This document shows positions 1 through 64,000 of a stretch of 64,000 nt of DNA, piece after piece. Below the pieces are notes generated by a model. The model worked only from the letters and a program-made list of their open reading frames with translations, made no database searches and was not told the DNA's origin. A program made the translations under genes and the position numbers. How positions within the stretch are numbered: position 1 is the stretch's first letter; every line of letters begins with the position of its first letter. Source of the DNA: Heptranchias perlo (lineage: Eukaryota); assembly GCF_035084215.1 (NCBI RefSeq), contig NC_090340.1, positions 14,632,001 to 14,696,000 of the forward strand, read 5' to 3'.

Positions 1-170
1 TATGTGCACACATTTTTGAAGGTGGCAGGGCAGGTTGAGAAAGTGCTTAAAAAAGCGCATCGGATCCTGAGCTTTATAAATCGATGTGGAGATTCCGGTG
101 ATGGACTGGGGTTGACAATTGTAAACAATTTTACAACACCAAGTTATAGTCCAACAAATTTATTTTAAAT

Positions 171-209
171 TCCACAAGCTTTCGGAGGCTTCCTCCTTCC
201 TCAGGTGAA
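171..209 (-). ncRNA. Second copy of the hammerhead motif (inverted arm)
   Basis: Exact reverse complement of 2781-2819. Confidence 0.7.
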
Positions 210-631
210 CGGTGTGGAAATGACATTTTCGAATCCTTCGCATTTGAAAATCACAGAACAATGCCTGGTGATTACTGCCCGTTGCCAAGGCAATCACAGT
301 GAGCAGACAGAAAGGTGTCACCTAAAAGGCCACCGAATATACAAACCCCCCCAAAAAAGAGAGAGAGAGAGAGAGAAGGAAGACAGTCAATGACCCGTTA
401 TATTAAAAACAGATAACATTTGTTCGCTGGTGGGGTTACGTGTAGTGTGACATGAACCCAAGATCCCGGTTGAGGCCGGCCTCATGGGTGCGGAACTTGG
501 CTATCAATTTCTGCTCGACGATTTTGCGTTGTCTTGTGTCCCGAAGGCCGCCTTGGAGAACGCTTACCCGAAGGTCGGTGGCTGAATGTCCATGACTGCT
601 GAAGTGTTCCCTGACAGGGAGAGAACCCTTC

Positions 632-2554
632 ATGTATGCTGAAGCTGTCAGGAAATGCGTCTATGCCAGATTCATCAGCCGCACTCGGAAGACAGTCCAG
701 AATGTCACCCGAGCACAACGCAACACCATCAAAGCTCTCAAGACCAACCGCAACATCGTCATCAAACCAGCAGACAAAGGAGGAGCCATCGTCATACAGA
801 ACAGAACGGACTATTGCAAAGAAGCATACCGACAACTGGACAACCAGGAACACTACAGACGGTTACCCACAGACCCGACCAAAGAACACACCCATCAGCT
901 CAACAAACTGATCAAGACCTTCGATCCAGACCTTCAAAACATCCTACGCACTCTCTTCCCACGTACTCCCCGCGTGGGAGACTTTTACTGCCTCCCAAAG
1001 ATACACAAAGCCAACACACCCGGACGTTCTATCGTATCAGGCAACGGAACCCTGTGTGAGAACATCTCTGGATACATCGAGGGCATCCTGAAACCCATCG
1101 TGCAGGGAAACCCCAGCTTCTGTCGCGACTTTCTACAAAAACTCAGTACCCACGGACCTGTTGAACCAGGAACACTTCTCACCACGATGGACGTCTCGGT
1201 ACTCTACACCAGTATCCCCCACGATGACGGCATCGCTGCAACAGCATCAATACTCAACACCAACAACAGCCAATCTCCAGACGCCATCCCACAACTCATC
1301 CGCTTCATCCTGGATCACAATGTCTTCACCTTCAATAACCAGTTCTTTACCCAAACACACGGAACAGCCATGGGGACCAAATTCGCACCCCAATACGCCA
1401 ACATTTTCATGCATAAGTTCGAGCAGGACTTCTTCACTGCACAGGACCTCCAACCAACACTATACACCAGATACATCGACGACATTTTCTTTCTATGGAC
1501 CCACGGCGAGGAATCACTAAAGAGACTACACGATAACATCAACAAGTTCCATCCCACCATCAAGCTCACCATGGACTACTCCTCAGAATCAGTTTCTTTC
1601 TTGGACACACGAATCTCCATCAAAGGCGGGCACCTCAGCACCTCACTCTACCGCAAGCCCACGGAAAACCTCACGATGCTCCACTTTTCCAGCTTCCATC
1701 CTAACCACGTCAAAGAGGCCATCCCCTATGGACAGGCCCTGCGAATACACAGGGTCTGCTCAGACGAGGAGGAACGTGAAGGACACCTACAGACGCTGAA
1801 AGACGCCCTAGTAAGAGCGGGATATGATGCTCGACTCATCGATCGACAGTTCCGACGGGCCACAGCGAAAAATCGCGTAGACCTCCTCAGAAGACTAACA
1901 CGGGATGCAACCAACAGAGTACCCTTCGTCGTCCAGTACTTCCCCGGAGCGGAGAAACTACGCCATGTTCTCCGCAGCCTTCAACATGTCATCAATGACG
2001 ACGAACACCTCGCTATGGCCATCCCCACACCTCCACTACTCGCCTTTAAACAGCCACCCAACCTCAAACAGACCATCGTTCGCAGCAAATTACCCAGCTT
2101 TCAGGAGAACAGCGTCCACGACACCACACAACCCTGCCACGGTAACCTCTGCAAGACATGCCAGATCATCGACACAGATACCACCATCACACGAGAGGAC
2201 ACCACCCACCAGGTGCACGGTTCATACTCCTGTGACTCGGCCAACGTTGTCTACCTCATACGTTGCAGGAAAGGATTCCCCAGAGCATGGTACATTGGCG
2301 AGACCATGCAGACGCTGCGACAACGGATGAACGGACACCGCGCAACAATCGCCAAACAGGAGGGTTCCCTCCCAGTCGGGGAACACTTCAGCAGTCATGG
2401 ACATTCAGCCACCGACCTTCGGGTAAGCGTTCTCCAAGGCGGCCTTCGGGACACAAGACAACGCAAAATCGTCGAGCAGAAATTGATAGCCAAGTTCCGC
2501 ACCCATGAGGCCGGCCTCAACCGGGATCTTGGGTTCATGTCACACTACACGTAA
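632..2554 (+). CDS. Penelope-like RT/GIY-YIG endonuclease ORF (N-terminally truncated)
   Basis: 640 aa with FYCLPKIHK, MDVSVLYTSIP, GTAMG and YIDD RT motifs, a CxxC linker, and VVYLIRC...WYIGET...RMNGH GIY-YIG motifs. Confidence 0.92.
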   Translation: MYAEAVRKCVYARFISRTRKTVQNVTRAQRNTIKALKTNRNIVIKPADKGGAIVIQNRTDYCKEAYRQLDNQEHYRRLPTDPTKEHTHQLNKLIKTFDPDLQNILRTLFPRTPRVGDFYCLPKIHKANTPGRSIVSGNGTLCENISGYIEGILKPIVQGNPSFCRDFLQKLSTHGPVEPGTLLTTMDVSVLYTSIPHDDGIAATASILNTNNSQSPDAIPQLIRFILDHNVFTFNNQFFTQTHGTAMGTKFAPQYANIFMHKFEQDFFTAQDLQPTLYTRYIDDIFFLWTHGEESLKRLHDNINKFHPTIKLTMDYSSESVSFLDTRISIKGGHLSTSLYRKPTENLTMLHFSSFHPNHVKEAIPYGQALRIHRVCSDEEEREGHLQTLKDALVRAGYDARLIDRQFRRATAKNRVDLLRRLTRDATNRVPFVVQYFPGAEKLRHVLRSLQHVINDDEHLAMAIPTPPLLAFKQPPNLKQTIVRSKLPSFQENSVHDTTQPCHGNLCKTCQIIDTDTTITREDTTHQVHGSYSCDSANVVYLIRCRKGFPRAWYIGETMQTLRQRMNGHRATIAKQEGSLPVGEHFSSHGHSATDLRVSVLQGGLRDTRQRKIVEQKLIAKFRTHEAGLNRDLGFMSHYT

Positions 2555-2780
2555 CCCCACCAGCGAACAAATGTTATCTGTTTTTAATATAACGGGTCAT
2601 TGACTGTCTTCCTTCTCTCTCTCTCTCTCTCTTTTTTGGGGGGGTTTGTATATTCGGTGGCCTTTTAGGTGACACCTTTCTGTCTGCTCACTGTGATTGC
2701 CTTGGCAACGGGCAGTAATCACCAGGCATTGTTCTGTGATTTTCAAATGCGAAGGATTCGAAAATGTCATTTCCACACCG

Positions 2781-2819
2781 TTCACCTGAGGAAGGAGGAA
2801 GCCTCCGAAAGCTTGTGGA
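2781..2819 (+). ncRNA. Minimal type I hammerhead ribozyme motif in the Penelope pseudo-LTR
   Basis: UUCAC-CUGAGGA-A-GGAGG(AAG)CCUCC-GAAA-GCUU-GUGGA: core boxes CUGANGA and GAAA, a 5-bp helix II, helix I UUCAC/GUGGA, and palindromic AGCU in place of helix III. Confidence 0.7.
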
Positions 2820-4046
2820 ATTTAAAATAAATTTGTTGGACTATAACTTGGTGTTGTAAAATTGTTTACAATTTATAAATCGAGGCATAGAGTACAAAAG
2901 AAAGGAAGTCATGATGAACCTTTTGAAAACACTGGTTCGGCCACAACTGGAGTATTGTGTCCAATTCCGAGCAATGCACTTTAGGAAGGATGTGAAGGCC
3001 TCAGAGAGGGTGCAGAAAAGATTTACTAGAATTGTTCCAGGGATGAGGGACTTCAGTTACGTGGATAGACTGGAGAAGCTGGGCCTGTTCTCCTTATATC
3101 AGAGAAGGTTGAGAGGAGATTTGATTGAGGTATTCAAAATCATGAGGGGTCTAGACAGAGTAGATAGAGAGAAACTATCCTCATTGGCAGATGGGTCAAG
3201 AACCAAAGGACACAGATTTAAGGTGATTGGCAAAAGAACCAAAGGCGACATGTGGAAAAATGTTTTATGGAGCGAGTGGTTGTGATCTGGACTGCACTGC
3301 CTGAGGGGGTGGTGGAGGCGGATTCAATCGTGGCTTTCAAAAGGGAATTGGATAAGTACATGAAAAAATTGCAGGGTTACGGGGATAGGGCAGGTAAGTG
3401 GGACTAGCTCGAATGCTCCAACAGAGAGCTGGCACCGGCTCGATGGGCCTCCTTCTGTGCTCTAACTATTCTATGATTCTATGATTTTATGATCTTAAGG
3501 AACCCATAGGTATCGCATCGAGCGATACAAATTAGAAGATGCCTGGTTGAATTAACAGTCTCTGTTGTGTTTTAGTTCTGGCAGCAGTTATAACACTAAA
3601 ACTGGCCTGAGCGCCCAGGGAGAGGAAGAGGGCAATTATCATTAAATCCTGCTGCTGATCGTTATCCAGAGGCCGCTGCTGGAAAATGCCAGTCGGATGA
3701 GCAAGGGATGGGGCTCGACCACATGATCCCCGTCCGCACTCGCTCTCTTGACCTATGCGTGAACAGTGGTCACGTGAGCAAAGAGTGGCCGGCTGAGAAG
3801 GCGGTGCACATCCCAGCAAGAATCCACGCCTTGAGAAGGGGAGAAACGAGGAGAAACTGGCAAAGTAACCACACGAAAACAGCTCACTCTGAGAGGCATG
3901 TATACCATATTAAACAACTGTCCCATAACACCAACACCGCAAATTTTACAGATGTTTTAATGTAATAATTAACAAGATCACTCGGAAAGTGGCGACTGCG
4001 ATACGAATTCTTCAACCATACATATAAACCTGGGAAAACTGAAGAG

Positions 4047-4447
4047 GCTGCCTTTTACGACCACTGGACGTTCCAAAGAGATTCACAGCCATTGACGTAC
4101 GTTTGAAGTTTAGTCATTGTTACATTGTAGGGAAAAGCAGCAGCAAATTTGGCATAGCAAGGTCCCACAAAGAGCAATGAGAAAAATGAGCAAATAATCG
4201 GTTTTGGTGAAGTGGATTGAGTGATAAATATTATCCAGGACACCGAGGAGAACTTCCCGCTTTTCTTTTATGTTCACTGGAGAGGCCAGATGGGCCTCGG
4301 TTTAAGGTCTTGTTGGAAAGTCGGTTCTTCTGACAGTGCAGTACTGCCATGAAGTATTAGCCTAGATTTGTGCTCAAGTCTCTGGAGTGAGAACTTGAAC
4401 GCACAACTTCCTGACTCAGAGCGAAGAGCTACCACTGAGCCAAGGCT
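4047..4447 (-). mobile_element. tRNA-derived DeuSINE (SacSINE1/AmnSINE1-like)
   Basis: The minus strand has an A box TGGCTCAGTGG and a B box GTTCAAGT, a Deu-domain-like core (ttaaaccgaggcccatctg...tttgtgggaccttgct) and an L2-like tail. Confidence 0.75.
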
Positions 4448-4692
4448 CAAATTTGCATTCGATGTTCAGATTTTACTATTTGAATTATCCTGTAACAAAC
4501 TGAATTAAATATGAAAATTGCTGTGTTAAAAGTATCAGTTTTCCATATTGTCTGCAATTTGGTACCAAAACGTTTTGATTAAATTACATAAGAAACAGCT
4601 GACGAAACCATATTTCTTATCCCCATTCCGTCAATCTTATCTGTGTATATGCTTTGAAGGTGATTTCCTGAATTAATAAAGCATTTTCTTAC

Positions 4693-4806
4693 CTTCAATG
4701 TAAGTTATTTTTATATGGTCCACAATAATATCCGTCAGTGCAAGAATTACCAGAAAACCTATGACAAGCCGACCAATCATGAGGAGCGAATTGATGAAAT
4801 TGTGAT
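4693..4806 (-). pseudogene. Transmembrane exon with intramembrane Arg (activating-type receptor); exon open but gene probably pseudogenised
   Basis: Acceptor ctgcag|, donor GAAG|gtaaga, 114 nt, phase 1-1 like the TM exons of genes A/B. Translation (D)HNFINSLLMIGRLVIGFLVILALTDIIVDHIKITYIE(G). Confidence 0.7.
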
Positions 4807-5995
4807 CTGCAGTGTAGGGTTAAAACCAAAATATAAAACTGTTGCATAAAATTTTTTCGAATGGGAGCAACAATAATTGTTTTATACAAAGGAATGGGGT
4901 CCATTAAATGTCTCGTTTAAACTGCACTCCATGGGGGTCGATTTTAACTTGCCTACATCGGCGTTGACAGCGTAATTACTGCCTCAAAATGGGTTCGGGA
5001 GACGACCACGCCTAGCACGGCGCCTTCCACTTTCACAGAGGGCCTATTGCTGGGGACTAGTACCTGTTTGTTTCAGATAGTAGGACCCTCTTCATATCTG
5101 AAACGGATGTGCAAATGACTCCGATTGCCGTTTTAAGAGCGAACTGGTGTACCCTGCACTCTCTGGCCAGTTTTACTAGAGATAGAGATAAAGAGAACTT
5201 GAATAGTTAAGTTTTAAATTATTCTTAAATGCCAGGAGGAGTGTCAATATGCGTCCCACAAAAAAAACCTGTGCCGCCGCAACCCGGGCTTCCCAATCCG
5301 GGATCGCCAGAGCCCGATTTACGTTGCTGGGCACCCAGCGGTCTCCGGGCCTCCCTGCGCACGGCATGAACGCCGGATCAGCGTTAACATCCCTGATTTT
5401 CACTTAAGTTGCCTGGGGTTGACTCCCCACATGGGAGTCTTGTTCTAACTGGCAAAGGGGTCGTGCCAAATTGTCTCCTTCTGAACTGTAATTCCTTAAT
5501 TTTACTCCAACATCTGCAGTGAGGGAAACTGTTCCGGACATTTCATGAACTGTTATATATTCGTCTGAAGAGTCCAAATCCGTAGTGGTAGCCAGAATGG
5601 ATATGCTCACCAATCCACAAGAAATTGAGGAGGGACGTGGCTCAGTGGATGAAGGCCATCCAGGCAATAGTTTACTTATATTTTTGGAAGATATTTGCAA
5701 AAGTTTTTCCTGTGAGGCTTTGAAGAAAATTCAGGCTCATAAAATTCAGGGGGAGTTGGAAAGTGATAAATGAACAAGTCTCTGTCTGGGAAGCAGTAGA
5801 GTTCTACCCGGTCCATTCTATGCTATCTAGTCTATTGATCAATAAATACAGAGGAATCACTTCTAGTAATAGCCCTAGATTTTCTGATGTCTTCAATGTA
5901 TGGATAGGTAAGAAGTAATTTAATAATACCCAAAACAATCTGGGTCATTTGCGGAAATGTCCTTGAAAGATGCTGGCTGCAGTTCTACACATAAC

Positions 5996-6309
5996 CTGTT
6001 CCAATTTTATCTTGATCAGCCGTGTAGCTGACACTGGCGGGCATCAGCAGAGAGACATGAGATACCAAACAGGTATAAACAACCCCTCTCCGGGCAGGCT
6101 GCACTTCTTCCAAAAAAATAATGGAACCTCCTATAGTCCCGCCACTCTCCTCTTTTTCACAGTTTCTACTCCAGTCAGAATTTCGACACCACCTCTTCGC
6201 CAGGAGATTCCTAAATGTTCCGGGCAAAAGGCAGCCGGTTTACACTCGAGTTTCAGAGAAGTCGGTGAAATCCCTTCAATAGAATCGATTTTCAGGGGGC
6301 TTGGGGAAA
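5996..6309 (-). pseudogene. Decayed Ig C1-set exon paralogous to the C1 of genes A/B
   Basis: PSPLKI..SLKLECKPAAFCPEHLGISWRRGG..AGL* then, after a frameshift, LEEVQP..YTCLVSHVSL. It has a TAG stop at the GLY position and an acceptor mutated to AA; donor ACAG|gttat. Confidence 0.85.
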
Positions 6310-8189
6310 TTTTAACAGAAAACATTGTCAGTATTAGTCTCCGTGTATTTATTACTGTATAATTTGGTAATGTTGCAATCTTACCTTAAACTAGAAATGC
6401 ATGGGTGCAAGTTTATCATTTCTGAACATCACAGTTTGTGCATGATTATTACAGTCGAATAGCCAAGTTTCACTAGGCGCATTCACGGGAACGAAACGAC
6501 GGCGAAGTGAATTTTCTATCGCCGGCGGTTATTAGCTTTTAGGTAGAGGCCATATTTGCTGATGTCTCTGGGCAATTTCGTAAATAATGGTGTTGAACAT
6601 AAATACAGCGCGGTGCATGTAAAGGCCGGGTTGGAATCTCAATGCAGCACAATTACCAGAAACCGCTTTCTCTGCCTGGGTGAGATCCTCCCACACTGAC
6701 CCAGTGGGATTAGATACTGTACGTAGGATTAGGGAAACTCATGAAAATTATTTTCTCCTACCACGTAATATTTTTTCCCAAAATGAAATCCAGAAGCTTA
6801 CATTTTTTTAAACGAGGAGAGAAATTAAAGCATTTCGATATTTTTAAACAAATAATTGCTCAGTCTTGATCTTTGAACCCAGCACAAAAGCTGTGTCCTG
6901 GACAACTAAACGGAAGGAAATCTATCTCTTAACGTTCTATTCCAAGCGCCCTCCGTAACCATTGCGGAATCTTCCCTATATTACAACACGCAGAACCTAT
7001 TCGCCCAGTGAAAATATGTAGGTGACTACTTTGACCGCAAGTCAAGACAATTTGGGTTACAAATTTGGGTTGGCAGTTCGAAGCGGGTGATATCGAATTG
7101 GCATCTCGTTTTTCATTCCGCTCGATGGACCTCAGTTGAGAAGGAAATCGGGCGGAATGTAAAACGGACTGCCGATTAGTTATCATTTGTATTGCGTTAC
7201 CGCACAAGACGGATTTATATCCCAATGCCACTTTGCTGTGAACAATGTCAATATAATTATTCTGGGTAAACACCGTGAAGATTTCATCTCGAGCATTAAT
7301 CCCAACAAACATATCAAAGCTTAGACCCCCGCTCCGGCTATGGCATCAAGCATAGGCCCCCAGAATGGAGAGAACTTTGGGAAACGCCTCAAAATATTAA
7401 TAAGGGGCGCCATGTTCTGGGTCCGGGCGTAAATAACTGCCGACTGCTGCTTAGTCCAACATAACCATTCAATGCGAGAGCTGATAGAATCTGTGAAGGA
7501 ACTTCAGCTCAATCAACCTTACATCCACAATGCCGGATATTTGAGACCAATTTTTTGTCCGGTTAATGTCTGTTAATTGAAATCCAAGATCCGTGTTCCA
7601 GAAATTTGGGATTCTGTAAATTAGACAGTTTCCCTACTTTATAGAAACAATTTGAATTTTGTCTCCATTGTTTGGTGGAGTTGGAATCATATTTACTAAC
7701 TCTCTCAGTGTTTACTCTGAAAGGAAAGCTTGTGCCACATTTCCAGTTGGTGAATCTGAGCCCATAGGAAGGACACCTTCACTGGGCTCTCTTTTTTTCT
7801 GAAGCACGGCTAATTAATTGCCCTCATATCACTTCCTTGAGCGCTTCATGCAAGGATGACCCAAAGACCACTGAACCATTTTCTACCGTGTGTGTTTATT
7901 GATTACTGTGTCTAGCGTTAATATGAAAGTAAAGTCGAACATGAATTCGTGGTTTATTCTTCACTGTTGAAATGTCTTGTTCTGTGAGGGTGATTGGCCT
8001 AAGATGGGAGACCACTTTTCCGTCAATACATGTACCCTGTCATGACCTATCTCCTGTGACAATGAAGCAGGGCAAGTAGCTGACCTGAAGGTAGTAGTGT
8101 CATCCAGTAGGAGCATATAATGCGAATTCGGTTTGTGCGCTCTCGACGATTTATTTGTCCATCCATTTTAATAGACTAAGAAACATGGG

Positions 8190-9896
8190 CAGCATATACT
8201 CACATTTCCCATATGGTGCAAAAGGGAGGACTTCAGATTTTTGGGGCAATGGGATCAGTTCTGGGGCAGGAGGAACCTGTCCAAGACGGACGGGTTGCAG
8301 CTCAACAGAGCTGGGACCAATGTCCTCGCGGGGCGGATCTCTAGTGCTGTGGGGGAGGGTTTAAACTAATTTGGCTGGGGAATAGGCAGGTGGATTGAGC
8401 ATTAGAAAGGAGAAAGAAGGTACACAAAGGATTGGGAACGATTGATAGCACTAGAATAAAAAATAGTACAGTATTAGGTGGGATCAGACTAAGAGAGAAT
8501 AAGACAAGGTCGAAGATAGGTTGAGAGTGCATATGTGTGAATGCACGGATCTTGGTAAATAAGATTGGTGAGCTGCTGGCGTAAATAGTCACATGGGAAC
8601 ATGATGTAGTGGCGATAATGGAGACCTGCCTCAAAAAAGACCAGGATAGGGTGCTAAATATTCCTGGATACAAGTTGTTCAGGACAGATAGGGCAGGAAT
8701 AAAAGGTGTAGGGGGAGGGGTGGCAGTATTGATTAAGGAGAATATTGCAGTGCTGGAAAGAGAGAATGCCCTTGAGGGGTCAAGGACAGAATGTATTTGG
8801 TTAGAGTTAAGAAACAATAGAAGCACCATTAAACTACTGGGTGTGTTCAATAGACCACCAACTTTGGCAGCTTCTCTTCCTTGGTAAAGACAGATGCAAA
8901 ATATTTGTTTAGTACCTCAGCCATGCCCTCTGCCTCCATGCGTAGATCTCTTTTTTCATCCCTAAACGGTCCCACCCATCCTCTTAATTGCCGTTTACTA
9001 CTTATATGCAGATAGAAGACTTTTGGGTTCACTTTTATGTTAGCCACCAGTCCATTCTCATAATCTCTCTTTGCCTCTCTTACTTCCTTTTTCACTTCTC
9101 CTTTCTTTATCTACTCAGCCTCGTTCTCACTTGTATTATCATCCTGACATCTGTCATACGCCCTCTTTTTCTGCTTCATCTTACTCTCTATCTTTCGTCA
9201 TCAAGGGAGCTGTGACTTTGGTTGCCCTACCTTTCCCCCTTGTGGGAATGTTCTACAGAAAAGAGGAGGTAGTTGTGACACGGGATGGGCTAAAAATTGA
9301 TAAAGAGGAGCTCATAGAAAGGCTGGCTTTACTTAAAGTAAATATGTCAACCGGTCTGGATGGGATGCAACCTTGGTTGCTGAGGGAATTAAAGGTGGAA
9401 ATTGCAGGGGTGCTGTAATCTTCAATGCACGTTAGATTTGGGGGTGGCACCAGAGGACTGGAGAATTGCAAATATTACATCCTTGTTCAATAAAGGTTGT
9501 AAGGATAAACCCTGCAACTAGAGGCCAGTCAGTTTCACCTCGATGGTGGGGTACTTTTAGAAACGATAGTCCAGGACATAATTAATATATGCTTGGACAA
9601 GTGTGGATTAATAAAGGAGAGACAGCACGGATTTGTAAAAAGCAAATCGTGTTTAACTAACTTGATCGAATTTTTTAATGAGTCAACAGAGAGGGTTGAT
9701 GAAGGCAATGCGGTTGATGTGTATATAGACTTTAACAAGGCGTTTGATGAAGTGCCACGGAATAGGCTTGTCAGCATATCTCATATGCACAAATCTTTGA
9801 AGGTGTCAGGGCAGGTTGAGAAAGCGGTTTATAAAAGCCTACGGGATCCTAGGCTTTATAATAGAGGAATTGAGTGCAAAAGCAAGGAAGATATAA
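8190..9896 (+). mobile_element. Degenerate CR1 (ORF1 esterase end, APE endonuclease, RT fragments) with an internal inverted segment ~8863-9251
   Basis: ORF 8609 is APE-like (ETCLK...NIPGYKLFRTDR..GGGVAVLIK). ORF 8847-9095 is ORF2 on the opposite strand. ORF 9593 has QHGF..SCLTNL..DFNKAFD. Confidence 0.8.
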
Positions 9897-11143
9897 TAAA
9901 AGTGACGACGTACGAAGGTAGATTTCACATATCAACTACTCTAAAATGAATATTTCTGCTCTCACTACCGAGATATTCCGACCCATTTATAACATGATTC
10001 CGTGAGGATCTCTGCACTTCAAAATGTCTAACGTATTGCTGTTTGCTGAAATCGGCAATCGCTGTGCCTGTGGCCCCGGACAACGTTGCTTTCCGTTTCA
10101 AGTGATGCACCAGTTATCCTCCCTTTGTGTCACGTGGAACCGTCTCGTTCTCCCTCTGAAGTTTTGTAAAAGAAACAACAGTAAATGTAAAACTGTGCTT
10201 CATTATTTTTAAAAGCGGCATCGCGCCCCGGTGATGATCATAACCATTAGAAATGCGGATCTAGAAAATACACACCCAGAAACCCAGACCTAAGAAAGCA
10301 TACCGCCATAATCTACAAGACACCAGCATCTAAATCCAGCTCCGGTTGCCTCTTTGTGGGTGAACAAACCAAAGCTTGGTGAAATCGGCTTGTAATGTTT
10401 ATCCAAGGGTAAAAAGCGATTTCGCAAGAAATGCTTGGCTGCCACAACCCAATTTTCCCTGTGGTAGCTTTTCGGAAATTCCCTGCTTAAATCCACCTCA
10501 CATGTTTTGTTTAATTTATTTTTCGTCCAGCTCTGATTGAATTGTATTGAATCCATGTATCAAAACGAGAATCACATTGCTCTTGCTTAGCAATACATCG
10601 GGAAATCTATAAAACAGGATTTGATTCAAAGTCTTGCAGATTACGGCACTGTGTAAGACATGCGTTCCATAAAGCATGGTTTAACCCCTTGTGGTCAGTT
10701 TCTATCTTTACTACTTTATATAATACATTTCTAGTGTCTTGCCGTGGCTTGCTACTCATTTGCATTCCCTTACGTCTAAGTGAATGTATTATTGCTTTCA
10801 GTCGGACGTTGTGTCCTTTGGAGAAAACGAGAGAATGGAGTGGGCATCCTGCATAATCTTTGTTGCACCATACTGCATTTGGCGGGTAATTGTTAACCCC
10901 TATGCCCTCGTGGCACAATGACAATGCAGGTTTCTTTTTATATGAGACTTCTTCCTGCTTATGCAACCAACGTTTCTGCAGTGGCTTAAAGTTACAAGTA
11001 TTGAAAGTCCAGTCTGTTCCAACCTATTTCCTGAATCGGCAGACACATGCCCAACGTCATTGCGTCACAATTCGTAATACGCGGTCCGCAACAACCAAAT
11101 CCATGCACAGTGCGGGAGCGATCACCTTACTCCTTTGCTCAGA

Positions 11144-11816
11144 ATGTTGACGAGTTTTGTTTTTTCTCCGAGAGATCATTTACACAGGTACCTACAATTC
11201 TATAACCCAGCTGCCTCGATAAACAAAAACATGTGAAATGGTTTCCTCTGAAATACAATGAAATTTAAATCTCTCCCAATTTTGCTTCTTTCTTTTTTTC
11301 ATCTCCACGTCGTGTCTAATACAATTAACCAAACTTTGAATGTATTTCCTGACAGACGCTTCTAGTATTTCGATCAGTCACAACTTCTTGAACAAGCAAT
11401 TACATTCAGAGGAATACACATCACCTTCGACTGCATATTCTACTGAATATAAATTCAGTGCAATTTATTTCATCTTCGCGATTCTTCTTTATCTCTTTCA
11501 TTTGCAGGTAGAAATGTGTTTTAAAGAGTCTGGTTCTGCGTCCAATGCAATTATCCAAACTTTGCATGTATTTTCTAACATCTGCGGCGCCTATTTCGAT
11601 CTGAGTGGCTCAAATTCCCGAACAGGTGATTGCATTCAGAGGGACACACATCATCTTCGACTGTGTAATCTCCCTCTTTCAAGTCAACTCTTGGATAGAA
11701 GTGCTTTGGTGGAAAAAGGTTGAGAATGAATACCTGCAAAGTGGAACTTATAGCAGAAAATGACTTGGTTTGAAAATTAAAGGAAGCGGTTTCTTTCAGT
11801 TGCTGAACGCGACTTT
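11144..11816 (+). pseudogene. Leader + V pseudogene (copy 1)
   Basis: Leader-like exon 11144-11187 (44 nt, frameshifted) ends ...TTTACACAG|gtacc as in gene A. A partial V start lies at ~11356-11445. A second V at 11582-11816 (AAPISI*VAQIPEQ..FDC..WWKK..*..GFFQLLNATF) has two stops and a dead acceptor and is cut by CR1. Confidence 0.85.
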
Positions 11817-12236
11817 AAGAACCATAAGAAATAGGAGCAGGAGTAGGATACACGGCCCCTCGAGCCTGCTCCGCCATTCAATAAGATCATGGGTGATCTT
11901 CTACCTCAACTCCACTTTCCCACCCTATCCCCATATCCCGTGATTCCCTTAGTGTCCAAAAATCAATCGATCTCAGTCTTAAATATACTCAAGGACTGAG
12001 CATCCATAGTCCTCTGGAGTGCCAAAAATTCACAACTCTCTGAGTGAAGACATTTTCCCTCATCTCGGTCCTCAATGGCCGTCCCCTTATCATGAGGCTA
12101 TGGCTACAAGTTCTAGACTTTCCAGCCAGGGGAAACAGCGTCTCAGCATCTACCCTGTCAAGCCCTTTAAGAATGTTATAAGTTGCAATGAGATCACCTC
12201 TCATTCTTCGAAACTCCTGAAATTATAGGCCCATTT
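11817..12236 (-). mobile_element. CR1 3' end truncating the pseudo-V
   Basis: ORF 11989-12204 MRGDLIATYNILKG; tail aagaaccataagaaataggagcagg. Confidence 0.8.
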
Positions 12237-15200
12237 TATGACGCAGAAAAACTGCCAGATTTTCTGTTTTTATTTTACATTTCAGTATTCTCTGTTATCT
12301 CTCTTGTCTACTGGTATTGCTTCAGAGATGCTGCATATATCATACTGTAACTAAAGGAGCCAGCCTTTGGCTTAGTGGTAGCACACCCACCTCTGAGTCA
12401 ACAGGTGCACAGTTGAACCCCTACTACAGACCGCCCTGACCAGTGGATACGAGAGCTCCAGCTCTGGGTTCACATCCAACGCGATACAGACTCCCAGTGG
12501 GTGAGGGTGGCCAGCGTATAAGTTGTGCCAGCAAATTTCTTGCCGTACAGGGCGAACAATTTTATTGGCTAGTATAACGATGGGTATAACCATGAAAGGA
12601 GCGTCCTGTGAACCTACGACTCCTTCCCTTAATTCACACTAAGGCAAGATACAAAAACAACGACCGGAACTAACGTCACGGCAGAAGCATAATCAGTGGC
12701 TCCACTTGATTGGAATATTCGAATTTGAACTACAACTGAGCTAAAGAATTATCAATGGAAATAAAAATGGGGAGAGATGTAAAACCGGTTGCCGAATCGA
12801 GATCAACCGTTTTACATTATCGCACAAAATCAAAATCTACCGCAATGAGTTAGGAAACCGCCCCTTCATGTCTGAGAACCAGTTTTAAATCGCCAGTACA
12901 TACTAATTGGAATCTCATTGTTTTCGATGTGTTAAATGAGATTTAACAATCGTAAGCCTGAATCCAGTGAACTTGAGCCCACAGCAGAAAATTGTCCCTA
13001 AATTATGAATCTCGCTTAGAGAGATAAGACGGGAGGCTATTTTGGAAACTGTTATCCTGCTCCAGTCCTCCTCGCAATTTCTTATTAAACGATACTATTC
13101 GAACAGCGTAGAGGGAGCCGCAACTAACTTGTACTGCACGACCTATTTTTTCGAAAGCCGTTTTGTGAATTTCTAATGGCCCCTTCCCTTTCCCAGTGAT
13201 TATAAAGGTTATCTCTTACAATCCCTTCTAGTATCTCCCCAAAATGGATGTCAAGCTCTGATTTGTCCCCTTTTTGGAAACTAGGATTGGGTTTGGAACA
13301 GCGCGGTAAATAGCTCTTCAGAACAAACGGAATTACTGGAAATGATACACGGCCTAGCACGGTAATTTAAAATATATCACTTTCAGAAAAGCGTGTGTTA
13401 CAAAGAGATTGTACAATTATATTATTGGCCAGTGAGAATTTCGCTCTGGAAGTGAACCCAATTTTAATGTTCACAGCTTACAGGGTTATAGGGTCGATTT
13501 ACTTCTTTTTATTAAGAATTGTAAAATGTTTCGTCATTTCATCTTGCATCATTGTGAGTAGGCAACATGGGTGTCTAGAAGATGTTAAGGCTTCATATAT
13601 AGTAACAAACTATACGCATTGTATTTACGTCGCTGTATCCCCAGCCAGCCCAATACAGAGTGTTGTCAGTTATTTAAGTTATCTAATCGACTCAGTCGTT
13701 TGCATTCATATAATTTTTAAACGAGATCATAACGATTTACAACTGAGAACTTTTCAACGTCAAATGGCGATAAAGACTAAGAGCTCCAAACCAGTCAATA
13801 AGGCTTTCCATGTACGTCTCAACAGAAACTGAAATTGATATAACTTATCACTCGGGGGCGATTGCACCATGTCATTAACAAGTCAGCTTCCATTCATCGA
13901 ACGAACTGTTTCTCACACGAAACCGGTGAATACATTTCTTGAATTAACTTGTGTTATCCATGTAAATGATACAATAAAACGTATGTATAACGACAATTGA
14001 AATAGAAAAAAATGCAGCTACGCCCATCCCAAGTCCTAGTTTTCTCCCCATCTCAACTTGACCAGCCGGTGGCTGGTGGCCAACACTCTGCGCGCACAAT
14101 CTACGCTCCAAATCAAAATTCCAATTGTAAAAGCCAGTTGAAACTGGCATTTCTACCGCCCCAAAATAAATAAGCGGTTCCAACTGATTCCATCCCCCCA
14201 CTTTTGCTGTAAAATTAGCCTATAATCTGTTAATTAGGTATTCCGCGATTAAAGAGAGAAATAAAGGGGGTTATTCTATTCGTTTCAAATGCAACTTTTG
14301 GTAATAGAATAGCATATTGGTGTCCTTTAGGTTACACTCTCCCTCAAGCTAATGGAAAAAAAAATCGGGAGAGATGCAAAACGGGCTGCCGATTCGCTAA
14401 TGCCCATTTTACTTTCTCGCATGAAGTCAAAATTACCCTCCTTGTGTTTTACATGGAAGAAAGAATGATCTGAGACGGCATTTTTGGACAGTGCAGCGCT
14501 CACACAGAGTACCGAAGTCGCAGTCTATATTATGTGCTGAAGTCTCTCGAGTGGGATTTGAAGCCACAATCTTCCAACATTCGATAGATTCTGGAACTAT
14601 TCCTGCAGATTGGAGGGTAGCAAATGTAACCCCACTATTTAAGAAAGGAGGGAGAGAGAAAACAGGGAACTACAGGCCTGTTAGCCTGACATCAGTATTA
14701 GGGAAAATGAATCTGTTATAAAGCATGTGATAATAGGACACTTAGAAAATAATAATAGGATTTGGCAAAGTCATCATGGATTTATGAAAGGGAAATCATG
14801 TTTGAAAAACCTATTGGAGTTCTTTGAGGATGTAGCTAGTAGAATAGATATGGGGAACCGGTGGATGTGATGTATTTGGATTTTCAGAAGGCTATCGATA
14901 AGATCCCACACAGGAGGTTGGAGAACACAGTTAGAGTGCATGGAATTGGGGGTAATATGGGGGTATATATTGGGGGTAATTGGGGGAGCACATGGATTGA
15001 GAACTGGTTAACAGACAGAAACAGAGAGTAGGAATAAACGGGCCTTTTTTAGGTTGGCAGACTGTGACTAGTGGGGTGCCGCAAGGATTGATGCTTGGGC
15101 CCCAGCTATTCGCAATATATATCAATGATTTGGATGAGGGGAACAAATGTAATATTTCCAAGTTTGCTGATGACACAAAACTGGGTGGGAATGTGAGTTG

Positions 15201-16021
15201 TGAGGAGGATGTAAAGAGGCTTCAAGGGGATATAGACAGGCTAAGTGAGTGGGCAAGAACATGGCAGATGGAATAGAATGTGGAAAAATGTGAAGTTATC
15301 CACTTTGGTAGGGAAAAGAGAAATGCAGAGTAGTTTTTAAATGGTAAGATATTGGGAAATGTTGATGTTCAAAGGTACCTGGGTGTCCTTGTACATGAGT
15401 CACTGAAAGCTAACATGCAGGTGCAGCAAGCAATTATGAAGGCAAATGGTATGTTGGCCTTTATTACACAAGTATTTGAGTAGAGAAGTAAAGGTTTCTT
15501 ACTGCAATTATATAGGGCCTTGGTGAGACTGCACCTGGCGTATTGTGCACAATTTTGGTCTCCTTACCTAAGAAAGGATATAAGTGCAATAGAGGGAGTG
15601 CAACAAAGGTTCACCAGACAGATTCCTAGGATGGTGGGATTATTGTATGAGGAGAAATTGAGTGGACTAGGCCTGTATTCTCTAGAGTTTAGAAGAATGA
15701 GAGGTGATCTCATTGAAATATACAAAATTCTTACAGAGCTCGACAGGGTAGATGCAAGGAGGATGTTTCTGCTGACTGGGGAATCTAGAACCAGGGGTCA
15801 CAGTCTCAGAATAAAGGGTAGGCAATTTAGGACTGAGATGAGGAGACATTTCTTCACTCAGAGGGTGGTGAATCTTTGGAATTCTCTATCCGAGAGGGCT
15901 GTGGAAGCTCGGTCATTGAGTACATTCAAAACAGAGATCGATAGATTTCTAGATATTAAAGGCATCAAGTGATATGGGGATGGTGCAGAAAAATGGCGTT
16001 GACGTAGAAGATCAGCCACGA

Positions 16022-17877
16022 TTAAACAACTAACCATGTTGTTTGGTGGTGGACAATTAAACCATTTGGTGGTGGACAATTAAACAACTAACGGGAGGAG
16101 GAGGCTCTGCAAACACCCCCATCCTCAATGATGGCGGAGTCCAGCACGTGAGTGCAAAAGATAAGGCTGAAGCATTTGCAACCATCTTCAGCCAGAAGTG
16201 ACGAGTGGATGATCCATCTCGGTCTCCTCCCGATATCCCCACCATCACAGAAAACAGTCTTCAGCCAATTCGATTCACTCCACGTGATATCAAGAAACAG
16301 CTGAGTGGACTGGATACATCAAAGGCTATGGGCCCCGACAACATCCCGGCTGTAGTGCTGAAGTCTTGTGCTCCAGAAATAGCTGCGCCTCTAGCCAAGC
16401 TGTTCCAGTACAGCGATAACACTGGCATCTACCCGACAATGTGGAAAATTGCCCAGGTATGTCCTGTCCACAAAAAGCAGGACAAATCCAATCCGGCCAA
16501 TTACTGCCCCATCAGTCTACTCTCAATCATCAGCAAAGTGATGGAAGGTGTCGTCGACAGTGCTGACAAGCGGCACTTACTCACCAATAAACTGCTCACT
16601 GATGCTCAGTTTGGGTTCCGCCAGGACTACTCGGCTCCAGATCTCATTACAGCCTTGGTCCAAACATGGACAAAAGAGCTGAATTCCAGAGGTGAGGTGA
16701 GAGGGACTACCCTTGACATCAAGGCAGCATTTGACCGAGTGTGGCACCAAGGAGCCCTAGTAAAATTGAAGTCAATGGGAATGAGGGGGAAAACTCTCCA
16801 GTGGCTGGAGTCACACATAGCACAAAGAAAGATGGTAGTGGTTGTCGGAGTCCAACCATCTCAGCCCCAGGACATTGCTGCAGGAGTTCCTCAGGGCAGT
16901 GTCCTAGGCCCAACCATCTTCAGCTGCTTCATCAATGACCTTCCCTCCATCATAAGGTCAGAAATGGGGATGTTCGCTGATGATTGCACAGTGTTCAGTT
17001 TCATTCTCTACCCCTCAAATAATGAAGCAGTCCGAGCGCGCATGCAGCAAGACCTGGGCAACATCCAGGCTTGGGCTCATAAGTGGCAAGTTCCATTCGC
17101 TCCAGATAAGTGCCAGGCAATGACCATGTCCAACAAGAGAGAGTCTAACCACCTCCCCTTGACATTCAACGGCGTTAGCATCGCCGAATCCCCCACCATC
17201 AACATCCTGGGAGTCACCATTGACCAGAAACGTAACTGGACCAGCCATATAAATACTGTGGCTACGAGAGCAGGTCAGAGGCTGGGTATTCTGCGGCGAG
17301 TGACTCACCTCCTGACTCCCCAAAGCTTTTCCACCATCTACAAGGCACAAGTCAGGAGTGTGATGGAATATTCTCCACTTGCTTGGATGAGTGCAGCTCC
17401 AACAACACTCAAGAAGCTCGACACCATCCAGGACAAAGCAGCCCGCTTGATTGCCACCCCATCCACCACACTAAACATTCACTCCCTTCACCACTGGCAC
17501 ACAGTGGCTGCAGTGTGTACCATCCACAGGATGTACTGCAGCAACTCGCCAAGGCTTCTTCAACAGCACCTCCCAAACCCGCGACCGCTGCCACCTAGAA
17601 GGACAAGAGCAGCAGGCACATGGGAACAACACCATCTGCACGTTCCCCTCCAAGTCACACACCATCCCCACTTGGAAATATATCGCCGTTCCTTCATCGT
17701 TGCTGGGTCAAAATCCTGGAACTCTCTTCCTAACAGCACTGTGGGAGAACCTTCACCATACGGACTGCAGTGGTTCAAGAAGGCGGCTCACCGCCACCTT
17801 CTCAAGGGCAATTAGGGATGGGCAATAAATGCTGGCCTCGCCAGCGACGCCCACATCCCATGAACGAATAAAAAAAA
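16022..17877 (+). mobile_element. 5'-truncated poly(A)-tailed non-LTR retrotransposon (CR1/L2-group, young family)
   Basis: Open RT ORF; short 3' UTR gggatgggcaataaatgctggcctcgccagcgacgcccacatcccatgaacgaat(A)n. Confidence 0.9.
16205..17815 (+). CDS. LINE reverse transcriptase (partial ORF2)
   Basis: 536 aa: [44 protein letters not shown]. Confidence 0.85.
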   Translation: MDDPSRSPPDIPTITENSLQPIRFTPRDIKKQLSGLDTSKAMGPDNIPAVVLKSCAPEIAAPLAKLFQYSDNTGIYPTMWKIAQVCPVHKKQDKSNPANYCPISLLSIISKVMEGVVDSADKRHLLTNKLLTDAQFGFRQDYSAPDLITALVQTWTKELNSRGEVRGTTLDIKAAFDRVWHQGALVKLKSMGMRGKTLQWLESHIAQRKMVVVVGVQPSQPQDIAAGVPQGSVLGPTIFSCFINDLPSIIRSEMGMFADDCTVFSFILYPSNNEAVRARMQQDLGNIQAWAHKWQVPFAPDKCQAMTMSNKRESNHLPLTFNGVSIAESPTINILGVTIDQKRNWTSHINTVATRAGQRLGILRRVTHLLTPQSFSTIYKAQVRSVMEYSPLAWMSAAPTTLKKLDTIQDKAARLIATPSTTLNIHSLHHWHTVAAVCTIHRMYCSNSPRLLQQHLPNPRPLPPRRTRAAGTWEQHHLHVPLQVTHHPHLEIYRRSFIVAGSKSWNSLPNSTVGEPSPYGLQWFKKAAHRHLLKGN

Positions 17878-18049
17878 TGATCTTGTTGAATGGGGGAGCA
17901 GGCTCGAGGGGCCGGATGGCCTGCTCCTGCTCCTATTTCTTAAGTTCTTATGTTCTGACTCGGATGCAAGAATGCTACCAATGAGCCACGATGGAGACTT
18001 AACATCACTCTTGTTGAATATTGTTTCCTCAAGCTTACTTTAAGCACCA

Positions 18050-19165
18050 CCATGGGGGATCCACATATTCGCAAATTTGCCATGGGGAGTAAGAGGTTCT
18101 ACAGCCTTATCAATGGCTTCTCTTCCCACCCCAAACTGACACTTTGTCAGTCCCGCAACCGTATATCCTTGGCACTTTCCGCTTGCACATCAATATTTTA
18201 CCCCTTGGCAAAATTATCCACAGCCACAGGACCAGTTTCCATTTGCACAATTCCTCCCTCCCCCGCCCTATCCAGCAACCTTAACCCTTCTGCTGGTTCA
18301 ATATTGTGAGACTGCTTCTCGGACTCCAGTCTTGGATGAACTTCAATTTCCTCTAACTAGCCAATGGAAAGACTGAAGCCATCGCCTTTGCCCCGAAAAC
18401 AAAATCTATCCACTTGCCAATCACTTCGCCCCCGTCCTAGCAACTATCTCAAGCTGAATCAGATTGTTTGCAATCTTGTCGCCTGAATAAACCTTGAGAT
18501 GGGCTTCTGACCCGATATACTCTCCATCATAAAGACAACGTACGCCTCCCTCCGTGACATTGCCCAACTCTGCCCTGGCCTCAGTGCATCTGTTGCTCAA
18601 ACCCTCATTCTTGCCTTTGTCATCTTCAGACTTGACTATTCCAATGCTCTCTTGCCCAGCCTCCCATTTCCACCTTCTTTAAACTTCATATTATCCAGCC
18701 TCATGCCGTCCATATCCTATCCCACACCAAGTCCATTCACCCATCACAGCTGAACGCAGAGCTGCATAAAACTACAACTTTCCCCGATGCTTCAAATTTA
18801 AAATTCTCTTCCTTGTTTTGAATCTCTCCGTGGCTTCTCCTTTCTCTCAATGCCAGAACCTCCTCCCCAAGCTTTCCATTCTACTGACTCGGTCCTCCTG
18901 GGTATTTGCTTTCCGTTCAAGCTATCATTGGCTGGCGTGGCTATCGGCCATCCAGGACCCATGCACTGGAATGCCCTCCTTAATCCCCTCCATCTCTTCA
19001 GCTGTCATTTCTCCTTTACAAACCTCCTTCAAATCTGCTTCTTTCAGAAAGCTTTAGGTGCTAATATCTCCTTTATTGGCTCTAACTCTTATTGTACTTA
19101 CTGCTCTATGAATCACCTTGGGACGTATTTCCACGTTCAAGGCATAATGTAGGTCCAAATTGTTG
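18050..19165 (+). mobile_element. Old decayed L2 LINE 3' half
   Basis: Encodes a TLILAFVIFRLDYSNALL-type L2 motif at ~18600-18655 and has an L2-like tail. Confidence 0.7.
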
Positions 19166-20475
19166 CTTTTATTTTTGCTGGGTTTTGTGGTTGGAGGATG
19201 CGGGGCTGTTTTCTATTATTGCATTCGCTATTGTCCATATCTGAGAAATTCCATCAGGGAACTTCAACGGAGATTGGATATCTGAACCAATCAGAGAAGC
19301 ATGACGTGTTAATTTGTGGAGTGTTGCTCTAATGCGAAGCTTTATCTACATTGTTCAAGTGTGGTCCGCGTGGATAGGGGCAATACGTGAGACTTTTAAT
19401 TCCATAGATTTTTTAAAATTCTGCTCTAGATCTTCTCTGAAGCGGATACTCTTCAAACGGTGATAAAGCCTGCAATGGGCAGGAACTTGAATGGGAAGAA
19501 TGTTACCGTTCACTGTTGTTAACTCGTTCTTCCGTAATGAGTGTTTTACTTGCAACTTATTGGCGGCCAATTCAAGCTTAGCTAAGTAACATAAACACTA
19601 TAAAGCCAATTTGCACTATTTTAACGTGGCAACCACTAATGCGCTGCATTCATTTTGGACAGAACCCGAGCGCTGATAACAAGACAATAACATTGCAGGT
19701 AAAGCCAGACTTCAAGGACACATCTGCAGCTGTATAATGGAATCCTACGCTGTGTGTTTTTTCAATGTGGGAAAGTTACAGAAATATAAAGATGAACAAT
19801 TGATAACAAAGAAACATCATCCAGCTGCCCAGAGAACGACATTAGTACAGCTCAGTACGTCACAATGAACGGTTTCCTACATCAGCATCAACACCCAATC
19901 GCATGACAAGGCACACGATCACGTGATCACTGATCGTTCAGCTTGTATATTACTCATTTCGGATTGGTGTCAAGTCTTCTGAGGTATAAGACATTACAAA
20001 GCACAGCATCAGTCTAAAATCACCTGGATGTTAAAGGAAGTGTGAACTTTTAGTTAACAGTCTGCATACAGACAACTGCCGTATTAATCAGTCCTTTTCT
20101 AACCATCGTTTTTCAGTAAATATTGCTTCTTATTGTTCACAGGCTGATTATGAACGACATATGATAGTCCGTACTTTGTATTGATTTGGCATGTCAATTA
20201 TATTTTAGGTCACGTTAAAGTAGTGGGCAGAGGATGGCCCGTGTACGCATCAACGGCTGCCGAAATTCACCCGAGAAGATCGCACTCGCACCTCCATTCC
20301 GGTATCTTAAAGCATCAGGAAACAACACTGACTGCACGAGTTTCAGTAAATTCTGCACTTGGAAAGCAAATAGTTTCCCTTACTCTTTGCTGCCCGTGAC
20401 GCATGTGAGTCCAAAAAGTGCAGAAATTAGCATATCGCACTGAACAAACGAGGCATCTGTTGTAAAGCCGCAGTT

Positions 20476-20523
20476 ACAGGATGTCAAACGACATTGCGAC
20501 GCATCTCATTAAAAACAACCGCA
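20476..20523 (+). promoter_or_regulatory. Candidate ETS + RUNX sites upstream of gene A
   Basis: ACAGGATGT (20476-20484) and AACCGCA (20517-20523), 65-110 nt upstream of the ATG, conserved in gene B. No obvious TATA box. Confidence 0.35.
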
Positions 20524-20587
20524 AACCATTCTTAACAGTGGCAAGCTCGTAATTAGTGCAGTGCGTCAGTTTAATCTGTTGCTCAGA

Positions 20588-20642
20588 ATGTCGGCGAGTA
20601 TGGTGTTTCTGTGCTTGACGCTCCGGGGGATTATTTACACAG
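20588..20642 (+). CDS. Gene A exon 1, signal peptide
   Basis: MSASMVFLCLTLRGIIYT, phase 1 donor G|gtacc; identical in gene B. Confidence 0.8.
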
Positions 20643-23600
20643 GTACCTCTTTATTCACAAGAACAGCTACTTTAATTTATAAAACATTTTCCGAAGTCGT
20701 TTCCACATAAATGCAATGAACGTAATTCCTCTATCTAGATTCATTTTTCTCTCTTCCATCTCCATGTCGTATCTAATACAATTATCCCGGATTTGACTAT
20801 TTTCTCTGACAGCTGCGGACCACAGTTCGTTCAGAGTGACTCAAGCGCCCGAACAGGCGATTGTATCCAAAGGGGGAGACATCACCTTCTACTGCATATT
20901 CCCAATCTCTCAAACCCATTCCTGGGTAAGAGTGTATTGGTGGAAACAGGGTGAGGATGAATACCTGCCAAGAAGCGCCGATAAGAGAAAACGATTTGGT
21001 CTGGAAGGTAAAGCGAGAGGTTTCTTTCAGTTAATGCGCGCGACTTTCCAAGACTCTGGAGTCTATCACTGCGCAGTGATCCGAGAGGGAATAGTTGGAG
21101 GAAATGGAACCGGATCACATCTCATTGTGCATGGTAAGTGTGAAACACCACAGAGCGGGACTGTCGCAAACATATCAAACATAACAAAGGGGAATGTTTT
21201 GTGATTGTTTTATTGTAGTTTTTGACAGTATAAACATTTCTGCGATCACATTTCGCGAGAATGTTAAGTTGCATTTTCGTGTTCTCTATATAGAACTACC
21301 AATTTGAGAGTAAAATATAACCCTCCACACTGAGAGTACAGCAAAATGTTTAAATGATAAGCAATTGGCCTGTAACTCCAAATAAATTTATACACCAGAT
21401 ATCTGACAGCGGAAGTTCAGAACAAATTCCAAGCTTATAACTGAGTGAAAATGGTTTATATTAACACGCTTCCCCCACCATATACACGGCTCTTAGCCCA
21501 TTTTGAATGGTCTGTCTGCTCCCATCTCCGTCTCTAGGGTTTAACACTCTTGAAATTAATTCTCACATCATGTTTGGCTCGTTAGCGTCACGGATTTGAA
21601 AGCCAGCGTGCAACTAACTGTTGATTAACGGATTCACTTAACAAACTGGAGCTTGGAATTCACAACGTTGTCGCCTCACTAACCCCCAATAAATACAATA
21701 CGCCGGAACTGTGTTGCTGAAACCTCCTGAGGTTCAACCGAATATAGTTCGTTTCACCAATCTTCATGCTTCGGCTGTGAGATCAGTCCGATACCTGCTA
21801 ATGCCCTCCTTTTATCATCGCAATGTGCAGATCACTCGTCACTTTCTAACTGAGTAAAAAAAATGGAGGACTGGGCGCGCCAACTTTCCCCCAGGGTTTA
21901 TTTGTTTAATTCTTTGGACGATGAAACGTGACATTGATTAGCAATCGTTGCGAGGCGTCTGCTGAGTAACTCAAAGTGCATGTAACGCAGTGCATGTAAA
22001 CAAATGCCGGTGACGATGAGTGATATGGATGAGGTGTGTGTTGACGATCTGCCTAACATTAACAGGACAGGAGACTGTGCTTTAGAATGTTGCTGTTAGA
22101 ATAAAATGGACCGATGGTAAATAAGAATCATATTTAATTTCTCCCAATGGTGCCCAGTAACTCGATTTTGTTCATTCTCTGTTCCGCAGCTCCCCCAACT
22201 CCACTGAAGATTGTCTCCAGGACAGCTGAGGGGAATTCATCTGCGACTCTGACTCTTGTGTGTGAAACGGCTGAGTTTTATCCGGAGAATTTCACCCTCG
22301 CTTGGTATAAAAACGGCGTTGTAATTGCAACAGGAATAAATACCATTAAACGGCAGAACACTGAGGGGCTGTATGAAGTTTCCAGCTCTTTGGAAGAGAC
22401 GCAGTATGTCCCGAGCGGCACGAATTATACCTGTGTGATATCTCACGTCTCGCTCAAGACTCCAGCTATTGTCACCTATAGTGTTACGAAATCTAACCAA
22501 GGTACGAGGCCAACAGTCCAAGAGGATAGTTAAAATCGCAAACAGATATATCGTATAGTTTGCAAACAAATATATTGTAGAGCTTGTATTGATAATCATG
22601 AAGATATTTCGCTGGAAACGCATGGGAAATAATCACAAAAACATAAAATTCTTGTTTTAATGTATAATATAATTGAACCCAATGTGTTGTAAAACGGGGT
22701 TATATCGTCCATAGCACAAATTTTGTGTCAAACCTTATTTGCCTTCAACTTCCTCTATTTTACGTATAACGAATGGAAACAGGAGTTTATCTTTTGTATC
22801 CCATTATATTTCTCTCCTGCTTAGTATTAATACATCTTCGGGTTTTTTTCCGTTTTAAATGGTTTCATTCTTTACCACTGCCGGCTTTCCCTGCATCAGG
22901 ATAATTACCATGAGCTGCAGTGAACTTTTTTTTATTCGTTCATGTGATGTGGGCGTCGCTGGTAAGGACAGCATTTATTACCCATCCCTAATTGCCCTTG
23001 AGAAGGTGGTGGTGAGCCGCCTTCTAGAAAGGCTGCATTCCGTGTGGTGAAGGTTCTCCCACAGTGCTATTAGGTAGGGATTTCCAGGATTTTGACCCAG
23101 CAGCGATGAAGCAACCGCGATATATTTCCAAATCGGGATAATGTGTGACTTGGAGGGGAACGTGCAGGTGGTGTTGTTCCCATGTGCCTGCTGCTCTTGT
23201 CCTTCTAGGTCGCGGGTTTGGGAGGTGCTGTCCAATGAGTCTTGGCGAATTACTGCAGTGCATCCTGTGGATAGTACACAATGCAGACACGGTGCGCCGA
23301 TGGTGAAGGGAGTGAATGTTTAGGGTGGTGGATGGGGCGCCAATCATGCGGGCTGCTTTGTCCTGGATGGTGTCAAGCTTCTTGAGTGTTGTTGGAGCTG
23401 CACTCATCCAAGCAAGTGGAGAGTATTCTATCACACTCCTGACTTGTGCCTTGTAGATGGTGGAAAGGCTTTGGGGAGTCAGGAGGTGAGTCACTCGCCG
23501 CAGAATACTCACCCTCTGACCTGCTCTTGTAGCCACAGTATTATGTGGCTGGTCCAGTTAAGTTTCTGGTCAATGGTGGCCCCCAGGATGTTGATGGTGG

Positions 23601-26600
23601 GGCATTCGGCGATAGTAATGCCGTTGACTGTCAAGGGGAGGCGGTTAGACTCTCTCTTGTTGGAGATGGTCGCTGCTTGACACTTGACAGGTGCGAATGT
23701 TACTTGCTACTTATCAGCCCAAGCCTGGATGTTGCCCAGGTCTTGCTGCACGGACCGCTTCATTTTCTGAGGGGTTGCAAATGGAATGGAACACTGTTCA
23801 ATCATCAGCGAACATTCCCATTTCTGACCTTATGATGGAGGGAAGTTCATTGATGAAGCTGTTGAAGATGGTTGGGCCTAGGACACTGCCCTAAGGAACT
23901 GCTGCAGCAATGTCCTGGGACTGAGATGATTCACCTCCAACAACCACTGCCATCTTCCTTTGTGCTGGTATGACTCCAGCCACTGGAGAGATTTCCCCCT
24001 GATTCCCATTGACTTTAATTTTACTAGGGCTCCTTGATGCCACACTCATTTAAATGCTGCCCTGATGTCAAGAGCAGTCCCTCCCATCTCACCTCTGGAA
24101 TTCAGCTCTTTTGTCCATGTTTGGACCAAGGCTGTAATGAGGTCTGGAGCCGAGTGATCCTGGCGGAACCCAAACTGAGCATCGGTGAGCAGGTTATTGG
24201 TGAGTAAGTGCTGCTTGATAGCACTGTCGACGACACCTTCCATCTCCTTTCTGATGATTGAGAGTAGACTGATGGGGCGGTAATTGGCCGGCTTGGATTT
24301 GTCCTGCTTTTTGTGGACTGGCCATACCCAGGCAATTTCCCACATTGTCGGGTTCATTCCACTGTTGTTGCTGTACTGGAACAGTTTGGCTAGAGGCGCG
24401 GCTATTTCTGGAGCACAAGTCTTCAGCATTACAGCCGGGATGTTGTCGGGGCCCATAGCCTTTGCTGTATCCAGTGCACTCAGCCGTTTCTTGTTACCAC
24501 GTGGAGTGAATCGAATTTGCTGAAGACTGGCTCCTGTGATGGTGGAGATATCGGGAGGAGGCCGAGATGGATCATCCACTCGGCACTTCTGGCTGAAAAT
24601 GATTACTTGCTTAATTGCTCTCGGACTTCTCTCCTTTTTTATATTCGTTCACGGGACGTGGGCGTCGCTGGCGGGCCAGCATTTTATTGCCCATCCCTAA
24701 TTGCCCTCGAGAAGGTGGTGGTGAGCCGCCTTCTTGAACCGCTGCAGTCCGTGTGGTGACGGTTCTCCCACAGTGCTGTTAGGAAGGGAGTTCCAGGATT
24801 TTGACCCAGCGACAATGAAGGAACGGCGATATATTTCCAAGTCGGGATGGTGTGTAACTTGGAGGGGAACATGCAGGTGGTGTTGTTCCCATGTGCCTGC
24901 TGCTCTTGTCCTTCTAGGTGGTAGAGGTCGCGGGTTTGGGAGGTGCTGTCGAAGAAGCCTTGGCGAGTTGCTGCAGTGCATCCTGTGGATGGTGCACACT
25001 GCAGCCACAGTGCACCGGTGGTTAAGGGAGGGAATGTTTAGGGTGGTGGATGGGGTGCTAATCAAGCGGGCTGCTTTGTGTTGGATGGTGTGGAGCTTCT
25101 TGAGTGTTGTTGGAGCTGCACTCATCCAGGCAAGTGGAGAGTATTCCATCACACTCTTGACTTGTGCCTTGTAGATGGAGGAAAGGCTTTGGGGAGTCAG
25201 GAGGTGAGTCACTCGCCGCAGAATACCCAGCCTCTGACCTGCTCTCGTAGCCACCGTATTTATATGGCTGGTCCAGTTAAGTTTCTGGTCAATGGTGACC
25301 CCTAGGATGTTGATGGTGGGGGATTCGGCGATGGTAATGCCGTTGAATGTCAATGGGAGGTGGTTAGACTCTCTCTTGTTGGACATAGCCATTGCCTGGC
25401 ACTTATCTGGCGCAAATGTTACTTGCCACTTATGAGCCCAAGCCTGGATGTTGTCCAGGTCTTGCTGCATGCGGGCTTGGACTGCTTCATTATTTGAGGG
25501 GTTGCGAATGGAACTGAACACTGTGCAGTCATCAGCGAACATCCCCATTTCTGACCTTATGATGGAGGGAAGGTCATTGATGAAGCAGCTGAAGATGGTT
25601 GGGCCTAGGACACTGCCCTGAGGAACTCCTGCAGCAATGTCCTGGGGCTGAGATGGTTGGACTCCGACAACCACTACCATCTTTCTTTGTGCTATGTGTG
25701 ACTCCAACCACTGGAGAGTTTTCCCCCTGATTCCCGTTGACTTCAATTTTACTCGGGCTCCTTGGTGCCACACTCGGTCAAATGCTGCCTTGATTTCAAG
25801 GGCTGTCACTCTCACCTCACCTCAGGAATTCAGCTCTTTTGTCCATGTTTGGACCAAGGCTTTAATGAGGTCTGGAGCCGAGTGGTCCTGGCGGAACTCA
25901 AACTGAGCATCGGTGAGCAGTTTATTGGTGAGTAAGTGCCGCTTGATAGCACTGCGGACGACACCTTCCATCACTTTGCTGATGATTGAGAGTAGACTGA
26001 TCGGGCGGTAATTCCCTGTTGACAGTTCTCAACCCTGACAGCAACCCCCTAACCACCCCTGCCCCCACCCAATTCGGCTACCACTAGTGCAGAGTTCTGA
26101 AATTAAATCTCTGTCCAACTTGTAGGCCACATCTCTCCATGCCACCGCGGGTTCGATTGGGACGATTGTCACAAATCTCATGTAAACTGTACCCGCAAAT
26201 TGGCGACATTGCAGCCGGTTCAATATATAATTGTATTAAAAACTCTTAGCTTTGCCAGACAATAATTAATAAACCATCGCCCGTTGATTTCCTTCACTAT
26301 TCAGTGACATTCTTACTTCAATAAACACAGTGCGGATCATTGAATGAGGGTTATTAACCAATTGCTGCAATCCAGAATTTTGTGCGGGCAGCGAGTAAAC
26401 CCGTGTGAACAAATTCCCCCCGATTTCCTCAAACTATATGTTAATGAATAAGAATGGTCAAGGACATAAAGAAGTCATTCTGTCCAGGGAAATTTCTCCC
26501 CCTCATATTCGAACTCTGCGAAAACAATGTGTTGAGATCCCTAAACGGTCGTCACCTTCGCAGATTATTCCAGAATATCTCATCCACTCGATGAAGAAGT

Positions 26601-28310
26601 CACTTCAAATAAGATATCTAAAAAAAATAAGTATTTTTTATTTAGACTGCCTTATTATCGTTCTATACAGCGGAATTACTGAAAGCATCAATAGTTTAAA
26701 CAATTAACGATCTTTCGGCCTCTTTTTAGCAAACGCCCGCCATAACATAATGTTCCTATTAATCTTGCAGCTGGTGTCATTGATGTGTCCTTTTACTTCT
26801 GGGTGCCTATTTGTGCGGTGGCTGGATTGGTGTTTCTAGTGCTCATGGTCTTCATTGGGAGGCGGTGCGGATTGCAGAATAATGAAGGTAAGTTGATTTT
26901 AGTCCGAAACCTCAAGGTTAGTGAGAGTCTCTGGGTAATACACGGGAAGGAGAATTCGATTAGGACTTAAAGTTGAAGGCAATGTTATGTGTTTTCAAGG
27001 ATTGTTCCAACTGCACATTAAAACGCAGAAATCCTCACAGAATCATATTAAAATTGGAGATAATTATCTGGATATTTGTAACAGAAAGTTATAATTTGCA
27101 GCAAGTGATAAATCAACTGTGCTCTGACACACAGTCACTTTCCAACCCATTACGTTGTGGATGCGTAATGACTTTGAATGAAAACATGTGAGGCCCCGGC
27201 CCGGCAATGGTTTTACACCGTTGTTAATCGCTGCAGGGGCTGGGATTCAAACACTGTCAGCATAATCTGAAATTGAAAATTATGTTCGGCTTTGTACCGA
27301 CTCTAGAAATGTCTTTGAAATCACTGAATGGAAACTGAATAACTGTCAATCTTTCAATATCATTAAATTTCATTCGTTTCCAGGTAAACAGGAACGTGTA
27401 ATGGGACCGACCCGCCGTGAAGAGCTGGTACGTTCATTCATTCATTCTCTGCAGACGGTTCAAATGCGAAGAAAGATTGCTATAATGGAGAGATATTATC
27501 ACAATACTGCCAGAACAGTTCAAGTATATTTACCAAAAGCGTTTGTCCGGCTTAGTGAATCATTCAAATCGTGGTTAGAAAAGTATTTGGCAACCGGTGC
27601 GTTGCTGCCAAAAACGTTAGATAGCCGACAAGAAAACTGCTAGTTTCGTTTAAAATGTACCTCGTTAATAACTGTTTATAGAGTCATCTATTGTCTGTAT
27701 TTGAACAAATACTTTATGTTCTAAAACTGCCGCTTATTTAAACATTCCTGTAACACAGTGTTGTAGAGTGAATATTGACAGGTTTAAATATTAGTTATAG
27801 TGACCACAGCACACATCAGCTTTAATATTCGTACTTATGCCAATATATTAATTATGCTTTGTGCACTTGATCTCTTGCCCAGCTCATTTTGTTTAATGTT
27901 TCGTCAGCAGTACGTAAATTGGTGAAGGCAACGACTAGCCAAGTAACCGAATATTTGCTTTCTGGCCCGTGCAGGGAGCAGAAGCTGAGATCGTGCATTA
28001 TGTTGCATTAGATTTGAGCAAAGACATGAAAATTCCAAGACGTAAAGGTGAAGAGCAGAGGACCGTGTACGCTCAGGTAAGGCAGAGTAACAGATCAGAG
28101 AAACATAGATCATCAGCTGAACAGCAACATTCATGCGATGGTGGGATATTTAAGGTTGTGCTTTGATCTTGTATTGTATCTAAAGCTATTTGTGTATTAT
28201 TCTGATGGCTGCTTGGAGCAGCAGTCCACAAAACTTGCAATACGTCCAATCAACAATATTTCCAAACATTGGCTTTACAGAAACACAAGGGACAGCCCGT
28301 GACAAGCTGA
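20588..28310 (+). CDS. Gene A: non-rearranging IgSF receptor L-V(J)-C1-TM-ITIM, SIRP-alpha-like, ~326 aa with a truncated tail
   Basis: Exons 20588-20642, 20813-21133, 22190-22501, 26771-26887, 27384-27427, 27975-28076 and 28281-28310. All introns are GT-AG with compatible phases (1,1,1,1,0,0). Confidence 0.85.
20813..21133 (+). CDS. Gene A exon 2, Ig V-set domain with J-like G strand
   Basis: VTQAP..ITFYC..VYWWKQ..FQDSGVYHC..GNGTGSHLIV; gacag| acceptor and G|gtaagt donor. Confidence 0.92.
22190..22501 (+). CDS. Gene A exon 3, Ig C1-set domain
   Basis: LTLVCETAEFYPENFTLAWYKNG..GLYEVSSSL..YTCVISHVSL, a classic C1 pattern. Confidence 0.92.
22926..24600 (-). mobile_element. Poly(A)-tailed LINE (same family as 16022-17877) in intron 3 of gene A
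   Basis: ORFs 24046-24579 and 23024-23536; poly-T plus the family 3' UTR at 22926; frameshifted. Confidence 0.9.
24633..26013 (-). mobile_element. Second LINE copy of the same family in intron 3 of gene A
   Basis: ORF 24697-25815 (372 aa RT) and the same 3' UTR. Confidence 0.9.
26771..26887 (+). CDS. Gene A exon 4, uncharged transmembrane segment
   Basis: FYFWVPICAVAGLVFLVLMVFIGRR; ttgcag| acceptor and GAAG|gtaagt donor. Confidence 0.85.
27384..27427 (+). CDS. Gene A exon 5, cytoplasmic
   Basis: 44 nt, GKQERVMGPTRREEL, ttccag| and |gtacgt; same length in gene B. Confidence 0.75.
27975..28076 (+). CDS. Gene A exon 6, ITIM exon
   Basis: GAEAEIVHYVALDLS...EQRTVYAQ; VHYVAL fits the ITIM consensus. 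Confidence 0.82.
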
Positions 28311-28453
28311 CGGACGCAATTCTAGCATTGACTGGCTCAGTGAAAAGTGCGCAATGCAAAAATGACGAAAGAAGCACCGACTATGCCCAGCTACAAACGC
28401 AAAGCCAAAATAGAGTAACAGAGGCTGTTTACTCCGAAGCAAGAATCAAATAG
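28281..28453 (+). CDS. Gene A exon 7 (frameshifted; stop at 28308-28310, ancestral stop at 28453)
   Basis: 1 nt shorter than gene B just after the acceptor, giving KHKGQPVTS*. AATAAA at 28774-28779. Confidence 0.65.
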
Positions 28454-29933
28454 CGATAGAATTTTAGATGTAGAAGTCATTGTTTTGATGTCCACTGATC
28501 GCTTTCCGCTGCTGTATCAATTAAACGCGTATGTATACCGTGTGATACTATACCTCCGAGAGGTAAGGCATTCCAGTGTAATGTTAGAGAATGCAGTCTC
28601 TAGTCTTTACTTACTGTTCAATTGCTTCCTGAATTTTCATTTAAGAGAAAACTAACTTTCCTGACATACTTTCATGTTAAATCTGTATTATCTAACTGAA
28701 GACAAACCTCTATTTCAATTAAAATGATACGCTAATAGTCTTGCTGTACCTAATTATCATCATTAAAAAACTCAATAAAAACAGATTGTATAGGATCTCT
28801 TATAAATCAACGATTCGCGCGCCTTTTTTGGGAGTAAAACTGCAAAACCTGTGTGTTGATTTATGTGTCGCGTTACTGCGTTCTGACTTCCTGTCCAGGT
28901 AACGCTCCTGATATAGAAAGCCGGTATTTCCAGTGTATGGATTCGTCCATAAACCTGCTGAACGTAGTTTTCAGTTGTTTTATGTCCTCCAACCATCTGT
29001 TTACCCATGTAGCCACGTAGAATCATATAATCTAACAGAACAGAAGGAGTCCATGTTGTGCCCGTGCCTGCTCTTTGAAAGAGCTATCCAGTTAGTCTCG
29101 ACCCCTGCACTTTCCCCAAAGTTTTGCAATGTTTTCCTCTTCAAGTATATATCCAATTCCGTTTTGGAAGTTCCCATTGGACCTGCCTCCACCACTGTTG
29201 CCCTTACTTCCAAGAGTCATTATCCTATGGTGTTTTGAATATCCATGTAAACAACATCTGGTGCATTTCCTATATCTAGTCTCTCTGCTGTTTCTCCAAA
29301 TCATCCTAAACTTGAAGTCAAACATGATCTGCCTTTTCGAAATCTGTGCTGACTTGCCTTGATGAGCTCAGGTTTCTACAGGAAGACAGCAGTTTTATCC
29401 CGAATGACACAAGGCCTGGAAAATGCAAGGAAATGCGCAACTGTTTACCTGCCGTCATGTTTCAGTTTACTTCACATTCGATGTTCTTATCTAATAACAA
29501 TTCATTACTTCAAAATGGAGTCGAAGTGCTGTAGATTATTTTGATAATTAGTTAACCGAAAAAGTGACACATCTATGTACAGGAATGAAAAGGTCAATGT
29601 GTGGGCGTTGTATCAGTCCTGTGTTCTGATAAAGTTTAAGCGATTAGCTGGGGATTACCGTCTAGTGTTAGCTGCATTGATGTGTTGCTAAATATTGACA
29701 CGGGCGAATCGCTTTTTCGAGCGACGTAAATAACATGGTTCAGTCACTCAGCTCGAAGCACCAACACTTCTACTTCTAAATTTAACTCTGTTAATTACGA
29801 TATACTGAAAACGTATCTAGTGTCGAATAGCGGCAGTTATTGCTCATCGCATGTTTCAGTATAATTATAACAACACTTGATGTTCACACTCAATTGAGAT
29901 TTTATTTCACATTTGATTTTTCATTGCAGCTTC

Positions 29934-30890
29934 CATAAGAACATAAGAAATAGGAGCAGGAGTATGCCATCCGGCCCCTCGAGACTGCTCCACCATTCAA
30001 TTATACCATGACAGATCTTCTACCTCAACTCCAATTTCCCGCCCGATCCCCACATCCGTTGATTCCCTTAGAATCCAACCATCTATCGATCTCAATCTTG
30101 AATATACTCAACGACTGAGTGTCCACCGCCCCCTGGGGTAGAGAATTCCAAATATTCACCACGCTCTGAGTTAAGAAATTCCTCCTCATCTCAGCCCTAA
30201 ATGTCCAATACCTTATCCTGAGTCTATGGCTCTAATTCTAGACTCTCCAGCCATGAGAAACATCATTTGAGCATCTACCCTGGCAATTCGTCTTAGAACC
30301 TTATATGTTTCAATGAGATTCCCTCTCATTTTTCTAAACTCCTGAGTATACAGGCCCATTCTACTCAATCTTTCTGCATAGGACAACCCTCTCATCCCAG
30401 GAATCAATCTAGTAAACCTTCGTTGTACTGCCTCTAAGCCAAGTATATCCCTCCTTAGGTAAGGAGACCAAAGTTGCACACAGTATTCCAGGTGTGGTCT
30501 CACCAAAGCCCTGTACAATTGCAACAAGACTTCCTTACTCTTGAATTCCAACCCCCTTGCAATAAAGGCCAACATACCACTTGCCTTCCTAATTGCTTGA
30601 TGTAACTGCATGTAAACTTTCTGTGTTTCGTATACAAGGACACACAAATCCCTCTGAACACCAACATTAAATAGTTTCTCACCATTTAAAAATATTCAGT
30701 TTTTCTATTCTTTCTACCAAAGTGAATAACCTCACATTTCTCCACATTGTGCTCCTTCTGCCATCTTCTTGCTCACTCACTTAACCTGTCCATATCACTT
30801 TGCAGACATTTCACGTCCTCCTGACAGCTTACTTTACCGCCTAGCTTTGTATCATCAGCAAACTAGGATACATTACACTCGGTCCCTTCA
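29934..30890 (-). mobile_element. CR1 3' fragment (shared with 58321-58975)
   Basis: ORF 30213-30647 LVRPHLEYC...; cataagaacataagaa tail at the same flank in both duplicates. Confidence 0.85.
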
Positions 30891-31299
30891 TCTACTACTT
30901 TCTTCCACTTTTGCCTTCACAGCTAAACAAAATTACGTTTGGCAAAACATTTTCAAACCTTTTTATCTACAAACGTTGCAGATCAAATTTCAATTGTTGT
31001 TAAAGCATTTGGCATTGATTCAAGATAATACTCATTCAAGCTGTCATCGGACCAAGCCCTCTCCCCTCTAATGTCTGCTGGATGCATGCGTTCATCGGAC
31101 AATCGCTTTTCTGACTTCTGTGAGGATGATCATTTGGTTCTGATAATGTACCAATTTATCTATCAAATGTGTATTTACGTTTGCAATAACTACCAAATAT
31201 GTTCGATTTCAGGACGGCTCCAATGTTTTTTGTAAGAATTCAGCGGTCGGCAATGGCTTTGGATCTGCTGAGGTGAACTGTGGTTTCTCTCAGATGGGT

Positions 31300-32890
31300 A
31301 AATAATCAGTCAGTGCTAATTGAGTAAATTGGCTGCTGGAGAAAGTGGTCAGGGCTCCCTTACATCCTTCTGGATGGCATAGGCCACTGTGACTTATTCA
31401 GCTTGCTGTGCTGAACGGCCTCCAGTTAAATCTTTTAATGCATCTGACAGTAATAACTTGGTGGGGGTGTGGCCGGTTATAAGTACGAATTTATCTAATC
31501 CAGTGACATAGGCAAATTTGTTAGTGGCCCAGTAGACAGTTAAAAGGGTTTCTCACAAACAATCAACGTCTGTTCCACTGATGACAGTGTTTGAGAGGCA
31601 TATGCCACAGGCGCCTGAACACCACGTCGTTCTTGGAGCAAAGCAGCCGACACCAAAATGTTGCTGTTCGCTACTTATTGCGGATATGGTTCGCCAGCCT
31701 TTGGGATTCAATTTTAATCCACTCGCTGCAATAATTTCTTACAGTTCTTTCAACAGATTGTAATGAAAATGGAGGGGAAATTGTGAAATTCGATTCTGCC
31801 ACACTCATTCTTGTGTTGTGCCCAACAGGGGGCGATATTTAGCAGTTGATCAAATTCTCTCAGTTTGAGCCGGGGGCACACTGGTCGGCCATTGACCTTG
31901 TATCCCTATCAGCAGCCCTCTTTGCGGAGAGTCTGCACGCATTTGCCACCAACACACATTTACCATGTCCACTACCATATTGTTCTTTCCCATCCAATCT
32001 ATTCATAAGATACCATCCTTCGCTTCCTGTCATTTTTGAGTCCACATTACCGTGTGGCGAGTGTTTGCATCCCCTACCGTGATTTCCATCTCTACCATCT
32101 TTCCCGTATCTCCTCCTCCTCCAAAGCCTCCTAGCTCTATTGTGTCTTGAAGTTCAAACTGATGGTCAAGTGCACCCATAACATTGTATGCGACACGCCT
32201 GTATCAACAAGCAATATCTGTCCCTGACTTTCATGGGTGGTGCTGCGCTGTTTATTCTTCCACGCTGGTGTAGCGGTGGGGGGAGGTGGGGGCGAGAGAG
32301 AAAAGTGCTGGGGAAGGGTAGGGTCCAAATGATCTAAGTGCTTCTTTAAGAATTCTACCTCCTATCTCAGAGTGTTTATCTCTGATTTTAATCTTTCCTC
32401 CAGCTCCCATATTTGCTTTTGACAGTGGGTGTGATCGCCCACTCCTGATTCACTACACTGGTCGTCCAGGTTTTGACGTGGGACTTCTCCTAGGGCACTA
32501 CTTAACTCATCTACCTTCTTTATCATATCTTATCCTGACTTTCCTGTCATTGTAGTTCGACATTACATGTTACTAATTTTCTGGCCCTATTTGCACTTTC
32601 GGTTTAAAGGTAATCTACTGATGCAGTCAATATCGTGTTGCAAGCAGTTATACGAGCTAATTGATTTTTCAGCGATAATTTTTGTTCCATCAACTATTTG
32701 ATGAGGTCTCCTTCAGTTTCTAATTGTTCCTTAAGTTTTATAATTTGCTGTCGCTGACATAACACAACTATAGCTTTCCAACTTCCCTTTTCACATGCTG
32801 TTCGTGGGTTTGATCTTAACACCAACTCTCTTAGCTGTTCTAGGTTTCCTGCTTTTTCTATCAAGGAGATACGAGTTATCATTGACAGAA
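31300..32890 (-). mobile_element. Decayed LTR/retrovirus-like pol remnant
   Basis: Minus-strand translation gives ILLVDTGVSHT (protease), SAALLQERRGVQAPVAYASQTLSSVEQ..CEK/LTVYWATNKF (RT-linked RNase H/tether) and GRSAQQAE (retroviral RNase H). Confidence 0.65.
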
Positions 32891-32998
32891 CGTCAGCAGG
32901 AGCAGAGCTTACCAGGAGACCCAGAGCGGCAGATTTAAATAGAGTGCGAGGGCAGCAGCAGCAGAGCCTATCAGGTGACCTAAAGCCGCAGAGGGGAA

Positions 32999-33121
32999 AC
33001 AAACGGACTGCAGCGGTTCAAGAAGGCAGCTCACCACTACCTTCTCAAGGGTAATTAGGGATGGGCAATAAATGCCGGCCTCGCCAGCGACGCCCACATC
33101 CCATGAACGAATAAAAAAAAA
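32999..33121 (+). mobile_element. Short 3' tail of the young LINE family with a 10-bp TSD
   Basis: CAGAGGGGAA at 32989-32998 and 33122-33131 flanks the family 3' UTR + poly(A). Confidence 0.8.
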
Positions 33122-33429
33122 CAGAGGGGAAGACTCAAAACGTGATTTTATGGTGAGCACAGAGTGAGGCATGGAGGAGCCAAGGAATTACAGCTAATTG
33201 TTTAATTTATCATTTATCTTAACTATTAGGAGCATAATATCCTTTAGCGCAGAGTGTAAGTCAGTGTAAGTAGTTAATTTATTGATAAGTGTTTTTTCTG
33301 GATATTTTGTTCAGAGGTTATTGTTTTTTGGTGCTTGGTTGGTGCTTTTTAGTGGTTAGTGTTTTAGTGTCAGATAAACAATAAAGTGCCTTAAAGCTAA
33401 ACAAACAGTTTAAATAACTGTTAGCTAAC

Positions 33430-35005
33430 ATGGCAGGACAATTGGGGCCAGTCGCACGCACATCCTGTGCCATGTGGGAACTCCAGAACACTTTGCGTGT
33501 CCTGGAAAGTCACATGTGTAGGAAGTGCCACCAACTGCTCAGGCTTGAACTAAGAGTTTCTGCGCTAGAGGGGCGGCTGGCATCGCTACAGTGCATACGG
33601 GAATCTGAGAGTTTCATACATAGCACGTTTCAGGAGGTGGTCACTCCCACAGCTACAGATAGATCAGGCAGAGATGGAGTGGGTGACGAGCAAACAGACT
33701 AGGAGGAACAGGCAGGCAGTGAAGGAGCTCCCTGGGAGTGTGGCACTCTCAAACCCGTATTCAGTGTTGAATTCCAGTGAAGGTTTTGACATCTCGGGGG
33801 AGTGCAGTCAGTAGTAAATCCACGTGCCATGAAAGACTCGGCTGCACAGGGGGGGGGGGGGGGCAAAGAAATGCAGTATTTCCTCGGTGGTGCGCAAGCC
33901 AATAGAATCAATACTGAGAGATAGGATAAACTGTCACTTGGAAAGCATGGTTTAATCAGGGATAGTCAGCATTGTTTTGCTCAGGAAGGTCATGCCTTAC
34001 AAATCTGATTGAATCCTTTGAGGAAGTGACAAGGAGGATTGATGAGGGTAGTGCAGTGGTTGTTTTCTACATGGATTTTAATAAGGCATTTGACAAGGTC
34101 CCAAATGGCAGACTGGTCAGAAAGGTAAAAGCCCATGGGATACAGGGAAATGTGGCGAATTAGATCCAATATTGGCTCAGGAACAGGAAACAAAGGGTAA
34201 AAGTCGATGGATGTCTTTGCGAATGGAAATCCCTTTCCAGTGGTGTGACACAGGGCTCACTGCTGGGTCCCTTGCTGTTTGTGGAATATATTAATGATTT
34301 GGATTTGAATGTAAGGGATATGATTGGCAAATTTGCGGACGACATCGGCCGTGTAGTTGAAAGTGAAGAGTATAGCTGCAGACTCCAAGAAGATATCAAT
34401 GGTTTGGTGGAGTGGGCGGAAAAGTGGCAAATGGAGTTTAACCCAGAGAAGTGTGAGGTCATGCACTTAGGGAGTGCAAACAGTAAAAGGGAATACTCAG
34501 TAAACGGGAATATATTGAGAGGGGTAGAGGAAGTGAGAGACCTTGGAGTGCATGTGCACAGGTCCCCGAAGGTGGCAGTACAGGTCGACAAAGTTGTGAA
34601 GAAGGCATTCGGAATGCTCTCCGTTATTAGCCAAGGTGTAGAATACAAAAGCCAGAGCTGGAGTATTGTACACTGTTCTGGTCACCACATTACAGGAAGG
34701 ACATAATTGCTCTGGAGAGAGTGCAGAGAAGATTTACAAGAATGTTGTCAGGGCTTGAAAATTGCAGCTACGAGGAGAGATTGGATAGGCTGGGGTTGTT
34801 TTCCTTGGAGCAGAGGAGGCTGAGGGGAGACTTGATTGAGGTGTACAAAATTATGCGGGGCCCAGATAGATTAGACAGGAAGTACCTGTTTCCCCTAGTG
34901 GAGAGTTCAAGAACTAGATGACATAGATATAAGCTGATTGGGGGAAGGATTAGTGGGGACATGAGGAAAAACTTTTTTTACCCAGAGGGTGGTGGGTGTA
35001 TGGAA
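33430..35005 (+). mobile_element. Internally deleted CR1 (ORF1 zinc-finger/leucine-zipper start + ORF2 fragments)
   Basis: MAGQLGPVARTSCAMWE..CRKCHQL..LELRVSALE is ORF1-like; RT fragments at 33972-34921. Confidence 0.8.
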
Positions 35006-35624
35006 ACAGAATGGCCTCCTCTTGCTCCTATTCGCCCTACCATTCGCTGTGGTCCATCAGGCCATCGAGGTCCGACACTCTGGAATTCTCTCTCTAAATC
35101 AATCTGCCTCGCCACCTCTCTCTGCTTTAAGGCCCTGCTTAAACCCCATCTATTTGAGCAAGCTTTCAGTCATCCTTACTGATACCTCCTTCATTGGCTC
35201 GGCCTATAGATTTGTCTGATCAGGCGTTTAATGAGCGCCTGGGGACATTTTAAAGTCGCTATCTAGAAGCAAATCGTTGCGAGAGTGGAAATAAAACCCG
35301 AGTAAAGGTACTTCATAACAGTTTAAATGTATTGCTTAAAACAGCTCAATCTTTCCAGCCTGGCTGGTACTAAGTGTTTCTGCAGGCGTCACATATGCGT
35401 GACATCTCACCTCTTATTTAGAAAGCCACCTCATTTTCTGATGTATTTAAGTACATTGGAACTCTTGATCAGGTTGCGTTAATGTCAGATTTAAACCATG
35501 GAATGGATCAGCAAAATAGAGTGGCTGTGCTGGTTTAGCCGATAGCAACCCAGCAGCATCCCTATGCACAGTTGGGGTCCCTATCCCTTGTCGCTGGTTA
35601 AGTAATGGCCAGGGGATGCATTAA

Positions 35625-36300
35625 GCTGGGGAAGGGAGTTCCACAGGCTCACGACCCTCTGAGAGAAAAAAGTTCTCCTCATCTCTGTTTTACAATGGAG
35701 ACCTCTTATTTTTAAACTGTTGTCCCTAGTTCTAGTATCTCCCACAAGGGGAAACCTCCTCTCAGCATCTACCCTCTCTAGTCCCCTCTGAATCTTAAAC
35801 GTTTCAATAAGATCATCTCTCATTCTTCTAAACTCCAGTGTATACCGGCCCAACTTGTCCAACCTGTCCTCATAAAATAACCCCCTCATCCCAAGAATCA
35901 ATCGAGTGAACCTTCTCTGAACCGCTACAAAACAATTATTTCCTTTCTTAAATAAGGAGATCAAAATTGCACACAGTATTGTAGATGTGGTCTCACCAAT
36001 GCCCTGTACAACTGTAGCAAAACATCTCCACTTTTATATTCCATTCCCCTTGCAATAAATGACAACATTCCATTTGAATTTCTAATCACTTGCTGTACCT
36101 GCATGCTAACATTTTGTGATTCATGTACTAGGACACCCAGATCCCCCTGTACCTCAGAGTTCTGCAATCTCTCTCCATTTAAATAATATACTGCTTTTCT
36201 ATTCCTCCTGCCAAAGTGGACAAGTTCACATTTTCCCACATTACACTCTATCTGCCAAATTTTTGCCCACTCATGAAACCTATCTCTATCCCTTTGCAGA
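35625..36300 (-). mobile_element. CR1 ORF2 3' fragment
   Basis: ORFs 35581-35964 and 35961-36488 carry CR1 C-terminal motifs. Confidence 0.8.
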
Positions 36301-36305
36301 CTCCT

Positions 36306-38171
36306 TTGGGGATAAAAATCGAAAGGGTCCGTTTTTGGGTGCAGGTCGCGTGATGCGCTATTACCCTGCACCCAATGGCACCTGCGCAGGCAGGACGCAC
36401 GTTTGGACCCACCCGAGGACTTACCAGCTGTCAGCGTTCCTTTCCAGTCCTTGCACGTGGAATTAATGCAATTCGCACTTTCCACCAACAGAGGGCGGTC
36501 AATCTCTTAAAAGGAGGACGTTTCTTCGAAATCTCTTAAAGGTAGCTGCTCCCTGTTATTTGGAAAATAACAGTCGACTGTCTGAACGGAGATCAGACTT
36601 TGGACACGTAAAACATAGATGTAGGTCCCCTCTCCTATGTTTACACAATGATGAGCTATGTTAAAACATTGAATAAAGGTTGCACACTACTAAATCCCAC
36701 ATCTTCCAATCTGCACGAGAGACCGCACCAATCCGCCATGCTGAGTTGTTACCAGGCCTGCGAGTGTGCATGCACCAAGGTTCTCTGTTGATGCACTGGA
36801 GACCTTGTGTGCAAGAGGTGGACAGAAGCAGGGACATCCTAATTTCGCAGGCAGGGGGTGGGGGTGGTGGTGGGTGGGGTTGCGGGGCAAGAGGCCCTCC
36901 GGCCATATGCTCATAAGGCAGTGGCAGGATGCGGGGGACAGTGAGCGGTGAAGTCAATGCCAAGCGCACAGCATCATGAATATGGAGGCAGTGCAGGAAG
37001 AAGTTCAATGGTTTGACATGAGTGGTCAAGGTGAGTGAGGTCAAATATCAAGTGGCGTCTCCTAACAACTGCACCACACACCACACCCTCCATTCCCCAC
37101 ATACCAATAAACTTTTTCCATCACTACTCAACTCTTTCAATCAGAAGCTTCCTCTCACCCTTACACATTTTCACTGTTTCAAGCCACCCACCCACAACTC
37201 ACAGGCCACACACACTGGCAGCTATTCAACCATGACAGGCACATCACCGAGACACATGTCCCACTTTCTTGCAGGAGAAGGTGGCACATATCAAGGCACA
37301 ACAAGTGGCAGTGGAATTTAGCTCGTCGAGCCAGTCCCGCCATTCATTGAGATCATGGTGGCACTGTGACCCAACTCCATATACCCACCTTAGCCCCATA
37401 TCCATTAATACCTTTGCTTCACAGAAACCTATCAATCTCAGGTTTAACATTCACAAGTGAGCTCGCATCAACCACCTTTTGCAGAAGAGCATTCCAAATC
37501 TCCCCCACCCTTTGTGTTTAGAAACATTTCCTAACTTCACTCCTGCACATCCTGGTTCTAAATGTTAGGCTATGTCCCCGCGTCCGAGTATTGAAGTCTA
37601 GGAGACCTCCAAAAGCAGTAACAAATGTCTCAGCAGCCAGAAGCAATAATCCAGCAACTAACCTGTAAATCCTGCATGACCCCTTTAAAAAGCGCTGGTG
37701 GGTGGTTCTCCAGGCACTCGAAGACACGTTCAGATGGTCGGGGTTAAGACCGTGCATTGATTTGGGCGTGAAGTCCCAAAATGGTGTCTATCATTTTAAA
37801 TCATCGTTGCACACTAATTTTCCCTACTTTACCTGATTCCAGCGTTCCTTATCAGTGTCTGCGCTAACTCCTATACCAAGATGTCATTTGGTGCACGTCA
37901 TGATGGAAACGTGTGTGCGCATCGAAGACACCATCTTGGATGTCAGAGAATCCGTGGAGCGCTGAAGCAACGGGCGCTACACCGCCCATTTTAACACCCA
38001 GCGAGCCCCCCACCCCTTTCTTTATCTGCGCATGCGTAATACTCTTTAATAAGATGGCGTCCCGCGCACGTCACGCTGGACGGGCGTGCGCGCATTCCAC
38101 ACGCCATTCTGGGACTTCGGGAGGCTGCGTAGTGATTAAACAACCGGCGCTATACGGCCGAATTTATAGCC
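36306..38171 (+). mobile_element. Decayed PIF/Harbinger-like element with a Myb/SANT-like ORF remnant
   Basis: APRFSVDALE..QEVDRSRDIL..RPSGHMLIRQW..WRQCRKKFNGLT; right end GAATTTATAGCCC is TIR-like. Confidence 0.6.
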
Positions 38172-38879
38172 CTGTGTATCTTGAATTCTTTAAAATAAAC
38201 GTCCACGTCCAGGGATCCAAGGATTAAAAGGAAAGTTTGAATCACTTTTGCTTCCTGTATGCTTTATTTTTACAAGACATTGCAATTGAATCATCTGCTG
38301 AAATGGAGGTATTCCTGGAAAGAGAAGGGAATTTGGATTTGCCAATGAAGAGAGAAATAAATCGATATACATCCACAGTCTGACGTGGGTTGAACTGAGC
38401 ATCTCCAACCATTTGAATTAAAGACTGGATTCCAAAGATAGCCTGTTGTAAACGGTGTGGGTATTCTTTTGTAACCAGTGTCGAATGTCTACTTTCTCTC
38501 TTGAACAAGTTATAAACATGAGAACTGTGGTAGGGATTCCATGATTGTTTATGTGAAGGGAGAGGCGTGCAGCACAGAAGGTAGAAGACTGCCAAAGTAA
38601 GGATTGACGCTATTCGGTTAATTATGTTTTCTTGCTGTGACTGTCCAAATGTAAGGAGGACAAAACAATTTAAAGTTATGGATGGAGCAACTGTGTGGGG
38701 GAATATTGTTGAGAATTACAATGAGTTTTATAAAGGCATGGACTGTTTAGGTACTAAAGGAAATGAAGCAAGTGCTTTAAAACCCGCATTGAACTTATGA
38801 GAAATATTTGGCAAAGACGTAAATTATATAATCAGCGGGGAAAAAGTAGATGAATCAATATATTTTAAGCAAGCAAATC

Positions 38880-39635
38880 ATAGAATGCTAGAAAGATTAC
38901 GGCACGTAAGGAGGCCATTCAGCCCATTAAGCCTGCAAGTACCACTCCCCCCACCTTTCCCCTTAGCCCTACAATTTTTTCACCTTCAGGTACCTATCTA
39001 AATCCTTTTTGGAAGCTACAATTGAACCTGCTTCCACTACCCTTTCAGGAGTGACTTCCAGATCCTAACCACTAGCTGCGTAAAAAGGTTATTCCTCATG
39101 TCACCTTTGGTTCTTTTGCCAATCACCTTAAACCTATGTCCTCTGGTTCGCAACCCTTCCACCAATGGGAACAGTTTCTCTTTATTTACTTTGTCTCTAC
39201 CCTTCATGATTTTGACCACCTCTATCAAATCTCCTCTCAACCTTCTCTGCTCTAAGGAGAACAATCCCTGCTTTTCCAGTCTAAACACATAACTGAGGTC
39301 CCTCATCCCTGGAACCATTCCAGTAAATCTTTTCTGCACCCTCTCAAAGGCCGTCACATCCTTCCTAATCTACGGTGCCCAGAATGCGACAAAATACTCC
39401 AATTGTGGCCGAACCAGTGTTTTATAAAGGTTCAACATAACATCCTCGCTTTTGTACACTTTGCCTCTATTTATAAAGCCCAGGATCCCGTATGCTTTTG
39501 CAACCACTGTCTCAACCTGCCGTGCCTCCTTCAACGACCTGTGTATATTACCACCCAGGTCTCTCTGCATCTGCACCGCCTTTAGAGTTTTACGCTTTAT
39601 TTTGTAGGCCTCTCCTCGTTCTTCCTAACAAAATG
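38880..39635 (-). mobile_element. CR1 3' fragment
   Basis: ORFs 39037-39357 and 39370-39576. Confidence 0.8.
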
Positions 39636-40319
39636 TAAATACTGCAGATGCTGGAAATATGATATAAAAAAAGAAACGGCTGGAGGAGGCAACATCTGTG
39701 GAGAAGAAAAAAAATAAGCATTACGTTTTTCGTCAGAACCGCCAAAAAATTAAAGCGTTGGTGTTCATAACTAAAAAAAGGACAAAATAATCACTTAAGA
39801 AACAGTCGGGTGCTTTTCTGGGAAGCAATGGACTTTTCTAGATCAATGAGGTCGCAAGTAAATGGATGAGTCCTGGGTTATGATGCAAAGAAGAGCGTTC
39901 TATCTGTAACATAACGCAAAGAAATAAAAATTAATCCGATTGAGTTCATAAAGCGAATTATCAATCGTTATTATTATGTCCATTTATGTTAGTAAATTTG
40001 GCGCGTGCACGAGTTGGTGTGCATACTTGATTTTCCTTGTGAGGGCCATACACGAACATAATCACAAGCAGTTACAACGCTTTCGGTTGTCTCCCATTCA
40101 CCTCTTGTTATGACGTTCAACTATTGCAAACATGCAGCCTATGAGAAGATAGTGTCTGGTATTACCTCCTGTTGTGTTCCAGATGAAGCACACTTGTCTG
40201 CATCGTAACCCAGGATTCATCCAGTGTACTACCTCAACTTTCCCCCACAAACCAGAATATTTTCCAATTCATCACCCCTCATGCGCTTTTTAACCGTAAT
40301 TACAATGGGAGTCCAGCCC

Positions 40320-41790
40320 TCCCGGAACAGGAGTGGGCCGTTTAGCCTCTCAAGCCAGTTCCATCCTTCATTTAGATCACAGGTGATTTGTACCTTAACT
40401 CCATTCACCCATCTTGGTTCTGTAACCCTTGAGTCCCTTACCTAACAAAAATCTATCAACATTAGTTTTGAAATTTTCATTGACCCCCAGCTTCAACAGC
40501 TTTTTGGGCTTGAGAGTTCCAGATTTCCACGGCCCTTTGTGCGAAGAAGTGCTTCCTGGCTCCACCCCTGAACGGCCTAGCTCTAATTTTAAAGTTGTGT
40601 TCCCTTGTTCTAGACTCCCCACTGTCGGATACAGTTTCACCCTATATACCCTGTCAACTTCTTTAATCATCTTAAACACGAAAATTAACACACCCTTAAC
40701 CTTCTACACTTAAGCGGATACAAGCCTAGTGCATGGAACCAGTCATTAGAATTTAACCCTTTTAGCCCAGGTATCATTCTGGTGAATCTTGGCTGCACCC
40801 TCTCCAAGGTCAAATATCCCATCTGAGATGCAGGGCCCAAAACTGAACGCAGCACTCTAAATGGAGTCTAACCAGAGCTTTGTATAACTGTGATATAACT
40901 TCCACTCCTTTGTATTCTAGCCGCCCTGAGATAAAGGCCAACATTCCATTAACCTTTTAAATTATTTCCTGTACCTGTCTATTAGCTTTTAGTGATTTCT
41001 GTACTTGGACCCCTAAATCTCTCTGCTCCTCCACAGGTCCTAGTTTCCCACCATTTGATGACTTCATACTTCCCCGCATTAAAATCCATCTGACACAGTT
41101 TTACCCATTCACTTTATCAATTTCTCATTGCAACTTTCTTCTCCCATCTATTATATTTAATGTGCCACCTAACTTGGTGTTGTCAGCAAACTTGTTACTG
41201 TCAGCAAACATACGGCTGTCAATTTCTTCATCTAAGTCATTTATAAATATAGTGAAAAGCTGAGGTCCCAAGTACAGATCCCTGGGGAACACCACTCGTC
41301 ACATTCTGACAATTTGAATATATATCCATTGTTGCTACTCTCTGTCTCCTACCTTGTAACCAATTCCCTATGCATATCCATAGGTTGCCTCTAATTCCAT
41401 TTGCTCTCACTGTTGCTAACAGTCTCTTATGTGGAACCTTGTCGAATACCTTCTGGAAGTCCATATAAATAACATCCATGGTCACTCCCTCATCTACCAC
41501 CTTAGTTACCTCCTCAAAAAAATCAACTTGGTGCATTAGACATGACGTAACCTTTTCAAATGCATGCTGGCTCTCTCTGATCAGTTCATATTTGTCCAAG
41601 TGCTCAGTCACTCTGACCCTAATAACAGATTCTAGTAACTTCCCCACAACGGACGTTAGACTATTAGGCCCATAATTTACTTGTTTATCTCTTCTACTCT
41701 AATAAATGATGGAATGACTTTGGCAATTTGCCAATCGAAGAGGACAATTCCTGAACCAAGAAAGTTTTGGAAGATCATCTACAATTTCCT
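40320..41790 (-). mobile_element. Degenerate CR1 ORF2
   Basis: ORF 41237-41647 with DFQKVFDKVPH and GVPQGSVLG. Confidence 0.8.
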
Positions 41791-43327
41791 CACCTACTTT
41801 TGCCCAGTGTCCTGTCCCTGTGGTGGTTAGAGTCGGAAGTCATGATGTCACATCAGGAGAAGAACTACGCAAAATCTTCTCCATGATCGCCTCCATCCTA
41901 CAGTTCGAAGGTATAAAACACTGTAATAAGGGACAACTTTAATTAGCAGCATTCCTCTTAAAATAGTTATAATTATGGGGAAATTTTATGTAAAAATCCA
42001 TCACTGTTGCTAAATTCTATTTACGTTTTAACTAACTGGCCAGAAATTACATTTCGGGATCCCGTATGATCAGCGGAACAGTATTGCGTACATGAAGAAA
42101 TTTCATGGGAGGGATTTAACCAATTCACTGCAGCAGAAATGCAGGAGAAAAAAAATAAAACGCTAGTTAATGTATTTCGAAAAACACACCTGCTGTTTGT
42201 TCCACATTTAGTATAATGTCGGAAAATGTGAAGAATGGAACAGGTTTTGCGTCTTAAGGCGGCGCGATTATACATTCTAGATTTCACCACTGGAGATATT
42301 AAGAAATGTTACAGGGCAAGTATGTAGTAAAGTCGTGGTTGAATATGGACATTTCATGTTGTTGCATATGCGGCGTTTTTGCAGAATGTTGATATGAACA
42401 GAACCAAATTTAATACTTGAACTGCTGCTCTGGAGAGGCGAACTGATGAGCCATGTTCTTTATTTAGATGGGGAAAGTGGTGCGCTTGTATCACTACTAA
42501 ACAACAAGTTTCAGTACTGCAAAAACCACATGGCCAAAACCTTCGCTATTTGCCTACATTTCATCAGAATACATGATAAGTCGAACATACTGACATTTCA
42601 CGCTTCTATATCTGGATTGCGTTATATTGCGAGTTATCTAATTAATTCATAGCCCGAATATGCATTCTCCAATTTGAAACACTATTATTAGATAAGGAAA
42701 TCGATTCTAAAAAAAACAGAATTATAGGTAAACAGTTGCTGAACATTTACGATATTTTTTCCGACTGTCTCATAGTGGAACATTTGGTATTGTAAGCATG
42801 AGCCTGCTTGCTAATGCCTATTGTCACCCGACCCAGGTATTTAGGCGATCCACTCTGTTCACGTCATCACATTTAAATTCAGAATAAAAACTGCTTATTC
42901 AAACGTTGCCAACGGGAACATAAGGCTATCAATCCTGAGTTCGCTTTCAGCCTGATACGTCCAAAATGATATCTGAATTATTTAGTTTATTGACGTCATT
43001 TTGCCACCAAACAAGCACACAAAATAGCATTGTCAAATCTGAAGCGATTAAAGTGGGTTTGACCTTATGCCCAGGAACAACAGCCAATTGGACTCAATTT
43101 TAGGTGTGATTTCCTCCCTAAACCTTGCCCAATTTACCTTTTGGGACGGGAAATACAGAGGACTGAATTTATACTGTGGTCTACGATCTGCTACTGCAAT
43201 TAATTTGATCGGACAGCGACCATGGGAGTGAAATTCAGCCTTGGCGGGGGCGCAGAATGGGCGATGGTGTGCACCCTGTCAGATTTTCCTACTCGCAGAA
43301 AGTCAAAATCGACCCCAGTGTCCTATT

Positions 43328-43511
43328 GGAGTATAAATTCGCCTTGTGCATTAGCGCAAATCGGGCGCTAGCGAATCGTCATTCCGTTTTGCACTTTGCA
43401 CGATTATTTTCCATTGAAGTAAATGGACAGGAAAATCAGGCCGAGTGCAAAACCGGCTGCCGATTCGCTTCGGCCCGTTTTTGCGCTACCGCTCAAAAAG
43501 AATTTATAGCC
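43328..43511. mobile_element. Palindromic MITE (Harbinger/Tourist-like)
   Basis: Ends GGAGTATAAATTC / GAATTTATAGCC, long internal inverted symmetry around CCATTGAAGTAAATGG. Related decayed copies at ~12755-12842, ~14266-14440 and ~43223-43317. Confidence 0.65.
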
Positions 43512-43739
43512 AGTAGTGAGACCGAACTCCAATTTCAGGCGACATTTGTATGAAAAGTGCAGCTTTCAAGTCGCTACAAGTGTAATGTAAATGCACCGTA
43601 AGAGATGACTTTTGATAATCTGGGCTACAAGTTTGAGATAGATCTGTAAACTTATTCCACAGTTCTGACAAGTGCAGTTCGTGTCCCATTATTCAGAAAT
43701 TGTCTTGCGTGAGTTTTAAGGAAAACGCAAAGATGTTTG

Positions 43740-45210
43740 ATAAATACAAAAAGAGCAAGAAGTTAACTAATGAAAGAGTAAGGCCTATTAGGGACCAAAG
43801 AGGTAACCTCTGTGTGGAGGCGAAAAACGTGGGTATGGTTCTTAATGAATATTTTGTGTCTGTCTTCACAAAAGAGAAGAAGGATGGAGACATTGTAGGT
43901 AAGGAGGAGTATGAAATATTGGATGGGATAAAAATAGAGAGAGAGGAAATATTAGGGGGATTAGCATCTTTGAAACCTTGGATTTGTTAAGGGATGGTCG
44001 TATCTGACTAACTTGATTGAATTTTCTGAGGAGGCAACAAGGAAGGTCGATGAGGGTAACGCATTTGTTGTAGTGTACATGGATGTTAGCAAGGCTTTTG
44101 TCCAGGCCTCACATTGCAGACTGGTCAGAAAAGTAAAAGCCCATGAGATCCAAGGGAAAGTGGGAAGTCGGATCCAAAATTGGCTTAGTAGCAGGAAGCA
44201 AAGAGTAATGGTCCACAGGTGTTTTTGTGACTGGAAGGCTGTTTCCAGTTGGGTTCCACAGGGCTCATTACTAGGCCCCTTGCTTTTCGTGGTATATATC
44301 ATTGATTTAGACTTAAATAGAGGGGGCATGATTAAGAAGTTTGCAGATGATACAAAAATATGGCAAAAGATATCAAGGACTGGTCAGGTGGGCAGAAAAG
44401 GAGCAAGTTAATTTCAATCCAGAGAAATGTGGGGTAATGCATTTGGGGAGGGCAAACAAGGTTAGGGAATACACAATAAATGGTAGGATACTGAGAAGTG
44501 TAAAGGACGAGAGGAACCTGGGAGTGCATGTCCACAAATCCCTGAAGGTAGCAGGACAGGTCGATCAGATGGTTAAGAAGGCAAATGGAATACTTTCCTT
44601 TATTAGCCAAAAAATCGAATGGAAGAGCAGGGAGGTCATACTAGAACTGTATAAAACACGATTTAGGCCAAAGTTCGAGTACTGCTTACGGTTCTGCTCA
44701 CCATATTACAGGAAATATGTGATTACACTGGAGAGGGTACAGAGGCGATTTATGAGCATGTTGTCAGGAAAGGAGAATTTTAGCTATGAGGAAAGATTGG
44801 ATAGGCTTGTTTTTTTTCCTTGGAACCGAGGAGGCTGAGGGGAGATTTAATTGAGGTGTATAAAATTATATGGGGCAGAGATAGAGTTGAAAGGAAGGAT
44901 CTATTTCCCTTAGCAGAGGGGTCAATAACCAGGGGGCAAAGATTTAAAAGTAATTGGTAGAAAGATTAGAGGGGAGATGAGGATAATTCTTTTCACCCGA
45001 AGGGTAGGGGGCGGGAGGGTTCTGGATCTCACTGTCTGAAAGGATGGTAGAGGCAGAAACCTTCATCACATTTAAAAAATACTTGGATATGCACATGAAA
45101 TGCGATATCCTACGGACCAAGAGCTGGGAAGTGGGATTAGGCTGGGTAGCTCTTTTTTGGCTGGCACAGAATACCCTCCTTATGTGCCGTACATTTCTAT
45201 GATTTTATGA
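43740..45210 (+). mobile_element. CR1 ORF2 fragment with 3' tail
   Basis: ORFs 43700-44838; tail tttctatgattttatga. Confidence 0.8.
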
Positions 45211-45894
45211 ATTTGATTCTTCACAACTGGAACTTCCGTAACCATAATTTGGATTGGTTGCTGCAAGATAGTAACAGAATATTAAATCAAAATGCAAATG
45301 TTCGGTTTTTAATCAATCAAATTATTGCCTCTGGAGCATTGTGATTTGTTTATTTCAGAGTTTATTTTGTTAATCGCTGGAGGACTCCCATTGGCCCTGC
45401 TCGCCGAATCGGGGGTTCTCTAAGAACAGGGATATAATGCAAAGTAATTTTAGAATGGAAATTGATTAAGCAGCATTCAGGCAGACCAGGAATCTGGGAG
45501 CATTCGGAAGATTAGAGTTTTAAAAGTATTGGGATTGTGGTCTAGCTGTTCATTGAGGATCTCGGGTCTGTCTGCATTGAGAGAGTGCCCAAGTATTCTG
45601 GCAACACTCAAGAGAGAGATAATGGCAATAAACTGCAAGGCCTGACTTACGGGATGTCAGTGAGATGGATGTTGGGTTGTGCTCAGCGTCCGGCAGCAAT
45701 GGCGGCAATTCTAGAATCACGGAGCTTTCGAAATGTAGTTGAATGGTTTGGGAGCACTGGAAGGTGTGGGGGTTGGGGGGGGGGTGTCTCAGATCTGACA
45801 GTGCGGTCAGCAAGTCCGAGAAGGGGAGCCGCAGGACCCAGCATGACTGAGACAGTGGTTTGGGAACACCGGAGGACAGGACCCCGGCAGTATT

Positions 45895-46118
45895 CTTTTA
45901 TTCGTTCATGGGATGTGGGCGTCGCTGGCGAGGCCGGCATTTATTGCCCATCCTTAATTGCCTTTCAGAAGGTGGTGGTGAGCCGCCTTCTTGAACCGCT
46001 GCAGTCCGTGTGGTGACAGTTCTCCCACAGTGCTGTTAGGAATGGAGTTCCAGGATTTTGACCCAGCGACGATGAAGGAACGGCGATATATTTCCAAGTC
46101 GGGATGGTGTGTGACTTG
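45895..46118 (-). mobile_element. Short 3' fragment of the young LINE family
   Basis: Near-identical to the 3' ends at 17650-17877 and 24633-24860. Confidence 0.8.
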
Positions 46119-48302
46119 GGTGCTGTTGAGATCTGGCAACAATGGGGAAGCAAGATCTTGCAACTTTGCAGTGAATTGGGGGCCCAGAAGAATAGGACCT
46201 AAACTGCCTTTGGTCCCTTTTATACCATCAGACCCCAACTTAACACTATCTTCCAGGCTCGCTCCCAAAGGTCCTCTACCATTCGTCCCGTTGGCAGCCA
46301 ATCTCTGCCTTAAAGCACCTAACTATAACTTTTCTGCTTCTTGCAATTAATGGGCAGCATGGAGCGGAGGTGACATTTTCACAATATTCTCTTTCAGCCT
46401 ATGCCAGGCGCACAAGTGTGAAGAGTTTATCCTTTAGTTCATACGCCAGCTTACTAGCCTTGACATTCCACAGCGATACTCCCAGTCTTTCAGCCATTTG
46501 TACCGTTTCTCTAATGTTTTTGCCCGTCTCCTGCCGAAGTTATAGCAGACCAGGATAACGCACACGGAATTTCATGGTACAGTCTTTCATAAGCATAACA
46601 TTTTGATTGTGGAAACCACAGTCACAAGGTTGCAAATCACAGAGTCTGTCTCTCACTGGTGTTATCTAAGCAGTTCAAAACAGAGAACAGCATCTCTTAA
46701 TAAATGTTACCACTTTCATGAAATAAATATTTGAGAATTCAATCTTAATTTTATTTCAAAGTCCTTTGGAAAAAGCAAAGACATTCTGAAATCCTCACGG
46801 ACTTTCTCGGGAATCAATGGAATATAATTAAGCAAATAATTGGAATGTTTACTCAATATCCATGTCCGTGATTTCAAATATTTTTTTCTTGTAAGTGGAA
46901 AGCCTTGCATCATTCGCAATGTCACATTTATCCGACAGCGTTTGGAATCCCGGCCCCTCTAACGATCTGCAATCATATGCAGCCACTCCGGGCTTCACTC
47001 AGACGAGTTACAGCTCGCAATGGACTGATATTAAAAGTGACGACGTACGAAGGCAGATTTCACATATCAACTCCTCTAAAATGAATATTTCTGCTCTCAC
47101 TACCGAGATATTCCGACCCATTTATGAGATGATTCTGTGACGATCGCTGCACTTCAAAATGCCTAACGTATTGCTGTTTGCTGAAATCGCCAATCACTGA
47201 TTCTGAGGCACCGGACAACGCTGCTTTCAGTTTTCAGTGATGCACCAGTTCTTCTCCCTTTGTGTCACCTGGGAACGTCTCGTTCTCCCTCTGAAGTTTT
47301 GTAAAAGAAACAACAGAAAATGTAAAGGTGTGTTTCATTATTTTTAAAAGTGGCATCGCGTCCCAGTGATGATCATAACCATTAGAAATGCGAATCTAGA
47401 AAATACACACCCAGAAACCCTGATGTAAGAAAGCATACCGCTACAATCTACAAGACGTCAGCATCTAAATCCCGCTCCCGTTGCTTCTTTGTGAGTGAAC
47501 AGTCCAAAGCTTGGTGAAATCTGCTTGTGATGTTTATCCAAGGATAAAAAGCGATTTCGCAATAAATCCTTGACTGCCAGAACCTAATTTTCCCTGTGGC
47601 AGCTTTTCAGAAATTTCCTGCGTAAATGCACCTTATGTGTTTTGTTTAACCCATTTTGTAGTCCAGTTCTGATTGAATTGTATGGAATCCATGGATCAAC
47701 GCGAGAATCACATTGCTCTTGCATCGCATCACATCGGGAAATATGCAAAACAGGATTTCATCCAATGTCTTGCAGATAACGGCACTGTGTATGACATGCG
47801 TTCGATAAAGCCTGGTTTAACCCCTTGTGGTCAGTTTCTATCTTTACTGCTTTAAATAATACACTTCCAGTGTCTTGCCGCGTCTTCCTGCTTCTTTATA
47901 TTCCCTTACGCCTAAAGGAATGTATTATTGCTTTTAGCCTGAACACATTAGTCTAACGATGTGTCCTTGGAGAAAACGAGAGCATGGATTGGGCATTCTG
48001 CATAATCTTCGATGCACCATCCTGCATTTGCAGGTAATTGCTAACCCCTACACCCTTGTGGCACAATGACTATGCAGGTTTCGATTCATAGGGGATTTTC
48101 TTCTGCTTATGAAACCATCGTTTCTGCAGTGGGCTAAAGTTACAAGTATTGAAAGTTCAGTCTGTTACAATCTATTTCCTGAATCGGCAGCCATATGCCC
48201 AACGTCACTGCGACACAATTCGTATTACACAGTCCGCAACCACCTTTACATTACCAAATCCATGCACAGTGCGGGAGCAATCACCTTACTCCTTTGCTCA
48301 GA

Positions 48303-48962
48303 ATGTTGACGAGTTTTGTATTTCTCCTGAAGATCATTTACACAGGTACCTACAATTCTATAACCCAGCTGCCTCGATAAACAAAAACATGTGAAATGGT
48401 TTCCGCTGAATCACCATGAAATTCAAATCTCTCCCAATTTTGCTGATTTCTTTGTTTCATCCTCACGACGTATCTAATAAAATTAACCAAACTTTGAATC
48501 TATTGCCTCACAGCCGCTTCTAATATTTCGATCAGTCACAACTTCTTGGACACGCGATTAGATTCCGAGGGACACACATCACCTACTGTATATTCCACTC
48601 AACACAAATTCAGTGAAATTTAGTTAATCTTCGCGATGCTTCTTCACCTCTTACATTTGTAGCTAGAAGTGTCTTCCAAAGTGTTTGGTTTTGCGTCCAA
48701 TGCAATTAACCACGGATATTTTCTAACATCTGCGGCGCGTACTTCGATCAGAGTGGCTCAAATTCCCGAACATGTGATTGCATTAAGAGGGACAGACATC
48801 GTGTCCTACTGTGTAATCTCCCTCTCTCAGGACAACTCTTGAATAGACGTGTGTTGGTGGAAACAGGTTGAGAATGGACCTGCAAAGTGTAACGGATAAC
48901 AGAAAATGATTTGGTCTGAAAGTTAAAGAAGGCGGTTTCTTTCATTTGCTGAACGCGACTTT
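48303..48962 (+). pseudogene. Leader + V pseudogene (copy 2)
   Basis: Leader 48303-48345 MLTSFVFLLKIIYT (phase 1). Frameshifted partial V from 48514. Second V at 48730-48962 has a stop and frameshift and is cut by CR1 at the same site as copy 1. Confidence 0.85.
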
Positions 48963-51237
48963 AAGATAAGAACATAAGAAATTGGAGCAGGAGTAGTCTA
49001 TAAGGTTCGCTCGAGCCTGGTCCGCCATTCAATAAGATCATGGTTGATATTCTACCTCAACTCGACTTTCCCACCCTATCCCCATTTCCCCTGATCCCCT
49101 TAGTTTACAAATATCCATCGATCTCAGCCTTAAATATACTCAAAGACACAGCATCCACAGTCCTCTGGCAAAGAGCATTCCAGAGATTCACAATATTCTA
49201 AGTGAAGAAATTTCTCCTCATCTCGGTCCTAAATGGACGACCCCTTATCTTGACACTATGATCTCTAGTTCTAGACTCTCCAGCCAGGTGAAACAGCCGC
49301 TCAGCATCTATCCTGTCAAGCCCTCTAAGAATTTTATACGTTTCAATGAGATCACCTCTCATTCTTCCAAACTCCAGAGAATATAGGCCCATTCTACTCA
49401 ATCTATCCTCATAGGACAACCCTTTTGTCCCAGGAATCAATCTGGTGAACCTTCCTTGCACCGTTTCTAAGCAAGGTACATCCTTACGTAAGGAGACCAA
49501 AACTGTACACAATTCTTCAAATGTGGTCTCACTGGAGCCCGATATAATTGCAAGACTTCCTTACTCTTATACTCCTACCCCCTTCCAATAACATATTGTT
49601 TGCCTTCCTAATTGCTTGATTATCCTACATGTTGACTTTCTGTGATTCATGTACATGGACAGACAAATTCCCATGATTATCAATATTTCTGGGTCTGTTT
49701 TTCTATTCTTCCTACCAAAGTGGATAATTTCACATTTATCGGCGTCATCCTCCATCTGCCACCTTCTTACGTCCTCCTTGCAGTTTACTTTCCAACCTAA
49801 CCTATACATTAGACTCGGTCCCCTCATCTGAGTCATTAATATATATTGTAAACAATTGAGGCCCAAGCACTGATCCTTGTGGCACCCCACTAGGTACAAC
49901 CTGCCAACCTGAAAATTAGCCGTTCATTACTACTCTCTGATTTCTTTCCGTTAGCCAATCCTCAATCCATGCTAATCTGTTGCTCCCAATCTCATGATCC
50001 CTAATCTTGTGGTAACAACCTGTTGAGTGGTATCTTATCAAATGCCTTTTGGAAATCCAATTATTACATCCACTGATTCTCCCTTATCTACCCTGCTAGT
50101 CACACCCTCAACAGATTCTAACAAATTTGTCAAACACGATTTCCCTTTCACACAACCGTGTTGACTCTGCCGAATCATATTATCATTTTCTAAGTACCCT
50201 GTTACCACGTCTTTAATAATAGATTCCAGCATATTTCCGACTACTGATATCAGGCTAACTGGCCTATAGTTCCCTATTTTCTCTCTCCCTCCTTTCATGA
50301 AAAGCGGGGCTACATTTGCCACCTTCCAATCCACGGGGACCATTCCACAATCTTGGGAAATCTGGAAGATCAAAACCAATGTATCAACTATCTCTGTAGT
50401 TACCTTTTTTAAAACCCTAGGATGTAGGCCATCAGGTCCAGGGGATTTGTTGGCTTTTAGTCCCAATAATTTATCCAATACTTTTTCTTTACTAATCTTA
50501 ATTATTTTGTGTTCATCACTCTCATTGGACCCTTGTTTTTCCATTATTTCCGGTATGTTTTTTGTGTCTTCTATTGTGAAGACCGATGCAAAATATTTGT
50601 TTAATGTCTCTGCCATTTCCTTGTTCCCCATTACAATTTCTTCTGTCTCTGCCTCAAAGGGATCCAAGTTTACTTTTGTTAACCTCTCCCTTTTTACATA
50701 CTTGTAGAATCTCTTACAATCTATTTTCATATTCCTTGCTAGTTTGCTCTTATATTCAATTTTCTCCCTCTTTATCAATTCCTTGGTCACCCTTTACTGA
50801 TTTCCAAAACCCTCCCAATCCTCAGGTTTACTACTATTTTTTGGCAACATTGTGAGCCTCTTCTTTTAATCTAATACTATCCTTAAATTTTCTAGTTAGC
50901 GACGGTTGGATCACTTTTCCCATGGGATTTTTATTTCTTAAGGGAATGTATACTTATTGAGAATTATGAATTATTGCTTTAAATGTTCGTCATTGCTTAT
51001 ATACCATCATATCTTTTAATGTCATGTCACAATCTACCTTATTCAACTTGCCCCTCATACCGATGTAAAAGGCTTTGTTTAAATTTAAGACCCGAGTTTC
51101 AGACTTAACCAGATCATTCTCGAACTCAATATGAAGTTCTGTTATATCATGACCACGCTCCCCCAGAGGATCCTTAACTATATGATTGCTAATTAAACTT
51201 GTCTTATTACACAATACTAGATCTAAAATAGCCTGTG
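48963..51237 (-). mobile_element. CR1 ORF2 (~2.3 kb, degenerate)
   Basis: ORFs 50038-50790 (KSPGPDGLHPR, NYRPVSL) and 49198-49512. Confidence 0.85.
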
Positions 51238-51656
51238 CCCTAATTCTCCAACCATCCCTGTGCTCGCTGATCTACATTGTCTCCCAGTCCCGGAAGGCCT
51301 CGTTTTTAATTTTCTCATCCTTGTTTTCAAATACCTCCATGGCCTCGATCCTCCCTATCTCTGTAACCTCCTCCAGCTCTTCGACATCTCTGCTCTCCTT
51401 CAATTCTTGCCTCTTGCGCAGACCCGATTTTAATCGCTCCGCAATTGGCTGTCGAGTCTTCAGCTGCCTAGACCCTAAGCTCGGTAATTCCCTCCCTAAA
51501 CCTCTCCGCCTTTCTATCTCTCCTCCTTAAGACGCTCCTTAAAACCCAACTCTTTGTCCAAGCTTTAGATCACCTGCCCTAATACCTCCTTATGTGGCTG
51601 CTGTGATGCGCCTTGGGATGTTTAGCTACATTAAAGGCGGTGTATAAATGCAAGTC
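51238..51656 (+). mobile_element. L2 3' tail
   Basis: ccctgtgctcgctgatctacattg...cgccttgggatgtt..aaaggcggtgtataaatgcaag. Confidence 0.7.
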
Positions 51657-52140
51657 TTTTTCTCACCAACGTTTTTCAGAAAACATTGCCGCTTATTATC
51701 CAAAACCTGATTATGAACGATCTCTGATGGACCCCACTTTGTATTGATTTAGCATTAGGTCACGTTAAAGTAGTGGGCAGAGGATGGCCAGTGTACACAT
51801 CAACGTCCTGCGAAATTCATCTCGAGATGATCGCACTCGCACCTCCATTCCGGCATCTTAACTCATCACGAAACAACACTGACTGCACGAGTTTTAGTAA
51901 ATTCTGCACTTGGAAAGAAAATATTTTCCCTTACTCTTTGCTGTACGTGACACATTCAACAGTCGAATAAGTGCAGAAATTAGCATATTGCTCTGAACAA
52001 ACGAAGCATCTGTTCTAAAGCCGCAGTTACAGGATGTCAAACGACGTTGCGACGCATCTCAAGAAAAACAACCACAAACTATTCTTAACAGTGGCAAACT
52101 CGTAATTAGTGCAATGCGTCAGTTTAATCTGTTGCTCAGA

Positions 52141-55100
52141 ATGTCGGCGAGTATGGTGTTTCTGTGCTTGACGCTCCGGGGGATTATTTACACAGGTACC
52201 TCTTTATTCACAAGAACAGCTACTTTAATTTATAAAATGTTTCCGAAGTAATTTCCACATAAACGAAGTGAAAGTAATTCCTCTCTCTCGATTCATTTTC
52301 TCTCTCTTCCATCTCCATGTCGTATCCAATAAAACTAACCCGTACTTGACTAAATTTTCTGACAGCTGCGGACCACAGTTCGTTCAGAGTGACTCAAACG
52401 CCCAAACAGGCGACTGTATCCATAGGGGGAAATATCACCTTCTACTGCATATTCCCCATCTCTCAAACCCATTCCTGGGTAAGAGTGTATTGGTCGAAAC
52501 AGGGTGAGGATGAATACCTGCACAGAAGGGGCGATAAGAGAAAACGATTTGGTCTGGAAGGTAAAGCGAGCGGTTTCTTTCAGTTACGGAACGCGACTTT
52601 CCAAGACTCTGGAGTCTATCACTGCGCAGTGATCCGACAGGGAACAGTTGGAGAAGATGGAAACGGATCGCATCTAATTGTGCATGGCAAGTGTGAAACA
52701 CCGGAGAGCGGGACTGTCGTAAACATATCAAACATAACAAACGGGAATTTTTTTGTGATTTGCTTTATTGTACAGTTTCTGACAGTATAAACATTTCTAT
52801 GAACACTTTTTGCGAGATAGATAAGTTTTATGTTCGTGTTCTCTGCATAGAACTGCCAATTAGGTAGTACAATATAACCCTCCACACGCAGGGTACTGTA
52901 AAATGTATCAATGTTAAGCAATTGGACTGTAACTCCAAATAAATTTATACACCAGAGGTTTGATAGCGGAATTTCGGAAAAAAAATTCAAGCTGAATGAA
53001 AATTGTTTATATTAATGCGCTTTCCCCACTATAGACACGGTTGTTAGCCCATTTTGGCTGCTCTGTCTGCCCCCATCGCTGCCTCTGGGGTTTGACATTC
53101 TTGAAATTAATTCTCACATGATGATTGGCTCGTTAGCGTCACGGATTTGAAAGCCAGCGTCCAACTAACTGTTGATCAACGGATTCACTCAACAAAGTGG
53201 AGCTCGGAATTCACAACGTTGTCACCTCACTAACCTCCAATAATTACAATAATACGCAGGAACTGTGTTGCTGAAATCTCCTGATATAGTTTCTTTCACC
53301 AATCGTCATGCTTCGGCTGTGAGATCTGTCCGATACCGACTAATGCCCTGGTTTTATCATCGGCAATGTGTAGATTACTCGATTACTCGTCACTGTCTAA
53401 CTGAGTAAAAAAATGGAGGACTGGGCGCGCCAACTTTACCCAGGGTTTATTTCTTTAATTCTTTGGACTATGAAACGCGACATTGATTAGCGATTGTTGC
53501 GACGTGTCTGCCGTGTAACTCAAAGTTTTGGACTCGATGGTGCATGTAAAATTGAACAGATACCGGTGACGATGAATGATATGGATGAGGTGTGTGTTGA
53601 CGATGTGCCGAACTTTAACAGGACAGGCGGCCGTGTTTTGGAATGGTGCTGTTTTAATAAAATGGACCGAAGGTAAAGAATCATATTTAATTTCTCCCAA
53701 TGGTGCCAAGTAACTCGACTTTGTTCATTGTCTGTTCCGCAGCTCCCCCAACTCCACTGAAGATTGCCTCCAGGACAGCTGAGGGGAATCCATCTGCGTC
53801 TCTGACTCTTGTGTGTGAAACGGCAAAGTTTTTTCCGGAGAATTTCACCCTCGCTTGGTGTAAAAACGGCGTTGTAATTGCAACAGGAATAAATACCATT
53901 AAACGGCAGAACACTGAGGGGCTGTATGAAGTTTCCAGCTCTTTGGAAGAGACGCAGCCTGTCCCGATCGGCGCCAATTATACCTGTTTGGTATCTCATA
54001 TCTCCCTCCAGACTCCTGCTGTTGTGACCTATACTGTTACGAAATCTGAACAAGGTACGAGGCCAACAGTCCAAAAGAGCAGTTAAAATCGCAAACAGCT
54101 ATTTCGTAGAATTTGTACATATTGACAATCATGAAGATAGTTCACGGGAAACTCATGGGAAATATCAACGAATACATAAAATTCTTGTTTTATTGTATAA
54201 TATAATTGAACTCGATGTGTTGTAAAACACGGTTATATCGTCCGGTACACAAATATTCTCAGTCAAATCTTATTTGCCTTCAACTTCCTCTATTTCAGGA
54301 ATAACAAATATAAACAGGAGTTTATCTTTTGTATCCCATTATATTTCCTCTCCTGCTTATTATTAATACTTTTACGGGTTTTTTTTCTATGTTAAACTGG
54401 TTTTATTCTTTACCACTGCCGGCTTTCCCTGTATCAGGACAATTACCAGGAGCTGCAGTGGACGTGTTTGCTCTTTGGCTTCTTCCAATGCAGTTCTCAA
54501 TCCTGTGAACCCCCCTTCCCCTTCCGGCTACGTCTGGTGCACAGTTCTGAACTGAAATCTCTGTCCAACTTCTACCCCACATCTCTTCATGCCACAGCGG
54601 GTTCGATTGGGACCTCTCTCATAAATCTCATGTAAACTGTACCCTCAACTTGGTTACAGTGCAGCCGGTTCACTATATCATTTGATTAACAATTCTTAGC
54701 TTTGCCAGACAATAATTAATAAACCGTCGCCCGTTGATCTCCTTTACTCGTCAATGACATTTTTACTTTAATAAATACAGTGCGGATAATTGAATGAGGG
54801 TTATTAACCAATTGCTGCAATCCCGAATTTTGTTCGGGCAGCGAGTAAACCCGTGAGAACAAATTCCCCCCACCGATTTTCTCAAACTATATGTTAATGA
54901 ATAAGAATGGTCAAGGACATGGACAAGTCATTCGGTCCAGGGAAATTTATCCCCTTCATTTTCTAATTTTCCTAAAACATTGTTTTGTGATCCCTAAACG
55001 GTAGTCACCTTCGCAGATTAATCCAGAACGTCTCATCTATTCGATGAAGGAGTTACTTCAAATGTTATATCTAAAAAAATAACGTTTTTTTATTTACACT

Positions 55101-56815
55101 TTCTTATTTTTGTTCTGTACAGCGGAATGACTGAAAGCATCAATAGTTTAACCAATACACTATCGTGCGGCCTCTTTTTAGCAAACGCCCGTCACAACTT
55201 AATGTTCCTATTAATCTTACAGCTAGTGTCATTTACTTCTGGGCTCTTGGGTGTGCGATGGGTGGATTGGCGTTTCTCGTGCTGATGATCGTCATTGGGA
55301 AGCGGTGCCGTCTGCAGAATAAAGAAGGTAAGATCTACTGTAAAAGCTTGATTTTAGACGAAACCTCAGGGTGAGAGTCTCCGGGTAACAGAGAGGAAGC
55401 AGAACTCGATTTTAACTTAAAGTTGAAGGCAATGGTTTCTGTTTTCAGGGAGCGCAGATTGTTCCAACTACACGTTAAAACGCAGAAATCCTCACATAAT
55501 TGTATTAAAATTTGCGATCATTATCTGGATGTTTGCAACAGAAATTGACAATATACAGCAAGTGATAAATGAACTGTGCCCTGGCACACAGTCACTTTCC
55601 AACCCATTACTTTGTAGGTGCGTAATGAGTTTGAGTGAAACCGTGTGAGGCCCCGGTCCTGGAATGGTTGTGCACCGTTGTTAATCGCTACAGGGGTTGG
55701 GATTCAAACATTGTCAGCACAAACTGAAATTGAAAATTATGTTCGCTTTCTACCGAATCTAGAAATTTCTTTGATATCGCTGAATGGAAACTGAGTAAAT
55801 TTGTCAATCTTTCAATTTAATTTAATTGGTTTGCAGGTGAAGAGGGGCGTGTAATGGGACCGACCCGCCATGAAGAGCTGGTACGTTCATTCATTCATGC
55901 TCTGCAGAGGGTTCAAATGTGAAGAAAGATTGCTTTCATGGAGAGATGTTATCACAATCATGTCAGTACGTTAGGTGGCGGACAAGAAAACTGCCAGTTT
56001 CGTTTAAAATGTACCTATGTTTTAACGGTTTATAGATTAATCTATTCCTTTAATTTGAAAAAATTACTTTTATGTTCTAAAGCGGCCTTTCATTCAAACA
56101 TTTCTGTAACACAGTGTTGTAGAGCGTATACTGACAGGTTTAAATATTAGTTATAGTGACCACAGCACTCATTGGTCTCAATATTCTTACTTATGCCAAT
56201 ATATTAATTATGCTTTGTGCACTTGATCTCTAGCCCAGGTCATTCTGCTCAATGTTTGGTAAGCAGTTCTTAACCTGGTGAAGGCAATGAACTAGGTACG
56301 TAATCAATCATTTGCTTTGTGGCCCATGCAGGGAACAGAGGCTGAGATCGTGCATTATGCTGCATTAGATTTGAGCAAAGCCAGGAAAACTCCAAGACGT
56401 AAAGATGAAGAGGAGAGGACCGTGTACGCTCAGGTAGGGATGAGTAACAGATCAGAGAAACATAGATCATGAGTGTAACACCAACATTCATGCGATAGTG
56501 GAGTATTTCGGGTTGTGCTGACTTTGATCGTGTGATGTATCTAAAGCTATTTGTGTATTATGCTGATGACTGTTTAGAGCAGCAGTCCACAAAACTTGCA
56601 AAACGACCAATCAACAATATTTCCAAACATTGGCTTTACAGAACAAACAAGGGGCAGCCCGTGACAAGCTGACATACGCAACGCTAGCATTGACTGGCTC
56701 AGGGAAAAGGGCGCAATACAAAAATGACGAAAGAAGCACCGACTATGCCGAGCTACAAACGCAAAACCAAAGAAGAGTAACAGAGGCTGTTTACTCCGAA
56801 GCAAGAATCAAATAG
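52141..56815 (+). CDS. Gene B: non-rearranging IgSF inhibitory receptor L-V(J)-C1-TM-ITIM, SIRP-alpha-like, ~370 aa
   Basis: Exons 52141-52195, 52366-52686 (GC donor), 53743-54054, 55223-55327, 55837-55880, 56332-56433 and 56642-56815. The spliced frame is open for 1113 nt; AATAAA at 57152-57157. Confidence 0.85.
52366..52686 (+). CDS. Gene B exon 2, Ig V-set domain
   Basis: ITFYC..VYWSKQ..DSGVYHC..GEDGNGSHLIV. Confidence 0.9.
53743..54054 (+). CDS. Gene B exon 3, Ig C1-set domain
   Basis: LVCETAKFFPENFTLAWCKNG..YTCLVSHISL. Confidence 0.9.
55223..55327 (+). CDS. Gene B exon 4, uncharged transmembrane segment
   Basis: VIYFWALGCAMGGLAFLVLMIVIGKR; 12 nt shorter than in gene A, frame kept. Confidence 0.85.
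56332..56433 (+). CDS. Gene B exon 6, ITIM exon
   Basis: GTEAEIVHYAALDLSKARKTPRRKDEEERTVYAQ. Confidence 0.82.
56642..56815 (+). CDS. Gene B exon 7, ITIM/ITSM-like terminal exon
   Basis: NKQGAARDKLTYATL...STDYAELQT...AVYSEARIK*. Confidence 0.82.
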   Translation, partial: NKQGAARDKLTYATLALTGSGKRAQYKNDERSTDYAELQTQNQRRVTEAVYSEARIK

Positions 56816-58320
56816 CGATAGAATTTTAGATGTAGAATTCATTTTTTTTGGTGTCCACTGATCGGCTTCCGCTGCGGTATCAACTAAATGCCTGTGTGTA
56901 CACCGTGTGATACCATACCACCGAGAGGTAACCCATTTCAGCGTGATATTAGAGAATGCAGCCTCTAGTCTTTACTTACTGTTCAACTGTTTCCTGAAAT
57001 TTCATTTTATTGATTTTAAGAAAAAACGAACTTTCCTGACATACTTTCATATTAAATCTTTATTGTTTAACTAAAGACAAATCTCTACACTTTCAATTAC
57101 AATGATTCGCTAATAGTCTTGGTGTACCTAATTATCTTCACACCTAAATTCAATAAAAATAGATTATTTACGATCTCTTACAAATCAACGATTCGCGCTC
57201 CTTTTTTGGGAGATAAACTACTAAACCTGTGTGTTGATTTATGTGTAACGTTACTGCGTTCTGACTTCCTGTCCTGGTGGCGCTCCTGATATGGAATGCA
57301 GGAATTTCCAGGCTATGGACTCGTCCACAAACCGACCGAACGTAGCTTTCAGTTGTTTTATGTCCTCCAAACATCTATTAACCCATGTGGCCAGGTAGAA
57401 TCATATATTCGTACAGAACAGAAGGAGTCCATGCGCCTGTTGTGCCTGTGCCTGCTCTTTGAAAGAGCTATCCAATTAGTCTCAACCCCTGCACTTTCCC
57501 CAAAGCCCTGCAATGTTTTCCTTTTCAAGTATATATCCAATTCCGTTTTGAAAGTTCCCATTGGACCTGCTTCCACCACTGTTGCCCTTACTTCCAAGAT
57601 TCATTATCTTGTGATGTTACCTTGTCATTTTTTTGAATATCCATGTAAACGACATCTGCTGCATTTTCTATAACTAGTCTCTCTGCTGTTTTTCCAAAGC
57701 ATCCTGAACTCGAATTCAAGCATGATCTGCCTTTTCGAAATCCGTGCTGACTTGCCTTGATCAGCTCAGGTTTCGACAGGAAGACAGCAGTTTTATCCCG
57801 AAAGACACAGGGCCTGGAAAATGCAAGGAAATGTGCAACTGTTTACCTGCCATCATGTTTCAGTTTACTTCACATTTGATGTTCTTATCTAATAACAATT
57901 CATTACTTCAAAATGGAGTCGAAGTGCTGCAGATTATTTTGATAATTAATTAACCGAAAAAAGTGACACATCTATGTGCAGGAATGAAAAGGTCAATGCG
58001 TGGGCGTCCTGTGTTCTGATAAAGTTTAAGCGATTAGCTGGGAGTTTTACCGTCTGATGTTAGCTACACTGATGTGTTGCTAAATATTGACACGGGCGAA
58101 TCGCTTTGTCGACCTAAGTAAATGACATGGATCAGTCGCTCAGCTCGAAGCACCAACACTTCTTGTTCTAAATTTAACTCTGTTAATTGCAACATACTGA
58201 AAACGTATCTAGTGTCAAATAGCGGCAGTTATTGCTCATCGCATGTTTCAGTGTAATTATAACCACACTTGATGTTCACATTCAACTGATATTTTATTTC
58301 ACGTTTGCCATTGACGCTTC

Positions 58321-58975
58321 CATAAGAACATAAGAAATGGGAGCAGGAGTAGGCCATACGGCCCCTCGAGACTGTTCCGCCATTCAATAAGATCATTACT
58401 GATCTTCGACCTCAACTCCACTTTCCCGTCCGATCCCCATATCCCTTGATTCATTTAGAGTCCAAAAATATATCGATCTCAATCTTGAATATACTCAACG
58501 ACTGAGGATCCAGCTCTGGGGTAAAGAATTCCAAATATTCAGGCCCTCTGAGTGAACAAAATCCTCCTTATCTCTGTCCTAAATGTCCGACCCCTTATCT
58601 TGAGACTATGTCCCCTAGTTCTAGATTCTCCAGCCATTGGAAACATCCTCTCAGCATTTAAGCTGTCAAGTCCTCTTAGAATTTTATATGATCCAATGAG
58701 ATTATTTCACATTCTTCTTAACTCCAGAGAGTATATGATCACTCTACTCAATCCTTCCTTATAGGACAACCCTCTCATCCCAGGAGTCAATCCAGTGAAC
58801 CTTCGTTGTACTGCCTCGAACACAAGTATATCCTTCCTTAGGTAAGGAGACAAAATTTGCACACAGTTCTCTGGGGGCAGTCTCACCAAAGCCCCGTACA
58901 ATTGCAGCAAGTCTTCTTTACTCTTGTACTCCAACCCGCTTGCAATAAATGCCAAAATACCATTTGCCTTCATTA
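58321..58975 (-). mobile_element. CR1 3' fragment
   Basis: Same insertion as 29934 in unit 1. Confidence 0.8.
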
Positions 58976-60583
58976 ACCTGCGCCCAATCATTGCGATGCA
59001 GGCAGCACATGATATTTGTGCTGCCCAGTTATTTAATTGATTCTTGCCAACAGCCAGCCCTAGTTGCTCTGTTGAGTGGCTGCTCACCAACAGGGGGACC
59101 CAGATATCGCGTGAGTGGCTCGCATCACGTCAAGGCAGCCTGCACCTCTTAAAGGCAGCCTGCACCTCTTGCAAAATATATGATACAGGTCTGCACGGTG
59201 TCTGAACGGAGAACGCAGATACCGGTCCCATACCTATGTTTACAAGCTGTTGAGTTATGTTGAAACATTGAATAAAGGTTGCATAGTACTAAATCCCACA
59301 TCCTCCAATCTACATGGCAGACCTCACCAATTTGCCGATCTGAGTTTGTATCAGGTCTGTATGAGAACATGCCCCTACGTCCTCTGCTGATGCACTAGAA
59401 GCCTGGTTCAAGAGGTGGACAGATGAAGGGGCATCATATATCCGCGTTTCGGGGGGGGGGGGGGGGGGGGGGTGGGGGTGGTGCGTGGCAAGAGGCCCTC
59501 TGGAGATATGCTCAAAAAGCAGTGGGAGTCAGTCGGAGACAAAATCAATGGCAGACCTATAGCACCATGCACATGGATGCAGTGCAGGACGAAGTTCAAT
59601 CCTTTGACACGAATGGTCAAGGCGATTGAGGTCAAATGTCAAGTAGCATCTCCTACCAATTGCACCACTAGCCGCATCAACTGCTCCATGCACTTCACCC
59701 CCCCCCCCCCATCACCCACCTACCAACAAACACTTTCAATCAGTACTCAACTCTTCCAATCAGGTGCTTCCTCTCACCCTCACACATTACCACTATTGCA
59801 AGCCACACACTCACAACTCACAGGCCACAGGCAGGCAGCTGTTGAACCATGAAAGGCACATCACCCATATATCATGCAAGACACTCACTGACAAGCATCC
59901 CACTTTCTTGCAGGAGAAGGTGGTGCATGACAGGTGGCAGCAAGTGGCAGTGGCTCCAGGGAACACAAACCTGCTGTCCTGTCTCAGGATGCCAGCATTT
60001 CTGCCCGTGCCCTTGCTGTTGCCTGTCAGCTAGCCAGCCCACTCTCTGTAGAGTATTGTAACTTTATTATCGGAACATAGGAAGTATGCTATTTAGCCCC
60101 TCGAGCCTCTTCCAATATTCAATGCGATAGAGGTTGATCTGTGACCTAACTCCATACATCCTCCTTAGCCCCATATTCTTTAATACCTTCAGTTAACAAA
60201 AATCTATCAATCTTAGCTTTAAAATTAACAATTGAATGAGCATCAACTGCCATTTGCAGAAGAGCGTTCCAAACTTCTACCACCCTTCCTGTGTAGAAGC
60301 ATTTACTAACTTCACCCCTGCAAGTCTTGGCTCTAATTTTTAGTCTACGCCCCATGTTCCAAGTGTTCAAGTATAGGAGACCACCAAAAAAAGTACACAT
60401 GCATCAGCAGCCAGAAGCAATAATACTTTACATGCTGCCTGGGTTCAGGCCGCGCAAACGCTTTCACCAAGGTAACGTCAAGTGCACGTCATGCTAGCAC
60501 GTGGATTCCGGAAGACATTTTGGGTCCTTCAGAGTCCCTGTCGCTCCTGCACAACCAGTACTATGTGGTCCGTTTTATAGCCC
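58976..60583 (+). mobile_element. Second Harbinger-like Myb/SANT element
   Basis: ORF 59472 KRPSGDMLKKQWESV..WMQCRTKFNPLTR; ends TTTTATAGCCC; collinear with 36500-38171. Confidence 0.6.
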
Positions 60584-61499
60584 TATATTCGGTTGATCCT
60601 TAGGAGGTTGGCAAAACTGTTTCTGCGAACATTTAACTTATTGGAGATTAGTAAGGTGACAATATTGTGAGTTCCAAGATCCAGTTTGTTGGGTGAATCC
60701 ATTGATCAGCACGCTGGCTTTCCAGTCTGTGAGAGGAATGGGGGCAGACGGAGCATCTAAAATGGGCAATGTGCCGTGAATATGGCGGGGCAGGCGTGTA
60801 CAGATTTACAGCATGTTTTAAAATTATATTTGGAATTTGTTGCGAAGCTTTCGCCATCAGACATCAATTTTAAGTTGAATCCAGGAGCGGGTTGTATAGC
60901 AATGATTATATTTACATTAAGCCACCAGCAAAATACTAATCTACAAGTCTACCGGGACGGAGAGAGCCAAGATGTGCTCCCATTGACATTCCGAGTTGGA
61001 TACTTTATCAATAAGTATTCACAGCCACGATTAATTTGCCATGCATGTTTTGGTCTGTATCCTTGCATCTATGTATATATCTGCGCATTTTCTTTTCAAC
61101 CGTCTTGTGCATAATCATAGACAGTGTATTCCTTAAGGGGAATGCAAACATGTCGACGCTTCAGCACTGTCTTATCTCCCTTCAGTGTTGTAACCGGAAA
61201 TACCTCTCCACTTACTATTGTTGCCTAGCTTCCCCTTGTTATAATGCAGAACTGCTGGTTGGAGGCAGTGTGGTAGCAGGAATTCCGAATGCAAGTGCCT
61301 CTCCTGTGACTTCACGAATGGGGGTGGCTTGCCTCTGCTCAGTGTCCCGATGTGGTTGAAGCGAGATTGCAAGGAGGCACATTGGAAATTCTTTGCAAAA
61401 TCTGTCCCTTAATCACCTCCAAACTGCAGTTCTATTGTGTAAAACATTATGATTGGAATAACCTGAATGAGTAATATTCCTCACAAAATTTTTACAATT

Positions 61500-62420
61500 A
61501 TGGAGAAATTGAAAAAAGATAGGTGAGAAAGTAAACTGTCAGGAGGATGCAAAGAGTCTACAAAGGAACATGGACACCTAAGGTGAGTGGGCAAGTAAGT
61601 GGCAGTTGGAGTATAATTTGGGAAAATGTGAGGTTATTCACTTTGATAGGAAAAATAGAAAAATTGAATATTTTTCAACGGTGAGAAAGGATTAAATGTT
61701 GGTGCTCAGAGAGATTTGGGTGTCCTTGTACACGAAACACAAAAAAAGTTAACATGCAGGCACAGCAAGCAATTTGGAAAGGAAGTGGTATGTTTTGCCT
61801 ATCTTTTCTAAAAGTCAAGTACCCTGGAATATTTAGTTCCCAACCTTGGTCACCCTGCAACCACGTCTCAGTAATGGCTACTCGATCAAACCCATTGATC
61901 TCTATTTGTGCCATTAATTCATCTAGCTTGTTATGAATGCTTTATGCATTCAGATGCGGCACCTTTAAGTTAAACATTTTAATTTTCCCGCTGATGTCAA
62001 TAATATCTTATTATCTTTGTTAAACTCTCTGTCCCTTCCTGACGCACTCTGCTTGTTTGTACTCAAATCGCTACTCTGCTCGACAGCCTTGACTTTTCTT
62101 TCTGGACTTATAACATTAAAATTACCCTTACCTGACCCCCACCACCCTTTATACGTTTATAGCCCTATCTACCACCCTATTTATTCAATTCGCTCGGGCA
62201 CTGGTCCCAGCACAGTTTAAGTGGAACCTGTTCCAACGGAACAGCTCCCTTCTTCCCCAGTACTGGGGGTAGTGCCCAATGAATTGAAAACCCTACTTCA
62301 CACACCACTCTTTCAGCCACGTATTTAACCCTCTAATCTGTGTATCCCTATGCCAATTTACTGATGGCTCAGGTAGTAATCCTGAGATTATTATCTTTGA
62401 GGTTCTGCGCCCAGATTCGG
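61500..62420. mobile_element. CR1 fragments in opposite orientations
   Basis: + RT fragment to ~61795; - strand APE start (AITETWL..NIPGY) and ORF1 esterase (IIISGLLP..LNTWLKEWC). Confidence 0.7.
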
Positions 62421-62933
62421 GGGTTATCGAATATAACTCCCGTAGTTTCTTACAGCAGATGTCATGTTTAAGCTGTGAGATCTGTCCGATACCTACTAAT
62501 GCCCTATTTTTATTGTCGATAATGTGTAGATTACTCGTCACTGTCTATCTGTATGTATCAACCGTGGAAAAACTAGGCGCGTCATCTTTCCCCAGTGTTC
62601 AATCATTGAATTCTTATTGGAATATGTAGCGCAGATATTTATCAGAAATGATGTAATGGGTCTGTTTGAAAATTGCGATTAAAGTTGAATAATTTAAAGG
62701 ATTGGGCTCAATAATAACACAAGGTATACCACAGGTGTAATTGAACAGAGGCCTTAGCCATGAGTGATATTGGTGAGGTTTGCGTAGATGACGTGTGTAA
62801 CATTAAAAAGACAGGTTAATGGCTTTCTAATGGTGCTGCTACAATAAAATAGTTCGAAGATAAATCTAAATGATGTTTGGTATCTCCCAATGCTACTCAG
62901 TAATCAGATTTTGTTCCATTCTCTGTTCCGCAA

Positions 62934-63228
62934 CTGCACCAACCGCGCTGAAGATTCTCTCCAGGACATCTGTATCTCTGACTTGTGTGTGAAACGGCTG
63001 AGGTCTATCCGAGAAATTCCACCCTCCCTCGGTATGAAAATGGCGTAGTAACTGCGATAGGAATACAAAACATTCAATGGCAGATAACTGAAGTGCTGTA
63101 TGACGTTTCCTGCTCTTTGGAAGAGACGCAGCCTGTGCCGAGCGGTGCCAGTTACACCTGTTTGGTATCTCACATGCCGCTCGAGACTCCACCTGTGGTC
63201 ATCTACACGGTTACCAATTCTAACACAG
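62934..63228 (+). pseudogene. Orphan C1 pseudo-exon with a homologous upstream intron (from ~62470)
   Basis: Acceptor mutated to CAA, 15-nt and 2-nt deletions, and the invariant W replaced by R. Retains CETAE.YP..LEETQPVP..YTCLVSH and the G|gtacga donor. Confidence 0.85.
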
Positions 63229-63315
63229 GTACGAGGCCAACAGTCCAAGAAGGAGAGCCAGCTACTGTTAAATTCTTAAACAGATATTTCATAAAGTTCG
63301 CTCATATTAATAATA

Positions 63316-64000
63316 AGACCATAAGGCCACAAGAGATTGGAGCAGGAGTAGGCCATTCGGTTCCTCAAGCCTGCTCCGCCATTTAATGATATCATGGCTG
63401 ATCTGATTTTTACCTCAACTCCACTTTCCCGCCCTTTCCCCATATCCTTCGACTGCCTTGCTAATCAAAAATTTGTCTAACTCAGCATTGAATACATTCA
63501 ATGACTCAGCCTCCACAACTTTTTGGGGTAAAGAATTTCAAAAATTCACGATCCTCTGGGAGAAGAAATTCCCCCTCATTTCCGTCTTAAACAGGCGACT
63601 CCTTATTCTGAGACTATTCCCCCTAGTTTTAGATTCCCCCAAGAGGGGTAACATCCTTTCAGTATCTACCTATCGAGTCCCCTCAGAATCTTATATGTTT
63701 CAATAAGATCTCCTCTCATTCTTCTAAACTCCAAAGAGTACAGACCCAGCCTGTTCAATCTTTCCTCATCAGACAACCCTTCCATACCCAGAATCAACCT
63801 AGTGTACCTTCTCTGAATTGCCTCCAATGCAAGTATGTCCTTCCTAAAATAAGGGCACCAGGACTGTATGCAGTACTGCAGGTATGGTCTCACCAGCACC
63901 CTGTATAGTTGTAGCATGACATCCCTGCTTTTATGCTCCATCCCCCTAGAAATAAAGACCAATATTCCGTTTGCCTTCCAGATAACCTGCTGTACCTGTA
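63316..64000 (-). mobile_element. CR1 3' fragment running off the window
   Basis: ORF 63666-63962 LEFRRMRGDL. Confidence 0.8.

Follow-up and report, generated by a model that had tools for sequence, protein, structure and literature searches.

We consider it probable that a transmembrane (TM) exon, intact on the minus strand of a 64,000-nucleotide stretch from Heptranchias perlo (the window, hereafter), comes from a V-C1 receptor of cartilaginous fish, that the Arg-bearing class of this exon serves activating receptors which signal via an ITAM adaptor, and that the copy in the window is a pseudogene.

The exon at 4693..4806 is a genuine membrane-anchor exon. It lies where the initial annotation had placed it, on the same strand, in phase 1-1 and with the same donor, GAAG/gtaag, at 4693/4692. 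The acceptor is pyrimidine-rich and ends in ctgcag (...ccctacactgcag/ at 4807/4806), with the exon starting as cag/AT. Including the phase-1 base, its translation is DHNFINSLLMIGRLVIGFLVILALTDIIVDHIKITYIE. The Arg codon occupies 4771-4769, and a private Asp (codon 4732-4730), present in 0/11 homologs, lies inside the hydrophobic core. A scan of the window for stop-free, hydrophobic, phase 1-1 segments bounded by YAG and GTRAG returned three distinct exons, namely the TM exons of the neighboring genes A and B and the exon at 4693..4806, against a mean of 0.07 exons for the same scan on 30 locally shuffled windows. When nine homologous TMs were used to build an HMM, with the window exon left out, the model matched this exon with an E-value of 3.9e-11 and presented no other significant match in the six frames of the window. 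The shuffled-window scan and the HMM match rule out a chance exon. The exon shares 71% identity over 38 aa with protein P0004 and 49% with P0085. Pfam assigned no family to it, and two read sets presumed to be RNA, their type being guessed, yielded no contig across it. The coordinates of the exon and of the features around it are listed in Table 1.

Table 1. Features of the receptor family located in the window (position 1 is the first nucleotide of the window)
Feature	Positions	Strand	Remarks
Possible last exon	3884..4029	minus	47 codons, preceded by ttttcccag (phase-1 acceptor); homologous to the tail predicted for P0004
TM exon, R-x16-D-H class	4806-4693	minus	114 nt, phase 1-1; frame and splice sites intact
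C1-TM intron, inferred	4807..6010	minus	1204 nt; colinear tblastn matches of P0085 on either side
C1-set Ig pseudo-exon	6011..6309	minus	stop, frameshift, both splice dinucleotides lost
Gene A, V-C1-TM-tail, inhibitory-type	20806..28453	plus	tyrosine-motif tail
Gene A exons	V 20806-21132, C1 22190-22501, TM 26771-26887, tail near 27383, 27975, 28286	plus	
Gene B, V-C1-TM-ITIM, inhibitory-type	52356..56812	plus	tyrosine-motif tail
Gene B exons	V 52356-52685, C1 53743-54054, TM 55223-55327, tail near 55836, 56332, 56624	plus	

Among 193 proteins fetched, all homologs being automatic gene models, 11 have a TM that matches the window exon, nine with Arg and two with Gln at the position of the Arg. 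The Arg carriers belong to eight species: Heptranchias, Scyliorhinus canicula (two proteins), Mustelus, Carcharodon, two Chiloscyllium, Heterodontus and the chimaera Callorhinchus. All 11 homologs keep the same register, in which Arg or Gln is followed by exactly 16 uncharged residues and then by D/E/V-H/Y, which is here called R-x16-D-H. The residue at +17 is acidic in 10/11 homologs and also in the window exon; the residues preceding the Arg vary among homologs and include Pro. According to the gene models, the TM follows a C1 domain in each of the 11, and a single C1 is found in these class members and in gene A. The initial annotation had allowed that the Arg could be a decay mutation lacking in paralogous exons, and this is ruled out, as far as gene models go, by the nine homologs that retain it in the same register. 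Members from rays were absent among the matches obtained. The Gln-bearing forms of the class, P0009 and the P0050 cluster, occur in Heptranchias and carpet sharks and are possibly non-signaling.

The grouping of the 11 R-x16-D-H carriers in one C1 clade was rejected (p-AU 5e-64), on a quick tree of about 105 columns and for a TM class that had been defined from the TM sequence after the first tree was seen. This rejection suggests that the TM exon moves between ectodomains, and the Arg cassette appears to sit on unrelated C1 lineages. There is also a second Arg class of nine proteins (P0012, P0021, P0028, P0029, P0065, P0077, P0086, P0089 and P0104), from sharks and rays, in which an ITIM-type TM carries Arg in the aligned column where Gly is the commonest residue. 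Their tails are mostly short, and none is a multi-ITIM tail. This class likely arose from ITIM-type TMs and would have reached the Arg independently, by substitution; such a route has been proposed for activating KIRs, in a passage of PMC6557307.

Within the family, the Arg is associated with the loss of ITIM tails. In 94 family TMs, at least two tail tyrosine motifs were found in 0/18 Arg-TMs and in 34/76 others (Fisher p 1.9e-4), as counted with a self-made motif pattern that was fitted to the family. The 94 TMs derive from 205 proteins, after those longer than 520 aa (39), those in which the C1 motif was missing (14) and those lacking a TM (41) had been left out and identical TMs merged. 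The median tail has 17 aa in Arg-TMs against 81.5 aa in the others; short tails, in either group, may reflect truncated gene models. Among the 76 non-Arg TMs, 42 likewise do not reach two motifs, in part probably because their models are truncated. As exceptions, one motif occurs in the 81-aa tail of the Arg-TM protein P0077, and a single formal match in each of P0085 and P0104. When corrected by the quick C1 tree, 10 independent pairs were obtained, with 6.5 going the expected way and 0 the opposite way (sign test, median p 0.016, range 0.008-0.125).

On the C1 tree, an Arg form and an ITIM form frequently come out as sisters. In Heptranchias, P0004 (Arg) and P0008 (ITIM) are identical at 112/120 ectodomain residues, and in catshark the C1 domains of P0012 (Arg) and P0018 (ITIM) are 98% identical. 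Since Arg and ITIM forms with near-identical ectodomains occur within a species, the V-C1 family of cartilaginous fish is, judging from its predicted proteins, a paired-receptor family, and the definition given in a passage of PMC3533184 fits it. ITIM-tailed members of inhibitory type include genes A and B, P0002, P0007 and others; the family is also clustered, with two genes and several pseudo-exons within 64 kb, and the named members from any one species lie on contigs of a single length.

Sharks possess adaptors of the FcRgamma/CD3zeta type, and we propose a mechanism for the Arg class that makes use of them. Since the 16 residues after the Arg are too few to cross the membrane alone, the helix would begin some five residues ahead of it, which would place the Arg in the helix's outer third. 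In this position it could form a pair with the Asp in the TM of FcRgamma or CD3zeta, as the TM Arg of NKp46 and NKp30 does according to a passage of PMC6514059. A ligand recognized by both the receptor and its ITIM twin would engage the V domain, and the signal would pass through the adaptor; the twins with neutral TM and ITIMs would inhibit. Exon exchange or gene conversion has likely carried the cassette from one ectodomain lineage to another, and the cluster would turn over by birth and death, with the window copy as a relic.

Two other readings of the Arg have to be weighed. It might mark where the membrane begins on the outside or serve in trafficking, in which case the short-tailed forms would be non-signaling decoys or B7-H6-like ligands. 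We regard this as unlikely, because only 16 uncharged residues separate the Arg from the D-H in 11/11 homologs, and because the nine further ITIM-type TMs with Arg in the same column lack multi-ITIM tails, a link that a boundary residue does not predict; on its side are the two class members with Gln, the variable residues before the Arg, with Pro among them, the automatic name 'NCR3 ligand 1-like' and the precedent of SIRPgamma, a known non-signaling member of a paired family in a passage of PMC3533184. Alternatively, the class could be activating with a different partner, be it DAP12/DAP10 or another V-C1 chain that forms a TCR-like heterodimer with it, the C-terminal Asp being involved. The acidic +17 residue kept in 10/11 homologs and the missing Asn of the NxxR motif would agree with this, as would SIRPbeta, which has similar domain types and uses DAP12 (passage of PMC3533184). 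We hold it nevertheless to be quite improbable, since FcRgamma/CD3zeta are described as the partners of Arg, and DAP12 as that of Lys (passages of PMC6514059 and PMC6557307), and FcRgamma-coupled TMs, too, have acidic residues at their C-end (passage of PMC6557307). Coupling of the Arg class to an FcRgamma/CD3zeta-type adaptor is the reading that we prefer.

The state of the copy in the window is a separate question. A C1 exon lies upstream of the TM exon on the minus strand, at the distance of about 1.2 kb given by the initial annotation, which corresponds to the inferred intron. Residues 186-220 and 220-258 of catshark P0085 flank this intron in tblastn and join at the same Asp. By C1 identity the closest relatives of the pseudo-exon are P0044 (70%), P0092 (67%) and P0085 (61%); P0085 was discarded as strict ortholog, since two ITIM-type Heterodontus C1 domains are closer. 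In the C1 pseudo-exon, AA replaces AG at the homologous acceptor (6311-6310), an in-frame TAG occurs at 6133-6131, a frameshift is found between 6124 and 6111, beside a T7 run, and AT replaces GT at the homologous donor (6010-6009). A cryptic in-phase donor is present 15 nt beyond the homologous one, at 5996/5995. The first half of the broken C1, 60 aa long, gave no match when searched against proteins. The V-domain HMM, made from 108 family sequences, located no V exon on the minus strand of the 64-kb window, the V exons and remnants being on the plus strand only, and no other C1 exon was found upstream on the minus strand within the window. The ORF at 6929-7345 was suspected to be a V remnant and rejected; Pfam gave no family for it.

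Reads were also informative. A read-derived contig presented 0 differences to 6245-6657, in one DNA sample that is probably the assembly's own, and hence the AA acceptor is present in reads; the frameshift sits at the T run, and no exact read-derived contig was displayed over the stop and the frameshift. The same runs gave diverged contigs, with 25 differences in 274 for the TM exon and 31 differences plus one gap in 370 for the C1. Several copies of about 90% identity exist beside the window copy in the same DNA sample. At position 6238, a depth of 38/48 corresponds to the consensus Thr codon of the other copies, where the window copy has Pro, and the other copies account for roughly four times the depth of the window copy.

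Because its upstream C1 exon is broken, the window copy, formed by the TM exon and the C1 pseudo-exon, is likely dead, a pseudogene; the missing V exon and the private Asp in the TM core point the same way. The activating-receptor signature claimed by the initial annotation needs to be divided: for the exon class it finds support in the Arg kept, the position after a C1 and the loss of ITIM tails, and for the window copy as a working receptor it finds none, given the C1 nonsense codon, the frameshift, the lack of AG/GT and the missing V. That the copy is a working gene, its lesions being assembly errors or its TM exon being spliced to another ectodomain, is very improbable: in favor are an intact TM exon between two intact splice sites, a cryptic C1 donor that is in phase and a frameshift that is at a homopolymer, but four independent C1 lesions, an AA acceptor seen in reads (probably of the assembly's own sample) and a minus strand upstream without V or other C1 exon in the window speak against it.

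Concerning the tail, read-through past the TM exon donor gives GKKMLY and a stop, in agreement with the initial annotation, and its statement that an ITIM exon is absent downstream was borne out, no homolog of the ITIM exons of genes A and B being found there. The segment 4029-3884 matches the predicted tail of P0004 with 60% identity over 52 aa, this single automatic gene model being the support for a last exon there, and with this match GKKMLY need not be the only tail; the segment might also be a non-coding flank. It contains one formal match to the ITIM consensus, IWYTCL, unlike the family tail type. This was rejected as a true ITIM, since it is not of the family type and depends on one gene model. 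At a minimum, the match identifies the TM exon with its 3' flank as a paralog of that of P0004, and the C1 of the same copy belongs to another subfamily.

The family profile search returned 58 proteins at E <=1e-30, and 57/57 of the named ones are from cartilaginous fish; further family proteins were the best 150 from a search of representatives. The sequences point to a family that spans from chimaera to sharks and rays, with inhibitory and activating-type members. Pfam domains of the family are V-set and C1-set. It had been hidden under conflicting automatic names, such as SIRP-like, tapasin-related, class II beta-like, Ig lambda-like and 'NCR3 ligand 1-like'. The best PDB matches were UrIg2 (9e-22), SIRPalpha as second (5e-21) and antibodies, none of them decisive. 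A TM-only profile against the PDB gave six chance matches to serpins and 0 mammalian TMs, and an Atlas search with the TM part alone gave scores below 0.8. In the literature, no title or abstract describing the family was found, nor any that combines shark with ITIM and C1; the papers on PRARP, the primordial immune complex and shark NCR3, or their supplements, could already list the genes.

The family resembles the LILR/PIR, KIR, SIRP and PILR systems in its clustered genes with near-identical ectodomains (definition in a passage of PMC3533184) and in having ITIM-tailed members with neutral TM beside short-tailed members with basic TM. It differs from these paired Ig-like receptors in the ectodomain, which is one V plus one C1, in the lineage, cartilaginous fish, and in the two Arg routes within one family, by TM cassette and by substitution in an ITIM-type TM.

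Human LRC TMs have nearly the same distance between Arg and acidic residue as R-x16-D-H. The NxxR TM of LILRA, NKp46, GPVI, FcalphaRI, OSCAR and Xenopus FCRL/SLAM-like proteins shares with the shark class the N-terminal Arg, the acidic C-end and the short tail, and in both one TM exon type is reused on different ectodomains (passages of PMC6557307, PMC2413239 and PMC4536121). An Arg near the TM N-terminus is found in the window exon and in 9/11 homologs. In contrast, the Asn three residues before the Arg occurs in 1/11 homologs (P0113) and is absent from the window exon, and the shark ectodomains are V-set plus C1-set, not of LRC type. At the place of the DYT start of NxxR, the sequence is DHN in the window exon, DHS in P0085 and P0009, and other in the rest. 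The likeness to NxxR is one of features. The words 'shark' and 'cartilaginous' do not appear in the main texts of PMC6557307, PMC2413239 and PMC4536121.

The mammalian SIRP ectodomain is V-C1-C1. The shark family is like SIRP in its V-set and C1-set domains, in its ITIM and activating members and in many automatic names; it has one C1 against two, SIRPbeta uses DAP12, and membership in SIRP fails. The SIRPalpha score in the PDB search is level with those of UrIg2 and antibodies and does not point to orthology. NKp30/NCR3 is alike in its V domain, its TM Arg and its FcRgamma/CD3zeta-type logic (passage of PMC6514059), but it is a single IgV without C1 and the shark family is V-C1, so membership fails here as well. 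The non-rearranging VJ-C1 proteins PRARP, UrIg and UrIg2 also have a single-exon V that ends in a G-x-G last strand and is followed by C1; UrIg2 differs in its three C domains, and the passages concerned mention no ITIM/Arg pairing (PMC10751288, PMC12227049).

It is tempting, if doubtful, to see in cartilaginous fish a large cluster of V-C1 paired receptors, not yet described in these terms, whose mobile R-x16-D-H exon would represent the ancestral NxxR FcRgamma-docking cassette of tetrapods. If this were true, the activating cassette would date to the jawed-vertebrate ancestor and would be tied to non-rearranging, antigen-receptor-like V-C1 chains. To our knowledge, sharks have so far provided few candidates for NK or myeloid receptors. 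The pairs P0004/P0008, P0012/P0018 and P0031/P0033, and P0085, are intact candidates for the study of adaptor coupling and of the origin of paired signaling; the window copy is likely dead and hence unsuitable as test construct.

Genes A and B both present the V-C1 arrangement with an unsplit V exon. The C1 and TM of gene A are identical to those of XP_067853518.1, labelled Heptranchias perlo, and the C1 and TM of gene B to those of XP_067853519.1. In the last tail exon of gene A (28286-28450) the Tyr of one ITIM-type motif is lost, with LTDAIL in the place of LTYATL of the paralogs, and the gene model P0001 exits the frame of this exon early. In gene B, the V exon is intact and was omitted from the automatic model P0003, and in its C1 a Cys replaces the Tyr after the core Trp.

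A retroelement (117-2873) adjoins the broken gene on its downstream side and has a 652-codon open frame at 596-2554 (RT, PF00078) between 513-nt inverted repeats that are 99% alike. It looks young, and by its layout we take it to be Penelope-like. A duplicated segment of 2.4 kb (9893-12238 and 47028-49396) is 86% identical between its copies, and each of them includes a truncated V pseudo-exon with stops (11572-11817 and 48720-48963). A frameshifted C1 pseudo-exon, of the type of genes A and B, is located on the plus strand at 62918-63251.

Follow-up and report, generated by a model that had tools for sequence, protein, structure and literature searches.

Non-rearranging VJ-C1 membrane proteins of cartilaginous fish, likely paired immune receptors, clustered in Heptranchias perlo

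A stretch of about 64 kb from Heptranchias perlo (the window) forms part of a 1.1-Mb cluster on contig C18 whose genes encode VJ-C1 membrane proteins that do not rearrange. They belong to a family of cartilaginous fish that numbers about 100 genes and remnants in this shark. Its members are likely paired immune receptors, a reading to which we give a probability of roughly 0.77. The family is SIRP-like in design and probably undescribed so far; a literature search retrieved no description of it, with several key papers beyond its reach. The initial annotation had proposed a paired inhibitory/activating VJ-C1 family that evolves as such. At the level of the cluster this holds, with near-identical V exons on genes of opposite transmembrane (TM) classes and open genes of both classes, whereas the activating copy in the window itself is dead.

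Gene content of the window

Two copies of a repeated unit of roughly 100 kb adjoin inside the window. Gene B, on the plus strand, is an intact L-VJ-C1-TM gene encoding a 370-aa product. It comprises a leader exon (52141..52195), a single-exon VJ domain followed by a GC donor (52366..52686), a C1 exon (53743..54054), a neutral TM exon (55223..55327), and a tail (55837..56815) split into exons 55837-55880, 56332-56433, and 56642-56815, which carries VHYAAL, TVYAQN, LTYATL, TDYAEL, and AVYSEA, including three ITIM-like motifs. Pfam recognized a V-set (E 2.8e-11) and a C1-set domain (E 9.7e-11) in this product. Gene A has the same layout on the same strand: leader 20588..20642, single-exon VJ domain 20813..21133, C1 22190..22501, neutral TM 26771..26887, and tail exons 27384-27427, 27975-28076 (VHYVAL, TVYAQ), and 28281-28453 (overall 27384..28453). 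Splice sites of both genes are AG/GT and in phase, with the one GC exception. Gene A starts its last exon 1 base short relative to gene B, so that the frame runs through nine codons (KHKGQPVTS) to a stop. Because of this frameshift, its 326-aa spliced product, identical to public model P0002, keeps only VHYVAL and TVYAQK and thus one ITIM; the frame that was lost would have encoded a second ITIM that is degenerate too (LTDAIL).

The minus-strand unit consists of an open, AG/GT-bounded Arg-bearing TM exon (4693..4806) of a dead activating-type gene and a C1 pseudo-exon (5990..6310). A DNA search retrieved six copies of this TM exon, every one in the window's cluster. The unit cannot make a receptor, since the C1 acceptor AG is lost, a stop and a frameshift lie near 6130, and there is no V or leader; its likeness to intact activating paralogues ends at about 8061, short of either exon. 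A degenerate neutral-TM remnant also lies on the minus strand (10212..10286), with a second copy at 47347-47451; both are weak tblastn matches (E 2e-4 and 2e-3). On the plus strand, L-V pseudogene 1 (11144..11820) has a frameshifted leader (11144-11187) and a V exon with 2 stops, and is truncated at about 11820 by a repeat. L-V pseudogene 2 (48303..48966, plus strand) lies in an 86% copy of the block containing pseudogene 1, and an orphan C1 pseudo-exon with a stop and a frameshift occupies 62918..63228 (plus strand). The initial annotation is borne out for both L-V pseudogenes and the orphan C1. Its two plus-strand ITIM-bearing L-V-C1-TM genes have the exon structure it described, with gene B intact but gene A frameshifted and reduced to one ITIM, and its minus-strand C1 and Arg-TM unit is present at 4693-6310 but, its V being lost, is a pseudogene.

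Transmembrane classes and matched pairs in the cluster

V matches in the genome fell almost entirely on C18 (100/102), in two clusters with 58 matches at 2.70-5.97 Mb and 41 at 14.54-15.63 Mb, plus 1 at 19.03 Mb. Some near-identical blocks may be assembly duplicates. Among 59 sampled stop-free V exons, 39 were assigned to a neutral TM, 12 to an Arg TM, and 1 to an Arg-class TM with Gln, leaving 7 unassigned; Arg is thus present in the TM of 12 of the 13 activating-class genes. A neutral TM does not equal an inhibitory gene, because the tails of several neutral-TM genes are broken or could not be traced. A tyrosine spacing of about 23-14-23 recurs in shark, ray, and chimaera tails. Three Arg-TM genes of the window's own cluster splice without stops from V through C1 to the Arg-TM exon; these are the open V-C1-Arg-TM paralogues on which the initial annotation had made its proposal depend. 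An adaptor exon of the zeta/FcR-gamma type, bearing a TM Asp, is also present in the genome.

In these genes the J-like strand lies inside the V exon, with a G strand of the form NGTGSxLxV. A strict pattern for recombination signal sequences (RSS) matched at 0/59 V exons, and this, together with the unsplit V and J, speaks against a rearranging Ig/TCR gene. A germline-joined Ig light chain is ruled out by the TM and ITIM exons and by the lack of a secreted form.

The TM class does not follow the phylogeny of V, as the V tree required 12 label changes for the 13 Arg-class genes, against a mean of 11.7 after shuffling. The C1 tree likewise required 12, and the TM tree 1, a value that is partly circular because the labels came from TM profiles. 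For 10/13 Arg-class genes the closest V sits on a neutral-TM gene, and in 5/13 the identity to this partner is 99, 99, 99, 96, and 90%. Two of these five close-paired activating-class genes are chimeras: their 5′ half comes from a neutral-TM lineage and is joined, within the C1-TM intron, to an Arg-TM exon. From the leader into this intron, the gene at C18:14837037-14833774 shows 82-100% similarity to three neutral-TM loci; past a junction near C18:14833950, it instead resembles two Arg-TM loci (88-96%). Similarly, loci L097 and L096 are 93-95% identical over 5.6 kb, with the match ending in the C1-TM intron. V exons were closer to each other than their own flanks in 6/7 pairs (e.g., 99% vs 86/83%). 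Across 58 non-independent pairs, V had a dN/dS of 0.65 and C1 of 0.51, with no overall excess of replacement change in either domain; V values above 1 occurred in 11/58 pairs. Unequal recombination in the C1-TM intron and exon-restricted gene conversion may have generated the matched activating/inhibitory pairs, and birth-and-death turnover would leave pseudogenes such as those of the window.

Expression was assessed in four runs of one sample, presumed to be RNA; among runs recorded as RNA, none contained the stretch. In RNA-like contigs, L was spliced to V and V to C1 where predicted, and these contigs agreed at 13/13 listed sites with the ITIM gene at 15.438 Mb rather than with the chimeric activating gene. 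The bin of the Arg-TM exon was covered in 2/4 runs. The spliced transcripts asked for by the initial annotation are represented by presumed L-V-C1 RNA of one ITIM paralogue; the joints listed for these runs included none from C1 to a TM exon.

Locus and relationship to known receptor families

The flanking genes are NUDT21, AMFR, BBS2, and MBTPS1. The Pfam scans of flanks covered 150/659 candidate ORFs in one case and, in another, 150/193 over all 40 flank stretches, the latter naming no gene beside the 2.7-6.0 Mb cluster. On the reedfish nudt21 chromosome, the gene list shows no annotated Ig-receptor cluster beside nudt21 and a single SHPS1-like gene set among other genes. The synteny check proposed by the initial annotation thus yielded a locus that fits neither MHC-linked shark NCR3 nor the SIRP locus marker.

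Named close homologues are all from sharks, rays, or chimaera, with Arg-TM homologues in Heterodontus, Scyliorhinus, Carcharodon, and Chiloscyllium; V-only splice models exist among the homologues. Their automatic RefSeq names are mixed: SHPS1-like in many cases, otherwise tapasin-related-like, NCR3-ligand-like, CD276-like, Ig-lambda-like, or class II beta-like.

It is unlikely that these genes are cartilaginous-fish SIRP orthologues, that have relocated and expanded, possess a single C1 where SIRP has two, and bind CD47-like ligands. SIRP-alpha clusters were the top two language-model feature matches (0.97), SIRP-alpha ranked 5/104 in the profile search (E 2.3e-27), and SHPS1-like is the commonly assigned name noted above. 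The family further shares with SIRP a joined VJ with a C1-set second domain, paired inhibitory/activating forms, and a tail with doubled ITIM and TxY resembling the four-tyrosine pattern of SIRP-alpha. However, genes A and B and nearly all models have one C1, as opposed to two in SIRP; the V is shorter, with a Cys-Cys spacing of 54-59 against about 66; the activating TM residue is Arg, not the Lys of SIRP-beta; there are about 100 V copies; and UrIg2 and Ig heavy chains outscored SIRP in the same profile search. SIRP is linked to NSFL1C (human 20p13), whereas the shark family lies beside NUDT21/AMFR/BBS2, and SEP-domain (NSFL1C-type) genes, the sole SIRP-locus marker checked, are on C22 and C3 rather than C18.

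Shark NCR3/NKp30 genes or NCR3 homologues have reportedly been described by Kinlein in 2021 and Ohta in 2019, those of nurse shark reportedly as eight subtypes (MT914154-MT914161), and an identity of our family with them is quite doubtful. In its favor, both have a non-rearranging VJ exon, its G strand here reading NGTGSxLxV, and an early Arg in the TM, which in our family occurs in the activating class only, and NKp30 was among the matches to the V fold (Z 12.9, rmsd 2.3, 97 aligned), tied with many V/I domains. Conversely, a C1 exon follows V here and NKp30 has none, most of our genes are of the ITIM-bearing kind, and no NCR3-like name occurs in either set of homologue rows (43 and 40). Published NCR3 genes of white shark, catshark, and sawfish are on MHC chromosomes, and nudt21, bbs2, and mbtps1 are missing from the genes listed for these. 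Further, no proteasome or MHC-I match occurs on C18, a linkage test tempered by the location of MHC-I on small unplaced contigs in the H. perlo assembly. The MHC class II search of the genome gave no match anywhere and is uninformative, because the controls also gave none. Both the locus and the C1 exon speak against NCR3.

That the proteins are B7/butyrophilin-like ligands instead of receptors is very improbable: B7-H6 (Z 16.6, rmsd 3.4, 193 aligned), PD-L2, and butyrophilin were the best fold matches of the whole ectodomain, and some models bear NCR3-ligand-like or CD276-like names, but identity in these matches is 16-22% and reflects the V+C arrangement, no B30.2 exon was seen, and conserved ITIM tails plus an Arg-TM class are receptor features. 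Fold searches did not rank families, and searches of solved structures with a single V or a V profile returned generic V/I matches, mostly to multi-domain proteins.

The VJ-C1 family also has relatives in design. UrIg2 was the top solved-structure match for C1 (E 2.3e-15) and also led the profile search, and PRARP/VJC1, UrIg, and UrIg2 likewise combine a single-exon VJ with C1. Whereas UrIg is a secreted protein of three C1 domains (PMC12227049), the shark proteins are membrane bound, paired, and encoded at a locus that falls in none of the MHC paralogons given by PMC10751288 (human 1, 6, 9, and 19; minor 12, 14, and 15). Teleost NITRs and skate MDIRs are also multigene families of activating/inhibitory Ig receptors, MDIRs being CD300/TREM/pIgR-like (PMC3031540); the C1-set second domain sets the shark family apart, and its architecture differs from that of MDIRs. 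The searched supplement of the elephant shark genome paper contains no mention of SIRP, NKp30, NCR3, or ITIM. NITRs have a V-I architecture.

Predicted signaling and significance

Neutral-TM members whose tail carries tyrosine motifs are predicted to be inhibitory, acting through SHP-1/SHP-2, and Arg-TM members would activate through an FcR-gamma/CD3-zeta-type adaptor. As in SIRP, LILR, KIR, and Ly49, inhibitory forms may recognize self ligands when leukocytes make contact, and their activating twins may catch pathogen decoys or altered self. On a less likely reading, this would be an undescribed, class-wide family of antigen-receptor-like VJ-C1 proteins outside the MHC paralogons, its signaling polarity repeatedly flipped by recombination in one intron; NK or myeloid cells of cartilaginous fish would use it as their principal germline-encoded means of telling self from non-self, some members perhaps reading MHC class I as KIR, Ly49, and LILR do.

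To our knowledge, few NK or myeloid receptor families are known in sharks. The mixed automatic database names hide the genes of this one. Its dozens of open VJ-C1 genes in matched forms provide candidate receptors through which the oldest jawed vertebrates could recognize missing self and decoys, and the cluster offers clear genomic snapshots of how paired receptors originate. The family also bears on the debate over the origins of antigen receptors, to which it contributes many VJ-C1 genes that do not rearrange and that lie away from the listed MHC paralogons.

Gene structures and transmembrane classes

The two plus-strand genes of the window, gene A (20588-28453) and gene B (52141-56815), share a seven-exon layout that runs from a leader through V, C1, and TM to three tail exons; exon ends conform to AG/GT except for a GC donor 3′ of the gene B V. 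Pfam identified the ectodomains as V-set and C1-set. All the elements listed in the initial annotation were recovered by six-frame translation and local searches, although two of them not quite as described. Of the two genes proposed to bear ITIMs, gene B encodes an open product of 370 aa with the motifs VHYAAL, TVYAQN, LTYATL, TDYAEL, and AVYSEA, whereas gene A, because its last exon is one base short, is left with a 326-aa product and 1 ITIM. The gene A product is identical letter for letter to a public Heptranchias perlo model (P0002). The C1-TM intron of gene A spans 4.3 kb (1.2 kb in gene B) as a result of two tandem repeat copies at 22925-26013, similar to 16180-17880. Likewise, the minus-strand unit (C1 plus Arg-TM, 4693-6310) is present with an open TM exon, but its C1 lacks an acceptor and carries a stop and a frameshift; it resembles intact activating paralogs only up to ~8061, before reaching any V. 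The two L-V pseudogenes and the orphan C1 hold stops in all three cases. An open frame of 652 codons (596-2551), a putative Penelope-type retroelement, lies within 117-2873 between 513-bp inverted repeats; these are 99.4% alike, and the insertion is thus probably recent.

TM classes were assigned in a partial gene sample of C18, the contig carrying the window (60 stretches of the distal cluster, 38 of the proximal cluster, and 2 at a lone gene), which yielded 60 stop-free V exons, or 59 after exclusion of one with an internal deletion. These were followed by a neutral TM in 39 cases, an Arg TM in 12, and an Arg-class TM with Gln in 1, with 7 lacking a class call. The Arg is placed ~15 to 19 residues ahead of a terminal D/N-H motif. 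ITIM tails followed in some neutral-TM genes, and stops were found in the tails of some others. Open V-C1-Arg-TM paralogs do exist: three Arg-TM genes near the window join V, C1, and TM without stops, one of them from the leader onward. Within the activating class, Gln replaces the Arg in an open gene (L004, C18:14539741-14534353) and Trp does so in a pseudogene copy (L020, C18:14743615), substitutions that would entail loss of adaptor coupling.

Family extent, V sharing, and chimeric genes

Match counts are approximate because blocks of identical score recur at offsets of ~0.3 Mb and ~0.8 Mb. With the V exon of gene A as query, 102 genome matches were retrieved, 100 of them on C18: 58 in the proximal cluster at 2.70-5.97 Mb, 41 in the distal cluster at 14.54-15.63 Mb (two of which are split halves), and a single one at 19.03 Mb. 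A C1 query, with 150 of its 278 candidates scored, gave at least 91 matches at E values no higher than 1e-12, every one on C18. Fixed-offset blocks whose V and C1 scores are the same or nearly so (C18 14.68 versus 14.98 Mb; 3.5-4.0 versus 4.3-4.85 Mb) may be recent segmental duplications or assembly duplicates. The lone divergent member (L061-L062, C18:19.02-19.03 Mb), which is flanked by MBTPS1, has a neutral TM and a tail (P0073) devoid of a canonical ITIM; P0084, P0090, and P0153 are similar proteins from bamboo sharks and rays, and the lone gene may represent a conserved anchor of the family, present in single copy. An IBR-domain exon (RBR ligase type) lies near this gene (L148:2631-3248), and a long stop-free low-complexity array is found just past the proximal cluster (L129-L130, C18:6.06-6.08 Mb).

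On a V tree of 52 genes, the mapped Arg class changes 12 times, versus 11.7 with shuffled labels, and 9 changes are forced by starred branches alone; 12 changes are needed on the C1 tree and 1 on the TM tree, the figure for the TM tree arising partly by construction. Median V identity in the family is 40%. The nearest V resides on a neutral-TM gene for 10 of the 13 Arg-class genes, with 90 to 99% identity in 5 of these. In other pairs, V exons are much more alike than their flanks (99 versus 86/83, 98 versus 85/84, and 92 versus 71/57), an excess absent in 1 of 7 pairs; this pattern would be compatible with either exon-restricted conversion or selection. With dN/dS at 0.65 in V and 0.51 in C1, the values are relaxed but do not prove positive selection.

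Comparison in 200-base windows identified the Arg-TM gene C18:14837037-14833774 as chimeric. Its sequence between the leader and a point ~75 bases upstream of the TM acceptor matches three neutral-TM loci (82 to 100%), and that beyond this point matches two Arg-TM loci (88 to 96%), without overlap between the two matches. Similarly, locus L097 is 93 to 95% identical to L096 across 5.6 kb up to the C1-TM intron, after which it resembles another Arg-TM gene. Since in the distal cluster a neutral-TM gene directly precedes an Arg-TM gene on the same strand, crossover or deletion within the C1-TM intron would account for the first of these chimeras. Four contig sets from one sample, presumed to be RNA (none is recorded as RNA), were aligned to C18:14837037-14833774, revealing two joints, 6983-6813 and 6493-5006, whose intron ends coincide with the sites predicted for L-V and V-C1. 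At all 13 sites checked, the spliced contigs carry the variant letters of the ITIM gene located at 15.438 Mb; they are therefore evidence for that paralog. Two of the four runs covered the Arg-TM exon bin, the two intron bins that follow were empty, and no C1-TM joint appeared among the matches listed for these contigs.

Domain type, taxonomic range, and synteny

The V domain is a joined VJ, with a G strand of the form xGxGS/TxLxV and a Cys-Cys spacing of 54 to 59; no RSS-like match occurs near the 59 V exons. Fold searches with the V model (pLDDT 90.6) tied V-NAR, NCAM, TCR, PD-1, and NKp30. In the full-length model, two Ig domains are followed by a TM helix and a tail modeled with low confidence; its top fold matches were B7-type V+C pairs, and a feature search ranked SIRP-alpha first. 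The membership tests applied argue against assigning the family to SIRP or to NCR3.

All 43 rows of the full-length search were from sharks, rays, or chimaeras, and a profile search over 1.84 billion representatives returned many further homologs. Among 20 V-C1-type profile matches examined, 19 were chondrichthyan and 1 was a multi-domain lizard protein, while 10 long multi-Ig matches chosen as likely outsiders came from bony vertebrates (7) and chondrichthyans (3, of other or uncompared architecture). Named Arg-TM members were found in Heterodontus, Scyliorhinus, Carcharodon, and two Chiloscyllium species, and none in chimaera among the database homologs. In species with lengths given, all members share a single chromosome-length contig. 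ITIM-type tails beneath V-C1-V-C1 or V-only ectodomains (protein models P0010, P0072, P0101, P0135, and P0160) suggest putative domain-number variants or C1 skipping.

Exons to the right of the distal cluster (NUDIX_2, SYVN1-type TPR, RING, CUE, G2BR, and BBS2_N) are read from their domains as NUDT21, AMFR, and BBS2, and an exon to the left with a double helix-hairpin-helix is probably EEPD1-like. NUDT21, AMFR, BBS2, and MBTPS1 are human 16q genes. In reedfish they lie together on chr9. In the PMC10751288 supplement, nudt21, bbs2, and mbtps1 enter the gene lists solely on that of reedfish chr9, and the NCR3 genes of white shark, catshark, and sawfish sit on MHC chromosomes. The supplement also shows a cluster of SHPS1-like, tapasin-related-like, and NCR3/NCR3LG1-like models on reedfish chr12 (7.3-12.5 Mb), possibly a bony-fish counterpart or a look-alike. 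Searches of C18 yielded no MHC-I or proteasome match and no SEP-domain gene, with the caveat that MHC-I lies on small contigs in this assembly.

A probable paired VJ-C1 receptor family

VJC1 genes are reportedly the subject of Ohta 2019, shark NCR3 that of Kinlein 2021, and UrIg that of Flajnik 2023. Given that members may already appear in Ohta 2019 or Kinlein 2021, we estimate a probability of about 0.65 that the family has not previously been described as a paired system. No description of the family emerged from literature searches, including the portions consulted of PMC12227049, PMC10751288, PMC3031540, PMC11599192, PMC6795676, PMC10450919, and PMC3964593. The inhibitory/activating VJ-C1 pairing originally proposed for the window corresponds to a real family of paired receptors, as evidenced by its anatomy and by the pairing and chimeric junctions within the cluster. 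We infer its signaling, ligand, and cell type, and liken it to SIRP and LILR in paired-receptor design.

What the first reader, a model, noticed from the sequence alone, without database searches (positions are those of the whole stretch)
56332..56815. SIRP-alpha-like tail: two ITIM + TxYxx tyrosine pairs
Gene B has VHYAAL...TVYAQ and LTYATL...TDYAEL, plus AVYSEA. From memory, human SIRP-alpha has ITYADL/TEYASI and LTYADL/SEYASV, the tandem-tyrosine layout that engages both SH2 domains of SHP-1/2. The ectodomain here has one C1 rather than two, so it may be an ancient or convergent SIRP-type receptor.
Basis: partly seen in the sequence, partly recalled or inferred. Interest (0 to 1): 0.7.

Follow-up and report, generated by a model that had tools for sequence, protein, structure and literature searches.

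The report
Shark paired immune receptor, SIRP-like tail
This spliced shark gene encodes a two-domain antibody-like surface receptor whose tail carries repeated tyrosine motifs that likely switch immune cells off; it belongs to a large cartilaginous-fish receptor family with likely 'on' and 'off' members that resembles SIRP-alpha but is probably not its direct counterpart.

Summary
The motifs are real and lie in two spliced exons (56332-56433, 56642-56815) of a 7-exon, 370-aa leader-VJ-C1-TM-tail gene; contigs bridge five of its six junctions. Two ITIMs are genuine. The SIRP likeness is looser than claimed: splicing makes the first partner TVYAQN (no hydrophobic pY+3), the second is TxYxxL, and AVYSEA is no motif.

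The tail is a duplicated module, ITIM plus a tyrosine 23 residues on. It is found in sharks, rays and chimaera: 41 of 81 non-redundant tails, spacing 23 in 51 of 60 modules, 1-4 copies. Six of 81 instead have a transmembrane arginine, likely activating partners.

SIRP-alpha is the best non-antibody PDB hit, but only level with antibody chains (56 bits); a true skink SIRP scores 209. The tandem layout is generic to many inhibitory receptors.

Verdict: a likely SHP-1/SHP-2-recruiting inhibitory member of a chondrichthyan paired VJ-C1 receptor family. It works like SIRP-alpha inside the cell; SIRP membership is not shown. RefSeq already auto-names paralogs 'SHPS-1-like'; ten library searches found no description of the family.

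The parts
52141..52195 (+). Gene B exon 1, leader peptide (phase 1 end)
   Evidence: Protein identical to the leader of RefSeq paralogs P0001/P0002; GT donor. The leader-V junction was not among the joints listed.
52366..52686 (+). Exon 2, V-set domain with J-like G-x-G strand in the same exon; compact C'-D region; ends on a GC donor
   Evidence: Pfam V-set E 2.8e-11; model pLDDT 88. V-C1 joint in run X2 with 0 differences but only 28 letters on the V side, under the tool's 31-letter bar; the long bridging contig in X3 is a paralog.
53743..54054 (+). Exon 3, single C1-set domain
   Evidence: Pfam C1-set E 9.7e-11. FFP, 13 residues between Cys and Trp, and xVxH read from the sequence match the hallmarks in PMC2785349.
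55223..55327 (+). Exon 4, uncharged transmembrane segment
   Evidence: C1-TM joint in 3 of 3 runs; hydropathy
55837..55880 (+). Exon 5, membrane-proximal tail spacer
   Evidence: Joints on both sides; equals P0007
56332..56433 (+). Exon 6, tail module 1: ITIM Y288 plus Y311 (TVYAQ, whose +3 residue N comes from exon 7)
56434..56641 (+). Intron 6 (GT..AG), inside the finding's span
   Evidence: Joint 56430>56639 (cut +3) in runs X1 and X3
56642..56815 (+). Exon 7, tail module 2: ITIM Y325 plus TxYxxL Y348, then Y364 at the place where a third module starts in relatives, and stop
   Evidence: Aligns without gaps to exon 6, score 46 reached by 2 of 5,000 shuffles; 16-residue offset matches third modules in P0015, P0034, P0049
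20588..28453 (+). Gene A, tandem paralog; a one-base-shorter last exon shifts the frame and removes module 2
   Evidence: Model equals RefSeq P0002 exactly
4692..4805 (-). Arginine-bearing transmembrane exon of a likely activating-type paralog, beside a broken C1 exon at 5997-6320
   Evidence: 71% identical to P0039 over 38 aa; translation

Best explanation
Gene B is a spliced VJ-C1 membrane receptor that likely acts as an inhibitory immune receptor, predicted to recruit SHP-1/SHP-2 through a duplicated ITIM-plus-tyrosine tail module, within a cartilaginous-fish family that likely pairs inhibitory with activating members and is probably not the SIRP lineage. Shown: exon structure, splicing of five of six junctions, domains, module conservation, arginine-TM relatives. 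Inferred steps: (1) the V domain binds a cell-surface ligand, most likely a self marker or a pathogen mimic of one, as for other paired receptors; (2) Src-family kinases phosphorylate the tail; (3) module 2 (Y325 plus Y348, 23 apart) is the main two-point dock for the tandem SH2 domains, with alanine at pY+1 allowing SHP-1 as well as SHP-2; (4) Y288 is a second ITIM while Y311 is a weak site; (5) arginine-TM paralogs signal the opposite way through an FcR-gamma/CD3-zeta-type adaptor.
For: Joints in contigs. Of 81 non-redundant family TM-plus-tail sequences, 41 carry one or more modules; spacing is 23 in 51 of 60 modules; pY+1 is Ala in 44 of 60; the partner's +3 residue is V/L/I in 30 of 37 last modules but Thr in 15 of 23 internal ones. 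Modules occur in chimaera (P0012, P0016), rays (P0020, P0013) and sharks (P0004, P0029, P0021). Ala at ITIM pY+1 favours SHP1, with bivalent binding (PMC8631942 passages). [quoted passage not shown] Arginine-TM forms in 6 of 81, 5 of them named sharks plus a sixth, as in LILRA/FcR-gamma coupling (PMC10679719 passages). All 59 hits of the family profile at E<=1e-12 are chondrichthyan. Control: skink SIRP P0158 hits SIRP-alpha at 209 bits, 100 above the next non-SIRP; shark P0001 at 55.8 bits, rank 4 of 33, level with IgH and UrIg2. The family V profile scores the two skink SIRP V domains 16 and 24 bits against up to 56 for reptile multi-V receptors; the C1 profile scores SIRP C1 32-33 against up to 52-55 for other C1 proteins.
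Against: No binding or signalling was tested. SIRP-alpha is still the top non-antibody PDB match, over V and C1 together (rank 6 of 6,806, E 1.5e-26). Sharks are more distant from mammals than a skink, so the control overstates the expected score, and it rests on one SIRP protein. 40 of 81 tails have no module (24 short or motif-free, 6 arginine-TM, 6 long without motif, 4 ITIM only), many probably truncated models. 4 of 81 have a lysine inside the hydrophobic stretch, closer to the SIRP-beta/DAP12 style (style recalled). Gene B has 13 private ectodomain substitutions against 6 and 6 in two paralogs and dN/dS near 1 against gene A. All three runs are one sample, and their RNA status is the tool's guess.
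Confidence: 0.6

Rival explanations
1. The family is the chondrichthyan branch of the SIRP family: a one-C1 form that kept the four-tyrosine tail and may bind CD47.
For: V-C1 order, J-like strand and C1 hallmarks shared with SIRP-alpha. SIRP-alpha and SIRP-gamma are the best non-antibody PDB hits of the profile. Tail spacing 23/14/23 against 24/17/26. Clustered paired genes. RefSeq names many members 'SHPS-1-like' or 'SIRP-beta-1-like'.
Against: No V- or C1-specific affinity to a true SIRP. RefSeq names are scattered: tapasin-related, CD276, B7-H6, lambda light chain, MHC II. Module number varies from 1 to 4. The commoner activating-type TM has an outer arginine. PMC13262535 places the SIRP family at Tetrapoda (table passage).
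Confidence: 0.25
2. The family is inhibitory, but gene B is a recent duplicate under relaxed selection that is still transcribed; its tail is inherited rather than needed.
For: GC donor on the V exon where gene A has GT. 13 private substitutions including W62S, an unpaired Cys (Y165C) and loss of the family's glycosylation site at 116. A TM exon 12 bases shorter than gene A's (105 against 117). dN/dS 1.11 (V) and 0.99 (C1) against gene A. The RefSeq model skips the V exon. Several broken copies lie nearby.
Against: Open frame over 370 codons with canonical Cys and Trp kept. Gene-B-type C1-TM junction contigs with 0 differences in 3 of 3 runs. Exons diverge 7-8% against introns 9-13%. All four module tyrosines intact while gene A lost module 2. 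dN/dS near 1 on 5-6 synonymous changes cannot separate relaxation from diversifying selection.
Confidence: 0.1
3. It is a B7-H6-like or tapasin-related V-C1 ligand whose tail signals back into the ligand-bearing cell.
For: V-C1-TM layout; RefSeq names; Atlas structure neighbours CD276 and tapasin-related at TM 0.83-0.84, above SHPS-1 at 0.70.
Against: J-like strand; B7-type V domains score only 13-29 bits with the family V profile; paired inhibitory and arginine-TM forms are receptor features.
Confidence: 0.05

Closest known systems
SIRP-alpha (SHPS-1, CD172a)
   Same: V then C1 ectodomain; two ITIMs each followed 23-26 residues later by a second tyrosine; Ala at pY+1; clustered genes with opposite-signalling members.
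   Different: One C1 instead of two; first partner lacks the pY+3 hydrophobe; 1-4 modules in relatives; no domain-level affinity to a true SIRP; CD47 binding and synteny untested.
PD-1, BTLA, Siglec-type ITIM/ITSM receptors
   Same: One ITIM-plus-partner unit that binds both SH2 domains of SHP-1/2 (PMC8631942 passages); the V fold ties with PD-1 (Z 14.2, rmsd 1.9, 101 aligned).
   Different: Adds a C1 domain, repeats the unit, and forms a large multigene cluster.
UrIg/UrIg2 and tetrapod non-rearranging VJ-C1 genes (PRARP and kin)
   Same: Pre-joined VJ exon followed by C1; UrIg2 is the top PDB hit of the C1 exon and of P0001.
   Different: UrIg2 has nine C1 domains, and its paper has no mention of ITIM (PMC12227049).
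LILRA/LILRB-type paired receptors; skate MDIR; teleost NITR
   Same: Inhibitory ITIM forms paired with short-tailed arginine-TM forms (LILR: PMC10679719 passages); multigene families.
   Different: LILRs use C2 domains; MDIRs are CD300/TREM/pIgR-like (PMC3031540 passages); NITR is V-I (recalled). None is VJ-C1.

Membership tests
SIRP | N-terminal V-set domain with J-like strand | tested here: met
   Pfam V-set; G-x-G strand in the V exon, family pattern
SIRP | Two C1-set domains (SIRP-alpha type) | tested here: not met
   One C1 exon spliced straight to TM in 3 of 3 runs; no second C1 exon by tblastn. One relative, P0048, is V-C-C.
SIRP | V and C1 sequences closer to SIRPs than to other Ig-superfamily domains | tested here: not met
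   Power limited by one control SIRP and by deeper divergence; SIRP-alpha remains the best non-antibody whole-protein hit.
SIRP | Groups with SIRP V domains in a tree or by fold | tested here: inconclusive
   41-row V tree: SIRP on a long branch (2.05), unrooted, deep forks open. Fold rows tied within 1-2 Z.
SIRP | Two ITIMs in the tail | tested here: met
   Y288 and Y325
SIRP | Both partner tyrosines ITSM-like with hydrophobic pY+3 | tested here: not met
   Spliced Y311 has Asn at +3; Y348 has Leu; SIRP-alpha motifs
SIRP | Binds CD47 | not testable with these tools
   Needs a binding assay
SIRP | Synteny with the tetrapod SIRP cluster | not testable with these tools
   No genome held; no flanking marker gene seen in the window
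ITIM-bearing inhibitory IgSF receptor | Type I membrane protein, uncharged TM, conserved ITIM plus partner tyrosine | tested here: met
ITIM-bearing inhibitory IgSF receptor | Phospho-dependent SHP-1/SHP-2 recruitment and inhibition | not testable with these tools
   Inferred from motifs only
Paired receptor family | Related ectodomains with ITIM tails or charged TM and short tails, in one cluster | tested here: met
   41 module-bearing and 6 arginine-TM forms of 81; members of a species mostly share one longest-contig length, which suggests but does not show one cluster; an arginine-TM exon lies in this window
MDIR (skate) | CD300/TREM/pIgR-like domains without C1 | tested here: not met
   C1-set domain present; MDIR description; MDIR sequences were not compared

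The most novel reading that the evidence does not exclude
Cartilaginous fish keep a large, undescribed cluster of non-rearranging VJ-C1 paired receptors, present in chimaeras, rays and sharks, that is the surviving sister group of tetrapod SIRPs and close to the VJ-C1 precursor of antigen receptors, and that tunes inhibitory strength by copying a tail exon one to four times.
Probability: 0.2. Interest if true: 0.8.

Novelty: new variant of a known kind. Interest (0 to 1): 0.48.

Why it matters
The tail alone is ordinary. The family is the interesting part. [quoted passage not shown] A chondrichthyan-wide paired VJ-C1 cluster gives a direct synteny and ligand test of SIRP origin, and candidate inhibitory and activating receptors for shark NK-like or myeloid cells. 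It also shows that the automatic RefSeq names for these genes are unreliable.

Tried and rejected
Window genome: none held, so no synteny.
Fold searches of the V model: SIRP was not among the rows shown (at most 50 each); rows are tied among VNAR, NCAM, VL, PD-1, CD79b and NKp30. Not used as evidence.
PDB sequence search with the V exon alone: SIRP not among the best 60 of 175 shown.
Homodimer prediction of P0001 residues 20-228: no answer, score 0.01, alignment not used.
V-domain tree: deep forks unresolved, long SIRP and B7-like branches.
Pfam: no family for the two tail exons.
Read-through isoform ending after exon 6, which would give a canonical TxYxxV: no contig listed for it; contigs drop rare forms, and any phase-0 donor gives Val.
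Run search: no holder on record as RNA.
Earlier scan notes: nothing by place or sequence.
Reptile multi-V ITIM receptors (P0125, P0174, P0094): best outside V scores, but no C1, tyrosine spacing 18, tail profile 6 bits or less; kept as a lead only.
P0172, named 'SIRP-beta-1-like', looks B7-like (no J-like strand) and was not used as a SIRP control.
Literature: ten searches listed no paper describing this family; (SIRP+shark+ITIM+cartilaginous) gave 0. The held supplement of PMC3964593 has 0 hits for SIRP, ITIM or CD47. Subscription papers on shark NKp30, VJ-C1 genes, PRARP and innate-receptor origins (recalled) were not seen and could hold a description.

Full report
Observation. They lie in two phase-0 exons, 56332-56433 and 56642-56815, separated by a GT..AG intron. 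These end a 7-exon gene from 52141 to 56815 that encodes 370 aa: leader, V, C1, TM, spacer and two tail exons. From C1 to the stop my model equals RefSeq protein P0007. The paralog at 20588-28453 (gene A) equals XP_067853518.1 of Heptranchias perlo, so the window is very likely from that shark.

Splicing. Contigs of three coded runs (one sample; RNA status is the tool's guess, but they skip GT..AG introns) bridge V-C1, C1-TM, TM-spacer, spacer-exon 6 and exon 6-exon 7. The exon 6-7 joint has 100 letters on its short side in 2 of 3 runs. The C1-TM joint of gene B type has 0 differences in 3 of 3. The V-C1 joint crosses a GC donor; the contig matching gene B exactly has only 28 letters on the V side, under the tool's 31-letter bar, and the long bridging contig is a paralog. 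The leader-V joint was not listed. RefSeq's model drops leader and V and starts at an exon near 41883, probably because of the GC donor (inference).

What the motifs are. Y288 and Y325 are ITIMs. Y311 sits three codons before the donor, so its +3 residue is Asn from exon 7. Y348 is TxYxxL. Y364 is neither. Spacings are 23, 14 and 23, against 24, 17 and 26 for the SIRP-alpha positions printed in bioRxiv 10.1101/2021.08.06.455421 (passage). Shuffling the tail gives two such pairs in 1 of 100,000, a test defined after the fact. Exon 6 aligns without gaps to exon 7 (score 46, reached by 2 of 5,000 shuffles), so the 2x2 layout likely arose by exon duplication.

Family. Searches found 5, 43 and 59 relatives; every named one is a shark, ray or chimaera. 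A profile search of 1.84 billion representatives added more (best 150 listed). I named 20 of these: 13 chondrichthyan, 7 multi-domain proteins of reptiles, a frog and a goby. Of 208 stored proteins, 134 pass 65 bits with the family V or C1 profile (best outsider 56); 97 of these have a TM by my hydropathy cut, which dropped borderline cases such as P0009; 81 remain after removing 90% duplicates. Many of the 81 are unnamed and are assigned by score only. Of the 81, 41 have at least one module (24 one, 16 two, 1 four), 6 have an outer-TM arginine followed by a D/E-H motif, 4 have an ITIM only, 24 are short or motif-free and 6 are long without motif. Spacing is 23 in 51 of 60 modules. The partner's +3 residue is V/L/I in 30 of 37 last modules and Thr in 15 of 23 internal ones, so the weak first partner is a family trait. 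The window holds an arginine-TM exon at 4692-4805 on the minus strand.

Mechanism. Shown: structure, splicing, conservation. [quoted passage not shown] Arginine-TM paralogs would couple to an FcR-gamma-type adaptor as LILRAs do (PMC10679719 passages). The ligand is not identified; a self marker or a pathogen mimic is the usual case for paired receptors (own knowledge).

Is it a SIRP? For: V-C1 order, C1 hallmarks (PMC2785349 passages), similar tail, and SIRP-alpha as best non-antibody PDB hit, rank 6 of 6,806 with the profile and 4 of 33 with P0001. Against: that score (55.8 bits) is level with IgH and UrIg2, whereas a skink SIRP scores 209 bits and its V alone 79.5. The family profiles score skink SIRP V at 16 and 24 bits and SIRP C1 at 32-33, below reptile multi-V receptors (up to 56) and other C1 proteins (up to 52-55). 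There is one C1, a variable module number, and arginine-type activating candidates, though 4 of 81 carry a TM lysine. The tree and fold searches were inconclusive. The control is one protein from a closer lineage, and synteny was not testable. So it likely works like SIRP-alpha inside the cell, but membership is not shown.

Gene B itself. It has 13 private ectodomain substitutions against 6 in each of two paralogs and dN/dS near 1 against gene A on few sites. Diversifying selection and relaxation both fit.

Novelty. Paired ITIM/arginine Ig-superfamily families are a known kind, and RefSeq already gives these genes automatic SIRP-like and other names. Ten library searches listed no description of the family; subscription papers were not seen. 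Papers were read as term-matched passages only (PMC11599192, PMC2785349, PMC10751288, PMC8631942, PMC12151841, PMC13262535, PMC9652883, PMC12227049 with abstract and outline, PMC11372145, PMC6795676, PMC10679719, PMC3031540, the bioRxiv preprint above); for PMC3964593 only a term search of the held supplement. Other supplements were not seen and may list these genes. Verdict: new variant of a known kind, interest 0.48.

Noticed in passing
window 28281-28453 (+), gene A last exon: One base shorter than gene B's at its start, shifting the frame so the tail ends after module 1 (RefSeq P0002 agrees); in the dead frame the second ITIM tyrosine codon has become Asp.
   Followed up: yes
window 3887-6320 (-): Relic of a likely activating paralog: broken C1 exon (5997-6320, stop and frameshift), intact arginine-TM exon (4692-4805), and a stretch like the P0039 tail (3887-4042).
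   Followed up: partly
window 11578-11820 (+), 48711-48966 (+), 62976-63233 (+), 10212-10286 (-): Further broken family pieces: two V pseudo-exons, a C1 relic and a TM-like relic; birth-and-death pattern.
   Followed up: no
window 52687 and 41883: Gene B's V exon ends on a GC donor; RefSeq's model skips leader and V and starts from a small exon near 41883, so the annotation likely misses the V domain.
   Followed up: partly
run X1, record 4: A contig with P0001-like changes in the TM exon and exon 6 but no difference from gene B over 56639-56748: another allele, a further paralog, gene conversion or an assembly mosaic.
   Followed up: no
proteins P0125, P0174, P0094, P0128 (turtles, viper): Reptile multi-V receptors with J-like strands, ITIM tails or an arginine TM give the best outside V scores (up to 56 bits); a possible tetrapod relative under misleading names.
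   Followed up: partly
gene B V domain, 52366-52686: Short C'-D region without a clear C'' strand in the model; shark VNAR structures lead the Foldseek list, probably a shared compact shape rather than kinship.
   Followed up: partly
proteins P0069, P0093, P0144, P0168: A subgroup with a lysine inside the hydrophobic stretch; two have ITIM tails, two are short.
   Followed up: no
window 596-2554, 16202-17815, 24697-25821 and others: Long ORFs that look like reverse transcriptases of LINE or Penelope-type elements (recalled look, not searched) and many retroelement fragments between the genes.
   Followed up: no
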